From assembly GCA_008632985.1 (NCBI GenBank), contig QPGO01000166.1, forward strand, positions 62,001-126,000: a stretch of DNA of 64,000 nt, in the 5' to 3' direction. Below the pieces are notes generated by a model. That model worked only from the letters and a program-made list of their open reading frames with translations, did not search any database and had not been told where the DNA came from. The stretch's first letter is position 1, and each line of letters starts with the position of its first letter. Shown piece by piece: positions 1 through 64,000 of this stretch. The position numbers and the translations under genes were made by a program. This DNA comes from Psammoneis japonica. Taxonomy: Eukaryota.

Positions 1-1320
1 TGCAGGGATGGCATGATCAAATGACATCTATTGCACATCTCTCCATCCGCCTTTGCCTCTCGAAACGGACCAAAACTGTATCCATACGCTTGGGCGCTAC
101 TGGATGCTGCGTTCTCGTAGCTGACCAAAAGAGGCAGCACATGTCGTACCTGGCAATCCTTTTCTTCCTCGATCTGTTGCTCACCCGAAGGAGCGGCGGA
201 ACTTTGGGAGTGAAAACTCAGAGACCGGTCTTTTTCTAACTTCCGCATTAGGTGGTGGAAACGGTTCTTAATACTGCTGTCCGTTCTTCCGTCAAAGATT
301 TTGGACATTGTTGCCCATTTGCTGCCAATGGATCTGTGCATTTCAAAGATGAGAGCATCTTCTACTGGAGTCCATTCTTCCACTTTTAGTTTTGGCTTTA
401 GGTGGTTCAGGTACCTTTCGCGACATTGCTTCCCTGTCCTTCCCGGGATACTCTGTGCCACGACGGGCCACTTAACTCGTTCTTCGCATTTGTCAAGAAT
501 CTGAAGCAGCTGATCATCTTCCTGTTGACGGAGAATCAGGGTGGGGGAGGATAGAAGTTATCAGAAAACAATCAAGTTGCGACCTCTCGCATTAGGCGCT
601 TTGGTATTGACTTACCGCTGCGGACCACATTCGTGGAACGGCCTTCCGAAATGCACGGTCGTCACCACGATGTGCTCCCGACAATGTATAGTTGTTGGCG
701 TTTGTCTCAAAAGTAATATGACCGTGAGACAAACAAGACGGGTTTGCTGGTGAATCGCCCGGTATGCGATGCTCTATCAATGAAATGATCCCTTGAGATT
801 CGTTGTTCGCGGAAACGCCATCCTATTAAAAGTTCGGGTGCGGGTAAAACCGATGACGAGTGAGAAATGGAGACGAAAACGGCGAGGTGTAAGTGTAGAC
901 CTTGAATCTTACCGATTGATTACCATTCTGGTATTGAACATCTCCTTCGTTCTGTCCTGGATTCTGCTGAAAGAAGGCGGCAATGTACGCTGCCGTTGGC
1001 TTGGAATCTACGGTCAACCACTCTGTGCTTGTGTCAAGGAATTCTATTCGGTGCTTAGAGGCCAGTGGGTCGTACTCTTTCACTTCTCCAACGTGCCATT
1101 GACCAAGAAGAGGACGGAAGACTGGGACATCGTATCCCGATAGACATTCCTCGCAAAGATTCTTTGGTCCACCCGGTCCGTGCTGATTTGGGAAGGAGTA
1201 ACTGTTCATTTGACATACGGTACCATCGTTAGCAATGGGATATTTCATTCTCGCAAAAAGGATTGTTCTCGTAGACGTACCATGTATCATACTGCGCTGG
1301 GTCAGAAGAGTATACCTCAA
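1..1320 (-). CDS. R2R3-MYB transcription factor with N-terminal Tudor-like domain (multi-exon; 3' end runs off the window, true start uncertain)
   Basis: Spliced translation gives PRMWSAA|EDDQLL...KWPVVAQSIPGRTGKQCRERYLNHL...EEWTPVEDALIF...GSKWATMSKIFDGRTDSSIKNRFHHL (two MYB repeats); GT-AG intron at 522-615. An upstream exon has WHVGEVKEYD...HRIEFLD...EW (Tudor-like), followed by a second intron starting near 912. Confidence 0.85.
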
Positions 1321-1850
1321 CTAACTTCACTTCTGTTGCGTGGCATCTCGAACACTTCATCGTTTGCCTCTAGACGTCGTACCGGAATCAGATTACTAAT
1401 GATGTAGAGAGTGATAAGAAATTGAAACTAAGAAGTCTACGCGGACCGTCGTGAGTACAGATGATCTGGACGCTGAATTTCGACAGACTCGTTAGGACAG
1501 ATGACGATTACGGATTCAGTTTCAGATGATTATACGTGTAACCACAACCAGATCACAACAATTGAAAAACTAGACCAACACCGTAGACCTAGATGTTGAT
1601 GTGGGACAACGCCAATGCTTGGACCAAACGATGATGATGGACGGACAGGAGCAGATGTGACTGTCTATTCTGCGTCTGGCCGTTTGTGCGTGTGTGCGTG
1701 GTGTACCTTTGAACCTGGTGAGAAAACAAACCGGCGCTTTCGACCATGAGAGTAGGTAAGGTACTTCTAGGTTACTGTAACAACACACAACCGCCGCGCG
1801 ATGGAACCAACTCGATGTGCAATGTGGAGTGAACTGCGACGTTTGTGACA

Positions 1851-3455
1851 ATGTCTCTGAACGAGAGGAAAAAGTCTTCGACAGTGCCAAAGGAGTTACC
1901 AAACCCGCCTGATGGTTGGACACGATGTCATGCGTATTTGAGTCAGAAGCGTCGCTTTTGTCGCCAAACTGTGGTGCCGACCGAGGAAAACACTGATGGG
2001 CCGCAGTATTGTGGGAACCATTTGCATCTTCATCAGTCCGGAGCCTCATGGAAGAGAAAAAGGATTCCATGTCCTGTTGACGGCTCTCATTTGATCTACG
2101 AAGATGCTCTCGAGAAACATGTCGCTGTTTGTCCCGCAACTAAACGACGACGAATGCAGGAGCAGCAGCCATACTATAAATTTAACGTTAATGCTGGAGG
2201 CTATGGTGAAATGACTGAGGGAACCAACGGTCAATCTGTAGAGTGGGCCAAGCAATTGGCACTTCGTGTTCTAGTGGCATACCAACGAGCTTTTGGGCCG
2301 CCCACCCACTCGAATAATTGCAGGGCTGTCACCTTTGAGCAACTGCAAAATGCCATACCCATGATGGATTTCTCCAAAGCAGAATTGGAGGCAGGTTTTG
2401 AACAGAGTGTCAAGAAGTTTAGAATACGTGCTGGTGGCTCTCGCCATTTAATTCAGCAGGCGAGTTTGATAGGGCATCTGCGGCGCGTCGGGGCTCTGCC
2501 GAAACTGGGGACTAGGGAGGAAGGCTCGTCAAGCGGAGGTAGCAAAACCTGTCTCTTGGAACTAGGAGCTGGTCGTGGCATGCTCGGTCTCGTAGCTGCA
2601 GGTTCTGCTACCGCTTCGAATTCAGGATCCAATTTACATCTCGTTCTTGTTGAACGAGCCGGAGGAGCTCGCGGCAAGGCAGAAACAATCTTGCGAAACT
2701 CAAAGGAATCCATCGAGAACGAATCCAACAACTATCTCACCTTCAACCAATTTCAGTGGACGCGTATCCAGTGTGATCTGGCTCATGTTTACCTACCAAC
2801 GGTCATGGCGGAGTTGACACCACCGGGGGAAACCGGCGAAGGTTCATCCACTGATCATCGCGTCGTCGCGATCGCAAAGCATCTTTGTGGGGCCGGTACT
2901 GACCTTGCGCTTCGTTCACTAGGTGAAGTCGCTTCTCATATTAACGCCTGTGTAATGGCCACATGTTGTCATGGCATATGCACATGGGACAACTATGTCG
3001 GACGGGACTTTTTGTGCCAACTGATGAAATCACCGCATGACGAGAGTCCTTTCGGCCGAGAAGAATTCGAATTGATGAGACGATGGACGTCTGGTACCGT
3101 TCTTCAGAACTGCAAATATGCAGGAGGTCTGAGTCAGCTAAGCGAACAGGAGCAGGATGATGCCGAACACTCCAACGATACTCGTGAGCCAGACAACATC
3201 AAAGATCCTTTCACCGTTTCATCAATAGTCGAAGCAACGGGCTTATCCTGTGGTGTCCAAGGTCTCGGACGAGCTTGTCAACGATTATTTGATTATGGAC
3301 GTTGTCAGTATATGGAACATGTGCTTTTCCGCGACCAATCATCTGCCAATGCACAACCCGGCTTCAAGGTGGAGCTCTGCCACTATACTTCGTCTGATGT
3401 GACTCCACAGAACGCAGCACTTGTTGCTTACAGGGTTCCACCCTCTGCGTCTTGA
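1851..3455 (+). CDS. TRM13: tRNA:m(4)X 2'-O-methyltransferase TRM13
   Basis: Single ORF. CCCH finger (RCHAYL..KRRFCRQ..YCGNH), CHHC finger (RIPCPVDGSH..LEKHVAVCP), and MTase motifs LELGAGRGML, AIAKHLCGAGTDLAL, ATCCHG. Confidence 0.93.
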   Translation: MSLNERKKSSTVPKELPNPPDGWTRCHAYLSQKRRFCRQTVVPTEENTDGPQYCGNHLHLHQSGASWKRKRIPCPVDGSHLIYEDALEKHVAVCPATKRRRMQEQQPYYKFNVNAGGYGEMTEGTNGQSVEWAKQLALRVLVAYQRAFGPPTHSNNCRAVTFEQLQNAIPMMDFSKAELEAGFEQSVKKFRIRAGGSRHLIQQASLIGHLRRVGALPKLGTREEGSSSGGSKTCLLELGAGRGMLGLVAAGSATASNSGSNLHLVLVERAGGARGKAETILRNSKESIENESNNYLTFNQFQWTRIQCDLAHVYLPTVMAELTPPGETGEGSSTDHRVVAIAKHLCGAGTDLALRSLGEVASHINACVMATCCHGICTWDNYVGRDFLCQLMKSPHDESPFGREEFELMRRWTSGTVLQNCKYAGGLSQLSEQEQDDAEHSNDTREPDNIKDPFTVSSIVEATGLSCGVQGLGRACQRLFDYGRCQYMEHVLFRDQSSANAQPGFKVELCHYTSSDVTPQNAALVAYRVPPSAS

Positions 3456-3705
3456 TTCCTTGCAGTATCGACTCTAACCTCTCGTACAATACCTCAACCC
3501 GTTTGGACTGGTAGCAGTCTTTTGGATAAGCTCAAGCTCGCGGTGAGTTTGTCCCAAGTGTAAAGCGAACGATGTCGGGAAGTGTCTCCGGAGTTTAGAA
3601 TAGACGACCTCATCCGAATCAGGGCAGAGCACCTGCTAGTGTATTCTAGAAACTTATCTATTCAGATAAAGAGATACTCCCGTCCTGCATGTGCGAACGT
3701 CCTTT

Positions 3706-5039
3706 TCAATCACTGTCACTGTCCATCATCGCGGCGAACACATTTCCCTTTGATGGTGCTTTCTTCTTTGTTGGCTTTTTCCCTGCGCTTTTGAGAGACC
3801 CAGGTGTAACCCACTTGCTTGTCGATACAGGCTTGTACGCACTTTTGCTGGCCGAAGCCTTTTTACTGGCTTTTTGTTTGGCTAGCACTTCAGCTGCTGC
3901 ACGGCTCGCCGTGACGCGTGCCTCGAATGCTTCATCATCCTCAAACCAGCCTCTGCTTGATTCCTATGAAACCGGCAAAATATGGTTAGATTTCTGATCC
4001 TCCACAGCTGTTGACTAAGGTATTACACAGACACACAACAACACACCTCAAGTTCTCTGATTTCATCCATTATTTCTTCCTTTCGTGCCAGAGTTTGGGT
4101 CTCTTTGACTGTGAGCAGCCTCCCCTTGGCGCCATCTTCAATCTTTTGTAGAGGTACAAGCTCGGCCCTCAATTTTCTAATCTCAGCTTCATGTCGTAGC
4201 GGTTGTAGGCTTTTCGGTTCGATATTTTCCAACATTTTCTTTCTCTCGTATGCCTTGGTACTTGCCTCCTTTAGTTTGGCAACCTTTTTCTGCTTTCCTT
4301 CCTTCTCGGCTTTCCAAATCTCCTCGGTGAGTGTGTCAAGTTTGTCAGCGACTTGTGCAAGAAGTTTATCCTTCTCAAGTTTGGAAAGTCTACCTTCTTC
4401 GACTTGGCTATGCATTTGCTTCCGTACAAATGCCTCTTTCTCTTCCAGAGACGATATTGATACAGAGTCGTACAAATCTTGCTCCGGGTCAGTGAGGGCA
4501 GTGCCGCTCAGCAGCTTTGCGTCAAGATGCTGTAACAGTTTCTTGAGAGACTCAATAGCGCCAAGACAGCCTTTCTTCTGTGCCCACGACGGACACCTAC
4601 TCTGAAGCATCCTCTCAAACACCGTCATTGAAGAAAGAGCAATCATATTCTCGGGGCTTCCCTTTGCAAGAATCGGCTCATCCTTCGCATCTCCACTGAT
4701 ATCCATGCCAGACATATCCTCTTCGAGCGCCTTAGCTCCAACAATTTTCGGAAATACTACAACTGTCTTTAGATTCTTTCCTAAATTAAAATTTCGTTGG
4801 TTGTAAGAGACTGGATGTAGAGCAGGGAAACCTGTACAGTTCTTCACCACATTAGTCGTCCCCTTACCTGTATCGTGCTGTAGCTTGAAGGAGCCTCCGC
4901 ATTCTTCAACACAACTGGCCCCCCGATCCTCTTCGTATCCTAACTCTCTAAGTGATGAAGTGACTGCCTTGGCAGCGCCCTCGTCATATCGTTGCCTTCC
5001 GAGTTTCCCTGCCCCCGTGACAAAAGTGATGCGTATCAT
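3706..5039 (-). CDS. hypothetical coiled-coil protein (3 exons)
   Basis: 338-aa ORF containing an in-frame 87-nt GT-AG intron (4781-4867). A second intron at ~3965-4047 joins a K/A-rich last exon ending NVFAAMMDSDSD*. Confidence 0.75.
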
Positions 5040-5616
5040 TTCCTGAAGGGGAAAAGGTTCTCGAAAGGCAGCAGTGATCGTTGTGTTGATATTGGAAGCA
5101 CTATGCCCGCCTAAATCAAACGTTTCGCTTTCTACAACGCACAGCGCGATCGAGAAAAGAGAGCGAGATTAGAGCAAGATACCACCAGGGAAGTGTTGTG
5201 TCGTGCTCGGCACGTGTGATCATTTTTAGCAACTTTTTACTCACCGACAGCACCGCGAATGGAAGCCGCAAGGCCACTAACAGAAGATGACATTTCGGAA
5301 CAATGTTGATTGCTGAAAGACGATACTACTTAGGGCAGTGAAGGACGTTTGCACTCAATAGAGACGATGATTTACGGTTGAGAGTTGCGGAGAGTGCGAG
5401 GAGTGCGGTGCGGACGGTGCGTTCATGCGTAGGTGAAAAGGTGCACAATCATGGGGGGGTCGTGTTCTTATATTATGATGGCAGAACTGCGGTGCTTACA
5501 TACGAAGATTCACAGGGACTAGGGAAGGGGGGATGAGAAAGTTGAACCCCGTACCGGTACTTTCAACTCAGACTTCGCTTTATGCTTGATGCACATTTTC
5601 ATGCGAGGGCGACACT

Positions 5617-6839
5617 ATGGCGGAGTGTTCAGATGAATCATCGTCTTCGAAAGACATTGTCCCCGCCAACGATGTATCGTATAGGCTTAGCAAAGATGAA
5701 CGAACGGATCTTGTGTCCGCACTTGAGCACATTGTCACGGTGGGAAGTCATTTGCACAACCGAGCATGGCGAGAGAACGAATGGAGAGGCAGACAAGCTG
5801 TCGCCGAGAACAACCCCCCTTATGCCAATCCTGATCCTCAACAACCGGTTCTTAGCGATGAAGGCAATGAAACGAGCGATGGCGACGTTGGTGATTCGTC
5901 CGTTGAAGAAGAGGCTAGTCTGCCAGTAACATGCCGACTGTTGCATGCTGAAGATTATCGCATTCTGGGACGAAAAGGGCGTGTGGGTGAAAGTGTGATT
6001 TGGAGCTGGCCTACTGATAGTGCGAGAGGGAAAAAGCGAGTAAGGGACGATGAATGGGACAAAGAGCATGGGGATGGTATCAACTTTCTTGATTTTGCCG
6101 ACTGTCGTCTCTCTCGTTTGCCGCCAGGACGAGATAGCAAGCGACGTAGGGAAATCTCTCTGGCGCCGGGTCAGAGTGTTACTGTGCCGGATTGTGAAGT
6201 GCCGCGTGCGTTAATACAACGCTGTTGGGCACGTGCAGTACATGCAGCATCAACTACTTTTAGCTGCAATGAAATGCCCGTGCCTCCCAAACAGCAAGCT
6301 GAAGCGGCTACCGAGCGGGGTTATGCCGATGCGGTGACGAAATGTTCGAACTTGCACATACGGCTTTATCCTCGGGAACCATTCAAATGCGAGGCATGTA
6401 ATGCTACTTTTGACTCGTACGAGTGGCTTAAGAGCCACTTTTACGGAAGCAAGAAGCAGCGTGGATGTTGCTGGCACCTTATCGACAACAAGCAACGCGC
6501 TTTGATTGATGACGCACTACAGAAAGAAGCCGCGACAATCACAGATGGCCTGGTTCACACAATCTTATCCCTGGCACAGTACAATGCCACAGGACGAGAC
6601 TCCCAGGTAGCTGGATCCAAAATTTGATGAATTGGAAAGATGTAATGCGTTTCCTTGACTCCGCGTTGAATTCGGCGCACACAAAAACCAACGCGGTCAA
6701 GCCTGCTCCACCTCCCGGGCTACCAGTGCTAAATTCACTCAAAGTACACTCTGCGTTACCACCTGTTGTGCTTAATAAGCAGATTTTAGAAGCTGTCTCG
6801 AGGAGATTGATTGATAGGTATGCGGACGTGCCAAGATAG
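5617..6839 (+). CDS. hypothetical protein with C2H2-like zinc finger; apparent 1-nt frameshift near 6620
   Basis: 336-aa ORF with FKCEACNATFDSYEWLKSHF. Protein-like sequence continues in an overlapping frame (MNWKDVMRFL...RLIDRYADVPR*). Confidence 0.6.
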
Positions 6840-7370
6840 AATGTCAAATCAAATAGTAAGTAAGTTGAAAGTGTACGCCCCCCCCCCGGCCGGTAATATT
6901 GCAAATAGAAGCACACAGACCTATTCGATATCATTTTGATGGCGTCACGACTCCGGTACGGCATGTACAGTTTTCTACATGCGCAAAATGTCACGCATGA
7001 CGCAAGTACTGAGGCAAACGCGCCGTTGAGTTGGCCGTCTCGAATTTTTGAATTCTGCTCGTACGATACCTACGTAGTTTTCACGTAGAACGAAATCCGC
7101 CGCTCGCATCAAAAACACAAAGCCAAAGCGGCACGTTGACAACAAAGCGACAGGCTGTGACGGTAGTTCACCAAGTCTCATTAAAGCACATTCTCTCACC
7201 CGGCGTCTAAGGAAGACAGGGCTGGCTTCTATTGTGTGCTTTCTCCACCGACCGCGGTTTATCGAACGACGACAGGAAACGAAGAATCGCGATAGTACGA
7301 CGTTCGTCTCCAGTTGTTTGTTCTTGAAAAGTACTTTTGCCAGTATACGCACCGATCGCTGCCTTTCACC

Positions 7371-10300
7371 ATGCATATCCAAGAAATCGTTGTAGAAGGG
7401 TTCAAATCTTATGCTCACCGTACAGTCATTGCAGGGTAAGGAAGACGCTAAGGCCAGAGACGTGTTGTATGCGTTCTTTATCCTGCTGACTGCTCACGGC
7501 ATACTACGTGTTCTTTCTCCTCCTCTTGTTTCTCTATAGGTTTGATCCTCATTTCAATGCCATCACCGGATTAAATGGGTCTGGAAAGTCCAACATTCTT
7601 GACTCTATTTGCTTCGTCCTTGGTATTACCAACTTGAGTCAAGTGCGAGCTGGAAACCTGTCAGAACTCGTGTACAAACAAGGTCAGGCCGGTATCAACA
7701 AAGCCAGCGTAACCATCATCTTCAACAACGAGGATGTATCCACCAGTCCTGTTGGCTATGAGCAGTGTCCAGAGATGACCGTCACGCGGCAGGTTCTCCT
7801 CGGAGGCAAGAGCAAATATCTTATCAACGGAAGGAACGCTCCGGCAGGTCAGGTGACAAACCTATTCCACTCGGTGCAGCTCAACGTGAACAACCCACAC
7901 TTTCTCATCATGCAAGGTATGTTTCTTGGTGAATTTTGTACATTCTACTTAACCTTTGAAGGCTTGACACTCACATAACAGCATCGATCGTTTCTTTCTG
8001 TACATTGCAAACAGGCCGCATCACGAAAGTATTGAATATGAAGCCGAACGAGATCCTCGGTATGGTCGAGGAAGCCGCTGGCACCCGCATGTACGAGACA
8101 AAGAAGACCGCTGCCGTTAAAACGATAGCTAAGAAGCAAATGAAAGTTGATGAGCTCAACTCAGTGCTATCTGAGGAGATCACTCCGACGCTCGAGCGAC
8201 TTCGTGGAGAGAAGCAACACTACCTCAAGTGGAGCAAGAACAACGCAGACATTGAGCGAATCGAACGCTTCGTAATCGCGAGTGACTTTATGAAGGCCCA
8301 AATGGCTCTCGACACCAATAACGAAGGATTTGCGGAAATGGAAGAGCAGGTGGCTGGCTACGAGGCGGAGGCGCTTCGCTGCCGAGACGAAGTAAAAGCC
8401 AAGGAGGAAGAGATCACGTCTTTGTCTTCCAAACTGAACGGGGAGTTTGAAGAGTCGCACAAGCGAGTCAAGGCAGCAGAGGAAAAGCAATCGAAGGATC
8501 TTGTCAAGGCTACGTCCGCCTGGCAAAACAGTAAGAAAGACGCGCAGAAAGCAGCCAGCGACCTAGACGCGGCTCAAGCTTTAGCGACAGAAACGAAAGC
8601 AGGAGTCGAAGCGAAAGAAGAAGAGATTTCAAAGGAATCAGAACGATCCGAACAAGAAAAGAAAGACTCCGAAAATGCGGATAAAGAGCTTGAGCAATTG
8701 TCACAAGATTATCAGAACATGTGTGCTGGAATCAGTTCATCTGAAGGCGACGAAGGGAGAACGCTCCCGGACCAGATCAGTAAGGCTTACAGCGATAGTA
8801 ACTCAGCAGATGCGAAGGCAAAGCAGGCTCAAATGAAAATTGGTCACTTGACGAAAGCGCTCAAGGTAAGACTTATATTCTAATGCGCTTTTCAACTCGC
8901 CCGCCTTGCTTGACAATAACCTAACATATTTTTTTTCCGTATTCCCCAGTCGGTTGAGAAAGACATGAAGAAAGAAACGAAATCTTGTGAACAGCTTGCT
9001 GCCAAAAAGGAGAAGTCGCAACAGAAAGTTACCACGCTTCAATCCAAAATCGAAGGCTTGGACTTTTCCGAAGCTCAGTTCAATGCGCTCGAAGAAGAGA
9101 AACTGTCTCTCGAGGGAGACTTGTCTAAGTTCGGGGAACAGGTTGATACTCTTTCCGCGCAACTTGCAGGCCGTCTCGCATTCAAGTATTCGGACCCTGT
9201 ACGTGGCTTTGATCGTAGCAAGGTCAAGGGCTTGGTTGCTAAGCTGGTGAAGGTGAAGCAAGCCAGCCATGCAACCGCACTCGAGGTTGCTGCAGGTGGA
9301 AAGTTGTATCAGGTAGTTGTCGATGAGGCTATTACAGGAAAAGCTCTCCTCAACAAAGGGAATCTCACGCGTAGGGTTACCATTATCCCGCTTGACAAGA
9401 TTCAGCCCAAATGCATCTCTACTGCAGCTTGTGAGCGTGCACAGGCCATCGCCTCGGATCTTGATACGAACGCGTTCCCTGCGATTGAGTTGGTGGGATT
9501 TGACGAAGAAGTCCGTAACGCTGTAGAATATGTCTTTGGGTCAACGATTGTTGTGGATGGAATGAAGGCAGCAAACCAGATATGCGATACCACGAAAACG
9601 CGCACTATCACCCTCGAAGGAGATGTCTACGATCCTTCCGGCACGATCTCAGGGGGATCTCGAGACAATCTGGGTTCAACTCTTGCGAAGCTCTCACAGC
9701 TTACCGAGGCGACGAAGGAGCTCACAGAGAAACAGGCTCGATTCAAAGTTGTCAATTCCGAGTTGAAGGCGATGAGATCGGCTTCAGCAAAGTTTCAGGA
9801 TCTCCATGATGAACTTGAAATTGCTTCTGCAGAGCTTGCCGGAGTGGATAAACACCTCTCTCAAACAAAGTACGGCATGCTTTCTGAGAAGTACGAGTCC
9901 ATGTCAATTGAAGTTGCTGAAGCTCAAAAGCAATGCGAGGCAATGCAAAAGGAGAAAGAAGTGAAGCAGGCTCTGTACGAAGAGCTTAAGGAAAAGGAGT
10001 CTGAGCTGACGAGGGAGAGAGAATTGAAGCTGAAGGATATTGAGGAAACAATCAAGAATGCGAAACACCAAGTGGCGGAGAAGGCCAAGGATGCAAGAGA
10101 GGTATGTAACGACTGTGTCATCCCTGTATTGAATTTTGAAAAGCTCTCAAAGCATTCATCCTTTCCCACTATAGGCGGAATCAGGAGTCCAACGTTTACG
10201 ACTCGAACTTGAGAGCCTCAAGGCGGAAGTCGTAGCCGCTGAACAGGCCGTCAAAGCGGCAGAGAATGCTTTGGACGAAGCCAATACAAAAGAAGGCGAC

Positions 10301-11551
10301 TTGCAGATGAAGGTCGGTGAAAAGAAGGGCCTCTACGATGAAGCAAAGGCAGAGCTAGACTCGGTGGAGGAACGAATGACCAAGTTCTCTACGGAGCTAA
10401 AGACCTTGACAGATCAAAAGACAGATCTCGTGAAAGAGGCGGAAACGGCTGAGCTGGAAGGAAAGAAGCTTTCTGTTGCAATCTCGAAGATTCAGAAAGA
10501 AAAGTCCAACGCAGAGCGTTTCGTGTCTAATATGCTCAAGAAACATGCTTGGATCGAGAGCGAAAAAAGCGCTTTTGGAGTTGCCGAAGGCGACTACGAC
10601 TTCGAAGCGACGGACCCTTCTGAAATGAGTCGAAAACTCAAAGGTCTGAAGGAGGAGCAGGGTCTATTGGTAAGAACGATGCCATTGTGGTAATGTAATC
10701 TGTCTTGGGTTAAGTGGATACTGTACATCATCTTGCTTGTGTCCGCTATTGCGTCCTTTAGGCGAAAAAGATCAACAAGAAGGTGATGGGTATGATCGAG
10801 AAAGCTGAAGGCGAATACACGGAGCTTTTGCGAAAGCGCAAAGTGGTGGAAAACGACAAGAAGAAGATCGAGGCAGTTATCGAGGAGTTGGACGTGAAGA
10901 AAAAGTCAGAGCTTGAGAGGACTTGGGTCAAGGTGAATAGAGATTTCGGGTCCATCTTTTCCACCCTTCTCCCCGGGGCCTCTGCCAAGCTAGAGCCTCC
11001 CGAAGGAATGCAGGCATGGGAAGGACTGGAAGTAAAGGTGGCGTTCGGGAACGTGTGGAAGGAAAGCCTCAGCGAGTTGAGCGGTGGGCAGCGGTCATTG
11101 CTCGCACTTTCTCTTATTCTCTCGCTGCTTTTGTTCAAGCCGGCGCCAATGTACATCCTTGACGAGGTTGATGCCGCATTGGATCTGAGCCATACCCAAA
11201 ACATTGGTAATATGCTGAAGACGCACTTCTCACAGAGTCAGTTCATTGTTGTTTCCCTGAAGGTAAGATACGAGTCACTCGTCGTTTCCACTACTTTGAC
11301 CGCGGCATTTTTTGACGTCGTTTCTATTTCTACATTTGACTTTGCAGGAGGGAATGTTCAACAACGCGAACGTGATTTTCAGGACCAAGTTTGTAGATGG
11401 GGTTTCAACAGTAACAAGAACGATTGGGACTGGCGCGAGTTCGAAGGCTCGTGCCCTTGCATCTTCAGAGAACGCTGCTGGCGAGCCCCCCGCAAGGAAA
11501 CAGGGATCAAGATCTGGTCGTAAATCCGGTAAAGAGAACACGGTGAGGTAG
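7371..11551 (+). CDS. SMC2: structural maintenance of chromosomes protein 2 (condensin), ~8 exons
   Basis: [18 protein letters not shown]..|[28 protein letters not shown] (Walker A), hinge domain ([16 protein letters not shown]), [10 protein letters not shown] signature, [11 protein letters not shown]alker [13 protein letters not shown] introns link the ORF pieces. Confidence 0.97.
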
Positions 11552-11704
11552 AATCACGCTGCTGCTGCTTTGTGATATCTATTGTATCGGACGCCGGGGA
11601 TGATGGGTTTTCATGTTTGGTAAAGGAATGACGAAATTTGAAACCGCTATTGTTTTTTTGCGTCTACCGTACAACCGTTTTGTACACTGTGACTCGGTAC
11701 CGTA

Positions 11705-14332
11705 CTAAATCACAGCCGGTCGAACACCTCTCATTTCAACTGTATTTCCTCTTTTTGGTGGACTGCTACTTGTTGCCATCGGCGTTTTGCTGGACAGTGC
11801 CGAATAAGAATTCACCCCGTTTCCGTCGTTCCCTCGGAAGTCACCGATCTGACCTAGCCCACCGTCCGCTACTCCAGGTACAACCATGCCAGGCTCTGCT
11901 TCAGTAACACTTGTTTGGTTTTGAACAGCCAACTTTTGGGATCGTTCTTTTGCTTCGCTATGTTGTAGAGTCACTTCATCAAACCACGCAAGAAGCTTCT
12001 TCGAGTCCAGGTCTCTATTAGTCAAGACGGCATGCACCTCGTCATCAGCAACGAGACTTGGACTTATCCCAAGGTTGTCTCTCAGATTGCAAACTGTAGT
12101 AAGGCGATCGTTCAGCGAACGAAAAGCATCGCTTTGAGGCAAAAGCATTAGAAGTCCGTAGCAACTCTTCAGCAATGGCGCGTGATATGGCATGTCAACA
12201 TCCAAGAGTTGTAGGCGCAAGTGGACAAAGATCGGACTCTCCAGTAGCCTCACGAGTTTATCGATTTGCATTAGAAATCCCACGGTGACCTCCAGTTCAG
12301 AAAATTTCTTTACAAGAGCAAACGAGAGATCGTATGCCTGAGCCAGGAGGCAGAGTGAAAAGGTTGAGACCGGATTATGACACCAGCAACGAAAGAGCGA
12401 GTCAAACACCTTTGCGCCATCATTTGATTCATCTCCAAAGGAAGAACGTTTGTTTCCGACCGCCTTTCGGAAGCTGTTTGACAGAATACTCCGAAGATCA
12501 TGCAGTTCTGAGGCACTCATAAGAATTAAGTTGAGTGTCTGGACCATGGTGCTGATAAACTCAAACGAGTCGGCTTCGCTTTCCCCTTCGTCCGAAGACT
12601 CGTACTTTGACAGTGCCTCTGCCATACGGATATAAACACTCTTTGCATTCAGCAGAACACAAAGCTTTCTCACAATGAGGGATCCTCTTGTCTCTAAAAG
12701 TTGACGGTCACTTGCAAAGAGGCTAAGAATTGCGTTGAGCACCATTTGAAACTGTGCTTCTTCTGCATCAGTTTCGCTCGTAGCCTCACGGTCGCTTTTC
12801 TGGTTTAGTGATATCCGCGACAGAACTTGCAAATTCAGTAGTACGACAGCATCACTTGGATCAGAGAGAGTGCGAAGCAGCACTGGCAGAAGGTCTCGAA
12901 TGTAAGCATTCATATCACCCTTGCGTTTTTCCAATAGCATGTTTATCCATCGAAGTGCAGCCATTTTAGTCGGCACGTCGTCCTTCCCCAGAAGTTCTCC
13001 GGTTAAAGTGTCCAGTAGTGGCCCAAGCTCAAAACCTCCCTCCGTATCTCTCACAAGAGTCAACAAGTCGGAGTCCGTTCGTTCAGCCACAAGACGGATC
13101 TCCACTTCTCCGTCCGAAATACAACGCATAATCGCTCCAAGAACTTCAGCGTGGTATGGCAACAAAGCGTCACCACCAGAGTAAGGATGATGAATGAGCT
13201 CAGCCAGCCACGTTATGGCCGTGAGTCGATTCAGCCGTTCTTTTGAGTGACATTGTGAGACGAGGATTGAGACAATAGGACCAAACTCAACGACGGTGCT
13301 CACGCTTACTTCGCGTAGAAACTCTGACAGCGCCGAGTCTGCGGCTTGTCGAATTTCTCGATTGCTGTCACTCAGCATATTGAATAAGCCATCAAGAAAG
13401 TCTGGAAGATAGTCAATCATACTGATATCAGGAATAGAGTCCAATACGGTAATCCAGCCAACAAGGAGCTGACGAATGTACGGGTTTGTTCGACGAATAT
13501 AAGTCTGCAAGAGCGGCAAGAATTGCTCCACATGAAAGTTGTCACTCTCCGAAACAATGTCTTTGATAAGTCGATCGAGCAAGTTTGCTCCATTCTTCAC
13601 GTCAACATCTACGTCCGCGAATAGCTTCGTAAGACCCTCAAAGATTCGATTGAAGTATTGCAGGATTGACATTCGAGAAACCTTGGCGATATTGTAGAGA
13701 CTCTCGCATGCATAGTAGCGGACGCGGGACTCTGGATCATCAAAGCAATGCAAGACGGGAGGAAGAAGAAGGTCAAGATAGTCTTTTGAATTTTGCATAA
13801 GGCCAATGGCAGTAGCAGCAAGGCCAATGAGTCCTCCTTTTCGATAATTCGAGTTCATGCTTGTGCAGAAATCTCGCGAAAGTACCAGAATGACGCTTTT
13901 GATCATGGATGTGTTGTTCGCCTCCTGCAATGACTTCACTAGCGCCTCGATTTCAAGAGCCGCATTTTTTCGTTTCTCATTGGAGCGATCACCTAGCGAG
14001 CGCTGGACGACAGGCGGAAGAGGACTTTCGACTGAGATGGTCTGTTGTGGTTGATGATTCGACGTGGAGGAAGACACTGTTGACGGCGCACGCCCGATCG
14101 CTGCTATTCCTTGTGGAGGAGGAGGCATCGTCTGCGAGCTTTCAGTCGGGGACGGTGCCTGCCTTGTCGCTGGACTTGGAACTACACGTTGATCGCCAAG
14201 AAGCTCAACGCGATCTCTTAGCCTGCTGTTGGGGACGCCGGTGCCTCCCGGACGTCTCTGACCGTCCCCTGTCGACGAGTGCGAGCGACGAATGATCTTC
14301 TCATTCCTGCGGTTTCCTCCAGGATCTGACAT
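11705..14332 (-). CDS. VAC14: VAC14 HEAT-repeat scaffold of the PIKfyve/Fab1 complex
   Basis: 875-aa single ORF with EKRKNAALEIE, RVRYYACESLYNIAKV, GANLLDRLIKDIV, QIDKLVRLLESPIFVHLRLQLL and LLMLLPQSDAF. Confidence 0.96.
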   Translation of the reverse strand: MSDPGGNRRNEKIIRRSHSSTGDGQRRPGGTGVPNSRLRDRVELLGDQRVVPSPATRQAPSPTESSQTMPPPPQGIAAIGRAPSTVSSSTSNHQPQQTISVESPLPPVVQRSLGDRSNEKRKNAALEIEALVKSLQEANNTSMIKSVILVLSRDFCTSMNSNYRKGGLIGLAATAIGLMQNSKDYLDLLLPPVLHCFDDPESRVRYYACESLYNIAKVSRMSILQYFNRIFEGLTKLFADVDVDVKNGANLLDRLIKDIVSESDNFHVEQFLPLLQTYIRRTNPYIRQLLVGWITVLDSIPDISMIDYLPDFLDGLFNMLSDSNREIRQAADSALSEFLREVSVSTVVEFGPIVSILVSQCHSKERLNRLTAITWLAELIHHPYSGGDALLPYHAEVLGAIMRCISDGEVEIRLVAERTDSDLLTLVRDTEGGFELGPLLDTLTGELLGKDDVPTKMAALRWINMLLEKRKGDMNAYIRDLLPVLLRTLSDPSDAVVLLNLQVLSRISLNQKSDREATSETDAEEAQFQMVLNAILSLFASDRQLLETRGSLIVRKLCVLLNAKSVYIRMAEALSKYESSDEGESEADSFEFISTMVQTLNLILMSASELHDLRSILSNSFRKAVGNKRSSFGDESNDGAKVFDSLFRCWCHNPVSTFSLCLLAQAYDLSFALVKKFSELEVTVGFLMQIDKLVRLLESPIFVHLRLQLLDVDMPYHAPLLKSCYGLLMLLPQSDAFRSLNDRLTTVCNLRDNLGISPSLVADDEVHAVLTNRDLDSKKLLAWFDEVTLQHSEAKERSQKLAVQNQTSVTEAEPGMVVPGVADGGLGQIGDFRGNDGNGVNSYSALSSKTPMATSSSPPKRGNTVEMRGVRPAVI

Positions 14333-14757
14333 GTTGAAAAAGAGTAGCTGAAATTGATACTGACGGGTTGGATCGGTTCGCCGCCGTCATCTGGCCGTCA
14401 TTGTCGCTCGTCTGCTCCGCCTATGATACGTACAGTAACAATTATCGGCGGGAAAAGAGCAGACGAATATTATATACAAGTATAACGTACTGTATAATCA
14501 ATAAGACATATGTCTTTTTGTATATTCATTAAGGCATAATTTATTTAAAATTAAAATTAGACATATCTATCGTTGAAGGTAGCATTCCACGCCAGCACAA
14601 TCCGAAATTCCGAAATCCAGTCCTTCTGTATGTTCCCTGCTGTCTCTCAACGAAATAATGTCGAATGCAAGTCGAATGTCGATGCATGTCCCATGTCCCC
14701 ATTGTCTGTTGACGACGTAAACGTTCTTTGTTCCGATTGTGCAGGCCGCGGTTAGCA

Positions 14758-15519
14758 ATGATTCAGAGTCGTCGAAAAGCATCAAAGAATGGTCGCTATA
14801 CGGTGATACTGTTTGTTTGCGCATTGATTGCAGTTACGGATTCGTTCGGCTCGTTTGGTTTAACCCAAAGAAACAAGATTTCGTTCCGACACACCTTACA
14901 CAACAGGAACACCCCATTTCGTGTTGATAACGGCAAGGTCAAAGAACCAGCGTTACATTCATCGAAGACAATGAAGCTTTGGGAGAAAACTCTCTCCCCC
15001 AGCTTCCTGCAATTGGGTCTTCCTCTTTTGATCCTTCGTCACATAATGCGACTGAGTTCTCACCAAGTTCTGGGGAATCTGCTGTCGTCTCCGAGAAGTT
15101 CGAGTTGCGATACACTTGCAAGATTTGCGAAACCAGCAATAGTAACCTAGTTTCACGAGTTGGTGAGTGTTGACTTGGTCTTGTTCGTTGGTGCTTTTGT
15201 TGACATCGTCAGATTGGCTCGCCTTTTTTCTAAACTTGTTCTAAAAACAATGTTGCTTGTAGCATACCGGACTGGAGTCGTAATTGCTGTTTGTCGGGGT
15301 TGTGGGGCTAAGCATTTGATTGCTGACAATTTGGGATGGCACAATTACATTGGAGGATTCGAGGGAGATAAGAATATCGAAGAATACATGGCGTCGAAAG
15401 GTTTGGAGGACAGCGTCAATCGCGTGTCCACAGAAGTCTTCGAGCTGGAAAAGATGCTTGGGGTTGATTCTGCCTCGGGCTCGATTGTAGGTGACGGAGG
15501 TGAATTAGCCATGGAGTAG
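14758..15519 (+). CDS. DNLZ: DNL-type zinc finger protein (Hep1/Zim17-like), probably organelle-targeted; apparent frameshift near 14960, one intron ~15163-15262
   Basis: FELRYTCKICETSNSNLVSR|..AYRTGVVIAVCRGCGAKHLIADNLGW. A hydrophobic N-terminal segment (VILFVCALIAVTDSF) lies in a different frame. Confidence 0.8.
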
Positions 15520-15729
15520 GTTGGGCGAATAAGCCATGGAGTAGGTTGGGCTTTTTTAAAGGCAGAAACATTTGTAGAGAACAGGATAGTAGAAAAACTA
15601 GAATGCTTGCCATAATCTCACTGTTTCAAAACTGGCAGTGCCATTACACTACATGACACTGTGAGACGCCAAGTGGTAAAATTGGACTAGATGGAGTAAA
15701 GGGATCGTTGACACTGGAACATGCTATCT

Positions 15730-18700
15730 GCAGGCAATGTGAACGGGGCGACATGCCGGACGCAATCCAATCGAGTTGTGAATGCTGACATCATCGACAG
15801 TCTTGATCTGCATTTTGAACGCGTTCTTCTGTCCCATGACGTGCCCGGCTAACAACACAACTCACTTGCACGGCTCCTGCGGTTTCCAAAGCAAGTCCAA
15901 AACATCAACCTTTGACAACCCCTCCTGTTCTGTCGCACAATCTGACTTGGAATTGGCTGGCACCACCATGCAACCCAGGAAGCCGCTGCCCCCAGTGTTT
16001 TCTTTTTTTGAACATGAATGAACCATTTGCAACAAAGCTGAGAACACTGCAACCATGTGTTGGGCATGAAAGGGATCAACAACCACTGAATCTGCCTTGT
16101 CTGAATTTTTTTCTGCCAGTTGTCTCATTGCCAACACTGCCACAGTCCAGAAAAAAGGCTGTGTGGCGGCTGTTTGACCCTGATTTTCTTGACCATTTCA
16201 GTGCTGCCAATTCCTGGACAAAAGCCTCCTTGTGACCATGGACCCCAACACCACAGCTGGTCTTCACACTGGTCACTCAACTGTCCAAAAGACCACCCAA
16301 TCTGGTGTCATGGTTGGCTGGCTGGTCGAGCATTGCTGCCACTGACAGTGCCTGGGACATGCTGGGGTCAGTTCCCATGACTGGCCATGAATGCCTTGCT
16401 TTGCAACATCCAAGATTGTGTTGCCCTTTTTCTTGCAGGAAAGGGCCATCCCTGTAGAAAACTGCCTGGAGAAGGGAGATCTGCGGCCAAAACTCACCAT
16501 GTTGCTAGCCGCAGTGTGGGCATGCAGTGCTGACTTTCAAAGTCAAAAAGCTCAGTCAAAAATCCAACCATCTCCAACAAAAGGCTGGGGAGGCTTGGTG
16601 CCATTTCGCCATGTCATCCCACAACATCTGTTCTCAACTCAAAGAACAAAAAAAGTGCAAAGAGTGCAAGTTTGGAGTGGGGAGTGGCAGCCAACACAAG
16701 AGCAAAAAAAATTCGCATGGGAGCAATGATGAACAAATCCATCAATGCATTCAAAATTCACATGATGCCAACAGATCTTTAAGTCATGGACCAAAAAGGG
16801 ACAATGGACACCCCAAAAGCTGGCTCATCTTTTTTTTTTATTTAGAATCTTGCAAACAGGAAAATCTTTTCCATCTCTGCGGCAAAACAGTGCTTTGGCT
16901 CTTGCGTGCAGCATGGCCCACACAACTTCACAGTCAGCACAAATGCTCCAGCCAGGTGCAGCCACAAAGGCAAAGGAGGGCAGGTGCTGCATGATGACAG
17001 TGCCTCTTCATTGGCTTTTTTGGCTTTTTTCCCTGTGTTCTCCTTCACTTCCTTGGCTTTTGCACTCTTCTGCTGCCCCGATGCATGTGCGCACAAAGAG
17101 CACCAAAGCACAGACAGCCGCTAAAAATGGAGACTGTTGATGCACACCAACATGCAATGAAGAAAAGAGCACCCTTCTGCACACACAAAGCAGCCCTGCA
17201 AGTGCCTCTTCCTTTCAAACAGGCACAGCAAAAGAGCAACGGCAGCTAAATGGAAAAAACACTGCCACCTGGAAGTGGTCAAAGGAAGCAAGTGAAAGAC
17301 AAAAGGCAGTTGGCTGGGAAGGTCAGCTTGGAAAATGCAGTTGCCACAGACAAGAGCGGTGGCAACAATCAAGTGCCAAACCACATGAAAAAAAGTGAGT
17401 TGTTGCAACAAACCAACAAAGGCAGGTCATGCAAAAAAATTCCAATGTGTGCTGCCCACTTTTCCAGAGGCAGTGCAAGTTTTTCTGCTGTCTGTTGTCT
17501 GCTTTTCTGGGGTTTGCAGCACCACCTTGTGCTGAAGTGCCTTGCTTGCATTTGCAAGGATTGACCAAGCATGATCTGAACAAGCAAGTGGGCTTGACTC
17601 CAGCCCACTTGTTTTGCTCCCAGTCATGATGCAATGGACTTTGCATTGATGACCATCCCTGCACACAAGTTGCTGCTTGCTCATGCCCCAAAATGAACTG
17701 CGTGCATGTCCCTTGTGCTTTTCTGAGTTGTCCTCAAAGGTGCAGCTTGCACAGCCAGGTTTTTGGCACATTGGAGAGGTGCTCAACTGAGTTCACAGCC
17801 TCCTTTGCTCACAAATGAACTCTCCATCTTTCACCTCTCTGGGCTTGCAAAATTCAACAATGCCTTCCAGCTGCCAGCTGATGTGCTTTGCTGCCAAGGT
17901 CCACCCTTTGTGCAACCTCTTGAAGCATTTGGGCATGCAAGAACTCCAAGCCAGGTGCAGCTTCATTGAGAATGTGTGCCACAAATTCTCGTGCTTTGCA
18001 CCTGGGTCTTTGCCACTTCCCTGCTTGCAAAGATCACACAAGCTCTCACAAAGCTGCTGTTCTTTCCTGCACTGAGCTTTGCAAATCATGGGCTCCCCTG
18101 AGCTTTGGTGACAAAGTCTGTGTGTTCACTCAATGGCCTGCACTGTGATGATTTTTTCTTTGCAACTTGGGCAAGTTTTCTTTTGGTGCCTTGAAACCAG
18201 TGGTCTGCCACAAATGCTCTTGGGGAGTCTGTTGTTCTTCAACAGCCAAAAGCTGATCTTCCAGCATTGCAAATGCAGAAAAAGGCACTGCACAAATGAA
18301 AGTTGAGATGGCAGCCAAACAATGGCACCAATCTGCTGGGGTGCACATGTGCTTGAACAAAAATTTTTGAAATTTCCCTCAGTTGAGCAGAGCAGCTGCC
18401 CCTTGAAGCCATGACAAGGATTGGTTGGGGCAGCAGCTGCCCATGTGCTGTGAGCATTGCACGCCAACAGGGTGCATTCTTTCTGGCTGTCACTTGCCAA
18501 ACTCAGTGGGTCACTGACAAGAACACAGCACAGTGTGTCGTTTTGTGCAGCTCAATTGATGTTTCACCATCAAGAGTGCTTCAAATCATCTAGCTTGAGC
18601 CAAAAACACACCATGCAGACAATTGAGTGTGCCACAAAGCATCAAGTTGGTGTCAAGAAGAGCTGCCGTCCCAGGAATTTCTTTGGCAACCAATTTCCCT

Positions 18701-20450
18701 TCACCAGCAGGTTGAGCAGCACCAAGGCTGCTGCACTTTCTTTTTCCACCAATGCTGAAAAAGCCTTGCTTGGAAAAATCTGGTTGGCTCCCTTGGCTTT
18801 GGCAATTGCTGGATCTGGCAAGGCCTGAAAAAACTTGTCCCACACCCAGCACAACCCTTTGTGGCCTCAACCATGCTAGAATGCTGTGTGCTTCATCCCA
18901 TGCTTCACAACAAAATGGCCAAAATCTTCAGAACAATGCAAACATCTGCCAAGGCCTTGATGATGATTGTGCCCATGTCATTTGCAATCTCACTTGCTTG
19001 TGCTCGTTGGCTTCAGCAAAATGCTGATTGACAGCAATGTGAAATGACATCAGACGTCCACACAGATTTTCCCCGATTGCTCCCTGCAACAGTCTTGCAA
19101 CCCCACCTCAATGGTCTGGCACATGAGCTGTCCCAAGAAGCCCAAAACATCTGCACCACACCTGCAAACACCCAAGAAAAAGCATTGTTGAAATTGGCAC
19201 AAGCTTGAGTGTGTTGGCAGGTCTTCCAAACAAGGCATCACCATGGCTTTTAGCATCTCTTTCTCAACATGAGGGGTTGACAATTTCCACAAGCTTGGCA
19301 AACTTGCCCACACTGCTGGCCACATCTTTTCTTGGTGGGCTTGGTTGCCTTCTCAACATTGCCCCTTTTTGCACCTCCATCTCCACACCAATGCTGGGTT
19401 CTGCAAAAATGACACAAAGAGATTTGTTGACTTCAGCACATGCAGTGCAACTTTGAGCAAGTGCTTTCCAGGTGAGAATGCCAGCCAGGGCACCCTTTGC
19501 ATCAACAAAGCCACTCTCTCATTTTTCAAAATCTTGGCCACTCCCCTTGATGATTGGCATGGCAAGGCAACTCAACGAGCATTTTCTTCACCAGTTTTTG
19601 GCACAACAAAATCTTTGAGACAATGACCTTTGGCAGTTTGAAACAAATCATCAACAAAGCTGTCATGTTTTCAGCATCCTCCTCCTCTGACATGTCAAAC
19701 TCTTCTGGAATGTGTGATTTGTCATTCTGGCAGCTGTTGACATTGCTGACACCATTGTTTGTGGTGGCATCTTTCAAAGCTGCCTCAAATGAAAGTCTGT
19801 GCTTTCAGCAAATGATTTGTCTGTCAAGTTGCAGTGCCAGCAGGGCAACAGTTGGCAACAACAGCAGAGGGTGTCTTGAGAGTGGGAGCAGGTGGTGGAA
19901 ATTTTAAGAAACTGTCATTGGCGGAGTGAATGGCACACTTGTTTTAGAGAGCTTTGGACTTTTTTTCTGGCTGGCACATCAGCTGCTTTTCATTTTGTGA
20001 CATGATGGTGGGAGCCCCCGCATGCAGTTGCTTTGAATTTTTTGTGACACAAGCCATTGTTGCACATGATGTGCACTTCCAAGTTGCTCGCAACAACCTC
20101 CAGCTGGCAGCACCATGATGCATGCTGACAGTGTCACAGTGGTGCACAGTGTGAGGGGGGAGGTTGGCAATGTCCACAAGCTTGATGAACTTGTCTGCAC
20201 TGCTGATCTTTCCTTGATGGAGTCAGCTGGCTTCTCAATGTGTGCAGAATTCAGAGCGAAGAAGAGCCCAGGAGAAAGGAGAGAACGCAATGATCACAGT
20301 GGTGAATCGTGTCGATGTTTGTGTTGTGTTTTGTGCACTTGCACCGGTGCATGTTTGATGTGGTGTTGCTTTGTTGAGGCTTGACCAATTGTTGTCCAAG
20401 GGACGGAAAGCAAGGAAGGAAAAAGTTCCATGGATCGCTCTCTCGCTCGA
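15730..20450. other. TpA/CpG-depleted hypermutated block 1 (decayed TE or gene relics, family not identifiable)
   Basis: TA and CG nearly absent, TG/CA very abundant; ORFs are Tyr-free and Cys/His-rich. Confidence 0.85.
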
Positions 20451-20516
20451 GTGCATTTTACATTTTAAATAAATCGCCTGTGCACGCACAAAAGCACAAC
20501 CGCCTAAAACAAAAAA

Positions 20517-20543
20517 TGCTTCGACCGTGAATCGAACACGGGG

Positions 20544-20585
<42 letters not shown>

Positions 20586-20590
20586 AAGGC
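20517..20590 (-). tRNA. tRNA-Phe(GAA)
   Basis: Reverse complement GCCTTCGATAGCTCAGTTGGGAGAGCGTCAGACT-GAA-GATCTGAAGGCCCCGTGTTCGATTCACGGTCGAAGCA, followed by a T-run terminator. The acceptor stem has one extra or bulged C. Confidence 0.9.
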
Positions 20591-20654
20591 AGATGTGCGA
20601 TGGGCATAGGGTAATCTTTGATTATTTGAAGCCTGCAATGAGCAATTCCCTGAG

Positions 20655-20777
20655 CCAGTGAGGAGCTCTTGACTGAGGAACGACACTGTTGAAATGATTG
20701 GTAGAAAAACTAACTATATGTCAACGTGCACGTTGTCGTGTATAGTTGTGTGCTGGAATTGCAGTTTGGACCCGCCA
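20655..20777. repeat. tRNA-Phe 5' flank, copy A (direct repeat with 26521-26643)
   Basis: Ungapped by-eye alignment ccagtgaggagctc...ggacccgcca vs ccactgaggagctc...tgacccgcca. Confidence 0.9.
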
Positions 20778-22162
20778 TTGCACACCTGCCGCCGGAGCAC
20801 TCAACTTTTCCCGTCACCTCAACCGGGTGACGGACGGACGCTCTCTCTGCACTGCGCGATATCGCGCGCTACGGGCGTGACGTACGGTACCGTACCACTG
20901 ATGATCATACATCATACCGCACCACGCGCGCGATGCACAACCATGAGAATGAGCGATGAGCGATGATGCGAGCGGCGAGCGAGGAATGAATGAAACCCTA
21001 ACCACTGACACACCCTGCCACATGCATCCACCTCTCAGAGCCTTTGTGGCATTGTACATGATATATGAAAGACAGGTGTGAAAGATTGGCACGCTAATGC
21101 ATCTCATCGACGTGAGTGTATCATAATTATTTGTAATGTTATCGCCTTCTGCCTGTCCGTTTTACGTACGTTCTGTTGCGACTTGTTGTTTTTCCATAAT
21201 GGACGCTTGTCGCTTACGAGTATATGGCAAGCTTTTTCATCGCGCTTAACGTTTGCTGCAAGTCTGTGCTGCTTCTTCTTTTTTCTGCGTGAGGTGCATT
21301 GAACTCCACACAGTTTTGGAAACCGTTCTGTGTTTTACCAATAACAACCTGCATCTGGTATGGCATTTCTGAAGACGTCAATCTACCTTTCGAGTCCACT
21401 ACCAGGTGTTTTCTCTCTTCTCAGTGTCGTCAGCTCCGGTTCGAGCAAGATCCTCATTGCGTCGAAAGTATCAGTTTCAACCTCATTCTCCTTCTATTAC
21501 CTGTTACCTGTATGGCGATACGGTACGAATGATGCATCTTCTTGTTTTCCATTTCATAAACAATGCCACATGCTTGAATTCTGACAATTAGAGTTATGCC
21601 ATTTGTTCTTTGTTCCAGGTTCCCACTAGAGTATGAATACGGCATACCCCGACAAGCAAGAAGTAATAAATTGGATTTGCTTCTTCAATTTGGTACGTAG
21701 ACCTACCGGTATCACGCGTCTATTTGTTGAGTCTTCTATTCCATGTCACACGTTTTAATCCTAATATAGAGGGAGCAGTATCGCTGTAGAGCAAAAGTGA
21801 TTTGATCGCGAATGGTCTTGATTACCAACTACTTCAGTGTTGAGGCAGTTTGGTTCGAATTTACTTCTCCGGTGAGTCGTCTATGAAACATCTCAGTCCA
21901 TCAGATCATCTCAAAGTACCTGTACTGTACCTATTTTCAACATATATTGTGCATCATTATTTATTCATCGTCCCTTTTCTCTCGTTCAGTCTGCAGCACG
22001 TACCACACTGTTCCTCAATCATTAGTTTACACAATCTACAGTAAACTTATTCTTGGTATCTCATACATTGGCGCACAAAACAGCGAATGCAAAAGTCCAC
22101 CGCACACCAAACATTTGCCGTACCAATCCGTTTCTCACGGTCAACATCATCTCAATCTACTT

Positions 22163-25100
22163 TTACCAGGCAAAGTCTTCAAATTCAGAGTCTTCATCAT
22201 CTGATTCTGCCTCGTGGTCACCTTCATCTGAGTCTGAGTCTGCTTCCAGGTCATGGTCATCTGAATGCACGGTGTGCAATGAAGCGTCATCCGAAGCGTC
22301 GTCCGAGTATGTGTCTGCTAACTCATTGTAGCCAGCGGCTGCGGCCTCATCAATCCACTGACCGTAAAATGTTGGTTTCCCACAACTTCGAGGACCTGAT
22401 ACATTGTTATCGCTTGTAGCCAACGCAACAGCATCTTCCTCAGTGTTGTCGTTCTCCGTAGATGATTCGACGGTATCGACGGAACTAGCAACGGTAGGCT
22501 TTGCCAAGCCTGATGTATTGTACTCACTCGCAGCCAACTCAACAACATCTTCCTCGGCGCTGTCGCTCCTTGTACGTTCAACGGTATCGACGGAACTAGC
22601 AACGGTGGGCTTTGCCAAGCCTGATACATTGCACTCACTCGTTGCGGCCTCATCCTCGGCGCTGTCGCTCTTTGTACGTTCGACGGTATCGGCGGAATTA
22701 GTAACGGTGGGCTTTATCAAGATTGTTTCTGGCGGATCCTTTCTGGTAGTCGTGTCAGTAGCCATCGTCGCGTTGGATTGGGGGTGTTCCTTTCTAGACG
22801 TATCGGCAACCTTCTTTTTCTTGGGAGGATCCTTCCTATTACCGGTGGACGCCACTAGTTCTGCAGCCTTCCTCTTGTTTGATGATTCGGGGGGATCTTT
22901 CCTAGTAGAAACGGGAGGAGTTTCGTAATTGGCAACAAGGCCGTGAGTAATGGACAATGCAAGTGCCATTTTCCCTTGATCCCTTTCCAATTCAGCTTTG
23001 GCTTTTGCGGCTGCTTCACGCTCCTCGTCAGGCACCCGATGCTTTTCACGAATAGTCCACAGGGACTGAGTTTTTTCAACCTTTGCCAAGTGCTTTTCCG
23101 CCGTTGCAATGTGCTGACATTTCAAGCACTTGATTTTCCCATCAGCCTTGGTAAACGTCACTTCCACCGTGGTGATGTTTTCCTTTTCCCGAAGAAGTAG
23201 AATGTCGAACAAGGCGACAACGTCATTCCAGTAGATGTGCGTTTTGCCGCACTGACGGATCCAGCAAAGCAGGGCCCGACCGCACAACTCGTTGAACCAA
23301 TTGTTGCATTTATCCCTGTGATTTCGGATTGCTCGATTTTCTTTGGTAGACTTTTTGAAAATTCCGCGGCGCTGTCGGTCCTGCTCTTCGGCGGCCTTTC
23401 TCCTCTTCAATTCTGATCGAAGAGCATCGTCAGTGACAAGTTTTTCTTGTTGACGGTCCTGGAAGCTCCGTTGCTTGATGCGTTCCTTGGTCTGAATGTT
23501 GATGAGACCATGTTTTGCAACGTCTCTCTCATGCGCTTGCTTCACGCATTCACGATGACAGTCGACCCGCTTTTCTAGGACATCGAGGCGTTTCTTCTGC
23601 TCGTCGGAAAGGCTGCCAAGGTACGCCAACTCACGTCGCTCCATTTTGCGATGGCATCGCTGACAAACAAAACAGCCAGGACAACCGTGGCCGGTCCCTG
23701 TCATTGACCCTGTGCAAAACATGGTCCGAGAATCATTGCCCGCATTTCCGTTGTCAGCCAGACAAGGGCATGCTTTGGCGGGAGCATCAGCAATGGCCGG
23801 AGCACCAGGACAGCTCCACTGAAGACTCCAAGGTGAGATTGGATCAGAGTTGCCATCCGTCGACAGTTTGAGGTCATGAGCTTCCAACAGTTTGCAAAAG
23901 TTCCGTTCGGACAGGGACATGCCAAACCACAACGCATCGTGGCAATTGAGGTTCAATTGTTTGGAGACCGGCAATGCACCCTTCTTTGGTCCAGCAAAGC
24001 ACCCTCTGGGCATGGCAAGGAGTCGCGCCTTGTAGAAGCACTCGTCTTTGCACTTGTCAGTGTCTGATTTGCCACAACTCATCAGGAATGCCTGGAGAAT
24101 CTTGTGTTGATTCTGCACGTTCTCCGCCGAGACGATTCCGGACGCCAACAACAATTCCAAAAACGTTCGACACGCCTTGACGGCATCAAAACGATGTTGG
24201 TGCGACATCTCTTCGGCAAATGCAACAAAGAACGATGACGTGATGATGATGCGATGTTTGGTCGATCGAGAATGGACAAGACACAGCGCGCAGTTGGGCA
24301 AGACATCAATGCTGTCATCCATGTCGACCGTCTCTTGGAGCCATTTGCCGTGCTCCTTCTCCAAAGCGGCAACGGCACTCCGCTCAACAACAATGACGTT
24401 GTTGGTCGGCATTGACTTCAGAAGCCGTTGCAGGACGTCACGTGCACCTTTTGCAAGAGATTCCGCAGCTGGAGGTGCGCAATGACTCTTGTTTGCCCCC
24501 CGCAATTTTGTCATGACATTTCAAATGACCTTGTTGTTTTCATTTGTCATGGGCTCGGCCAAAGATGTTTCCAACTCGGCGAGCACTTCTTGCAGTTGGA
24601 GCTCGCGTGGACACGTCTTGATGGAGTTTTCGAAACCTCCGCAGCATTGTTCCCCAACAGACTCAATGGCTCGATTGTTCTTTACGAAGCCTCCCTTGGG
24701 TGGCAATGGCAAGAGCATGCGCTGCAGAAACTCGGACGTCTTGGACATTTCTTGCAATCAGCACGGGAGTGTTGGCCAAGAAAACTGAAAGAATGTCCCA
24801 CTTGGTGGAATGGGCGCACCAACCATGAATGCCTTGGCATCGTTGTCGATGGGAACCGGTGCGAGGGCATCCAGGACTTTAGAGGATGGGGAAGCGACGA
24901 GCCGCTCTCCGACGGGGCCCCACTTGCACTCGAGTGGCGATGATGCCACTGCTTCCGCCGCCTGCATCATGATGAGATCGTCAATCTCCTGCAGATGATC
25001 TGGGTGTGCAACAAGACCATCCAGTTCAGAGCTTTGATGTCGGTGAGAAGTTGTTGGGGAAGGAGCTCGTAAATTCGTTTTTGATCTAAAAGGCGTGCAG

Positions 25101-25500
25101 CGAATTGAACATTTTTCTGACGTCCGATGCACGCACGGCAATGGAGTGACACTCCAATCTTGATTTTTCTGTCGGCTCGGACAATGGTGTAGATGCCCAT
25201 CTCATCATCTGCCAAGGAGACTGGCTGCCACCATTTCTCATGAAGGTTTCCCTTGTTGTTCTTGCACTCTTGTCGCAAATGTTGTGTCAAGTGTTGTTTG
25301 AGTCATTTGGTTTTGTCGGTCTTCATTGATGTCGATCCGTCGCTGCACAGGGCATCACGGGTCGCAAGTCGAAGCCGTTTGGACAAATCTTCAACCGCAT
25401 CGTTCAGCTGCTTGCAGGTCTTGGGAGTCTCAAGAGAGCACTTCTTTCCTTCCCATTTGATCTCTGGTTTCATCTTTGCCATCTTGGAGTTGGCAGCAGC
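22163..25500 (-). pseudogene. long eroding gene of unknown function: intact 783-aa ORF (22163-24514) plus upstream broken ORFs; C-terminal tandem repeats and acidic tail
   Basis: Collinear minus-strand ORFs 25303-25734, 24967-25290, 24758-25141 and 24521-24757 separated by TGA stops and frameshifts. Tyr is scarce and Cys/His high in the 5' part. Repeats xxSGLAKPTVASSVDTVE. Confidence 0.55.
22395..22720. repeat. ~117-120-bp intragenic tandem repeat (~3 units)
   Basis: acggtatcgacggaactagcaacggt(a/g)ggctttgccaagcctgat recurs at ~22470, ~22581 and ~22683. Confidence 0.9.
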
Positions 25501-26520
25501 GGCGAGATTGTGCGGCGCAATGAAGGCATGGTGCGGAGTGTTCGATGCAGAGCGCATGGCATTGTCAACTTGGAAGCACCTTTTGAGGTGTGACAACGTC
25601 TGCTTTGACACCAAGAACTCCACAAAGCAGCCAGACGAAATGTGACAAAAATCAACAAACTGGCAAAGCACACGAAGCGTCACGGTTCTTTGCTCACCTC
25701 GCTGCAATTGTGGCAGTGGTGATGGCCGCGGCAAACAAGAATTGTGAGCTCGAGGTGCAGGAGCACAAGCAATCAGACATTTGGTCTACAGAGTCGCGAC
25801 GGCTCTCCACAAAAGAGAGCAAAGAGACGATTCGACCTGTGGAAAGCAGGTGGAAGCACAGTGTGGTTGTCAGTGGTGTTCCATGAGATGCCACGGTGCG
25901 ACGATTGCGGCATTTTCGGTTTGCCTGCTGAGATGCTTTGATTGCTGTGGCGGACGACAACATGCACGGGCAAATGGCGACAGCAACAACAAGCATGGAG
26001 GCAAGAGGAAGAAGCGTGATGACATTGAATTTGTGTGGCAGCAAGTGCGTGATGGAAGTGCACAGCGATCTGTGTGTCAAACTGTGCAACGGCCCAAAAA
26101 CGCAACACGAACGGCGAGCGAAGACGCCATGACCATACGACACATGTTGCAACACACGTCAACAGTGTGTCTCTTTAGTGGCGAACAAACGAGCGTCATG
26201 GTTGATGCGTCATGGTGCTTTCGTTCCTTGCCTTTTGTTGATTGTGGCGAGTGTGCGAAAAAAATGCCAGAACGGTGACCGCGCTGAGGTGCGCGAGCCG
26301 CAGATTTCTGCACAACCACAATAAAAAACATTTCCTGCCAAATGAGGGCATGCTGGGATGAGGGCCAATGTGGTCCCAAACCCCCATTTTCTTTTTTATG
26401 AAACAGCGTTTCTGGCCGACTGCTGTGATGCAACATCACACCAATGCAAAATTCTGGCTGTGGGTTGGACAACTGAGATTACCATCTGAGCCGTGGTCGC
26501 AATTGTCAAAAGCTTTTTAT

Positions 26521-26643
26521 CCACTGAGGAGCTCCCGACTGTGGAACGACACTGGTGAAATGATTGCCAGGAAAACTGACTGTGTTTCTGCTTGCAAGTC
26601 TTTGAGCACAGTTGTGTGATGGAATTGCAGTGTTGACCCGCCA
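26521..26643. repeat. tRNA-Phe 5' flank, copy B (mutated)
   Basis: Aligns to 20655-20777 with all TA sites changed. Confidence 0.9.
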
Positions 26644-26688
26644 AGCCCCAAGCTGTTGTGCCATTTGAGCTGTTCACACAAAAACACA

Positions 26689-27500
26689 GTGAGCGAAACT
26701 CAGGGCCTTCAGATCTTCAGTCTGATGTTCTCCCAAACTGCTGGGCCATCAAAGCTGCTAAACTGACGCTGTTTAGATTGTTTGTGCCATGCAGCACTCT
26801 CCGTGCATTTGCTGCCAAGGCAACAACTTCTTGCACCACACTTTTCAAAGTTTTTTCTGATGCTCTCCCAAGTGGAGCTGTCAAAGTCACCAAGCTGTTG
26901 CCACTGAGCTGCCCACACAAAAACAGCAAGCCAGGCACAGGGTTTTCAGATCTCTGCAGTCTGACACTCTCCTGAACTGAGCCATCAAAGCCATGTTCAG
27001 CAGCTCAGTTTGAGAGAGCACCAGACTGAAGATCGGAGCACCCTGCACTTCTTGATTGGCAACCCATTGTGTGTGACGTGTTCATTTTAAATGGCAGTGC
27101 TGAAGCAGCTTTTAACAGCTCAGTTCAGGAGAGCATCAGGCTGAAGATCTGAAGGCAACATGTTTGATTTGTGGTCTCTCACATGAACATTTTTAATGGC
27201 AAGCTCTCACCAGCTTCGACAGCTCAATTTGGGAGAGCAGTGGACTAAAGATTTCAAGGCCCCATGTTTGATTCATGGTCTCTTGTGTTTGAGAGCATCA
27301 TGCCAAAAATCTGAAAGCTCTGTGCTCAATTCACAGCATTCAATGGAGACATTTTAAATGCCAAATGCCCAGCAGCTTCAGCATCTCAGTTTGGGAGAGT
27401 GTCAAACTGAAGCTTGACTTGTGCTGCATTTGATGTGAAAGCACTTTAAATGGCAAGCACCCAGAGCTTCTACAGCTCAATGTTTGGGAGAGCACCAGCT
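26689..27500. pseudogene. cluster of ~8 degenerate tRNA-Phe copies (2 on -, ~6 on +)
   Basis: Recognisable pieces such as gccttcagatcttcagtctga (-), cagctcagtt..gagagc..cagactgaagatc (+) and ggccccatgtttgattcatggtc; recurrent spacer ttttaaatggca. Confidence 0.85.
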
Positions 27501-30500
27501 CTTGGCTCACAGCACTTTGTGTGAACTTTTAAATTGGCAAGCACCTGGAGTGCAAGTCTGCCATTCAAAATGTTTGCATGACAAAACAACAATGAAGAGG
27601 ACACTCATTGTTTGACATTGAGGTGTGCTGCTGCAGAGAACAGAAGATTTGCAAGGAAAAAAGCCAGATGAAACTCAGCATCAGAATGAACAAAGTTGGA
27701 AGAGTTGGTGTGAACCAGATGACAAACCCAGAGTCAGCAGGGCACTTGCTGGAACACACTGTGCCAGTGTCGCCACCCAGCCTTTGTGCAAAAGGCAGTC
27801 TTGCAATTTTGGGGCACTTTGACATGGGGAAGTTTAAAAAACTTTGTCGAGCTTTTCCAGAGACAGTTTGCCATGCAAAACAAGGCAGGAATGAAGTTGT
27901 CAATGCATGCTCATCTTTCAAAATGTGCCCGCTGGGTGCAAGAGCAAGCTGATCTTGCTGAAGTGCAAAATGTGCCCGCTGGGTGCAAGAGCAAGCTGAG
28001 ATCATGCTGAAGTGATGGGGGTGACTTTAAGGTTTTGAAGAACAAGACAGATCATCCGCAAGATCTTCAGTGTCCACAGCTGAAGCCAACAACAATTGAT
28101 TGCCACGCCCACCCCAGTGTTGCATTTGATGACATTTGCCAGTGCATGGCACAACTTCTCCACTGGAGATGTCTGGCAAGCCACTGCTCACTCAGGCAAG
28201 CACTCACTTTGTCATGTTTGTTGCTGCTCAGCCATTTCCATGACTGACCTCTCACTCTCTCCCATTGTTGTCAGCAAGTGGGCCTGTTGCACACAGCTGC
28301 AAAATGTGTTTGACACCAGGTTCACATCTTGTGGCTCAGGAAATGAGTTTGTTGAGCTTGGAGCTTTGGACATGCATGATGTGCTTGAGCTCTCATGTGT
28401 GATTGGACTGTGCAGTGCAGCAAGGAAAGGAAAGGCATGCATCACAGTGCTGCTGTGCTTGGCATGATTCCATCATCTGCAGCAGAAAATGCACCACCAA
28501 TGTTTTGCAACAAGTTTGTCCTTGCATTGTGCAGCGCCATCCTGTGTCACCATGACTCAGCAAAAATGGAATTTTGTGACACCAAAGATCCACTTTGTGG
28601 GCAGGGACAGCCAGACAAGTGTTCCAGGGAAGCAAGAAAGCCACTCCAACAGTGCCTTGATGATGTGCCTGACAACCTTGGAAAAACAGCAGAGTCAAGG
28701 TCTCCATTCCTCTTTGGAGGGCAGCTGTGACTTAGACAAAATCAACAACCATGCAGTGACAACAGTCCAGAAGAGCTGATCTCTTGGTGAAATGATGAAA
28801 AAGACAACAAAGATTGTGACAGCAGCAATGATGACAACAACAACCCACTGCACCCCTTGATTCTGCCAGCAGCTTGCTCACCAAACACAGGGCCAATTTG
28901 GCACCATCTAGATCTCCCCAATGACAGCTGCAAGAAGAAGTGTTGTCAAATTGCTGCTCACAAATGTTGCATTGAAGACTGGAGCCAAATTTTGAACAAG
29001 AAAGAAAACCTGACAAAGTTGAGGCATGTGGAGTCCCAGCACAGAACGCCGCAGCTTGCTGCCCAATCAATCACAAAAAAACCAGACCCTTGCACTGTGG
29101 CTCAAATTCAATCATTCATTCACAGCAGACACAGCTTCAAAGCTGGAAACAATGAAGCCAGCCTTTGACTTGTTGTCTCTTCATCTGGGTTTTGTGTGGG
29201 AACAATGAAGGGAAGAGATCAACTCCAATGTCTTGCTGGTGTCTCTCACATGTTTGTTCTGCTCTGTGACAAGTTTGCCGTCTCATGAAAGAGAGGTGTC
29301 ATGAGAACTTGGCACTTTCTTTGTGTCAGAAGCCACTGGAACTTGCTTGCTTGCACAGCAGCCCACCTCTTGGAAGAGTGCCTGGTGAACAGATGCAAGA
29401 ACAAATTGACAAAATGAGTGCTTCAAGTTGTCTCTGCTAATTTGATGGCAGTTCTTGCTGTGATGATGAAGGGCCTTAAAAATTGAGGTGACTTGACTTT
29501 GCAGACACAGTGGTTGGACCACTGTTCTTGTCAGCAAGTGGAGCAAACTTCACATCAAGGGGGAGGCAGGGAGATGAGTCTTTGGGAAGGAAAACATCTT
29601 TGTCTGTGACTGGCATGAGATGACAGAGCAGGGTGCAAGTGAAAGGATTGGGGCCCATCAAACGTGACTCCATTTGCTGCAAAATGCAGCACTCTCATGA
29701 GTGGCCTGCCAACCCAGAATGTGTGGCATGTGGGCACTTGCACAAAGGCAGAAACAGACTCCTGCAAGAACTTGGCAATGGACAAGGTCAACGTCAACAT
29801 TTTTTAAAAATTGCATGAAGGACATTTGCAAAAATGGGAGATTGCACATCAAAGCATCTTGCAACTGGATCAGCTGCCAAAGGGGCACAGCAGACAAGAG
29901 GAGAAAGGAGTGGTGTCAACAAAAGCTTTTGTGCATGCTTTGTGATGACCAGCTGGGTTCTGCGCCAACACGAGGCACTGAGAAACAAAATCGCACCAGC
30001 GGAAAAATCATCATGCAATGAAGTTTTTTGCTGTTGACTGGCAGTGGGATTTGGAGGAGCACATGCTTCCACAACAAGCAGGAGCAGATGGAGAGGAGCT
30101 GACATGCACTGGCTGCAATTGGAATGGCAGACCTTTTCTTGAGCTTTGTCAAAGAGTTTGTGCCACTGCCAGGACGTGCTTTTGTGAAGCTGTGGTGTGT
30201 CAAAACTGGGGGAGCAAAAAAGCCAACCAAACTCACTGGCACCAAATGTGTGAAAAAAAAAAAAACAGCACAAATGCAGCTGTCGCATTTCTTCAACAAT
30301 GTCCACCATGTGTGCAATCACACAGAACAACAAGCAACAAACACTCCCTGGATCAGCAACCCCATCAGTGCAATTGCTGTGTTCATGCCCATTTCAGCAG
30401 CACAAGCTCTTGTGGACATGTGCATTGATGAGCTGTCAAAGCAAACATCTTTTTCAAAACAATTTCAGTGTTTGCAGTGCAGCACAATGTTTGTTTTAGC

Positions 30501-33500
30501 TGGGCCAGCACAAGTGTGGAAAAACCTGCTGCCAATGAACTTGGGGCCCTGCACAAGGGATCACACAAGTCTTCCACAATCAAAAGATGCACAAGTCAGC
30601 TGTGCAAACAAAGTTGCCAATGCAAACTTGATGGAAAAGAGTGGAAAAGTGGTGGAGTGACTGGCCTGGCATGCACAGCACAAAAAGCCAAAGTTGGCCA
30701 TGCATGGGGGTTCTTTCAAATTGAATCATCAGCCCACTCCATGGAAGGAACTTCATTTGCACCAGAGGCATGTGCACCAAAATCAATGCAAGCACCTCTC
30801 ATCATTCTTTTCCACAGGACACCACCACATTGTGCCACAACAGTTGCACAAAAATGAGCAGCGGCCATGACAGCTGCACTCCATCCCCAGGCGGAACTCT
30901 GTGTGACATTGGCCCCACAAAATTCTGTGTGAGAGCTCTGCAGCAAAGTTGTCAGGCAATGAAGTGCATGTGATTGCCAGGCTTTTCAGGCAAACACAAA
31001 TGAACATGTGTTTTGTCTCAGTTGAGCTGGCGTGAGTGTGGGCAAAGCTGCCGTCAATGAACTTGGGGCCCCACAACGGATCACAAAAGTCATCTCTCAA
31101 TCAAGGTGCACAAGTCAGCTGCACAGCTGAGCTGAAGATTGCTTCGACACTTTCCTGGGCTCCTTTTGTGCTGCAGGCAACATGTGCACATTTTTTGCCC
31201 TTCTGCTGTGTTGCTTCTGATGAGCTTCTGCCAGAGCCAGTGCCTGGGGGGGGGGGGGGGGGCATTGTCCACTCAATGTCTCCTGCAGCCAGTGCTCCTT
31301 GGGTCTGTGCTGTGGCTGGAGAAAGTGGCTTTTGAGACTGCACCAGGTGTGCAGCCTCTTGGAGCATGGGCTGCTGGGTGCCAGCTCTTGTCAAGCACTG
31401 CTGCTGCAGCAAAGCACTTTTGCAATGGATGCCCAGCTGCACCCATTTTCTCTCTTTGTTTTCTTTGGAGCACAGGGCAGTTGTCAACTTTTCTCAAAAG
31501 CTGTGCTGCAAATGACACAAAACACACCCAAATCAGCATCTCTGAAAATGCCCGCTGTTTTCTGGTGCTGGGTGGAGCAAGATGATGTGATGTGCAACAA
31601 ACATTTCCCAAGCTTGGGGGGTGCTTTCAATGCTGTTCAGTGGCTTTTGCAACTTTGGACAAAGCCCAAAAAGAAGCAGGTGCCATGCACCACTGTCAGA
31701 GCTTCAAAGCTTGAAAGAGCGGGGGGGGGGGGGGGTGTTCTTTGTGTGACCATGCTTTGCTTTTTTTTTGTTTTTGCTTGTGAAAAGGAGTTTGCACAAA
31801 AAACCTGTCTGTTGGGTCATGTCTTTTGTTCTGTGCAAAAGCCACCCAAAGCAGCCAATCTTGCCAGCAGCAGTTGCCTGCGTTGTGAAATTCTTCTAGA
31901 CCAGAGGCATCTAAGGTCAAATGTGCTCTTTCTCAGCTCAGGTTTGAAAAAATGCAACAGCCAATTTCCACAATCTGAGCTGGAAACATGGCATTTTTGT
32001 GTGCAAGCAAACATTGTTCCAACACCACAGACAGAGAACAAAAAGAAGAGTGGATGGTCACCAGTGTGAGACACATGGCCCAATGCACCTGGTGATCTCT
32101 GAACCAGACCAACCCTGCACTTGTTTCTGAGCCAAAAACAGAAGATTTTTGCTTTCACAGCATGCGTGATCTCACTTGCTGCACCTCTTCACCTGCAGGC
32201 TTTGGCATCAAACACGCTGCATCTTTCTCTGCTGTCACAATGGACCACAACAAAATGCAGCAGCTTTGGGGTTTTTGATTGCAAGGAAGTGGTCAGCCCA
32301 AGATGAGGAAGAAGACAAGGAAAAATCTTTGTGCAAAGATTTTGCATGAAATCCCACATGGAACATGACATCAGCTGTGGCGCTGCATGTGCTTTTGGTG
32401 CGCGACCATCAGCAGAAGCCCCAAAAAGCACCGCCACATGCGTGGAACACAACTTGTCATGACAGCCATTGTCGACAATGGACAACATGGGCAGCAGCCA
32501 GAGAAAGCTCAAGGAGCTCCTCATTGACAAGTGCATCTGTTGAATGTCTCTTCTCTCAACTTGAGCTGGTTGTCGACTTGATTGGAGAGAACATGCTGGA
32601 AGAGAACATGGGAGCAAGTTGTCTCTTTGTCCTCAAGAATGTGATGCTCAACAGCAGCTGCCTTGCTTGTTGAGTGCAGTGTGTTGAAGTGTGTCATTGG
32701 CAGCTGCAGGCTCTAGACAAGTGGTCAACCACCAGCAGCAGATGAAAGGATCATGTCAGCTGTTGCTGCACAGCAAATCTCAACAATTGGTTTTTCCTTG
32801 TCTGGTTTCTTTTTCTTTCCTAATCTGAGGAAATTCAGGGTTGAGCAAGGAATTCCCTGCAATCAAAAACCCCAAGCAGCTTGTCTCCTCAAATTCTTCT
32901 GAGGTGGGTGCATCAACAGGGAAGAGTTTTGCCTGCTGTTGCCACAGCAGCAAGGGTCACCTCCACAAACTTCGCTGCAAGGCAAGCAGCTGACCCATTT
33001 CATGCATGACCCCACCCAACCCTGACATCATGCAAAAGGGCAAGAAAATCACAACAGCCCAAAACCACAAGATCAGCTCACAAAATTCCATTGTGACACA
33101 GGATCAGGTGACAAAATTCCATTGTGGCTGCTCAGTGCTTGTGTCAGGTGCCCTGCCAGACCTTGACAATCTTGGAGAGTGTGCGGCATCCTCCACCTCC
33201 ATCTTTCCATGACCACAGGTGACAGAAAAGGCCAAGGCAATGTGTGCCAACACATTGCAATGCTTGCTTGTCCAGCACATCTTGAGCGGTGTGGCGCACT
33301 GCAACAGCATGCCCCACCAGGGCTTGGTGATGAAAAAGCTTTTGTTTGTGAAGCAGCAAGTTGGAAGAGGAGGACATTCAAAAGACAGTCTCCAACACTG
33401 TCAATGTTGCAGAATTGCAGGAATGTGGTCAACAAGTGACAGCTGCCCAAGCAAGCAAGAGAGTGTGCACTGCACTTTTTTCCACAAAAAAGTTGCTGCC

Positions 33501-36500
33501 AAGCCTGCATTTTGTGATGTTCTCAACACAAACAATGAGCTCAAGTTTAGAAAGATGGCAAAAGACAATGATGTTCACCCCACCTTTAAAGCTCAACTGC
33601 CCTGCTGGTCATTGACACAAAGCAGCACAAGCTTGAAATGTGGATCTGGGCGTGCAAGGGGTGCAGCGTGATGAGATGAACTCTCCCTCTCTCTGTTCCA
33701 TGTCTTGACATGACTTGTAGCCCACAGTTGGTTGTGATGAGCTTGTGCAAAAAAAACGCATCTCATGTCAAGGTCAAAGCACTGTACATTGGTTTTGCAT
33801 GTGCAAAATTGTCAAACAGTTGTTGGTTTTGTGTGTGGGTGTCACAACTGAAAAGCAGCCACCACAAAAAATGCACTTGATTGCACAATTGCATGCTCCT
33901 TCTGCATGTCATGCTGACAGACTCTGCAGGTCAGTGTGAAGCAAGCACCAACTCACAAACTCAGCATGTTCCCTGGCCTGGCTGACGCTGGCTTCATTTG
34001 TCATTGCCCTCACATGCTTCAGTCTGGCACCCAGCTTCTTTCTTCAATTTTTCAGAAGAAGTTCCCTGGCTTGATGTGAAGCCTTCCAGCCCACCAGAGT
34101 CCTGCCATGTGGGGAGAACAAGCAAGAAAGGCATTGAGTGGCAAGAAGGTTGACCCAAAAGCTGTTCACCGGCACCTCTTCATTTTGGATCTCATGGTTG
34201 TTCAACTTGTTGTCTTCTGTGCAAGTTTTTGCTCTCATTGTGCAGCATTTGTGGCCATGTGGTGTGGTGGTGGTGGCTGCAGGGGTCAAGGCTGCAAAAG
34301 GGCTGTGTGAGCAAGAAATTGTGCAGGAGCACTGGTGTGCCATTCTGGAGTGCACTCACTGATGCACTGCAAAACACAAGCACTTGTGTGCAACTGCAAA
34401 GCCACAAAAACTCCACCCACCCAAATTGGAAGCACCAGCGCTGCTGAAAAACATGTGCACAACAAAAATGGCAGAAACAAGCAAGGCATTTCAGCTCTGT
34501 CCCCATGAGAGATGATTCTGTCAAGGGCCAAATGGTCAAAAGGCTGGGTGCTGCAAACTCACCAAGGAGAGCAAGGGTCTCTGAACAGCTGTGATGCTGA
34601 TGAAGCCATCATCATGCTTGGCAGCAACCGCGCCATTTGTGGTTGTGCTTGTGGGAGTGCAGCTTTCAGTGCATGTCATTTTTCCCAGTGAGTGCAGCAC
34701 TTTCTTGGGCAGCCAGCTGCGCTGTTCTTTTGACACAATCCTTGTTTGTCACTCAAAGTGTGAGTTTGCCTTTCTTTGCTTCTCATTTTGCTGCTCAGAT
34801 GGGTGGACAGCCACCCCAAACAGCAACAACTCAGAAGATGTTGCAGCTCAACAACAAGGAAAACAGTGCTTTGACAAGCTTGCAGCTTTGTTGCTGCAAA
34901 CATTCCAAAAAAGGCTGCATGTGCATGCATGGTGGGCAGTCAGAAACACACAGATGCAGCTTTCTGCTGGAAACAGAGCATCCCATTTTTTGGGTGTTAC
35001 ACATGCAGTTGTTGTCTTCAAAATTTTTAGATTGGAACAAATTTTTGAATGACAAACAAGCAGAAAGCTGACATTCTTTCAATGACAGAGCACTTTGTTT
35101 GTCAAATGAAGCACAACAGGACATGCTGCCATGAGTGGCTGTGTTGCCAAAAACCAGTGCTGGGCAAAATTGCATGTGAACAAAGTTTTGTTTGTTCATG
35201 CAAAAGAAGGCTTCCAGTTTGCACAATGGAGTGCTCAGGCTTGCATGTTGAGCAGTGCATTTTGTCTGTGCCTTGATGTGTGCACAGCCAGTGCAGCTGA
35301 ATGCAAAAGAAACAATGCAGTGCTGCTTTGCTGCTCTGCTTCATGAGATGGGCCAAGTGTTGTGCAATCAGCACAGGCACCCAACCCATCTCTAGAGCCA
35401 TTTTGTGGGTGGTTTTGTGAGTTCAAAATGTCTTGGCACACTGGAAAATGACACATTTTCTGTTTTGTGTGGCAGCATCTGCCACTTGCCCAGCACAATC
35501 AAAAACCTGCAGCAACCTCACTCCACACAAATTCACGCACTTTTTTGCCCTCACCTTTCCAATGAAAAATGCCGTCTCTTCAACTGTGCAGCACCTTTCA
35601 CAGCCAAGCCAGCACCAGCGTGCGCAGCAGCACAAGTTGCTTGTCAAAAGCAGTGCAGGAGGACACAACAAGACAAAGGCTGCATGCACAGATGTGAGAG
35701 CTTTTGAGCATGTCAGCAAAAAGCAGAAAAGCAGATAACAAAAAAAATGTGGCTTCCCAATCTCTGCCAAAGTTGACAACATTGTCTTTTTTGACCACTC
35801 AAATGACTTTGCAGTTGTCACACCCCTGGCAGCAATTGCCCCAGCATTTGTTTTTGGGTGGACCCCATGCCTTCTTGGGAAGTTGTTGCTCATGACCTTG
35901 TGACATTCCCAAAATCTAAACAGGAAAATGCAATCACCGAAACCTGTTGTTTTGGAACTCCTGGACATTTGCTGCAGTGTGTGTGTGGTGGCTGCCACCA
36001 GTCTCTGAGAAATGTTCAAGCTGAGTGGGTCCAACCAGACTCGCATTGTTGTTTCCACGGTCATTTGATGGAAACATTGCAAGTCAGATGCATTGAATTG
36101 CTTTCCACACCCCCAACCCACAAGAAGCCAGGATGAACATGGTTTTTGTCACTCTGACACCCCTTGCATTGTGTGCCCATGAGTTCTTGGCTCCATGCAT
36201 GACAGCAGCCAGCCACTGACTGAACCACACCGCAAAAGTCTCACTCCTGACTTTGATCAAAGCTGTTGTGCCCAGCTGGCTGCATCTCCAGCTTTGGTCT
36301 TTGATGAAGATCCTACTCTCTCTCTCTCGAACGAACAAAACTCTCTATATATATAGAGAGAGGAGAGCAGCTGCTGCCTTGAGTGCCTTGAGCTCCTTTA
36401 ATTTTCGCGATCGCATCATTGTTCGTTGGAGATCATCTAGACATTTTCTATTTTTCAGCTAAGTGGTCTAGAAAATGTTTCAATCTATCACCAGTTCTAT

Positions 36501-36540
36501 CATGCGCTACTCTACAGATGTTCACCGCACTCACAAGCCT

Positions 36541-38167
36541 TCAAGATTCAGAAGATGAATCATCACTGCTCTCTTCGGACGGTTCGTCGTCGGAAAAGTT
36601 TGCGTTAGTTTGCTCAAGCACAAGCTCTGTTTCGTGAACAGGGACGTTTTCAGCATCATCCGAGAGACAAGGATTCAATCTTGCGAGGCTTATCAACACC
36701 GCCTCTTCTGTTCGTATCGTCCTGCTACCTTGGAATGGGCAGGTGTTAACCCTGACAGAAACCAGAAAAAGGCAACGACCGAGTTAAGAAGCCAGCGCCA
36801 TTATGACCACACAGGTTCAAACCTGAAATTTAGTCAACACTAAGAACACTTACCAGAAGTCAAAGAGGCTGCAGCTCTGAGCTCCATGGAGCCTGATGCT
36901 TTCGTCAGCATCGACACATTCCTCAATGCCTGCAACCCCCCCAAACATTACAAGCGAATGTTTGTACGATGGAAGACGAAACCCTTTGTCGTCGACAGTT
37001 ACGGTTCCACGTTCACTTGTACCAATCTTCAGGTCATACCCACCCTCAAATGGACATTCATCAAAAACAGCACTAATGGAGCTCGCTAATCGAGTGACAT
37101 AGCCCCAATATGTACCATTGTCTTCCCTTGGAGCCGATGGAGCAACTACCGTGCCACGAATTCTGCCAGGGCTACTGTATACATTCTCGTCCAGTTGAAC
37201 CGTGCATCGGATTCCCGGAGTCAAAACGCGATCGATCCTTGATGGTAAAACAAGAAAGCACGAAGCAAGATGAAGCATCGATGGTTTAGTATTTGTCAGC
37301 ATGACGACGAACGACAACTAGAACCAGCACCCATATTGGCTCCACTTACTCAACCGGACGACCTCGAATCCCACAATTTACAAATGAACCACCATCCCGA
37401 TCGGTATTTTTCTTTTCAAGCACAACCCCTTCTCGGTATTTGCATTTCTCTTCTGCTCGAACGTGATGCGGTGCGTCGATCGGACACAGCAAGCCAGCAA
37501 ACTGAAGATCTGGGTGCATCGGAAAGAAGTGCCGACGAAGGTATTGAGGGCATTCGCAATATTGCAAAACTCGAGCCATGAAGGTGTGAGGATCTGAACG
37601 CGTTCGCTCAGATGATGCAGCTTTTTCATCACCATTTTCTTTCCCGGTTTCTTTGTTTTTCGGGTCTTCGCGGTGACTGCTACGTTTCTGATCATGATTC
37701 CTGTCTCGTCCAGCATTTTGACCCCGACGAAAGCCCCTATCTGGTTTCTCCTTTGCTAACTTGTCGTCAAAAACAATAATTTCATCGACATGATAAATAA
37801 CGGCGGCACGAGCAATCTGGCCAACTAACTGAGTACGTAGCTCTCTTGTTTGGCAGTTCGCCACGACACTTCCCGGCAATGCAATGCTCAGCGTCGAGAA
37901 ACGAGCTTGATTGCGACATGGAGCATTTTCCATAACCCGACCAAATCTGTGACTAGACGACTTGATCGCTTGAGATCCACCTTTATGTCCCATTTTCCCA
38001 TTCTTCGCTGTCTTCCTCTGTGAGGCCGATGTGATCTTTTCCTTCCGCGTCTCGTCAATGGTTGAGTTCTTTGATCGAGGCCGAACACCACCAGCCTCTT
38101 CTATTCGTTTTCTCTTGAGGCGTTTCGCCTCTTCCTTGCGTTTGCGCCGTGCATCTTTGTCTTCCAT
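36541..38167 (-). CDS. SPOUT1: SPOUT-family methyltransferase SPOUT1/C9orf114 (3 exons)
   Basis: STLSIALPGSVVAN, GQIARAAVIYHVDEIIVFDD, LQYCECPQYLRR, YWGYVTR, YDLKIGTSERG, FGGVAGIE, VNTCPFQGSRTIRTEEAVLISL. Confidence 0.93.
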
Positions 38168-38419
38168 GCTTTCGTAAAATCGGTGAAACGTTTGTTTATG
38201 CGAAAGGGTCGTCTTGTGGTGCAAAATCGTGAAGAAGATTGCGTTGATTTGACGGTATCGTCTTTTTCTCTTTTTGACGTATTGCTTGTGTGGTTTTGGC
38301 GGCAGTTCTGCCATACGGACGGACGGTCTCTGCTGGCTACCGGCAGGTGTGGACGGACTGCATGGCGGGCGCCGGCGGCGCGGGCGGCGGGCACAATGAT
38401 GTAACAGATAGACGCCCTC

Positions 38420-41400
38420 AGTCCTGACGTCCTGACGTCCGTCACACATGCACTGGATGAACCAGCTTCTGCTTGGGTCCCCAGCAGTTTGTCAATGTGC
38501 AAAAGCCAGCACCATTTTGTCATTCTTCCCAGTTGAAGCCATCAGAGCTCCAAGCTTGACTGATGGGTCATTCGCTGTCATGCCAAGTTGCAGATCATTG
38601 AGAAGCAAGCTCAGCGACAACAAACTTGCGCAGCTGGCGCACTCTTTTGGCCATCTTTGGTGATCTCTGACCTGCAACCCCCAAATGCCAACAGTGTGCA
38701 CTGCAGCAATTTCAGCAATGGGTTCTTTGTGGAAAATGGCAGTGGAGAGCAGTGCCGGCACACAGCACTTGTGCAAAACTTCTGTTGACATCTTGAGTCT
38801 TCAAGAACTTGCAGCGCTGCCCTCTCCCAGGCTGGTTTCTTGTTCATGTGCTTGTGAGCAGAACAAAGAGGCACCCAATGGGGTGTTGGAAGCACACTCA
38901 TCATCTTTGGCCAGCTGGGCTGCTGTTGTTCCAGTCTCTTTTTCTGAGTGGAAAGCTCCAAGGATCCTCTTGGTCGCAACAAGGTGTTGCTTGCTGCGCT
39001 TCTTCTTGGCACTTGGTGCATTGTCAGCTTGAGAAATTTGTGAGCCATCGTGTGCAGTGTCTCATTTTGTGACATTTCCCACTCTTCACAGAACAAGCAT
39101 CATTTGCAAAAAATGTTGCAAACTCCTTTGATGTTTTCCAGTTTGCCAGGAATTCATTCTCAAGTCTTTCATCACCTTGAGGAAGTGGTGCACCCCAGCC
39201 ATGGAAGGCTGAGCATGCTGGCGCACTTGCTCAGACTTGGGCACACACCTTGGTGCCAGCACTTTGCGCGACAGTTTGGCAAACTCTTTGCCGTCCCAGG
39301 GAGGAAGCAGGCATCAGCAATGGTGCACTCAAATGCCCATGATGCAGCAAATTCAATGCAGTTGTGCACTCTTTCTTGTCCAACTTGGCTCATTTTCCAA
39401 CAGCATCTGCTGACTCACAAAAGATGCTGTGTGTGGGGTGTTGCAGTGCACCCAAGTTTCCAATGTCTGCCACCAGGCAATGAGCAGCTCCTGCTTGCAG
39501 TCAGCAACACCTTTGGTGTGGCTGGCATGCTGTCAAGTGAGTTGTCTGTCATCACATTGTTGTTGGCCTTGTGCATTTCTTTGCATTGCTTTTCTGCCAA
39601 TGGTCTCCATCTCTGCTTCAACACTCCAGCACACATTGAAAAAAAAACAGAGTGTTGAGGAATTGGCTGCTGCTGGATCACATTGTCACACACCCACTTC
39701 TGCCCAATGTGGCTCAGGACATGGAGTCAAAAACATGATTGTGCATTGTGTGCACACCACAGGAATCACATCTTGGCTTTCTTGTGTGCTGCTCCTGCCA
39801 ACTCTGTTCCTTGTTCCAAGTCAAGTGTTGCCATGTTGCTCCTTGGCACAAGGCTTGCATGCTTCAGATGCTTTTTGGCACCTGCTCTGATGTTGTTGCT
39901 TGTCTTGCCATTGCAGTGGGCCAGGTCACACCAAAACTCACAAACAGAAGCATCCGTCTCTGTGTCTTGTCCAGTGGATTCCAGGAACAGCAGAAGGGTT
40001 GGATTTCTTGCCCTTTTTGGCTGCCATCTGAGACTGCAGAGAAAAGTGCCAGGCACTCTCAATGTGATCCATCCAAAAAGAACATCATCTTTCACATGAA
40101 GCAAGTTAAAAGCAACATTTTTTCCATCATCATGTTGGTCACAGATTGCTTCCAGCTCAAACAAGAAAGTGTGTTGGGTGACCACAATTCTTGTGTGCTT
40201 GAGCTGTGCAGGCAACATCTGTGGGGGTTTGCAACAAAAGCAGTCCATCACACAGTCAGAGATTGGCATCTCTGCTTGACAATGCACAGAGTCAGCACAT
40301 GGACCACCATGCTGCCTCATCACTCCATCTCTTGGCCAGCTTTTGAGCAGTTGTGAGTCTCTTGAGAACAAAATTCCGCCCTGCCAATGCCAAGGAGTGT
40401 GCAAATGTTTTGACAGCCAAAGCTGCTTGTCCACCATGGACCCAGCCCACACTGCCTGGAGCCTCCTCTCTTGAAATTCCTCTTGTCAAAAGTGGCTTTC
40501 ATTCCTTCATGTCTTTGCAATGTGGTCAAAAGTGCTCACCCAGGTCACTTGGCACAGAAGCAACAGTGTTGAGCTTGTCAGCAAGCCAGCATGCTGCTTT
40601 GCTCCTGCTCTGCCAGCACAAAGGTGCTGCCCAGCTTTGGTGCTTGTGCCCATGACAATGCTGTCAAAAGTGAGAGCCATCTGTTTGCAGCCAGAGGTGA
40701 TGTTTGCTTGCCATCTCTGAAAAAAACATGCAGTGGGTGCGCTGGCACCAGCGCTGAGACCAAAAACTCCCTGACACAACAGGCACTCAAGCAACAATGA
40801 TGAGCCAACTCCTGCATCCATCTAGAGCAACAAAACCAAACTCTTTTTTTTTTGCTCTGCAGTTGATGAAAAGAGCACACTGGTTTTCAAACAGAGTGCA
40901 GCTGAGCTGCCTTGAGCAATCTTGCAATGTGTGTTTTGCACCATGGCTCCTCAAGGACAGGCTGAGAGTTCAGTCTGTGACAGTCTCCCCCACCATCTCT
41001 TTTGCCACCCATTGTTCTTTGGGGGGGGGGGGGGGGGCAGCAGCTTGAGCAAATTTTTGTTGCTTTCCAGCTGATCTCTCAAACAGCCAGTCTGCCCCTG
41101 CTTGACTTGGGCCTCAAACTTTTGCAGCAAATCTTCTTTGACCAGGACAACTTGATGAACTCCTGCACTGGACTTGACCCAACATGTTGTTGACAGACAG
41201 CCAGTTGACAGGGATGTGTCCTGTGGCTGCATGCATCCCAGAGTTCCCACACAGAGCTTTTTCCAAACAAGAACGGTGTGAAGGGAACTTTTCTTTCTCT
41301 GAAAAATCCTCCCACTGCAGAGAAGTCATCTTCCTTGTGCACCAAAATTGCAAAATGCCACACTTGCAAACTGCTCAACCACATGGTGTTGTGCGTCAAC

Positions 41401-43970
41401 CAACAGCAGAGGAGATTTGGCTCAAATGGCTTCCCAAGCAAGTGCGTGCAGCCACAAGTGGCTCAAGGTTGCACAGAGTCTTCAAAAGTGGAAGCCAGGG
41501 ATCACGCAACTCATGTTGACACCTGCAGATTGGAGAGCAGCATGTGCAACAGCTCTGGCAATCAGGGCCACATCTGTCAAATGCACCCCAAACAAGTGCA
41601 GCAAAGCAACCTTGGCATCTTGCCTCTGCCCAAAAATCCAATGAAAACAGCACCTTTTGCCCATGCCTGAGAATGATGCACACCACCTCCTTTCCCCATT
41701 GACAACAGTGCTGTGAAAAAGAAATGCAGCCATTGTGCAGCTGCGCTGCAAAGGGTCAAAGAAATCCAGGTTGCATTTGTCAGTGTGGGTGCCTTGCATG
41801 GTTGTGCATTTTGAACAATGCAATGAGAGGGCTGCATGCATCATTGTGGTGTGCAGATGTTTTGCACCAGTCAGCAAGCCCAGCATCCAGCATGAGCAGC
41901 CATGAAGATTGGTTGACACCAGAAAAATGATGGGCACATTGCAGCATGCTGCAGTCCTCCATGTTGTGAGAAAAAGGCATGTCACTGCAGCTCTGTGGAG
42001 CTGGGCACAGAGACAAAAGAACTGCAGACATGGCTTTGGACAAATGTCTGCACTGTTCTCCCACATGCGCGCCATTCTCCTGGGGATTGGGGTCATCCAT
42101 GTGGGGCTCTTTGGAGCTGTGTGTGCATTGCTCCAGAGCAGCTGTTTTTGCAGCCTTCCTAATTTGTCTTTTGTGCTTTGTCAACTTAAAAAATCAACCA
42201 AAGAGTGCCAGTCAATGCACAACACAGTTGCGACAAGTGTTGCAGGGCAAATCACCGCACCAGTTGTCAGAAGCAAAAAGATTGAGACAACAGTGGAGAA
42301 AAACAGAATCACTCAATTGGCATCATGCACGTTTGGGGTGCACAAAAGCTCAATGTCACTTGCACTCAATGTTGTTGCCACATTGACAAACTCCTCACGT
42401 GATGCCCCACAGCTGGGCAAGGATCATGCATGTGATGCAGTCATCCTCTTTGCCCCTTCTTGAGGTCAGGGAAAACAAAATGGACTGTGCACTCACCATT
42501 TCCCAAGAATGACCAAAAAAAGTGTGCCAAGAGAGCACTTGCTTTTTGCCAAAAAACACAAGGGCTGCTCCTCTGGCACCCTGCCACAGATGAGGACAAG
42601 AACCCCGGGTCAGTCAATTTGGGCTTCTCCTTTCAAATTGAAAGGCACCATCTGACCTGTTTACAAGCGAAACTGAGCCATGCTGTCCTCCTTGTTCTCA
42701 AGCTTTTTTTTGGGAAAAACAAGCTCCTCCTTGCCACTGTTTTTGCTTTCTAAGAAACCACCAAAATGCCAGCTCCACCAGCAGCCCATCCTCTCCATTG
42801 TGTGGAAATCTGGTGCATCAATGGCAAGAAGCAGAGCTGTTGGCTGGGCAGAGGAGAGCAAAGCTGCAGCACCAAATGATGCCACCCTGTGCCAGCACCA
42901 AAACTCCCATGTTGTTCACACTCCTTTGAAAGAGACAAGACAACTACCATCTTGTTTGCAGAGGTGTGATTTTGAGAAAGAAAAAGATCATGCTTTGATG
43001 GTGCCACAACAAAGAAGCCAAGCTGAAGTGTGCCTGAGAGTTCTGTGTGAGCCACATGCAAAAACATGTGGGCTCAAGATTCTTCTGCTTCACTGCTGTG
43101 GAAAAAAAAGAATGACAGATTCAACAAAGGCCAGCTTGCACACTTGCTTGTCTGACTGCAAGACAGTGCTTGTTCTCTCAGACCTCTTCCAACTCATGCT
43201 TCAATGCAAACTGCAAAACTTGGCACTCCCCGGCCACTCTCACACAGCAGTTTGGTCTCATGCTGTGCCCGCCATGCAATGGTGCCCTGCTGATCTGCTG
43301 TGTGGTGACCATGCCCCCTGCTGCACCACTCCTCCCTTGGTCACAAATTTTTTTGTTTTCCACAGCCATCTGAGATGTCCTCTTTTTGCCTCCCTCCATG
43401 GTTGGTTCACACTGTCCGCTGTCCCACCTTCCCAGTGACTGCAATGAGACACCTCCTCTTGGCACTGTGCTCAAATTGTGAGCTGAGAAACATGCCACCT
43501 CAACCACACAAGGGCGCACACATCATTTTTTTTGCTGCTGAACACCTTCAACACCTTTTGGGCACTTGCCCACCAACTCTCCCATTGGCTCATCATCTGA
43601 GCCCCCCCTTTGGTCTCCCAAGCCCTGCTTGCTCCACTCTGGACTTCAGAGTCTTCTCTCAAGCACATGTGGTCTGGAGCAACAAGGAACTCACCACTCT
43701 GGAGCAGAGAACCCCCTCCCATTGGGGCCTCCAAAGCATCAGACACACTGTCACTTGTCACCAGATTGCTTGCAGACCCACTTGACAGCCATGCTCTAAA
43801 GCTCGACAATCTGCCACCTCCCCACTGCACCCACCTTCTGCCTTTGCATGTCACATTTCTGCTGCATTGTTGGAGCTGTCTGCCAATCAACCCGTGCCCC
43901 TTGGTGACCTCCCCACTGACTGCTCACAGTGGCGGATAACCAACCAGCATGCAGCACCAGCAAGTCAACC
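38420..43970. other. TpA/CpG-depleted hypermutated block 3
   Basis: Only about ten TA dinucleotides found by eye in ~5.5 kb; CG is also rare. Confidence 0.85.
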
Positions 43971-44313
43971 TCGCGCGCATCTCATCGCAGACTGCATTTG
44001 TCAAGTTCATTTGATTATGTCTCTAGTATTAGAGAGTAGAGAAATCTCCTATAAAGTAGGCCTTTCATCGCACCAACCAGGGCCGACGAAATTGAAGAGC
44101 TCGATCGAAATGAATATGGTAGAGTGGGAAGCAATGATGGAGTGTAGTCAAACCTGCTCCCCGGAACACACAAAACTATGCATCTGCAGGAACAAAGACC
44201 TCATCTAAAATCGCGAGGTAGAGAGAAAAAGACAAGTTTGGTAGTGCTAATACACCTAGGTCCAGCCCGACAGAATGCGCTCCACGTAACCCGGTACGAA
44301 AGCCCACACGCGG

Positions 44314-45243
44314 TTACGTGTCCATCAAAAAGGAGGGGTGCTGATGAAGCCCCACACGGCATACTGAATCAATGACTGTGTAGCATTTATCGAGGTCAAA
44401 GACATCTTTCCCGTTCTTCGTACTCCTCAAGCTACTCTCCATGTCAATCCAAACCTCGTGGCCCTGCGCTACGTCAATAATGTCCTTCAGCACCTCTTCA
44501 ATGTTGCCAGGGCCAATTCCACCAGCATACCCAATATTATACTCTTTTGGAGGCACGGGCCATGCAGATGCCAACACACCAGTTCCTTTTGATTCATCCA
44601 CCAACATTGAAACGTTCGGAGGCAAATGATCAGCACTACCACTCTCTTCGCTGTCGAGCGCCAGGAGACCTTCCCAGAGTGGCCGTGTTTCATCATTCTG
44701 TTGTAGGATAAATTCTAATTCAGGATATCTGGTCACAAGAGCCGCAAAGGAGGGAACCATTTCACCAAGTTGCGAAGTATCCACCCCGTTCACAGCGGTT
44801 GCATTAATTTGAATTCGTCCAAATCCTCCATTTTTCGCAAGGTCGAAACAAACACATCGTCACCTCTCAAAACCTCATTTACCCGTGAGCCACAAAAGTG
44901 GGCGGCGAGACGCATCTTTCCTTGTGAGGCCGCTGCTACCTTTGCAAGTCTCTTTACCCATTCCATTGAGGCGTATCGAGGTTGGCCTTCCTATGCTGGT
45001 ACGAGGATTCAGTTTTTGTTTAGAAAGACGAACGAAAACACAAACTGCAACAGCAAAATTATACCGACTCAAACATTGGACGCCTACCTTGTCTGGTCGA
45101 AACAATACACCAAATTCCACAAAGGGATATGCGTCGCTAATAATCCCCAAGAGATTGGGATGAACACTGTCGTCCGCCCCACAGAATCCGAGAGCTCGCA
45201 ACGTTGTACTTTTCTTCGGTTTCTTGGGCAACGATTCTTCCAT
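44314..45243 (-). CDS. phosphoribosylanthranilate-isomerase-like (TrpF-like TIM-barrel) protein; one intron, apparent frameshift near 44830
   Basis: LGFCGADDSV, VEFGVLFRPDK|EGQPRYAS, LAAHFCGSRV, RIQINAT, DESKGTG, GYAGGIGPGNI, WIDMESSLR. Confidence 0.7.
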
Positions 45244-45482
45244 TTTCAACAAGCGAAGGAAAGAAAGCTTGTAGTCCACACAAACAAAAGAACTTAATAG
45301 AGACGAGAGTCGGATCTGAAGAGTGAAGAGATACAATAACCTACTGGCTACCGGCACTGCTTATTTTGTTGTGCGTTGTGCGTGATAGTGGTCAATGAAA
45401 TTTGGTTTTTGCGTTGGCCTGCACCAGAGATATATAACATCTGCCATATATAATATTAAAATATATGTGGTACAAAGTCACC

Positions 45483-45572
45483 TTGGGTTCAAAACTGCGG
45501 TTTTGAACCCATTTGGGTTCAAAACTGGCAGTTTTGAACCCAAATTGGGTTCAAAAGTGCAGTTTTGAACCC
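45483..45572. repeat. three tandem ~30-bp palindromes GGGTTCAAAA-N5/7-TTTTGAACCC
   Basis: Read directly; lies in the divergent intergenic region. Confidence 0.95.
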
Positions 45573-45854
45573 GAAAAAGGGAGGCACGCGCGCTTCCTCC
45601 TTCCTCCTTCTACTGCAGTCGAATGGTTCGGTTCTTCTAACGTACCACGTACGGACTAGTCGTACGTCCTGCGCTCGCTCGCTCGATCTTCGAAGACCGT
45701 TCACGGTTACACAATGACATCCTCAATCCGCGTTGCAACGTTGCGTGTGTCGTGTGTTCAAAACATCGTGGAGCAGTTTGCATCTCAATCGCACCTGTTT
45801 CGGAGTCACGCCAGTTGAGGGCCGAGATATTGTTTGAAACAGTACTATATCACC

Positions 45855-46835
45855 ATGAGTTCAACAGAAGAAGATACGAAAGCTACCTCGACGGAGGAGA
45901 GCGGAACTGAATCCGATGCCCCACCTGCGGCTGCCGCCGAAACAAAAGACGGAGAGGGCGCGAAGGACGAAAGTGACGGGAAGAAAGACAAAGAAGAAGA
46001 CAAACACGAGGACCCTAACGAACTAACGAAGCGGCTACAAAAGCTTGCTTTAGAGCGGCAGAAGGAGAATCGCCACGAACGCCTCAAGGTCATTCAGGCG
46101 GACGAGTCGTCGCATCTCTCCTCAGCTCGAACCTTTCAGGAACTTAACCTCCCTCCCCACTTGTTGGAAGGAGTGTTCGGTATGGGCTTTGACAGGCCTT
46201 CTGCAATTCAAGAAGAGGCGCTGCCGCGTATTCTGGCCGAGCCGCCGCGCAATCTCATCGGACAGGCTCAGTCAGGGTCAGGAAAGACGGCCGCCTTTTG
46301 CCTCGGTATGCTCTACCGAATTGTTATTGACGAACCCGCCACGACCCAGGCTCTATGTGTTACCCCTACACGTGAACTGGCTGTACAGATCTTTACCAAA
46401 ACAGTCACTCCGATGGCTGCGAATATGAAAGGACTCAAAGTGCAGCTTGCGCTTGCAGGAGAGATGGTGGAGAAAGGAAAAGGGGTCGATGCCCACATGG
46501 TTATCGGTACACCCGGAAAGGTCTGCGACTGGCTCAAGCGCAGAATTATCAAGACCAAGGGGATCAAAGTGTTTGTCCTGGATGAAGCGGATCATATGGT
46601 CGACGAGGCTGGTCACAGAGCCAACTCGCTTCTGATCAAGAAGCAGATGCCCAAGACTTGTCAGAGTCTCCTCTTCTCTGCCACATTTTCTCCGGAAGTA
46701 ATCAAGTTTGCTGCAAAAATGGTTGAGAAGCCCGACAAGATTTTGATTGAAGCAGGCCCTGAATTCTTGGTACGTTGCATCTTTCAGCGTTCTATGCCTA
46801 CAGTTTTCGTTGCGCGCGGTTTTTTCACAACGAGT

Positions 46836-46873
<38 letters not shown>

Positions 46874-47435
46874 CCCTCTGTTTCAGGTTCTCGATGTAAT
46901 CAAGCAACTCTGGATTGACACGCGGAATCACGAGGGCGGTAAGCTGTCCTTTTTGGAAGATATCTACTCCCTTTTAACGATTGGACAAAGCATTGTCTTT
47001 GTCGGTACGAAACGCGACGCCGACATGGTCCACCAGACACTCGAGACGGCAGGCTACTCCTGCTCAGTTCTTCATGGACAAGTCGATAACGCAGAACGCG
47101 ATGCGACAATGGATGCTTTTAGGAAGGGAGAAAGCAATGTCCTAATCACCACTAATGTGCTTGCGCGAGGTGTGGACGTGGACAATGTCTGTCTCGTGGT
47201 GAATTACGATGTTCCCGTAGACAAGGATGGAAATCCAGACTTTGAGACGTACTTACATAGGATTGGTCGTACGGGTCGCTTTGGTCGCAAGGGAACCGCC
47301 ATTAATTTAATTTCGGACGAAAGATCGCTGAATGTGCTCGCGGCTATTGAAGCACACTTCTCTTCCGGAGGAAAGGAAATGATTCAGATGGCTCCTGATA
47401 ACCCCGAGATGTTGGCAGATATGATTGAAATCTAG
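45855..47435 (+). CDS. DBP5: DEAD-box RNA helicase DBP5/DDX19
   Basis: LAEPPRNLIGQAQSGSGKT, PTRELA, GTPG, DEAD, FSAT, ARGVD, DFETYLHRIGRTGRFGRKG; in-frame 117-nt intron 46770-46886 containing (CT)n. Confidence 0.95.
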
Positions 47436-48118
47436 TGTCAGCGCCTTGTGCAGGAAGATTGCCGGGAGGCTCTATTTCAAACCGCTTACTTTCATACCCT
47501 TGTATGCAAGCCACATTGCGTTGGGTTCCACGGTACAGTAATTAGTTGTATCTATCTAGAGTTTCAGCACAAAGATCTATTGATTCTTTATACAAAAAAT
47601 AGGCCTCTTCAACTTGCGAAAGGGACTACTGGTAGCCGCTCAAGCGAGTAGGCCTACCGTATTTACCGTAGCAAGTACTTCTAGTAGCAAGATTAGAGTG
47701 TCATCACAAGCATCAAGCATCCAACTCTTCGTTGAACGCGATCGTTTCAAGAGGGAACGCGCCAGCGGATGAAATCTCTGCGCGGCATCCGGCATCCGCG
47801 CTGATTTTTTTACGACCTCCTTCGTTTTTTTGACACCTTTATTACACAGCCAAAACCCAAACTCAAAACAGAAAACAGCACCAACAACTCTGTTCAAGCA
47901 AGCAAGTGAAAGCGATACGTGAGATCCAACCGGATTTTCAGTTGTCGTTTTGGTACCTACTCGGCTGCTGCTTAAGACTGCTGGTGGTGACCCGTGCGCG
48001 CAGTTTCGTCATTGACACCCCCTGCCCCGTGTTCATATCTCATCGATAAAAGTACCGGTTCTGTAATCCGGTACCGTTTGATTCTACCTGGGACTAGGGC
48101 TGAGTGTCTACACAAAAA

Positions 48119-49291
48119 ATGGTTGATAGGCCGGCAGAGAAGCCACTCAAGACGAAAAGTCGTTGGGGTCCGAGGAAGACAGCGTCACAGAAAAACAGTG
48201 ACTCGTCCTCTACGCCGAAGGATAAAGAGAACGAAATAGTTACAGAACTGTCGAAGCTAGACCTGAACGATAGACAGTCTCCCCCCGGTACTGCTATTGT
48301 CCCTGGTAGCTCCTTGCACGTCTCTTCTGCTACAAAAAGGACACCGAGAACACCCAAGTTCAGCTACACACTTCGCACGTCACTTCCCGTCTCGGAAGAC
48401 ATGCTTTCCAAACTGATCGATTCTTGCGAAAGCAAACAGACCATACTTGCTACCAGATATCCCGAAAGCAGAAATTCATGGACTTTCACCACTTCTTACA
48501 ACAACTTGGTACTGAGCACCAATACGAAATGTTCTCCCAAGACCATCATCGACATGCGCGATATTTTCGGTAACTTTCACAAGAAAGGATTCTTCTTGTG
48601 GTTCACTGGAGAGAAGGGTTGGATTCTAGACCCTGAACAAAAGTCTTGGGCGGAGTATCTCGATGCGCTCAACAAACTCCAGGACGTCTTCAACCTGATG
48701 GCCCCGGATTCTCTCAAGAAACAGATGGCATCCAGTACGAAGCTCTTATGGAAAAAGGAGAAACACATTCAGGAGGCGGTTTTTGACATTCGACAGGTGT
48801 TGGAAGTCCTTTGGGGACTGAATGATACCAACAAGCAAAACTTTATAATGACAAAGAAGGGAACCCGTAATTGCACCCCATACGACCGATGGAGGAGGAT
48901 CATGACCGAAGTTCGAAAGCTTATGCGCAGAAGCCTCACTGGACCGGACGCTCCCATTCAGTGGTCAGCGCACCCGTCATGTAATCGGTACGGCCTGACA
49001 TTTATTACCAGTGACATGATGATTGAGATCATTGAGCGTCTCCTTGTAATTATGAAGAATCTATTCTTTGGTTTTGAAATCGAAGATCACCCGCATGATG
49101 CTTTGGGAACAATCTGGTACAACAAGAAAGATGGAGAGTTTCCAGCCGCTTTCAAGACCACCAGTGGGGCGTTGCCGGACTTTCAAACGGCAGAGAGCTT
49201 CAAGAAACTCCTAAATCGCGGAGAATTGAGAAATCGCACCCTCTCGACGAACAATGCAACAGGTGTGCCTCTACACGAGAAAAAACGTTGA
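48119..49291 (+). CDS. hypothetical protein
   Basis: ~390-aa uninterrupted ORF with normal composition; no family recognised. Confidence 0.7.
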   Translation: MVDRPAEKPLKTKSRWGPRKTASQKNSDSSSTPKDKENEIVTELSKLDLNDRQSPPGTAIVPGSSLHVSSATKRTPRTPKFSYTLRTSLPVSEDMLSKLIDSCESKQTILATRYPESRNSWTFTTSYNNLVLSTNTKCSPKTIIDMRDIFGNFHKKGFFLWFTGEKGWILDPEQKSWAEYLDALNKLQDVFNLMAPDSLKKQMASSTKLLWKKEKHIQEAVFDIRQVLEVLWGLNDTNKQNFIMTKKGTRNCTPYDRWRRIMTEVRKLMRRSLTGPDAPIQWSAHPSCNRYGLTFITSDMMIEIIERLLVIMKNLFFGFEIEDHPHDALGTIWYNKKDGEFPAAFKTTSGALPDFQTAESFKKLLNRGELRNRTLSTNNATGVPLHEKKR

Positions 49292-49849
49292 AACGCGACG
49301 TTTACTTGTGCTACCAATCTTTGCTTTAATTTAGCATGTAACTGTGAATAGCGCCATAGCGCCTAGTACAAATTTCCAAATCGAGTAGTAGCTCGCTAGG
49401 ATGCGTTTCTGACTCTCTAATGCTGGTAAGGTCACTCTGAAGCTACCGTCGAACATACATACCGTACGAGATACCGTCCCGGTAAGCGAGCGTGGTTTCG
49501 TTTGCCCCAACGGACTGCGACTGCTGCGACGATGAGACCGTACAAGGTACGGCACTCTCTACTAATGCCGACAGACTCTCTACTTTTCTACTCTAGGTAG
49601 CTCTGGCTCTACTCTAGCTAGAAGTATAATAAGTAGTAGACTCTACTCTCTAGAGTAGAGAGGGCCCAACACTCTTCTAGAGAGGAGAGAGTGGAGGAGT
49701 CTATGGTCTACGGTGTATTACCGGTAGGCCTACCGGTACCGTACACTCTCCAACTCCTCGTAGGGAAACCCGGAGATAGAAAAGGCTCGCATCTCGCATT
49801 CTGCCTTGCACTTTGTTGCACAACATAACAGCACGAAACATCCGAGACC

Positions 49850-51087
49850 ATGAGCCTTCCATCTGTAACCAAAGGAACGTCCGCTCTCCGCATTGATCCC
49901 AAACAGCTAGAGGCTATGGATGGTCCTCTCATTGCCCTTGCGGAAATGAGTGGTGGTGATCTTCGTAAACTTTTGTACGCTTTCTTTAGCTTTCTGAACC
50001 GCCGTACTGATTTTTACGTTGTACCGAGTAAAGAAGATATGGAGGCGGGATTACCGACCAAGATGGGTTTCCCTGAAGGAGATGCCGAGAAGCTTCTCAT
50101 TGCATGTATGTTCCAATTTCATTTGTCTTATTTGTTCCATAAATGCTTGACAAAACTTTTCTCATACCACACACCTGTATGTTGATGGTTGATGATGGCG
50201 AGGGTTCTTGTTTGACGTTGTGCTCGTCAGGGATCCAACAAAGTAGAAATCGCCTGTTTTTGTTTGTAAAAATTGTGCTGTTTTGCTATGACGTGGAATA
50301 TTGCGACGTCTAAGTTTTCTTGTTTGTTATTGCTAAAGCCTTTCGTCAGTTTCCCCTTCGACGTGCACCACCGAGCCGTAAGAGTTACGATGGTGCACGT
50401 CCTTCAGCACCGTCAGCATCCTCGAATGAACACGCTGAAAGCAAACTTCCGGTAGAAGTTCCATCTTCAGCACCCACACGAATCACCAAGAGCAACAAGG
50501 CGGATCAACCGGATGTTAGGTATACTGATGACGGGAAGCAAATTCCAGAAGGAAACGGTGGTTGTACAAAACGATACAGGTGGACGCAGACTTTGGAGGA
50601 AGCGAGTGTTCTCATTGGAGTCCCCAAGGGAACAAAAGGGAAGGATCTTTCCGTGACAATAAAACCCTCTTCCATTTCCGTTCGCTTGAACAGACCCTCT
50701 GGCGGAAAGGAAACCCCACAAGTTCTCGTTGAGGGTGATTTGGTTGACAAAGTAAGGACAGATGAATCCATCTGGAGTTTAGAAGGAGGTGTGCTAGTGA
50801 TAACCCTTGACAAACTCAAGAGGACGTGGTGGGAAACCATTATTGTTGGTGACGAGATAATTGACACAAGTCTCGTGGACTCAAAGCGCAAAATTGATAC
50901 TTATGACGAATCAACGCAAGCTGCGATAAGAAGAATTCTCTTTGACCAGAGGCAAGAACGTCTTGGCCTCCCAAAATCAAACGAAATACTCGGAGACGAA
51001 CCCAGCATTCCGCCACTACCAAGTGGAGTTGAGTACATCGACAAGTCCACCCTCGACGAGCATGAAAAAAGGAAGAATCCGGGATAA
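49850..51087 (+). CDS. NUDC: NudC-family nuclear migration/co-chaperone protein (CS/p23 domain), 2 exons
   Basis: LLYAFFSFLNRRTDFY..MGFPEGDAEKL; GNGGCTKRYRWTQTLEE..ESIWSLEG..WW..IDTSLVD..STQAAIRRILFDQRQ. Confidence 0.88.
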
Positions 51088-51400
51088 TGTTCGTCCGAGT
51101 TTGTGGATTGATAACGGAGTCCGTCGATAGATACGGATGCTTCTTTTTATAATGTCATGCTATCACTTATTCATAGCTGAGGGGAAAGGGTTGCCTCGAA
51201 TTATGTAATAAAGCAAAAGATTTTCATCGCGAAGACTACTAGACGGTAGTTCAGTTCCCGAGCCAAGTAAAAAAGAGGCTTCGGGGACGTCATTATCGAC
51301 TTGAGGTTCGATGCGCCAATAGAAACACGATAAAGACCGGAATCAAAAAGAACAGCAAGCACAAGAGAGGAAGAGCGTAAGTGCCGTCAGTCGTGAGGTA

Positions 51401-53200
51401 TCACCAGGCCTCATCGAGAATATAGTCGAAACGAAACTTGGATGAATGAGCATCTTCTTGATCTTCATTCTCCTCTTTCACCATCAAAATTTGCGACTTT
51501 TCCGATGGCATGCACTCCATGTTGCTAGCACCTTTTTTATTAGAGTCCACCCTTTGGAACGAGCGCATCGCTTTATGGATCACGTCGACGCCAAACTCAA
51601 AATTCGACTGCTTGTTTTGAGTGGTGATCTCTCCCTGCTTCGTTCAGGGTGGACCACACTCTCGGTCAGCAGTCTCTCTAGAGCTGACTTTCTAACATGA
51701 ATGGAAGAAGGAAGAATCAACACAAGAAACGCAATCTAATCTCAATCAAGACAGATGCAGTGTCAATTGTCCGTCTTGCTTTTCGTCGCGGCCGCAAAAT
51801 TCCAAAATCCCATCTTGCTTGTATGCGCGGTGAGCGCATAGCCCAAATCCAGTGGGATTTGTGTTGCACATGCAGACAGTGGCTCAAGCCTGTGTGTTGC
51901 GATTGCAGTGCCAGCAGGACAAGGGCCGTCTCGATTTTGTTTAAAGGTGGATTGTTGAGAGAGTCCCAGAGTTTGTAAAATGGCAGTCGCATCATCTTCA
52001 AAGTCCCAAAATTTGAGCATTTTTGGCATGCGCATGTTTGCATGCCAACAAGGCGAAGAAGAAAATGTTTGGTCTGTGGCGAATGAAGAGCCGAGCCATT
52101 GCCCCAAGAGGCTTTAAAGCACGCAGAACAAAATTCTAATGTCACTCAAGGGCTATGACGGTTTTAGCAATGCAGTGAGGGGGGTCAAAAAACTGCATCG
52201 ATTGAGGTTTTTACCTCAATTGAGGTGCTTGGTGGCCAGACACTCTGGCCAGCTGCTCAGCTGGCTCTAAAAAGTGGAGGGCCCTGCCGTCCTGCCGCAC
52301 ATCACACCACCCCTTCACAAATGGAGAACATCCACAACCCATGCTTGGGGGTCACAAAATGTCTCTGATGGCATTTTTGTCAAAAATCCAGAAGCCGGAT
52401 TCCGCGTGCACCGGTGCCCTCTGCAAACAAGTGCCTCCATTGACCTCTTGCAATGTCTCCAAAACACATTGTGACCTGCCTTGCTGCAATGCTGCATCAC
52501 AACATGGCTGAATTTGTTCTTGATCCAGAAGCAGTTGAATTCTCAGCAACAGGCAGATCACGAGCGTTGCTGACATGATGACCAATGGGAGTCATTGCGG
52601 CTTTGAGGGTCATTGCATGGAAATTGTGTGGAAGAGCACCAGAAATGATTGTTGTCAGTCTGTCTGCCCTTCTGCACTTGGATGTCAACTTCTTGGGAAA
52701 TCAATTGAAATGTTGTCTGATCAAAGGCACTGCTCTTCACCATGCAAATAAAAATGCCTTTGGTCAGATGACATTTCAGCTGAGTTCCCAAAACGTTGCT
52801 GGCTCCAATCACCCTCTTGCATGACATTGTGTGCATTTCTGCATGATTTGGCATTCTTCCTTGTGCAAAATGCCAATTGTGACTCTTGCAACATTCTCGA
52901 ATGATTCCCATTGGACATGAAATGAACAACTGCACTGACCAGCAAGTTGATGGGTGCTGTGTGACCGAAGCATTGTTGGCGAAGCTGTTGACAATCATGC
53001 ACAACAAACAAGTGTTTTGTCACTCAGCAAAATGCAACAAGCAGAAGCAGTTGTGTGTGTTGCTGTGCACTGCATTTCAAAATCTGTTGCAACACCCACT
53101 TTTGGCATCAACAAGAGTGAGACCATGTCAGAGAGCAAAGCACACATGCCCTTTGTTGCCAACTCAATTCCAGTGTCTTGTTGGAACTGTCAATGTGTGC
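51401..53200 (-). pseudogene. eroded gene whose 3' end lies in normal DNA and 5' part in block 4
   Basis: Protein-like minus-strand fragments (..SKFRFDYILDEAW*, DFEDDATAILQTLGL.., LTTIISGALPHNFHAMTLKAAM..) with more in-frame TGA and less Tyr further upstream. Confidence 0.4.
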
Positions 53201-56200
53201 CAAAAACTCTTCCAATTCCTGAATGAGTGGTTCCATCAACTGTGCATGCTGCCACTGCCACTGCTGCCACTTGTCACACAGTTGCAGCAATTGGGCCTGC
53301 TGCCGCTGCCACTGCTGATGCTTGATGCTGTTCACCATTTTCCAGGGATTTGGGCCACTGCTCCTGCTGAGTTGGGTGGATTGTTGACTCCATCAGCAAC
53401 ACAACAGTCAAGCCTGAAGTTCCAAGCCTGGCACTGACTTGACACTTGGGGACAAGAGTGACCTGGCAGACTTGGGTTCCTTGAGACTTTCTGGAAACAA
53501 TGGGTTGTGCCCTTGTCAATCTGTTGAGAACAAACTGGAAATGCAGTGCAAGCATGACAAGTGAGAATCCAGCAGATGGCACAGAAGGCAGTTTTTGCCC
53601 ATTCTTCCATTTTTTCTCACCTCTCTTTTCATGGGTGCATTTGTTGCAGCAAACAGCAATGTGTTCTTTGCTGATGTGATTGTTGGGAAGCATGCGGGTG
53701 TCATGATGGAGCAAAGCACCTGTCGACATTGTCATGGTTGATTTGTTGTCATCATGTTTGGTGTTCACAGCATGGGAAAAGAACATTTTTGCTGTTTTTG
53801 TGTCAGCAAGCCATGCATGCAATGCACACAGTGCATCACACACAATGCAACAATTGTGGCAAACCAGGCCGTGGGGAGCATTGACCACTTGTCTTTCTTT
53901 GTGGGTGTGGGTGTGTGCCGTTGCATGCTGCATTGCCTGCACTGTGCGCACGCAGGCCCTGCTGTGCCATGGGGCCAATGTTGCTGGTGTGTTGCAGTGG
54001 CAGTGTGGCATGGCTGCCACACTGGTGATGCAAATGACCATTGCATTTGATGGCTCATGCCATTTTTGAGGCTGCAGCGAGGTGCACGGACACTCTTTTT
54101 TTAGTTTGTCGCCAAAATGGCGCATCGCACAAAAGCACTCATTGTTCGATGTGTTTTTCCAATGTGACTGTTTTGTGTGCAATTCACAACAAATTGTGTT
54201 TGTCCAAAGCTCGGTGCATTTTTCAACATGCCATGCCGGCAACCCCAATTTTGCCGCACTTTCGAGCTCTCCTGAAAGACCATTCCATGCACCCACCACA
54301 GGGAATGCATGATTTTTTAGGATGTTCCCATGACCTCTAATGTCCTCAATGATCATCCTGCCAATCCAGATGATTCATTTGCTCTGAACAACCCATGCCA
54401 TTCCAAAATCTGAGGGACACACTTTCAAATTTGGATGGACCGACTGCCAGAGGACTGCCGGACCGACTGCCCGACACAAAAAAGTCTGCAATCACCAACC
54501 ACTGAGTGGTCAATGAAAGTCTGCAATCACCAACCACTGAGTGGTCAATGAAAATGCACTGCGTGAGGGTGCACATTGTTTCCCCTGCTCATCATTGGCG
54601 ATCAATTTGGACAAAAAAGTTTTGGCTTTGACAAGCTCACAGGGCACCAAAATGCATTTTGCAACCACATTTTGTGACAATGGCTTGTTTTAGAAGGAAA
54701 GCTTCTGTTTTGGCATGTTTGAGAACACACTGCCTGGGTGCTGAGAGCATGGCACATTGACAAGTCTGCTCTCAATGAGCATGAGTGAAGCAGGAGTCTG
54801 GGATGAAGTTGCAAAAGTGGGGCCCTGCCACACAGATGAAGCCTGCCTGAGGCAATCATGGCCAAGCTTTTTTCAGAACATCATCAGCTGTCTTTGTCAG
54901 CTGCACTTTGAGCAAGCTTGCAACACATTGGCCACAACTGGCAGCAATGTCCATGCCTCCACAGCGCTTCCAGTGCATGGAAGTGGAAAATCATGGGGAG
55001 TGTGTCAGGTGGCTTCTTGGGTCATGGTCTTTCTTGAAAAAATCCAACAAGCACAATGCCCGCTGCAATCAAAGAGCTTGCAATGGGCACCACCACAGTT
55101 TGGAAGAGTTGTCTTCAAGCATTGCTCAGCTTCCATGACCATCTCATCATCCACCAACTTGTGAAACTCCTGGGTCTCATTCTCGCTGGAAAGCAAATGT
55201 GAAAGAGCTTTCTCAGCAAAATCTCTTGGGCCAGCACACAGCCAATGTGGTCAATGATTGCTGCACTGGCTTGCTTTTGCAAGCAATGTCTTCCATGGGC
55301 ATTGATGGTTTCCACACTTGACTCTGTGTTTCTCATCACATGCAATGACACCTCACAGAGAGCAGCATCTTCTTGCAGGCTCCATCAAAAAGACCAATCA
55401 TTCTCAGCCAACCACTGGGGAACTCTCTTGCAAACTGCATCATCCAAAAGAGTGGACACATTTGGTTTGCAAAAAAAGCACTGTGCAGCTTTGGGACAAG
55501 AGGTGGGTCGTGTTGGACCCACTGAAAGGCTGTGCAAGTCATCAAGCCTCTTTTTCTCTTTGCTGTGCTTGGTTTTGACAAAGCTCTTGTGCAAAACCAC
55601 CATCATTGGTCCAGCCATTGGTGCTGTTTTGTTGACTGGTCTTTGTCTCGTGCACAGTGGCATGAGCAGGTGCATCTCATGACAGTGTGTGATGCAGCCA
55701 TTGTCAAATCACATCTGCTCTGGTCATGCCACAGATGCAAGCACCCAGAGCATCACTTGAGCATTGTCAAAATTTTCAGCATGGCTTGTGTGCATGCATT
55801 TTGGCTTTTTCGATCACAGTCTTTTAAGGTTTCAGTGGGCAGCATTTGGAGAGAAGATCTTGCTTGCGTGCAAGCAAACCCCTGGCAAAGACACCAATGA
55901 TCACAGGCGGGGTGGCCCTGCTGTGGGAGAAGCTGTCTTTGCCTTGTGGTCTCATTGTCTTGAGTTGCCAAAAGGTGCACAGCACGAGGAGCACTCAGAA
56001 GTGATCAAAGACTTCTGCCTGGGTCAGATTCTGCCCCACCAGGGCAATGATGCACAAGAAGCACCAGACTTGGTCAAAAGCATCATGGCACTCAGCTGGA
56101 GCAAGCACTCATCGCAGGGTGACAAAGCTCCAAAATGAGCTTGCAAACATCATTTTGCCATGCTTCAGAAAGCACATGCCAACAACCTGGACAACCCTTG

Positions 56201-59200
56201 GAAGACAAAAGGCAACTTTTGTTGTGCCCCAGTTTGCAAGAAATCTTCAACCTTGCACTTTCAAAGAGTGCCATGAGCATTGCTGGCACCTGGAAAGCAG
56301 CTGCCCCAATGCATTTTCAAGACCCCTCAAAAGCAAAGAAAAAGTGAGGTGCAGACTGCAACAGCTGTGCACTAAAAAAGCACAAGACATGTGCCAAGAG
56401 TGCAACAAACCAAAGTGTCCTTGAGTCTTGCCAAAGGTGATGGTGAGCAAACTTGGGAAGTTGCCATCAATGTTTCTGTGCACTCATCTGGCTTGGCCTT
56501 CTTTGAGATTGCTTTGTTCTGGCTGCATGAGTTGCTCAACTCATGCTGAATTTTTTTTGTGTGTGCCATCCTGACTGTGGTTGCTTGGGTGTGGATCCCA
56601 AGGAAGGCCGCATGTCTTGTCAAGATGGCTCTTTTGAGCCAACCATGAGACACTTGTGTCTGTGCACAAGTGCACCATGGGGATCACAAAAGTGCAGCAA
56701 TCTGGGCCTGCTGAAGGCTGCTGCAAGATGCACAAAACCTCATTTTGCACTTGCCACCTGCAGGAGGCACAAAGCTTGGCAATGCAAAAATCTAAAATGG
56801 CAAAAACAAACCCACAAGATGCACATGGAAGGTGATGGTGTGCACAACATGAAAGAGCATCATCAGCCATGTGTTTGGGCATCATCAAGCTGTGAAAGCA
56901 TGCGCCCATGATCAAAGTGGGTGGTTTGTTGGAGCTCTCACACACCCTTTTGTGATCTTGGTTGGATTCAACTTTGATTGCGTGGAGCTTTTGTGCGTGC
57001 TGCACTGCCCTGCTGGCAAGATTGTGCCCATGATTTGATGCCTCAAGCCTGGCATCTCACCTTGCCTGCCATGGCTCACAGTTGGCTGAGTGGGTCAAAC
57101 ATTTGGCATTGATGGGCGCCAACAAAGAGAGCATGTAGAGTGGCAGCTTAGAACATAAACTTGTCAGTGGTGAGAGAAGGTCAAGCAAATTGTGAGCATG
57201 AAGCTGAGGTGCAGACAAAGAAAGAATTGTGGTCATTTGCAGGAATGATCAACTGCTGTGGAGATGCATGGTGCGTCGCCATCTGGATGACATTTTTGGC
57301 ACACCTTGCAAGACTTGCAGCATGTGCCATCAATGGAGTTGGATGCATTTCAAAGAGAGGAAGCCTTCAGCCAGTGCCATCAAGCCATCAGCATCAGAAG
57401 AGATGTCACTTGCACAGAGATTTCAATGAAGCCATTTGAACTTTCCACCAGTGCCTCCAAACATCAGCTTGGAGAGCAGTGGTGTGTCACAGGGCTGGCA
57501 AGCCATTGGCACTTTGTGAAAGCAGAAAGCTCAACAGCAAGCAAGTGAGCCACATGCTGATGGAGAGAGAAATGCTTGCCATTGTCAAGACTCTAAAAGA
57601 ACCCAGTTCTACACTCCTTGGCAATCATGCAGCATTGTGTGTGCTGATCATCATGAAATCACTCACAATGTGCCCAGCACAATGATTGCACAATTTGTCA
57701 GCACTTGATGAGCAAAGAGTGCAGAAGGCCTGAATCACTGGGCATCAAAGGCCACCACAATTTGGTTGCTGATGTGCTGAGTTGTCTTGTTCTTGTGCCA
57801 CCCATGGACTCCAAATGCAGCCTCATCCCACAGCAACAGCAACACTTGAAGTGTGCCCTCCACATGAGGCCTTCACAGCAAAAGTGGCAGACAATCAAAA
57901 GACCCCATTGGCATCAAGCAACTGCAAATGGAACAGCACAAAGACAAGAGCAAGCATCTGACAAGTGCCTGTGCACTCTCCTTTTGTGAGGAAGAAATCC
58001 TCCCATGAGAGATGCTCTTTTTGTCACAAGGGCCACATTGTTGTCCAGGCATCCCTGCAGAAGCAGGTGCCTTGCACACATCAGGGGAGTGCATGGTCAA
58101 GTGATGCAGAAAGAAACTCCTGCATCTGTGGACAGTCAAGATGGGTTGAACCCACAACAGGCTGATTTGAGATTGCTGAAATGTCTGCATGGCATGCCAA
58201 AGCTGCATCTCATGACACTGAGCAAGTGTGGCTGCACAAATGCCCTTGGCCAAGGAAGGCAATTTTCAACAGAGGCAGCAAACTCATTGTCAGACACTCA
58301 GTCAAGGGATGCACAGGGTGGCTGTGGCCTTCAAAAAAGAAATCCACACGGCTGATCACACCAGCCTTCAGGCAAGCTCCACAGCAGAGAGCATGTGCAC
58401 AGGCAGCCAGAGACATGATGATGTGTGGCACAGGGCATGGAGCTGGATGGCACACCATCATCATGACTCACCTGAAAAATTTTGATCCGATTGCTCACTC
58501 CATGCTGCTCAAGCAAAGAGAGCAAACAATGGCAGTTGTGCCACAACTGCTGCACTTGACACTGACCATTGTTTGTGCAAGTGGCTTGGAGCTTGCGGTG
58601 GTTGCGTGTTCTGGGTCTTCTGGCATGGACTGTTTAGAGCAAGTTGTCTCCAATGGTGTGGAACACTGTTGTGGTGTTGCATCTCTTGTCATTCTTCCAG
58701 TGCTTGAAGGTGACAGAAATTGCATCGGCCAGTGCCAATTCTTGGTCTTCATGATCCAGTTTGGTGTCATCATGGAAAAAGTGCAGGTTCTTGAGTGTCA
58801 GTGGCTCAGTTCATTGTCCACATGTGGTTTTGGAGTGTTTGCAAGAATGCATTGCAAAGAGAGCCATGTTTCTGACTGGCACTCACCAAACAAGAACAAA
58901 AATCAAAGCACAGGGCTGTTGGTCATGCAGGCCTTGCTGAAGTTGGCTGCTTGTGTGAAGTGGTGACAGCTGCACATTGCACATGTTGCACTGGATGGTG
59001 CTCCAACACAGATGCACACAACCTGCCTTCAATTGTGCCTTCTGTTGTTGGCGTGGTGTCTGACATTTTGTGGACCTTGTCATGGGGAGTGAGCAACACA
59101 CACTGCACCACACCGGCTGATGAGACTGCTGGCAGGTGCAAGCAACATCTTGTTTCAAGAGGCTCTTGCTGCTGTGGGGTGCATGCAGCCCAAAAATGTG

Positions 59201-62020
59201 CACTGCACACACCTGCACAAACTCATGCTCATTGCACTGAGCAGGGGCACTGGCACAATCACACACTGACTGAGAGTGACCCACGTCATGAGGAGGGAGA
59301 GGGTTGTGTGTGCACTTGGTTGACCCAGCCTCAAAGTCACCATGGTGAACAAGCACTTGAGAAGCCTTTGCCAGCCCTTGTCAGCAGATGTGGTGGTGTT
59401 TGTGTGCATGAGTTGTGAGCAAGTGCTTTTTCATGTGCACCCGGGCATTTCATGGTGAAATGAGCCAGTTTAGAAGTGACTTTTGTGGCCATTGACAGCA
59501 GCAAACTTTGCTGCTGCTCAGTGCCCATTTCCCATCTTGTTGCACAGGGCAAGATTGTTCCTTTGAGTGAGTCATGGGTGCTTGTGTCTTTGAACAAACA
59601 AGCCATGGTGACCAAAAAATGATGATCATTGTCTGCCACCAGTGCAAATCAGTGCAGAGGGGTGTGCTGAGGTGTGCAAACTTGCTCAATGCCTGCAGGA
59701 GGCAAAGCTTGGCAACATGAAGCACTGCATTTGTGTGGCCACATCAGCAAGGTGTGCATGGAGAGGAGCAGTGTGGCTGCCAGTGTTGCACTGCACATTC
59801 TTCTTGCTCAGTGCCCACAGGGGGAGCAAAGCTTGGCAATTTGATCCTGATTTATGTGCTGAAATGGAGGGATTGCAGGGGCTGCAGCTGACTGCTGCAA
59901 GAGATGCACATGGAGAGAAGCACCCCAGCCAACACAGCTTTGCACCTTCCAGTGTGCAATCCATCTGTGTCTTCCCCCTGCCCTGACCCCTGCTGGACCG
60001 GAGACAGATGGGTGAGACAAAGTTGGGGTTTGGGGCTGACCACTTTCAAAATGACTGAATTTGCAAGCATGGTCTTTGTGTGTGAAACGGCCTCCAATCA
60101 CTTTCAAAGGCTTTGAGACACACACAAAATTTGCTCAGCATGTGGCCACAAAACATTGAAAATTTGAATTGCCAGCTTCTTTTTGTCTTTTTATGAGACT
60201 CACCTCTCATCAGTGGCGGACATGCAAAACTCATTGACAGCAAACATGCCACCATTGAAAATCAGCAAAGACAGATGAAGCAAAACCAACCCTCAACTCT
60301 TGTTTTGATGCCTGCTCTGGCAACTGCACAACACAACCCCCCACAGATTTCTGCTGGTGAGCAGGCCCCTTCCTGCCCTTTGCTCATGTGCCCCAAAACA
60401 TCACTGGGCTCAGCTGGCAAAACACGGGGAAGGTGACCTCACCCAACAACTGCCAATCTTCATCAACTCTGGGCCAACCAAAGGAGCACCTTCCCTCAAC
60501 TCAACCCCCCCTCCCCCCAAAAGCCAGCTGTGTGTGCCTCTGCTTCCTTTTTCTCCTCCTCCACACACCCCCTTGCTGAGAAGGTTGAAAAAGTCAGAGG
60601 ATGCCAGCCATGACAGAGAAACTGAAGAAGCAGGCCCACATGCCTTGGTCAGCCCCCAGCAGTCTGCTTGACATGAGCACCTGGGCAGGCTGCAAACAAA
60701 GAGTCCTCAAGCAGCTTGCTTTGCAATGTGAAAGAAAGTGGCTGGCTTGACTGGGCTTGCCAAATCATGGTGGACAACAAAACTGCTGCTGGTGTGCACA
60801 TCTTCAACTTCATCGGCCCACCAAGAGCTGGGCAGCAAGCCACAAGGGCAGCAGGCACAAGTGTCACACTCTCTCTGCTGATTGCACCAAGCAAACAGAG
60901 CAAGTGGTTTTGCCAAGTTGAAGAGAGAGGCAAGAAGCCAAGATGATGCCAACAAGCTCAGTTTTGTTTCACCACAGGATTTCCCAAAATTCCCTGGGGG
61001 ATCACTGCCTTTTGCTGTGTTCTTCCATGGAAAGCATGAGTTTCTGGGGAACAAACACAAATTGTGCTTCATTGTGCATGTGCTTGACACATGAACAAAA
61101 AATTGCACATTGGAAATTGCCCATGCTTCCCTGTGCAATTTGACATGAGCGCAGCTGTCCCAGAGCTGTGCAGCACTGTCAGACACCACACACCACACCG
61201 TCACACTCTTCTGCCACTTCAACAGCTCAGAGTGCTGTTGTTCATTGACAATGGCAGCTGCTCAGCTTCTCTGCAGCTGTGGCATCTTTTCGTGGCCTGA
61301 ATTCTTTCTGATGCCACTCAGTCGGTGCCACATGTTTCTCATTGTGACACGAGTGGCAGTCGCATCTTTTTGTTCAGATGACACCCACCCAACACATCAT
61401 CACATCAAGATGGGTGGCAAAGTTGTGTTTGGGACACAGCCAGCTGGATGTGTGGCTGGTGCAAGCAGTCATGCAGCAGCAGCCAAGCAGATCAACCCGC
61501 AACACAACAAACAATGGCAACAGCAGCAAGCTCCAAACTGCAGCATGATGACAGATGCTCTCTGAGAGCAGACAGTGACAAAATCTGTTGGACCCAGAAG
61601 CACACCTGCCCAAACTGTGTTGATCCAGAGTCACCGCGATCCATGCATTTTCTGCTCCCCCCCCTGAGCCCTTTCAGCTGCTCCTTTTGCCGTCTCCCGG
61701 GCATGTCCCAAAAGGGCAAGCAGCTCCCCCTTGCCCTTGCCATTTTGGGGGATCCCCGGGTGGGTGAACCAAACCAAGCCAACAAGATGCTTTGAAGCAC
61801 TTTTGCAGTGCTTTTCAACTTTTGCCAATTTCCCTCTGGCATGACAGCCCACCTTTGAGATGAGTCAACTTGAACCTCGTGGCAAAAGACTGTGTCAACG
61901 AAGATGAAAGATCTTTTGTGAACGTGCGCGCAGGAGCACAGTGTCGGGTGAACGGGGCACGGCCATCCAGCAAAGTGTCCAACCCATGTTGGAGTCAGTC
62001 AACTCTGAGTGAATGAACAC
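51980..62020. other. TpA/CpG-depleted hypermutated block 4
   Basis: Same composition as block 1; contains the Gypsy relic and a 35-bp tandem duplication at ~54483-54552. Confidence 0.85.
57200..57790 (+). mobile_element. degenerate Ty3/Gypsy LTR-retrotransposon pol fragment (RT thumb + RNase H)
   Basis: KKELWSFAGMINCCGD (cf. KELRSFxGMxNYYRD), PFELSTSASKHQLG (PFxLxTDASxYxLG), GKPLAL..SRKLNSKQ..EREMLAIVKTLKE, IKGHHNLVADVLSCL (GxxNxVADALSRL). Confidence 0.85.
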
Positions 62021-62028
62021 ATAAAAAA

Positions 62029-62196
62029 TGACATCGGCAGGATTTGAACCTGCGCCAATTAAGAATACGACCTGAACGTACCGCCTGGATGGATTGGGTG
62101 ACACGGGTCGAAATGATGTGAGAGAAGTGTGGAAAATGGCGGTAGGTGGTGTTCCCAGGATGCAGCACTGACCTTAGACCACTCGGCCACGATGTC
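62029..62196 (-). tRNA. tRNA-Leu(CAG) interrupted in the D-arm by an 88-nt GT-AG insertion (62085-62172)
   Basis: Joining 62196-62173 to 62084-62029 gives GACATCG TG GCCGAGTGGTCTAAGGC G GTACG TT-CAG-GT CGTAT TCTTAATTGGC GCAGG TTCAAAT CCTGC CGATGTC A, a full cloverleaf. T6 terminator downstream; TATA-like element ~25-30 nt upstream. Confidence 0.9.
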
Positions 62197-62355
62197 TAGG
62201 CATTTATGTGAATCTTTTGGTATATAAAATGTTTTTCTTTGTAGGGACTGGGAACTGAGAGGTCTGAATAAACTCCTCTGCAATGGCAGGTAGCAGCGCA
62301 TTCGATACTCGAAGAGGACGTAAGGCCTTACATTACAGAAAGCAACACCAACACA

Positions 62356-63207
62356 ATGATATGGCGAAGACTTTTTCCCGCTGAAGGAGGAGGGGCTTTG
62401 CGTCGATGGACCAGAGTAAAGAAAGATCTGATTGTGAAGGCACTCGACTCGGAGCATGTCTTGAAAGGTCCGATCACTATCTTCGATTTCGCGCAACATG
62501 ACGATGCAGTCGATGCGGCCGCGGTAGATCATGGTCCAACCAAAGGAGGATGGCGAATTTCAGATGATGAAGTAATCGGAGGATTCTCGAGAGGGTCAAT
62601 GTCACTGATTTATACACAGGAATGCTACAAGCGAGCAATGCGTGGAGAAAAGCCAGTTCCGATCAAGATCCAGGAGAAAACTGACCCACATTTTATACCC
62701 TTTATTCGATGGAAGGGAAAGATTGATACTCGAATCGGAGAAAATAGTAGAGTGGCAAGGTCTGGCTTTTGTGCGATTCGATCGCCTGAATTTCCCATGG
62801 GTGGTGCAGACCTCGAAAACAAGTACAATGCATTGGAATTACTGTGCAGAAGTGATGGGAGGGTTTACACGGTGAATCTAAAGGTATCGAGCTATTTTCC
62901 AGATGACCTTTACCAGGCTATCATTTCCGTTCCTCCAACTCATCCAAACAAAAGTGAAATATGCGACAAAACTGGAGGAGAATTTGCGCAACTAGTCATG
63001 CCATTCCGAGATTTTCTTCTCACGGCGAACGGGCGAGTACGAGAAGTGCAACGCGAATTAGATGGCGGGGTTCGAATTGAACACATCGGCATTACTCTGA
63101 TGGATGGTGAGGACGGGGACTTTGAGTTTGATCTTGCCCGTGTCAGAGCAATCAATTACTATCACGGCGAAATTCTTGGAGAAGACGATGAAGATACTCC
63201 GTACTAG
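62356..63207 (+). CDS. NDUFAF1: complex I intermediate-associated protein 30 (CIA30)
   Basis: [60 protein letters not shown]. Confidence 0.9.
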
Positions 63208-63371
63208 AGAGTCTCTCGACTGCAGTATCAATGACAACAGCGTGAGGTTTTCACTTTCTACAACATGTGGAGTATGCGTAAGGAGTAACAATACGACTTG
63301 AGCTCTTTGCGATAAGTTCAAGACATTTAAAGAGACTTGCTTTGTGGTGGAATCTACATATGTAGCCAACG

Positions 63372-63866
63372 TTATGCCCGCTTTCTATCAGGCGGACAAA
63401 ACGTAGTCTTAACCATAAAGGAGAGATCTGGGATCTGACCCATCAATCGCCTCGCTGCATCCGTAACCTGTGTTTCTTCAGATTCCCCCGCCTTATTTGA
63501 GTCTATTTTGCCAACTTTACTGGGCGTACGGTTTTCGATGGGCTTCTTTGCAGGTGGGAGTGCCACAATTGTCCCTCCTGCAGAGGACCCAGTCGCTGGA
63601 GAGGAGCGACTCCCCACTTTACGCGTAGTTTCATTTGCAGCATTTCCCGTATCGTTGTTTGATTGGTTTGACTTCCTTGAAGCCGGGATACTCGCCCGCG
63701 GTCCCCGTTCCGTGGCAGGCTTTTTCGCCGGTGAAACATTTGCGCTTCCACCACTATTTCGATTGGCTATCTTAATTGCAAAAACGTCCGGCACCGCAAG
63801 TCTCCGGGGAGTTTGCTCTTGTCGCCGTTTCACACCTTCTCGAAATTCAGCCTCGGAAGACGACAA
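63372..63866 (-). CDS. 3' part of a hypothetical low-complexity protein (probably continues beyond the window)
   Basis: 164-aa S/P/K-rich ORF ending GQIPDLSFMVK..; no ATG start. Confidence 0.45.
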   Translation of the reverse strand: MSSSEAEFREGVKRRQEQTPRRLAVPDVFAIKIANRNSGGSANVSPAKKPATERGPRASIPASRKSNQSNNDTGNAANETTRKVGSRSSPATGSSAGGTIVALPPAKKPIENRTPSKVGKIDSNKAGESEETQVTDAARRLMGQIPDLSFMVKTTFCPPDRKRA

Positions 63867-64000
63867 TAACCCACCAATTCGAAACGAGAATGGCGTGTAT
63901 GAATGAATGCAATTGTTGACGACAACAGCACTCAGAGCGTCCTCTTTTCCCGCGCCTAGGTCTAAATTGGACGCAAGTCCATCACGAGACCAACGACGAG

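Follow-up and report, generated by a model that had tools for sequence, protein, structure and literature searches.

We analyzed a window of 64,000 nt from Psammoneis japonica (GCA_008632985.1, contig QPGO01000166.1, positions 62,001 to 126,000 of the forward strand; coordinates below are within the window). It contains an intact tRNA-Phe(GAA) gene (20517-20589, minus strand; Rfam tRNA, 64.1 bits), a Methyltrn_RNA_3 ORF (37346-38449, minus strand), a pseudogene that homology places in an uncharacterized multi-copy diatom protein family (23056-25302, minus strand), and four domains, or blocks, that have hardly any TA. As located from the last and first TA positions, these domains span 15726-20458, about 22950 to 36313, 38410-43936, and 52269-62021; together, they cover about 33 kb, or 52% of the window. 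CG is depleted as well, in a core of block 1 (about 15985-20256), in the core of block 2 (26300-36313), in block 3, and in a core of block 4 (about 52413-61877). Block 3 starts no more than about 40 bp from the 5' end of the Methyltrn_RNA_3 ORF.

An earlier note on this DNA had described four blocks nearly without TA and CG, with an excess of TG and CA and with ordinary neighbors, and this was confirmed by the ratios of observed to expected counts (o/e). In 1-kb windows, the blocks had o/e values of 0.00-0.12 for TA, 0.05-0.17 for CG (0.30-0.36 in three edge or internal windows), 1.61-2.16 for TG, and 1.53-2.22 for CA, while the flanks and gene islands had 0.45-0.94 for TA and 0.71-1.29 for CG. 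Pooled over the block cores (28,454 nt), the values were 0.04 for TA, 0.12 for CG, 1.91 for TG, and 1.83 for CA, with a G+C content of 0.483; the pooled flanks had TA at 0.56-0.62, CG at 1.00-1.01, and a G+C content of 0.475-0.482. The outer coordinates given in that note, 15730 and 62020, were right to within a few bases of the TA-defined ends. At the density of the flanks, a block should have about 170-380 TA dinucleotides, but each has 8-31, so the shortage is not due to chance. The sum of TA, CG, TG, and CA per nucleotide is conserved: 0.233-0.235 in the flanks, 0.243 in the blocks, and 0.249 in a zone that has lost only TA.

This TA-only zone (22950-26300) has a TA o/e of 0.07, a CG o/e of 0.91, and a G+C content of 0.516; that TA is lost and CG is normal across 23000-26300 was absent from the earlier description. 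We interpret the zone as a younger target of the TA process. Because CG is normal there, TA loss is separable from CpG loss. This supports the previous proposal of a second, domain-restricted process that converts TpA to TpG or CpA and is distinct from CpG decay. The two kinds of loss are nested: the TA-depleted domain extends beyond the CG-depleted core at seven of eight edges, by 30-260 bp and once by 3.3 kb, and the two coincide at the eighth. Domain edges could be located to within tens to hundreds of base pairs. Within the cores, CG survival was highest in G+C-rich contexts (0.58 for GCGC and 0.46 for CCGC, versus 0.11 for ACGA).

The note's terms "repeat compartments" and "TE proteins" were not supported. 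In a block-versus-block comparison, the blocks shared almost no detectable similarity with each other. We found no TE or viral Pfam domain among the 150 ORFs searched (of 176 with at least 90 amino acids) or in the six read-through frames of block 3, and the pseudogene's protein family had no fold match in BFVD. The recognized targets are this pseudogene and the tRNA-derived repeats described below. The description "foreign or repeated DNA" is established only for these two, which make up the smaller part of the block DNA.

Three sets of copies within the window reveal the changes directly. First, a 123-nt segment is duplicated, with an unmutated copy at 20655-20777 and a mutated copy at 26521-26643 (both on the plus strand). 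When the copies are aligned, all six TA dinucleotides of the former are TG or CA in the latter. Second, the tRNA-Phe gene lies just beyond block 1, 58 bp from its edge (TA returns at 20459), and degenerate tandem units derived from it occupy 26650-27550. With bases coded only as purine or pyrimidine, these units share 94-96% identity with the gene. The gene's single TA is CA in both of the aligned units.

Third, the pseudogene, which lies inside the TA-only zone, aligns with its family over 634 amino acids without a frameshift but with two in-frame TGA stops in the homologous part (24760-24758 and 24523-24521). At columns where most family members have tyrosine, none of 10 tyrosines was kept (5 are Cys, 2 His, 1 Trp, 1 Lys, and 1 Ala), while Phe (9/10), Trp (4/4), Cys (4/4), and Leu (26/35) were mostly retained. 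In a second alignment, 0 of 7 tyrosines and 10 of 16 arginines were kept; three arginines had become His and one had become a TGA stop. The other members of the family contain 3.0% Tyr. An open frame of 783 amino acids (P0121; 22163-24514, minus strand) extends beyond the pseudogene and into ordinary DNA with 111-bp tandem repeats. Judging from the sequence, the TA loss in the blocks is mutational.

Another Tyr-free member of this diatom family is carried by two metagenome contigs (L001 and L002) that come from other samples and from another organism, apparently a diatom. The nearest named relatives of a neighboring gene on these contigs are diatoms. The family copy has a TA o/e of 0.10-0.26 and a CG o/e of 0.85-1.2. 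Their alignment spans 3,427 nt, part of it ordinary flank, and shows 18 differences: 11 are TA versus TG or CA (binomial P = 2e-12), 4 are CG versus TG or CA, and 3 are other changes. Relative to other bases, divergence per base was about 89-fold higher at TA sites and about 9-fold higher at CG sites. Per site, the TA process runs at about 10 times the rate of CpG loss. The first 1,204 aligned nucleotides have no differences, and TA is near normal only in the first 500 or so. Because the contigs represent the same locus with a shared ordinary flank, the 11 TA differences arose in place. The spectrum of TA to TG or CA that had been predicted from the window is borne out by both copy-versus-copy comparisons (the 123-nt duplicate and the metagenome contigs), and the predicted recoding of Tyr to Cys or His is visible in the pseudogene, where it accounts for 7 of the 10 lost tyrosines.

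The loss of TA depends on the flanking bases. Relative to the flanks, survival in the blocks was 0.003 for RTAY (1 site), 0.024 for YTAY plus RTAR (14 sites), and 0.27 for YTAR (53 sites). These classes differ (chi-square p = 2e-39) and rank alike in each of the four blocks; in block 1, for example, 12 TA remain in 4.2 kb, and 10 of the 12 are YTAR. The gains favor YTGY plus RCAR, whose ratio to YCAY plus RTGR is 1.62 in the blocks versus 1.26 in the flanks (p = 5e-6). In the pseudogene, a purine precedes each of the two Tyr-to-His codons on the 5' side, and the two YTAY tyrosine codons became Cys; overall, its Tyr codons yielded no contradictions to the context rule in 7 cases. By these patterns, the conversions favor A to G at 5'-TAY-3', but the preference is not absolute. 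In the TA-only zone, YTAR survival was only 0.19 and the difference among classes was not significant (p = 0.28), so in young zones the YTAR sites have largely been lost too. Also, 2 of the 9 informative polymorphisms between the metagenome contigs run in the unfavored direction.

We also simulated saturating changes, TA to TG or CA and CG to TG or CA, on ordinary DNA from the same window. With both processes, the simulation gave o/e values of 1.89 for CA and 1.88 for TG, versus 1.83 and 1.91 in the blocks. With TA conversion only, the simulated G+C content was 0.519, versus 0.516 observed in the TA-only zone. The two-process simulation misses the blocks' GpC o/e (1.39, versus 1.06 simulated) and their GA/TC o/e (0.85-0.89, versus 1.11-1.12 simulated). 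This GpC excess and GA/TC deficit show that mutation of gene-like DNA alone does not account for the blocks.

We consider it quite likely that these domains of a pennate-type diatom were changed by two separate transition processes acting on DNA: a hypermutation of TpA to TpG or CpA and a slower decay of CpG. This reading builds on what the sequences show: the conversions, the context in which they occur, the separation of TA loss from CpG loss, the ratio of the two rates, and the sharp, nested boundaries. The first process would be fast, would be targeted to domains, and would change A:T to G:C on either strand. Its preferred base would be the A of 5'-TAY-3' (equivalently, the T of 5'-RTA-3'), so that RTAY sites would be lost first and YTAR sites last. 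The second would turn CpG into TpG or CpA within the cores, the outcome that deamination of 5-methylcytosine predicts. The TA process would create no stop codons, would remove TAA and TAG, and would recode Tyr to Cys or His; a recently struck gene copy would therefore be open yet inactivated, and CGA-to-TGA stops would build up afterwards.

As for the lesion, measurements in Bigelowiella natans (described below) offer an analogy, from which we infer that adenine may be deaminated to inosine by a TadA/ADAT-fold enzyme aimed at silenced or foreign DNA; we rate the chance that the enzyme belongs to this class as about even. Alternatively, the lesion could be on the thymine of 5'-RTA-3' (for instance, an enzymatic modification such as hydroxymethyluracil, with mispairing or faulty repair), or another mutagenic modification of A or T could have the same outcome. 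Since the A of TAY is paired with the T of RTA, the sequence results are all compatible with a lesion at either of these bases. Furthermore, hydroxymethyluracil in dinoflagellates is enriched at TpA. However, the changes are almost pure transitions (15 of the 18 differences between the metagenome contigs are TA- or CG-type transitions), which is the simple expectation if A becomes inosine and is read as G, whereas base-excision intermediates are expected to give mixed outcomes. We consider a lesion of this alternative kind rather unlikely.

It is much less probable that the pattern is an artefact of sequencing, base calling, or polishing at heavily modified DNA whose true sequence retains TA and CG. 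In favor of this, the stretch is found in only one study, possibly the very source of the assembly. Contigs from one run, which may likewise be the source, nevertheless contain 0.87 of the sampled 31-mers from the stretch (which is about 65% block), and such a match would presumably be hard to obtain from noisy reads. The metagenome contigs, although their samples and their organism are different, have the same TA-only signature and the TA versus TG or CA differences, and the pseudogene has CGA-to-TGA stops at columns where Arg is conserved.

We give even less credence to ADAR-like A-to-I hyperediting of repeat transcripts that were then reverse-transcribed and reinserted. ADARs prefer a 5' U, as given in the main text of a preprint (bioRxiv 10.64898/2026.01.13.699255), and this does fit TpA. 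However, the TA differences between the metagenome contigs arose in place at a syntenic locus, and the depletion takes in entire multi-kb domains in which CG loss is nested; among the depleted DNA are tRNA-derived units and a duplicated intergenic segment. ADARs also prefer a 3' G, which is the opposite of the context here: a 3' pyrimidine is favored, and YTAR, which includes TAG, is the most protected class. Finally, the idea that the blocks are foreign DNA that always lacked TA and CG, or that selection acted against both, has the leftover GpC and GA/TC differences in its favor, but it is extremely unlikely given that conserved tyrosines became Cys or His in one member of a family that otherwise has 3.0% Tyr, that 6 of 6 TA differ between the 123-nt duplicates, that the functional tRNA-Phe gene and its derived copies differ likewise (TA to CA), and that polymorphism between the metagenome contigs is concentrated at TA.

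A broader reading is conceivable, and we advance it tentatively, as somewhat less probable than not: diatoms may have a genome-defense system with a TadA-like DNA adenine deaminase for 5'-TAY-3', as part of an old and widespread "A-type RIP" of SAR eukaryotes. "Old and widespread" would follow from the same signature having been measured in a chlorarachniophyte. The deaminase would be directed to silenced or invading DNA, would outpace CpG decay about tenfold per site, and would have rewritten about half of the region; it would be a natural adenine base editor for double-stranded contexts, of direct interest for base-editing enzymology. More generally, the two-process reading would add the diatoms, a major group that is amenable to genetics, to the one rhizarian alga in which this process has only now been reported and is still mechanistically unsolved; in the diatom, it is seen at saturation. 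It would also offer three testable handles beyond the main text of the precedent: the RTAY/TAY context, the rate ratio of about 10:1 to CpG decay, and the nesting of CpG-depleted cores within TA-depleted domains. For annotation, it matters that TA loss abolishes TAA and TAG and makes no stops, which leaves struck genes with long open frames, and that repeats turn invisible to similarity searches.

The precedent is a 2026 preprint on B. natans, which overtakes the earlier note's statement that no description was known. According to its main text, two regions of integrated viral DNA acquired 231 de novo mutations in mutation-accumulation lines of B. natans; 230 of these were A to G or T to C, all 230 on TpA (bioRxiv 10.64898/2026.01.13.699255). 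This hypermutation of integrated NCLDV and virophage DNA changes A:T to G:C at TpA only, and the authors propose an ADAT2-like deaminase (bioRxiv 10.64898/2026.01.13.699255). Our literature search found no report of TpA hypermutation in a diatom; as far as these sources go, the process had been reported just once, in this unrelated alga.

In both algae, TpA alone is converted to TpG or CpA in restricted domains, leaving clusters that are poor in TpA and rich in CpA and TpG amid ordinary DNA; as described in the preprint's main text, many affected sequences in B. natans are likewise unannotatable, and the deaminase proposed there is of the ADAT/TadA type. The differences begin with lineage: P. 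japonica is a diatom (a stramenopile), whereas B. natans is a chlorarachniophyte (a rhizarian). Depletion is saturated here (TA o/e of 0.04, in about half of the window), versus 0.45 in the NCLDV region described for B. natans. The B. natans targets are integrated viruses, whereas we recognized no viral genes. Our TA domains have CpG-depleted cores and an extended RTAY/TAY context; the main text of the preprint reports no such core, and the words "trinucleotide," "context," and "flanking" are absent from it. De novo mutations were counted across generations in B. natans, whereas ours are known from sequence comparison alone. In both algae, the rate is well above the background: about 1000 times in B. 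natans, and about 89-fold per base here, as a proxy from two environmental copies.

Among other known systems, the decay of CpG in methylated repeats of vertebrates, plants, and some fungi leaves the same signature as in our cores (CG to TG or CA, CG o/e of 0.12). Changes of this type here include three Arg-to-His changes and one CGA-to-TGA change at Arg-conserved columns, and 4 of the 18 differences between the metagenome contigs are of the CG type. However, this decay covers only the CG half of the signal and cannot remove TA. Fungal RIP, in ascomycetes, is similar in several ways: it resembles a genome defense, it is confined to domains, and its mass of transitions inactivates DNA that is duplicated or invading and makes copies look less alike. 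RIP changes C:G to T:A, mainly CpA to TpA, which creates TA and lowers G+C. We rejected it, given the TA o/e of 0.04, the excess of CA and TG, and the G+C content of 0.483 versus 0.475-0.482 in the flanks. We also rejected ADAR-type hyperediting of dsRNA, given the survival of YTAR (including TAG), the preference for TAY, and the changes in place. The TadA and ADAT2-ADAT3 deaminases are tRNA enzymes whose natural target, A34, is always preceded by U33; the motif recognized by bacterial TadA is U-A-C-G, which is TAY-like and resembles the context suggested by our counts. These are RNA enzymes; their activity on DNA is engineered, as in the TadA-derived adenine base editors, or, in single cases that the B. 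natans preprint cites, reported. The TAY context is compatible with a DNA adenine deaminase of the TadA/ADAT fold, with its HxE-PCxxC motifs, as the candidate agent.

The window is eukaryotic and compact, with long single-exon ORFs that encode TRM13, pieces of SMC, Vac14, an RNA methyltransferase, a DEAD-box helicase, a CS-domain protein, and CIA30. The best database matches of the Vac14 ORF are 66 to 75% identical, and its named matches are nearly all from diatoms (Nitzschia, Pseudo-nitzschia, Bacillariaceae MAGs, Fistulifera, Epithemia, and Thalassiosira). About 52% of the window lies in four TA-depleted domains, blocks 1 to 4 (15726 to 20458, ~22950 to 36313, 38410 to 43936, and 52269 to 62021). 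In 1-kb windows of the blocks, the observed/expected ratio (o/e) is 0.00 to 0.12 for TA, 0.05 to 0.17 for CG (except for three windows at 0.30 to 0.36), 1.61 to 2.16 for TG, and 1.53 to 2.22 for CA, versus 0.45 to 0.94 for TA and 0.71 to 1.29 for CG in the flanks and gene islands. The pooled block cores (28,454 nt) have o/e of 0.04 for TA, 0.12 for CG, 1.91 for TG, and 1.83 for CA, with a G+C fraction of 0.483; the corresponding values in ordinary DNA are 0.56 to 0.62, 1.00 to 1.01, 1.08 to 1.11, and 1.09 to 1.10, with G+C of 0.475 to 0.482. These counts confirm the earlier note's description of blocks that are nearly free of TA and CG, with an excess of TG and CA, beside ordinary neighbors.

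The TA-depleted domain overreaches the CG-depleted core at seven of the eight edges, by 30 to 260 bp and, to the left of block 2, by 3.3 kb; at the eighth edge, the two coincide. Within this long TA-only zone, the stretch from 23000 to 26300 has a TA o/e of 0.07 and a CG o/e of 0.91, a detail that the earlier note did not single out, and TA density climbs gradually toward the edge at ~23000 to 23700. A housekeeping ORF has its 5' end no more than ~40 bp from the start of block 3. The end of block 1 is separated by 58 bp from an intact tRNA-Phe(GAA) gene (20517 to 20589, minus strand), which retains its TA and its CGs; this gene could mark a domain boundary or could simply be maintained by selection. 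One reading of this architecture is that, once a domain is targeted, TA conversion would be fast and CpG decay slow, so that TA-only zones would be recent targets. Alternatively, methylation may not reach the fringe.

The composition of the blocks is largely what two transition processes would produce. The frequencies of the four pyrimidine-purine dinucleotides (TA, CG, TG, and CA) add up to 0.233 to 0.235 in ordinary DNA, and their sum is conserved in the blocks (0.243) and in the TA-only zone (0.249), as conversion within this set predicts. When ordinary DNA from the window was given saturating TA->TG/CA and CG->TG/CA changes in silico, CA and TG reached 1.89 and 1.88, versus 1.83 and 1.91 in the blocks; similarly, simulated TA-only conversion gave a G+C fraction of 0.519, versus 0.516 in the TA-only zone. 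The simulation did not explain the GpC o/e of 1.39 in the blocks (simulated, 1.06), the GA/TC values of 0.85 to 0.89 (simulated, 1.11 to 1.12), or moderate shifts in 3-mers and 4-mers, and therefore the blocks are more than mutated gene-like DNA. The block cores (16000 to 20200, 26750 to 36200, 38500 to 43900, and 52500 to 61900) have about twice as much AGCT and GCCC as the simulation and about half as much ATTC, ATCC, and TGAA. CG survival in the cores, relative to the flanks, ranges from 0.58 for GCGC, 0.46 for CCGC/GCGG, and 0.42 for ACGC to 0.15 for TCGA and 0.11 for ACGA/TCGT. This context rule is unlike that of TA, which fits a separate process.

The loss of TA depends strongly on the flanking bases. 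Of the 68 TA sites that are left in the blocks, 53 are YTAR (survival relative to flanks of 0.27), 14 are YTAY or RTAR (0.024), and just 1 is RTAY (0.003) (chi-square p = 2e-39), and the order is identical in all four blocks. Similarly, positions 501 to 3000 of L001, a metagenome contig from another diatom, have no RTAY left, versus ~24 expected at the contig's ordinary density. This hierarchy fits a half-site rule in which the favored target is the A of 5'-TAY-3' or, equivalently, the T of 5'-RTA-3': RTAY would offer a favored target on each strand, YTAY and RTAR would offer one on a single strand, and YTAR would offer none. A further prediction of the rule is the direction of change, from YTAY to YTGY and from RTAR to RCAR. 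Gains of the favored versus the unfavored products over ordinary DNA are +20.6 versus +8.7 per kb in the TA-only zone, +24.9 versus -8.6 per kb in L001, and +36.8 versus +15.7 in the blocks; for the blocks, arithmetic on the observed counts gives expected gains of +34.1 and +14.1 under the half-site rule, versus +24.1 each under a context-free rule. The favored/unfavored ratio is 1.62 in the blocks and 1.26 in the flanks (p = 5e-6). The preference for a 3' pyrimidine (TAY) has its limits: the young zones have lost most of their YTAR as well (survival of 0.19), and the difference between classes in them is not significant (p = 0.28).

The effect of TA loss on coding sequence can be seen in the TA-only zone, where a 783-aa open frame, P0121 (22163 to 24514, minus strand), partly covers a pseudogene from an uncharacterized multicopy family of diatom proteins. 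A word-based search for homologs of residues 1 to 520 found nothing; a full HMMER search then identified 143 homologs at E <= 0.001, including 16 at E <= 1e-30, with all of the matches in the first 529 residues. By tblastn, the homology extends from 25302 to 23056, in one frame across 634 aa, and the in-frame stops are all TGA (two inside the region of homology and another five upstream of it). Residues 1 to 505 of P0121 are 0.6% Tyr, versus a family mean of 3.0%, and are 5.1% Cys and 3.8% His. At the 10 columns with a Tyr majority among 39 homologs, P0121 has no Tyr; instead, it has Cys at five, His at two, and Trp, Lys, and Ala at one each. A G precedes both of the codons that changed from Tyr to His, and both Tyr codons preceded by a T changed to Cys. 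Other conserved columns are mostly retained (Phe, 9/10; Trp, 4/4; Cys, 4/4; Leu, 26/35). A second alignment, with X at the stops, kept 125 of 184 conserved columns but none of the 7 with Tyr; 10 of 16 Arg were kept, and the lost Arg include three His and one TGA. At the column of the stop at 24523 to 24521, 19 of 27 homologs have Arg, and at the other stop, Arg is also the most frequent residue. The pseudogene (23056 to 25302, minus strand) is young: its TA loss has run to completion, and its CpG decay has only begun. TA->TG/CA changes make no stop codons and remove TAA and TAG, which probably explains why the frame is open and runs on into ordinary DNA (23000 to 22163); the stop codon that originally ended the family's frame was not found. 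The part of the frame in ordinary DNA (22163 to 23000, minus strand) contains 111-bp (37-aa) tandem repeats (22395 to 22715) and encodes an acidic tail; it may be either a host gene in its own right or a frame that reads on by chance.

The family comprises 143 representatives at 50% clustering (P0122 to P0264), and all of the members that we looked up are metagenomic. Of the 22 members tested, 18 have no Pfam domain; two match HA, one matches GCR1_C, and one has a subthreshold match to DUF4428. The AlphaFold model of one homolog is confident (pLDDT of 88.8). A sequence search of the PDB with the family gave no match below E = 0.27, and searching the PDB with the model using Foldseek gave a best E of 0.1, for UDG-like entries, none of them convincing. 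A BFVD fold search gave no match at E <= 0.001, and the best Z in VIA-align (6.7) is within the range of chance arrangements. In the model, an alpha/beta domain (~205 to 487) appears to weakly resemble UDG or MoaB folds, and residues 707 to 797 appear to be winged-helix-like.

A second comparison comes from a 123-nt segment beside the tRNA-Phe gene (20655 to 20777), a copy of which, with 80% identity, lies at block 2's edge (26521 to 26643). All six TAs of the segment are TG or CA in the copy, and the three asymmetric TA sites of the pair all obey the half-site rule. Next to the copy is a degenerate, partly palindromic tandem array of tRNA-Phe-derived units of ~100 to 115 bp (26650 to 27550), which is mainly visible in purine/pyrimidine coding; in that coding, the units are 94 to 96% identical to the tRNA-Phe gene. 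Two of the units can be aligned with the gene; in both, CA stands in place of its only TA, and TG or CA in place of most of its CGs. This array may be a remnant of a SINE-like element or of a cluster of tRNA genes.

The pseudogene and the tRNA-derived units are the recognized constituents of the blocks; for most of the block DNA, the earlier note's repeat compartments and TE proteins are unproven. Nucleotide self-comparison of the window found just six pairs, none of which join different blocks. In purine/pyrimidine coding, self-comparison found no block-wide families; besides the tRNA-derived units, there are a few short degenerate repeats (for example, 56621 to 56842 with 59550 to 59775). 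No Pfam domains from TEs or viruses were found in 150 of the 176 stop-to-stop block ORFs of at least 90 aa (there were three subthreshold, chance-level matches), and six read-through frames of block 3, with X at the stops, matched no Pfam families. A 366-aa open frame in block 4 (53277 to 54374, minus strand) is above the length expected if only TGA stops are left (rough chance of ~0.06), and the local CG o/e is somewhat raised (0.30), but it has no match in Pfam or Atlas. In ordinary DNA, a 31-bp palindromic unit is present in 2.9 copies at 45483 to 45572, ~260 bp upstream of the DEAD-box helicase ORF.

The same kind of change was found in another diatom. Just three of the 143 homologs have less than 1% Tyr, namely two fragments (66 aa and 77 aa) and P0165, which has Cys, Val, Cys, and Cys at the four Tyr-majority columns that it covers. 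A single-protein search for related loci placed P0269, a longer member of P0165's cluster, on L001 (13,083 nt) and on a second metagenome contig, L002 (3,735 nt). At the nucleotide level, L001 and the window show no similarity, and the named eukaryotic relatives of its cyclase gene are from the diatoms Seminavis and Cyclotella. The family copy on the two contigs has a TA o/e of 0.10 to 0.26 and a CG o/e of 0.85 to 1.2. Elsewhere on L001, two stretches (6001 to 7500 and 10501 to 11000) look like small versions of the window's blocks, with TA of 0.14 to 0.32, CG of 0.16 to 0.49, and TG and CA of 1.55 to 2.05.

The alignment of L001 with L002 is free of gaps across 3,427 nt and takes in ordinary flank; the two contigs therefore represent the same locus. 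They differ at 18 positions: 11 are TA<->TG/CA, 4 are CG<->TG/CA, and 3 are other changes. TA sites account for 3.4% of the aligned bases, so TA changes are in great excess (binomial P = 2e-12). Divergence per base is faster than in the remaining sequence by a factor of ~89 at TA sites and of ~9 at CG sites, and per site, TA diverges ~10 times faster than CG. The half-site rule is obeyed at seven of nine asymmetric sites. L002 has the surviving TA at eight sites and L001 at three, as expected if TA is being lost in both lineages. Divergence of this kind counts against an artefact specific to one assembly and against editing during retro-copying, and ADAR-type editing is ruled against by the 3' context and by the in-place divergence of the two contigs.

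Overall, four independent lines of evidence support the proposal that a separate, domain-restricted process converts TpA to TpG/CpA, and we consider it highly probable that hypermutation acts at the DNA level in bounded domains. The agent could plausibly be an adenine deaminase of the TadA/ADAT fold, by analogy with the known substrates of these enzymes, with which the TAY context is compatible. The tRNA target of TadA/ADAT is U33-A34, and bacterial TadA reads UACG.

The mechanism proposed in the earlier note, which knew of no description of it, has a published counterpart. In mutation-accumulation lines of Bigelowiella natans, 231 of 302 nuclear mutations were in integrated NCLDV and virophage; 230 of these 231 were A->G or T->C, all 230 at TpA, at a rate of ~6e-7 per site per generation (bioRxiv 10.64898/2026.01.13.699255). 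The same source describes 124 TpA-depleted clusters elsewhere in that genome and proposes an ADAT2-like protein as the agent. Our literature search for reports of TpA hypermutation in diatoms found only this preprint; a SPLASH paper in which diatoms and hypermutation are each named is unrelated. The process in P. japonica mirrors fungal RIP, and in a test of RIP membership, the composition of the blocks falls outside RIP. The closest precedent is B. natans. Compared to what the main text of the preprint describes, the lineage here is different, viral genes were not recognized (in the Pfam scan of 150 of the 176 block ORFs and of the block 3 frames), depletion is at saturation over a large share of the region, the TA-depleted domain encloses a CpG-depleted core, and the loss of TA follows an RTAY/TAY context.

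Follow-up and report, generated by a model that had tools for sequence, protein, structure and literature searches.

We analysed a window of 64,000 nucleotides from the diatom Psammoneis japonica (assembly GCA_008632985.1, contig QPGO01000166.1, positions 62,001 to 126,000 of the forward strand), in which a 123-bp segment is present twice (Table 1). Copy A lies in normal DNA, 66 bp from a tRNA-Phe gene which is intact and unmutated. Copy B lies 3.2 kb inside a domain depleted of TA dinucleotides and on the edge of a domain depleted of CpG, and 43 bp to its right begins the first of eight tRNA-Phe pseudo-copies (positions 26686-27412). The TA-only zone to the left of copy B is largely occupied by the dead copy of a gene from an unnamed multi-copy protein family.

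Table 1 Features of the window, numbered from its first nucleotide.
Feature	Position	Strand	Remarks
TA-depleted domain	15726-20458		two-state segmentation
CpG-depleted domain	15881-20256
Intact tRNA-Phe(GAA) gene	20517-20589	-	scores 64.1 bits with the Rfam tRNA model; pair 1-72 is non-standard
Copy A, 123-bp segment	20655-20777	+	normal DNA; six TA, five CpG
Inverted repeat inside copy A	20712-20747	.	arms 20712-20719 and 20740-20747, AACTATAY; both arms AACTGTGY in copy B
Open frame, 783 codons	22163-24514	-	spans part of the dead family copy and adjoining normal DNA; without Pfam domain
Dead copy, unnamed multi-copy protein family	23030-25464	-	most of the TA-only zone; conserved Tyr to Cys/His
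TA-depleted domain with copy B	23348-36313	.	two-state segmentation
Copy B, 123-bp segment	26521-26643	+	no TA, three CpG; straddles the CpG-depletion boundary inside the TA-depleted domain
CpG-depleted domain nested in the TA-depleted one	26548-36327	.
tRNA-Phe pseudo-copy	26686-26754	-	TA now TG
Partial tRNA-Phe pseudo-copy	26856-26886	-	TA now CA
tRNA-Phe pseudo-copy	26936-26990	-	TA now TG
Partial tRNA-Phe pseudo-copy	27002-27037	+	TA site outside the aligned part
tRNA-Phe pseudo-copy	27108-27176	+	in the BLAST extension TA reads CA and the adjacent CG reads TA
tRNA-Phe pseudo-copy	27214-27280	+	TA now CA; one new TA (CTAA) out of TG
Partial tRNA-Phe pseudo-copy	27291-27334	+
Partial tRNA-Phe pseudo-copy	27376-27412	+	TA now CA
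TA-depleted domain	38410-44015		two-state segmentation
CpG-depleted domain	38441-43892
TA-depleted domain	52269-62021		two-state segmentation
CpG-depleted domain	52413-61877

Copies A and B align without a gap over 123 columns, with 98/123 positions identical (79.7%; 25 differences; E-value 6.5e−25 in a BLAST search within the window), and their similarity ends abruptly on both sides (local alignment of the flanks, with scores reached by 56/200 shuffles on the left and 190/200 on the right). The original prediction that every TA of copy A reads TG or CA in copy B was borne out by this alignment: the TA sites at positions 20702, 20711, 20715, 20717, 20741 and 20743 are, in this order, CA, TG, TG, TG, CA and CA in copy B, each by a single transition. 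The 19 remaining differences, spread over 111 positions (17%), comprise 6 transitions and 13 transversions, and the ratio of transitions to transversions was thus 6:0 at TA sites and 6:13 elsewhere (Fisher: P = 0.005). Given the background rate, a change of any kind at all six TA sites has a probability of 9e−4, and exactly one transition to TG or CA at each of them has a probability of 5e−7. No TG or CA of copy A was found to be TA in copy B, an asymmetry of 6:0 (one-sided binomial: P = 0.016). With ~16-17% divergence at other positions the pair is old, and the TA sites are in a saturated end state from which no rates can be derived.

CpG dinucleotides were affected differently. Two of the five CpGs of copy A survive in copy B. 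These are the two named in the original prediction, whose remark on CpG is thus incomplete: of the three others, one was changed to TG and two were lost through transversions, and one CG of copy B stands at a TG of copy A. It is correct that TA loss (6/6) was more complete than CpG loss (3/5), but this difference reflects the place of copy B at the CpG-depletion boundary at position 26548.

Two sequences alone give no direction, and RIP acts on duplicated DNA, so it had to be considered that copy B is ancestral and that C-to-T changes at CpA, as classical RIP makes them, gave copy A its TA sites. An outgroup or third copy of the 123-bp segment was searched for and none was found, and the direction for the segment itself therefore comes from the neighbouring sequence and from parsimony. 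The proximity of copy A to an intact tRNA gene, on which the original prediction based its direction, is a weak argument, but its proposal that copy B lost TA is supported by other evidence. At 5/5 aligned sites the TA of the functional tRNA gene has become TG (2) or CA (3) in the pseudo-copies, which could represent as few as two events, as the pseudo-copies are not independent and some are duplicates of already mutated copies (26648-26755 and 26890-26991 are 74.5% identical). The Rfam tRNA consensus has UA at the tested site, and in the neighbouring sequence the ancestral state is thus TA, not TG or CA, the point on which the original prediction had made its direction depend. In the same comparison CG had become TG or CA at 22/25 sites and was kept at one, 37/322 other positions (11%) were altered, and aligned TG and CA sites were kept at 34/41 and became TA at 1/41. 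Outside TA sites, A>G (7/83) and T>C (5/82) were not above G>A (11/98). The pseudo-copies also carry indels and truncations, and none of the eight matched the tRNA model at E ≤ 1.

The dead gene copy beside copy B gave a second reference. Its protein family has 143 relatives, and at the 10 alignment columns with Tyr in at least 40% of 40 homologues from other organisms the dead copy has Cys (n = 5), His (n = 2), Lys (n = 1), Trp (n = 1) and Thr (n = 1), and never Tyr. The foreign homologues polarise this copy and indicate that conserved Tyr codons (TAY) were destroyed next to copy B. In the normal DNA around copy A, TA stands at 0.36-0.76 observed/expected, with no excess. Together with the intact tRNA near copy A, these findings leave a gain of TA in copy A almost without credibility, and we read the pair as a loss of TA in copy B.

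The hit A was usually followed by a pyrimidine. This was the case at 5/6 sites of the polarised pair, and where only one strand of a site reads TAY it was that strand which was hit (3/3). At one-strand TAY sites, the products expected from the TAY strand were gained at 36.6 per kb vs 15.3 per kb for the other strand, or 22.8 vs 1.4 per kb after removal of an equal CpG share (13.85 each), and ~94% of these sites were converted. Residual TA was enriched in the context YTAR (61/96 vs 210/1216 in normal DNA; P = 1e−21), and in the domain cores we found 1 RTAY where 371 were expected and 57 YTAR where 205 were expected. It should be noted that TAY is a preference and not a law, the exceptions being a change of CTAA to CTGA at one of the six pair sites and two TG outcomes at the ATAG site of the tRNA. 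The equal numbers of TG and CA in the pair (3 of each) had been taken for strand symmetry; the count is right, but the symmetry is only apparent and results from the TAY rule, as four of the six TA sites lie in the arms of the inverted repeat and show the same change when read in the sense of the arm.

TA and CG are both palindromic, as methylation targets often are, and a long-read base-caller could have misread 5mC at CpG as T and a modified A at TpA as G, in which case TA and CG would still be present in the DNA itself. A modified base, however, disturbs only the reads of its own strand, and majority calls at RTAY sites would then be expected to yield about one quarter TA and one quarter CG, which does not agree with the near absence of RTAY and with the lack of any rise of RCGY in the cores. 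One-strand sites would be expected to be 50% converted, not nearly all, and the indels, truncations and other changes of the pseudo-copies also speak against a misreading. In addition, genuine de novo mutations of this type were measured in Bigelowiella natans, as described in the available part of a preprint (10.64898/2026.01.13.699255). We therefore regard a base-calling artefact as very unlikely and take the conversions to be real.

The four TA-depleted domains each have a CpG-depleted counterpart, and TA depletion overhangs CpG depletion on 7/8 edges, by 31 to 3200 bp (31-202 bp on six edges). In the cores, 79 TA remain of the 1188 expected at normal density (~93% removed) and 220 CG of ~1690 expected (CpG observed/expected ~0.1). 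In the 3.2-kb TA-only zone (23348-26547), 87% of TA has been lost while CpG is intact (204 vs 190 expected), and TA loss thus does not need CpG decay. This zone has lost 35.2 TA per kb and gained 44.2 TG+CA per kb; in the doubly depleted zones the losses are 37.7 TA and 50.0 CG per kb (sum 87.7) and the gain of TG+CA is 95.9 per kb. This mass balance fits a conversion of TA and CG into TG and CA, which stand at 114.5 (TG) and 118.1 (CA) per kb in the cores. AA, AT and TT are without depletion in the blocks (AA 88.3 vs 79.2 per kb).

It could also be supposed that the blocks are of other origin or under selection and never had TA or CG, so that no mutation process took place, and in this window the blocks are without detectable homologues or domains. 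Among 105 open frames (≥110 codons) in the blocks of this window, none contained a recognisable transposon or viral domain; long open frames are plentiful in the blocks because TAA and TAG have been removed. Host-derived inserts (the tRNA-Phe copies and the 123-bp copy) are nevertheless converted relative to their host originals, G+C in the blocks is 0.48 as in normal DNA and the gain of TG+CA matches the loss of TA+CG, all of which makes this supposition scarcely conceivable.

An explanation without an adenine deaminase would be error-prone patch repair at lesions, such as T:G mismatches left by methyl-cytosine deamination in a methylated domain, with a polymerase miscopying T-A steps (a polymerase-eta-like signature, WA to WG). 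The loss of TA and CpG in the same domains and the overhang of TA depletion by 31-202 bp on six edges, which is a patch-like length, speak for it. The TA-only zone with its full complement of CpG speaks against it, as does the undepleted AA, which a WA mutator should also hit, and the near-saturation at RTAY demands a very specific agent. We consider patch repair unlikely.

ADARs act on double-stranded RNA and have a 3′ G preference beside their 5′ U preference. Double-stranded transcripts, for instance of the inverted tRNA-like array, could have undergone A-to-I editing before being reverse-transcribed and re-inserted. This reading would draw on the 5′ U preference typical of ADAR (10.64898/2026.01.13.699255, in the available text) and on the fact that the array at 26857-27239 is a degenerate palindrome. 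The depletion, however, extends without interruption over 5-13 kb, most of it non-repeated, the preferred 3′ neighbour is a pyrimidine, and the domain borders are sharp and lie within a gene copy and next to host genes. No retro-copy model accounts for such an uninterrupted depletion with such borders. RNA editing is accordingly a highly improbable source of the loss.

We consider it probable, with considerable confidence, that the lineage leading to copy B lost its TA in place and in a domain-targeted manner. The 123-bp segment, together with the adjacent tRNA-Phe gene, would have been copied to a second place ~6 kb off, where the tRNA part would have been amplified into a small array with both orientations. 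This second place would have been a domain under two separable mutation processes: one converting TpA to TpG or CpA (A:T to G:C transition) by acting on the A of 5′-T-A-pyrimidine-3′ on either strand, and the other an ordinary decay of CpG to TpG or CpA, as from cytosine methylation, in a slightly smaller nested domain. Copy B would have lost all its TA yet retained CpG because it lies inside the domain of the first process and at the edge of the second, and copy A and the working tRNA would have been spared outside both, which suggests that targeting is by place (a chromatin-like domain or marked element) and not by duplication as such. The conversions, with their direction, context rule and domain borders, can be read from the DNA itself. 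As the agent behind the TpA conversions we consider, with a little less than even weight, an ADAT/TadA-like enzyme which, as has been suggested for B. natans, would be drawn to silenced or foreign DNA and deaminate its adenines to inosine. More tentatively still, diatoms may have a genome-defence mutator which deaminates T-A-pyrimidine in marked domains by means of an ADAT/TadA-like enzyme. It would act before cytosine methylation or without any dependence on it, as is suggested by the 3.2-kb zone with TA gone and CpG intact; it might be the same system as in B. natans, and hence old and widespread in SAR, with its borders perhaps marked or held by active tRNA genes.

A rare and barely described TA-destroying mutation process has probably acted in the silenced-looking block of copy B. 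To our knowledge, hardly any natural case has been described in which chromosomal DNA undergoes targeted A-to-G mutation, and our literature search found one description, a 2026 preprint on the unrelated alga B. natans (10.64898/2026.01.13.699255). The locus adds a clean, polarised diatom case, for which a functional tRNA gene and homologous proteins of other organisms served as references. It also adds evidence for two separate processes, TA erasure and CpG decay, with nested domains, and a flank rule, T-A-pyrimidine, by which the enzyme can be looked for among fewer candidates. A natural DNA adenine deaminase of defined context would be relevant to research on genome defence and base editing. 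For annotation, blocks without TAA and TAG stops yield long false open frames, and conserved Tyr appears as Cys or His. If diatoms do have a defence mutator of the kind supposed above, it would mirror fungal RIP in function, removing stop codons and tyrosines where RIP creates stops.

The CpG half of the pattern resembles 5-methylcytosine decay, in its polarised changes of CG to TG or CA and in the low CpG of the cores, but methylation-type decay accounts only for this half, and the domain in which it acts lies within the TA-depleted one and can be told apart from it. RIP in Neurospora and other ascomycetes changes CpA to TpA, mutates both duplicates and creates stop codons. Like RIP, the process described here is a localised, dinucleotide-specific transition mutator which spares neighbouring genes, and the DNA that it ruins may likewise be repeated or foreign; it is opposite in chemistry and direction, as RIP makes TpA out of CpA and here TpA is destroyed, with the removal of TAA and TAG. 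The rise of TpA and fall of CpA/TpG expected of RIP were not seen, TA being ~0.03 and TG/CA ~1.9 observed/expected in the blocks. Furthermore, copy A keeps its six TA and the intact tRNA-Phe is unmutated despite eight copies 6 kb off, although 123 bp may fall below the length threshold of RIP.

TadA and ADAT2 target U33-A34 of tRNA anticodon loops. We know of no established activity of polynucleotide adenosine deaminases acting domain-wide on chromosomal DNA. The conversion of A to I, read as G, by TadA, ADAT2 or ADAR would nonetheless give the observed A to G change, the 5′ U/T is shared, and the U-A-C substrate of bacterial TadA fits T-A-Y; ADAR-type editing, with its 3′ G, did not match the pyrimidine preferred here.

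The closest system is the TpA-restricted hypermutation of integrated NCLDV and virophage DNA in B. natans (Mettrop et al., bioRxiv 10.64898/2026.01.13.699255), for which the available preprint text reports de novo TpA to TpG/CpA changes measured in mutation-accumulation lines and cites an action of ADAT2 on DNA. The host here is a diatom (stramenopile) and not a chlorarachniophyte, TpA is depleted by ~93% in cores as against the 1.8-fold lower frequency given for B. natans in that text, host tRNA gene copies are among the sequences hit, and the process is seen here by its sequence signature, whereas in B. natans the mutations were measured as they arose de novo. The nested CpG decay and the 3′ pyrimidine preference are further differences, as "CpG" occurs 0 times, and "context", "trinucleotide" and "flanking" are absent, in the preprint text available. 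With B. natans as described in the same text, the window shares A:T to G:C transitions restricted to TpA, with TpG or CpA as products by strand, the regional confinement in an otherwise normal genome, and a long-term depletion of TpA with enrichment of CpA+TpG in clustered windows and transposon-like coding sequences.

We compared the two versions of a duplicated 123-bp segment, copy A, which is located in a 2.9-kb island of normal DNA, and copy B, which lies at the edge of a block depleted of both TA and CG. The copies aligned without gaps over 123 columns with 25 differences, and copy B was the sole strong match to the copy A region in a search within the window (E = 6.5e-25). Homology stopped abruptly at both ends, the flank alignments being no better than those of shuffled sequence. 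As originally noted, all six TA of copy A were changed in copy B by one transition each, 3 to TG and 3 to CA, leaving copy B without TA. The remaining 19 differences, over 111 positions, consisted of 6 transitions and 13 transversions, so the TA changes represent a separate class of event (Fisher: P = 0.005). Tested against the background divergence of the pair, the noted loss stood: the probability of single-transition conversion at 6/6 TA is ~5e-7, and for a change of whatever kind at each of the six it is ~9e-4. Retention of CpG held only in part: the two CpG that had been quoted as kept are kept, but copy A has five and the other three were lost in copy B. Non-TA positions differed more often in the middle of the segment (20720-20743 in A, 26586-26609 in B; 9/21) than in its flanks (10/90; P = 0.002); in copy A this middle contains the perfect palindrome ACGTGCACGT, which includes two of its CpG. 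Two degenerate-pattern scans of metagenome contigs (0 matches each) and a sequence-index look-up (0 windows) yielded neither a third copy nor an orthologue of the segment. The segment matched no Rfam family at E ≤ 1, and folding both copies on both strands gave no sign of structured RNA (z −1.22 to +0.72). Three sequencing runs from 1 study were listed for the stretch (word shares 0.80, 0.13 and 0.00), with no RNA run among them.

Features of the duplicated segment, its surroundings and the depleted domains, with domain borders taken from two-state segmentation
Feature	Positions	Strand	Remarks
Copy A	20655-20777		123 bp
Inverted repeat in copy A	arms 20712-20719 and 20740-20747		AACTATAY; carries 4 of the six TA
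Copy B	26521-26643		123 bp
Intact tRNA-Phe(GAA)	20517-20589	-	ARAGORN; Rfam 64.1 bits; 66 bp from copy A
Eight dead tRNA-Phe copies	26686-27412	three -, five +	first 43 bp right of copy B
Dead copy of unnamed protein family	25464-23030	-	homology mapping; makes up most of the TA-only zone on the left side of copy B
TA-only zone	23348-26547		TA depleted, CpG intact
Block 1	TA-depleted 15726-20458; CpG-depleted 15881-20256		two-state segmentation
Block 2	TA-depleted 23348-36313; CpG-depleted 26548-36327		two-state segmentation
Block 3	TA-depleted 38410-44015; CpG-depleted 38441-43892		two-state segmentation
Block 4	TA-depleted 52269-62021; CpG-depleted 52413-61877		two-state segmentation

The direction of change had been argued from the position of copy A beside the intact tRNA gene. 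We polarised it with two independent references from the adjoining sequence rather than from the 123 bp itself, namely the tRNA-Phe gene and foreign homologues of the dead gene. The single TA of the tRNA-Phe is at positions 8-9, where the Rfam consensus also has UA; the five dead copies covering it have TG in 2 cases, CA in 3 and TA in 0, which amounts to two to five events because the copies partly descend from each other. CG in the dead copies had become TG or CA at 22/25 sites, with other positions changed at 37/322, and only 1/41 TG or CA sites had turned to TA, in the spared context CTAA. For the dead gene, we took the 10 columns with Tyr in 40% or more of 40 homologues; there the local copy reads Cys in 5, His in 2, another residue in 3 and Tyr in 0. 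Its Tyr content was 0.6% vs 2.1% in the genes of the window, and its Cys plus His content 8.9% vs 4.4%. Both references say that, next to copy B, TA is ancestral and TG/CA derived, which bears out copy B as the loser. The alternative that copy A gained its TA, as in RIP, was rejected because both references put TA as the ancestral state.

The protein family itself has 143 relatives at E ≤ 0.001 in a full HMMER search, without informative names. A word-based homologue search with the 783-residue frame found no relatives, an ESM Atlas search with it gave chance-level scores only (0.80), and Pfam searches of 16 family members found no domains except HA in 2/16 and GCR1_C in 1/16. The local copy is dead, but its frame runs on without a stop for 783 codons and reaches into normal DNA (22163-25464 region, minus strand), which encodes tandem repeats (22395-22721) and an acidic tail. 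Across 20300-27600, Rfam families matched nothing but the tRNA at E ≤ 1; the intact tRNA is otherwise canonical, but the Rfam alignment pairs its positions 1-72 as a non-standard C-C. It lies 58 bp outside the TA border of block 1 and 260 bp from its CpG border, a single case with no statistics. tRNA genes act as heterochromatin barriers in yeasts, a role which this position recalls. The tRNA-like units at 26857-27239 are arranged as a degenerate palindrome, 60% identical over 300-387 bp, with three minus-strand and then five plus-strand copies, and this array could be a source of hairpin RNA.

The TA which survive have characteristic flanks. YTAR (Y pyrimidine, R purine) made up 61/96 of them vs 210/1216 in normal DNA (P = 1e−21), and 1 RTAY remained vs 371 expected. 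At sites with T-A-pyrimidine (TAY) on one strand only, products of the TAY strand were gained at 36.6 per kb and those of the other strand at 15.3; CpG decay contributes 13.85 per kb to each class, giving a net 22.8 vs 1.4. These figures make a base-calling artefact at modified bases unlikely, since a modification on one strand cannot convert ~94% of one-strand sites, and sites modified on two strands would keep many TA and yield CG. In the copy A/B pair, a pyrimidine lay 3′ of the hit A in 5/6 cases, the exception being CTAA to CTGA, and the one-strand sites were hit on the predicted strand in 3/3. Both arms of the inverted repeat became AACTGTGY in copy B, retaining hairpin potential, and the TG-TG and CA-CA pattern is one context-driven outcome seen twice. 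The equal split between TG and CA had been read as strand symmetry. However, as an argument for strand indifference it fails, because 4/6 TA lie in the two repeat arms and changed alike; the split instead reflects a mutator reading a short single-strand context.

The window is nuclear diatom DNA. It encodes TRM13, an SMC hinge protein, Vac14, a DEAD-box helicase and CIA30, and among the best 120 Vac14 relatives (58-78% identity) all named ones are from diatoms except one labelled Alexandrium. A 1-kb profile resolved four blocks nearly devoid of both TA and CG, with TG and CA approximately doubled and G+C unchanged. Every CpG-depleted domain was nested in a TA-depleted one, and TA depletion extended further at 7/8 edges, by 31-202 bp at six and by 3200 bp at one. 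Copy B lies across the CpG border at 26548 yet 3.2 kb within the TA-depleted domain, and therefore lost all of its TA and retained some CpG. In the doubly depleted zones, the loss per kb came to 37.7 TA and 50.0 CG and the gain to 95.9 TG+CA; the cores contain 79 TA vs 1188 predicted from normal density. The TA-only zone lost 35.2 TA and no CG per kb and gained 44.2 TG+CA (17 TA vs 133 expected; 204 CG vs 190 expected). Since this zone is nearly free of TA with its CpG untouched, TA erasure and CpG decay can be told apart as two processes, the former being either the faster or the one with different targets. A repair mutator of the polymerase-eta type, linked to CpG lesions, would match the short TA overhangs, but agrees with neither the 3.2-kb TA-only zone nor the lack of AA depletion. 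Retro-copying of edited RNA, and a foreign origin of the blocks with its own composition, are likewise at odds with the domain structure or with the polarised copies of host origin.

Within the 64 kb the blocks are not visibly repetitive (13 repeat pairs in self-comparison). Long open frames are abundant in them because TAA and TAG have been erased: 105 of at least 110 codons were found in the blocks (15726-20458, 26548-36313, 38410-44015 and 52269-62021) and their margins. A transposon or viral Pfam domain was found in 0/105; the lone strong match was the host gene for an RNA methyltransferase, located at the margin of a block, and Septum_form matched weakly, under its cut-off (E = 9.5e-4). 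These domainless frames would mislead gene callers. Domain borders are sharp, one falling inside the 783-codon frame 22163-24514 near the end of family homology (23030-23130), and TA density within that frame drops as a gradient from ~22950 to 23650. Five tandem TA (36346-36355) lie right at the right-hand border of block 2 (36313/36314). Palindromes are also present in normal gene-bearing DNA at 45483-45575 and 14466-14552, one near-perfect (~90%) and the other weaker (73%).

What these comparisons show, on sequence evidence, is an apparent in-place conversion of TpA to TpG or CpA with a T-A-Y preference, inside domains and alongside CpG decay. The tRNA substrates of ADAT/TadA have a U-A context, which is consistent with a deaminase reading. 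An ADAT/TadA-like enzyme would deaminate adenine to inosine in DNA, as proposed for Bigelowiella in the available text of the preprint by Mettrop et al. (10.64898/2026.01.13.699255). Full-text searches of literature largely outside the subscription journals returned no other description of such a TA-erasing process, nor any for diatoms; the SPLASH preprint (PMC9258296) contains both “diatom” and “hypermutation” but is, in its available text, unrelated. Of the two duplicates, just one was mutated and the surroundings of the working tRNA were untouched, so duplication as such is not the trigger, in which the process differs from RIP. It belongs to a kind described very recently in Bigelowiella natans, where, according to the available preprint text, a matching signature was measured as de novo mutation (10.64898/2026.01.13.699255). 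The present locus adds a control for which a working tRNA gene and foreign homologues give the polarity, shows that TA- and CpG-depleted domains are nested, and replicates the flank rule within an inverted repeat.

Follow-up and report, generated by a model that had tools for sequence, protein, structure and literature searches.

Nuclear tRNA genes are canonically interrupted at position 37/38 by introns that are removed by the tRNA splicing endonuclease (TSEN) and a tRNA ligase, a removal which is needed for function. Non-canonical introns located in the D and T regions have been established in algal nuclear and nucleomorph tRNA genes, including those of Cyanidioschyzon merolae, Chondrus crispus and Guillardia theta (Soma 2007, 2013; Cognat 2022; Kawach 2005; all as cited in PMC13578239). 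According to the same source, these introns, of which there are sometimes several per gene, are missed by standard tRNA finders, display bulge-helix-bulge (BHB)-like motifs and are cut by the tRNA endonuclease; the algal tRNA introns treated there comprise the 37/38 and BHB types alone, and no GT-AG kind is given for diatoms.

The closest described case of an mRNA-type intron in a small RNA gene comes from fungi, among them Schizosaccharomyces pombe, where the U6 snRNA gene is interrupted (Tani and Ohshima 1989, 1991, as cited in PMC5855946). This is a GT-AG intron in a small structured RNA gene of Pol III type, with A and B boxes, whose removal by the spliceosome has been demonstrated, and its origin is explained there by reverse splicing into an RNA located at the catalytic centre.

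In other sources, tRNA introns are kept apart from spliceosomal ones: three nuclear intron types are called unrelated (PMC12530127), tRNA introns are termed "non-spliceosomal" (preprint 10.64898/2026.07.09.736142), and spliceosomal-type tRNA introns are unmentioned in two further articles (PMC4090602, PMC3978253). The PlantRNA article (PMC3531208) gives Phaeodactylum tRNA introns for eight amino acids, in a figure-legend list that does not include leucine. Full-text literature searches outside subscription journals and bioRxiv supplements did not turn up any tRNA gene with a spliceosomal-type intron, and no such report is known to us. Another related phenomenon is that of the introners, which Huff et al. 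in 2016 and Gozashti et al. in 2022 reportedly described in Micromonas, Aureococcus and other, often marine, eukaryotes. Introners constitute families of near-identical copies, in which a short insert creates a GT-AG intron and can land at an AG/G site with a short repeat at the junctions.

In this work, we describe a tRNA-Leu(CAG) gene interrupted in its D-arm, found in a 64,000-nt stretch of DNA (hereafter, the window, i.e., the whole stretch that was analysed), together with a set of tRNA-Leu genes from metagenomes that are split at the same spot. We estimate at roughly 0.6 the probability that this locus is a working diatom nuclear tRNA-Leu(CAG) gene, with a U2-type GT-AG intron in the D-arm that would be removed by the spliceosome. 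As in genes with canonical introns, a nuclear tRNA gene is interrupted and removal is needed for function; unlike these, the interruption lies at position 23/24 instead of 37/38, and GT-AG ends are conserved. The locus shares with the non-canonical algal introns cited above a D- or T-region location in eukaryotic tRNA genes, the presence in related cases of several introns per gene, and the failure of standard finders to detect them; however, a test for the BHB motif failed here, and the boundaries of the tRNA-Leu introns are GT-AG or GC-AG, accompanied by branch-type words. As in the fungal U6 gene, a GT-AG intron interrupts a Pol III-type gene that has A and B boxes and encodes a small structured RNA, the host being in our case a tRNA, for which removal by the spliceosome is proposed.

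A tRNA-Leu(CAG) gene interrupted in the D-arm

The large open reading frames (ORFs) of the window encode TRM13, an SMC protein, Vac14, a DBP5-type helicase, a CS-domain protein, an RNA methyltransferase and CIA30. The best relatives of the DBP5-type helicase were all diatom proteins, with 63-76% identity, indicating that the window is nuclear DNA of a diatom without a close relative in the searched database.

Across the whole window, the sole tRNA called by ARAGORN was a tRNA-Phe (20589-20517, minus strand), and none was called on the genomic sequence at 62029..62196. The alignment of the interrupted gene to the Rfam tRNA model covered model positions 1-71, placed 85 inserted nt in the D-loop and scored 18 bits, below the gathering score of 29. 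Once the 88 nt of the insert were excised exactly, ARAGORN reported an 80-nt tRNA-Leu(cag) with every stem intact: the acceptor stem has 7 bp and the D stem 3 bp (GCC/GGC), and the anticodon arm, a long variable arm and the T arm are present (Table 1). The first-pass annotation had described this locus as a tRNA-Leu(CAG) with an 88-nt D-arm insert, leaving the minus strand implicit, and had stated that removal restores the GCC/GGC D-stem, with the A box, B box, stems and terminator intact; these statements were borne out in full.

The two internal promoter boxes, A and B, are each contained in a single exon, and the insert lengthens the distance between them to approximately 128 nt. A T6 run is found immediately downstream of the gene, and the tRNA-Phe gene of the window also ends in T6. 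Upstream, the TATATA element lies between the tRNA gene and a divergently oriented CIA30 gene; the probable start codon of the latter, near 62284, is 88 nt from the tRNA gene. AGG is present at both junctions of the insert, which results in four cut registers with an identical product, GT...AG being one of the four; in this register, the cut falls at tRNA nucleotides 23/24, in the 3' strand of the D stem (standard numbering, by our own count). A simple acceptor/T-arm scan of the window detected no other split tRNA gene, the scan being insensitive, as the tRNA-Phe gene was also missed.

Table 1. Coordinates and descriptions of the features of the interrupted tRNA-Leu(CAG) gene, and of the introns in split tRNA-Leu genes from metagenome contigs. 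Positions in the window are counted from its first letter.
Feature	Location	Strand	Description
Interrupted tRNA-Leu(CAG) gene	62029..62196	minus	168 nt; 80 nt once the insert is removed (ARAGORN; Rfam alignment)
TATATA	62221..62226	minus	-30 to -25 relative to tRNA nt 1; putative promoter element
Exon 1	62196-62173	minus	24 nt, 3' end ...GGTCTAAG; acceptor 5' strand, U8 G9, D-stem 5' strand, D-loop, first base of the D-stem 3' strand
A box (TGGCCGAGTGG)	62189-62179	minus	Entirely inside exon 1
Insert	62172-62085	minus	88 nt, GTCAGT...CCATCCAG (CCAG end), 65% pyrimidine
Allele-variable intron interior	62102..62154		11 differences, intron positions 19-71
CTCAC, candidate branch site	62119..62123	minus	A 34 nt from the intron 3' end; both alleles identical
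Exon 2	62084-62029	minus	56 nt, 5' start GCGGTACG; remaining D stem, anticodon arm, variable arm, T arm, acceptor 3' strand, A73
Anticodon CAG	62074-62072	minus	In exon 2
B box (GGTTCAAATCC)	62050-62040	minus	Inside exon 2
T6 run (TTTTTT)	62028-62023	minus	Immediately 3' of A73; Pol III terminator-like
L002 / L019 type, 10 loci	D-arm		Intron of 134 or 137 nt; Leu(CAG)
L013, 1 locus	D-arm		Intron of 51 nt; Leu(AAG)
L045 / L051, 2 loci	D-arm		Intron of 92 nt; Leu(TAG)
L033, 1 locus	D-arm		Intron of 53 nt; Leu(TAA), with a 13-nt intron at 37/38 besides
L014, 1 locus	D-arm		Intron of 54 nt; Leu(TAA), with further introns
L014, additional intron	Variable arm		GTATGC...CTAAT...CCAG
L014, additional intron	T-loop		GCAAGT...CTAAC...GCAG; GC-AG, with a typical GC-AG donor
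L023, 1 locus	D-arm		Intron of 50 nt; Leu(TAA), with further introns
L023, additional intron	Between nt 33 and 34 (anticodon loop)		GTACGC...TACTAAC...CTAG; single possible register
L023, additional intron	Variable arm		GTATGT...CTAAC...ACAG
L041, 1 locus	D-arm		Intron of 56 nt; Leu(TAA), with further introns
L041, additional intron	Directly after the anticodon stem		GTACGT...CTAAT...ATAG

Resemblance of the insert to local mRNA introns

Seven mRNA introns were predicted in the window as frame-consistent GT-AG candidates between coding ORFs, with lengths of 73-112 nt, donors GTATGT (two), GTAAGA (two), GTGAGT, GTAAGT and GTGTGT, 3' ends CAG, TAG or AAG, and a pyrimidine content of 52-64%. The insert of the tRNA gene falls within this length range; the match in size to local introns had been proposed previously, and it stands, the range given at that time being 87-117 nt. 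Its pyrimidine content and its CAG end are also in keeping with the local set. The donor AAG/GTCAGT, which together with the final AG is defined in one of the four equivalent registers, agrees with the local mRNA introns at positions -2, -1, +1, +2, +4, +5 and +6, and carries C at +3, a position occupied by a purine in 7/7 of the predicted local donors. With four linked registers, GT, AG and A/G/T at +4 to +6 would come together in one of them by chance with a probability of approximately 1e-4. Nevertheless, the comparative evidence presented below constitutes the real test, because the locus had been picked in the first-pass annotation for the GT-AG pattern itself.

With regard to the branch site, the description of the insert as pyrimidine-rich with TCAC branch-like words agrees with our data: besides the CTCAC candidate (Table 1), an alternative TCAC is found 14 nt from the 3' end. 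A CTNAY word occurs in 47% of shuffles of the window intron, and CTCAC alone is a weak signal. The intron of the window also contains a TTTT run, which in the second allele described below is a TTTTT run at intron positions 37-41; these runs could act as a premature Pol III stop.

Allelic variation at the locus

DNA contigs from three runs of one sample, which is probably the source of the assembly itself, were aligned to positions 61900-62330; the resulting allele evidence is not independent of the assembly, because the runs probably share its sample. The contigs of runs X1 and X2 displayed a two-branch bubble at 62072-62184, with depths of 33 and 27.6, flanked by single contigs with a depth of about 52-60. 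The branch with a depth of 33 is identical to the window sequence and the other one shows 11 differences, so that we interpret the bubble as allelic variation in a diploid. Both junctions of the insert are spanned, in two allelic versions, by short-read-type contigs from two runs, four contig records covering at least 62072-62184, and a misassembly that placed the insert in the tRNA gene is hardly credible, even if the sample is probably the assembly's own.

The alleles are identical in the first 18 and the last 17 nt of the intron and in both exons, and all the differences are in the intron interior, which amounts to a 12.5% divergence of the intron. The intron (11/88) exceeded both the exons (0/80; Fisher p = 8e-4) and the flanks (about 4/263; p = 8e-5) in allele differences. 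The insert is consequently not recent, and the fact that the intron diverged while the exons and the splice-site regions remained fixed argues against both a fresh insertion and a decaying pseudogene. As possibilities for the excess of the intron over the flanks, transcription-associated mutation at active tRNA genes, a process said to have been described by Thornlow et al. in 2018, and gene conversion may be mentioned.

In the same DNA runs, other loci were found to share the ends of the gene: contigs with depths of 47.8 and 52.1 join 62058>62166 and 62064>62172, and the summed contig depth over exon 1 reached 414. These joints, with a skip of 107 nt, may represent genes for other Leu isoacceptors, whether interrupted or not. 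No contig in the DNA runs joined the exons with a skip of 88 nt, the joint expected from an uninterrupted copy of identical sequence, a weak result, since contigs may be filtered out. The additional loci would fit the alternative that we are dealing with a dead copy of tRNA-Leu(CAG), in which intron-like DNA (an introner or another mobile sequence) was inserted, while intact Leu genes supply the tRNA. The T4 and T5 runs within the insert, the departure of the donor from the local consensus at +3, and AGG at both junctions would fit this alternative as well, whereas the identity of the alleles at 80/80 exon positions, next to the 11/88 differences in the insert, speaks against it, and so does, to a small extent, the lack of an 88-nt skip among contigs that can be filtered out.

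A mobile origin was further assessed on the insert itself. Neither a second copy in the 64-kb window nor terminal inverted repeats at the insert ends were found, and the insert bears no likeness to the other D-arm introns described below, which also counts against the dead-copy alternative. An introner or transposable element insertion with an AGG target duplication is not supported, given the lack of window copies and inverted ends. The first-pass annotation had considered a fresh introner-type insertion with AGG duplicated at the junctions: the freshness is not supported, in view of the missing copies (none was retrieved in the 64-kb search), the missing inverted repeats and the allelic differences, while AGG is indeed present at both junctions, as a consequence of the exon context and the AG end and not of target duplication. 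In fact, the AGG repeat is found in every D-arm example, because exon 1 ends in AAG, exon 2 starts with G and the introns end in AG. The locus resembles introners in being a short insert that creates a GT-AG intron at an AG/G site with a short junction repeat, and differs from such near-identical copy families in having no second copy in the window, alleles this far apart, and no inverted ends.

Split tRNA-Leu genes in metagenomes

A metagenome scan was performed with a pattern in which GTNNG was appended to the 3' part of exon 1, by which GT..G is forced at the 5' end of any insert and the 3' end is left free. From the 55 loci retrieved, 17 corresponded to tRNA-Leu genes interrupted at the same D-arm spot, belonging to 7 sequence families (Table 1), and the others were uninterrupted bacterial-type tRNA-Ser(GGA) genes (7), tRNA-derived repeat-like sequences (29) and 2 other loci. 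The tRNA identity was established with ARAGORN after exact removal of the introns. All 17 loci share an identical split site, with TCTAAG before the insert and GCG after it, and in 7/7 families the D-arm intron ends in AG, which the pattern did not force and for which the expectation by chance is (1/16)^7. A scan of viral contigs in which GT was not forced gave 11 loci, none of which (0/11) was an interrupted tRNA gene; these corresponded to phage or bacterial tRNA-like genes and coding sequence.

The strongest evidence is, in our assessment of these sequences, provided by introns that lie outside the search pattern. Three of the tRNA-Leu(TAA) loci, L014, L023 and L041, are interrupted at further unusual sites by 5 additional introns with GT-AG or GC-AG boundaries. 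None of the 5 was dictated by the pattern, and all have to be removed before ARAGORN detects the tRNA. After their removal, L014 was directly called as a tRNA-Leu(TAA) with a canonical intron; for L023 and L041, the anticodon was initially placed one base off, and the tRNA-Leu(TAA) call was obtained after excision of inserts of 22 and 33 nt at 37/38. The introns at 37/38 in L014 (32 nt), L023 (22 nt), L041 (33 nt) and L033 (13 nt) show no GT-AG ends. These four genes thus contain both 37/38 and GT-AG-type introns, and two visibly different kinds of intron coexist within one gene.

A CTNAY word located 8-45 nt from the 3' end was observed in 10/13 introns (that of the window and 12 others), vs 4.8 expected from shuffles (p = 0.004), and in the short introns the branch word is located 9-15 nt from the 3' end. 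Sequence likeness among the D-arm introns was restricted to L002 with L019 and L023 with L041, and the window intron showed no similarity to the metagenome D-arm introns (z < 3); what the D-arm introns have in common is position and signals, not sequence. No usable ORF was detected in the 500-nt flanks of the metagenome loci, and outside the tRNA exons these sequences bore no resemblance to the window. The set points to the occurrence of split tRNA-Leu genes in several unrelated environmental eukaryotes. Moreover, genes split at the same spot and retaining intact cloverleaves in 7 other families, some of them with three such introns, are not what would be expected of a dead copy bearing a stray insertion, an alternative that we consider unlikely.

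Comparison with other intron types

The insert lies in the D-arm (23/24 in the GT-AG register) and not at 37/38, the canonical place of introns of the BHB/TSEN type. The BHB motif was evaluated by strict geometry: two 3-nt bulges hold the cut sites, a 4-bp helix separates the bulges, and further helices flank them; a relaxed form would retain at least the central helix. At the window insert this motif was absent, the central helix having at most 1/4 pairs in each of the 4 registers, which agrees with the earlier remark that no BHB is obvious at the locus. A full BHB was found in 0/14 introns of the class, the nearest case being L023 (178-230), with 3/4/3 of 4 pairs.

These data bear on the alternative that the gene is functional and its D-arm intron is cut by the tRNA splicing endonuclease, followed by ligation, via a relaxed or unrecognised motif. 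The non-canonical introns established in algae, the red-algal origin of diatom plastids, and the single intron out of 14 that comes near to BHB geometry (3/4/3 pairs) make it conceivable, as does a 10-nt, 90% complementary pairing of intron positions 26-35 with the 3' junction plus exon 2 nucleotides 1-9; this pairing, however, is near the chance level for 261 nt by our estimate, forms no bulge-helix-bulge, and has 2/9 pairs broken in the other allele. Besides the absence of BHB in the 4 registers, an endonuclease-based removal leaves unexplained the GT...AG ends, the GC-AG intron beginning with GCAAGT, and the CTAAC words placed 9-15 nt from the 3' end, features that none of the 37/38 introns in the metagenome genes carry. 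We regard this alternative as distinctly unlikely. Regarding self-splicing introns of group I or II, these were rejected, since positions 61500-62700 gave no hit to any Rfam intron family at E <= 10, and 88 nt is far below the length of known group I/II ribozyme cores.

Discussion

The preferred reading of the locus is that of a working tRNA-Leu(CAG) gene with a spliceosomal D-arm intron. That this is a spliceosome-processed tRNA gene had been advanced in the first-pass annotation, and the proposal now has sequence and comparative evidence in its favor. The tRNA gene would be a new class of host for an intron of the known spliceosomal type.

We infer transcription, the polymerase and all RNA-level steps as follows. 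Driven by a tRNA-type promoter, with TATA at -30 and the A and B boxes in exons 1 and 2, respectively, transcription would proceed up to the T6 terminator and give a precursor of about 180 nt; alternatively, Pol II read-through from the divergent CIA30 promoter region might provide the transcript. U1 would pair with AAG/GUCAGU, and a branch adenosine, either in the candidate CUCAC at 34 nt from the 3' end or in UCAC at 14 nt, would attack the donor. The end of exon 1 (G23) would then be ligated to the start of exon 2 (G24), yielding the D stem G10-C25, C11-G24, C12-G23, and in the last steps the ends would be trimmed and CCA added. A precedent for a spliceosome acting on a Pol III transcript is provided by the U6 gene of S. 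pombe (PMC5855946). The reverse splicing by which the U6 intron is explained in that text relies on the location of U6 at the catalytic centre, an argument that does not carry over to the D-arm of a tRNA. Also unlike U6, the tRNA-Leu site is occupied across several isoacceptors and lineages, with some genes carrying three introns.

Considering the window and the metagenome genes jointly, the evidence leans towards a broader proposal, in which spliceosomal introns would constitute a fourth, undescribed class of tRNA introns, beside the TSEN/BHB, group I and group II classes. According to this proposal, the spliceosome would take a routine part in the maturation of tRNA-Leu from a Pol III-type gene in diatoms and in several other eukaryote lineages, position 23/24 would be a shared and possibly old intron position across Leu isoacceptors, and standard finders would miss genes of this kind.

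Textbooks and current reviews consider tRNA introns and spliceosomal introns to be unrelated, the former being removed by a protein endonuclease (PMC12530127, PMC13578239). If the spliceosomal reading is true, the cell would need its mRNA splicing machinery to supply the tRNAs that read CUG and other leucine codons, and the substrates of the spliceosome would include Pol III transcripts beyond the fungal U6. Furthermore, tRNA censuses based on tRNAscan-SE and ARAGORN would under-count tRNA genes in diatoms and other protists; ARAGORN missed the gene described here and Rfam scored it below threshold. Some of the "missing" isoacceptor genes of algal and fungal genomes may be hidden split genes. 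The locus offers a simple and directly testable system, consisting of a single short RNA with a single junction.

Surroundings of the split tRNA-Leu gene

Two pairs of complementary segments were found around the split tRNA-Leu(CAG) gene (Table): a perfect 8-nt complement of the 5' leader (-14 to -7) with the 3' trailer just past the T-run, and a 10-nt complement (90%) of intron positions 26-35 with the 3' junction and the start of exon 2. Both are, by estimate, at about chance level; in the second allele, represented by the other branch of a two-branch DNA contig bubble, two pairs of the intron/exon 2 complement become G-U and 2 of its 9 pairs are lost. Further heterozygous sites were observed in the DNA contigs directly upstream of the gene, where part of the region is covered by contigs in two versions, each at roughly half the flank depth. 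These sites and contig versions fit a diploid whose heterozygosity in this region is about 1-3%.

Related loci in metagenomes

Among the 55 metagenome loci recovered by our scan, 29 (L001, L003, L004, L006, L008-L010 and others) are tRNA-derived repeat-like sequences forming one large family, in which a Leu-type D-arm head precedes GTGTGGGTCTGCGGCC-like sequence and a body of roughly 150 nt that is conserved; these are probably SINEs of an animal host in gut-type samples. Three other loci, L014 (pre-tRNA 1-300), L023 and L041, are tRNA-Leu(UAA) genes, each interrupted by two or three introns with GT-AG or GC-AG ends, located across the three genes in the D-arm, anticodon loop (33/34), variable arm and T-loop, in addition to an ordinary 37/38 intron in all three. 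The signals of these introns look fungal: GTATGT, with TACTAAC or CTAAC lying 9-15 nt before the intron end, and lengths of 50-59 nt.

Blocks depleted of TpA and CpG, and their neighboring genes

TpA and CpG are both nearly absent from approximately 41% of the window (26 kb), distributed in four blocks with observed/expected ratios of 0.01-0.07 for TA and 0.07-0.24 for CG, while CA+TG reaches 1.8-2.0 times expectation and G+C is unchanged. Comparison of the blocks with one another revealed no mutual repeats, and to our knowledge no process is known to deplete TpA and CpG together in such manner. Because TAA and TAG are absent there, long spurious ORFs occur in several frames; all Pfam-matched genes of the window lie outside the blocks.

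A near-perfect palindrome of GGGTTCAAAAC-type units adjoins a DBP5-type helicase gene on the upstream side, with weak Rfam matches to mir-649 and mir-607, both far under gathering scores.

The tRNA-Phe(GAA) gene scores 64 bits with Rfam; in the ARAGORN register a C1-C72 mismatch tops its acceptor stem, and a G lies one base upstream.

Table. Features of the window and the data from which they were recognized
Feature	Window position	Detail	Basis
TA/CG-free block	15991-20286		dinucleotide counts
TA/CG-free block	27228-36198		dinucleotide counts
TA/CG-free block	38579-43824		dinucleotide counts
TA/CG-free block	52547-61749	end near 61750-61900	dinucleotide counts
tRNA-Phe(GAA) gene	20517-20589	minus strand	ARAGORN
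Palindrome	45485-45572		
tRNA-Leu(CAG) gene	62029-62196	minus strand	
Leader/trailer complement	62018-62025 / 62203-62210	8 nt	
Intron/exon 2 complement	62076-62085 / 62138-62147	10 nt	
Upstream heterozygous region	62197-62330		DNA contigs
Heterozygous site	62203	T>A plus inserted A	DNA contigs
Heterozygous site	62232	T>A	DNA contigs
Contigs in two versions	62271-62330		DNA contigs

Each of the two tRNA genes lies approximately 130-280 nt outside a block edge, which is near 20286 in one case and near 61750-61900 in the other, and the 3' end of the gene faces the block. With only two genes, this placement may be due to chance; tRNA genes act as boundaries in yeast, and the placement at block edges would fit such a boundary role.
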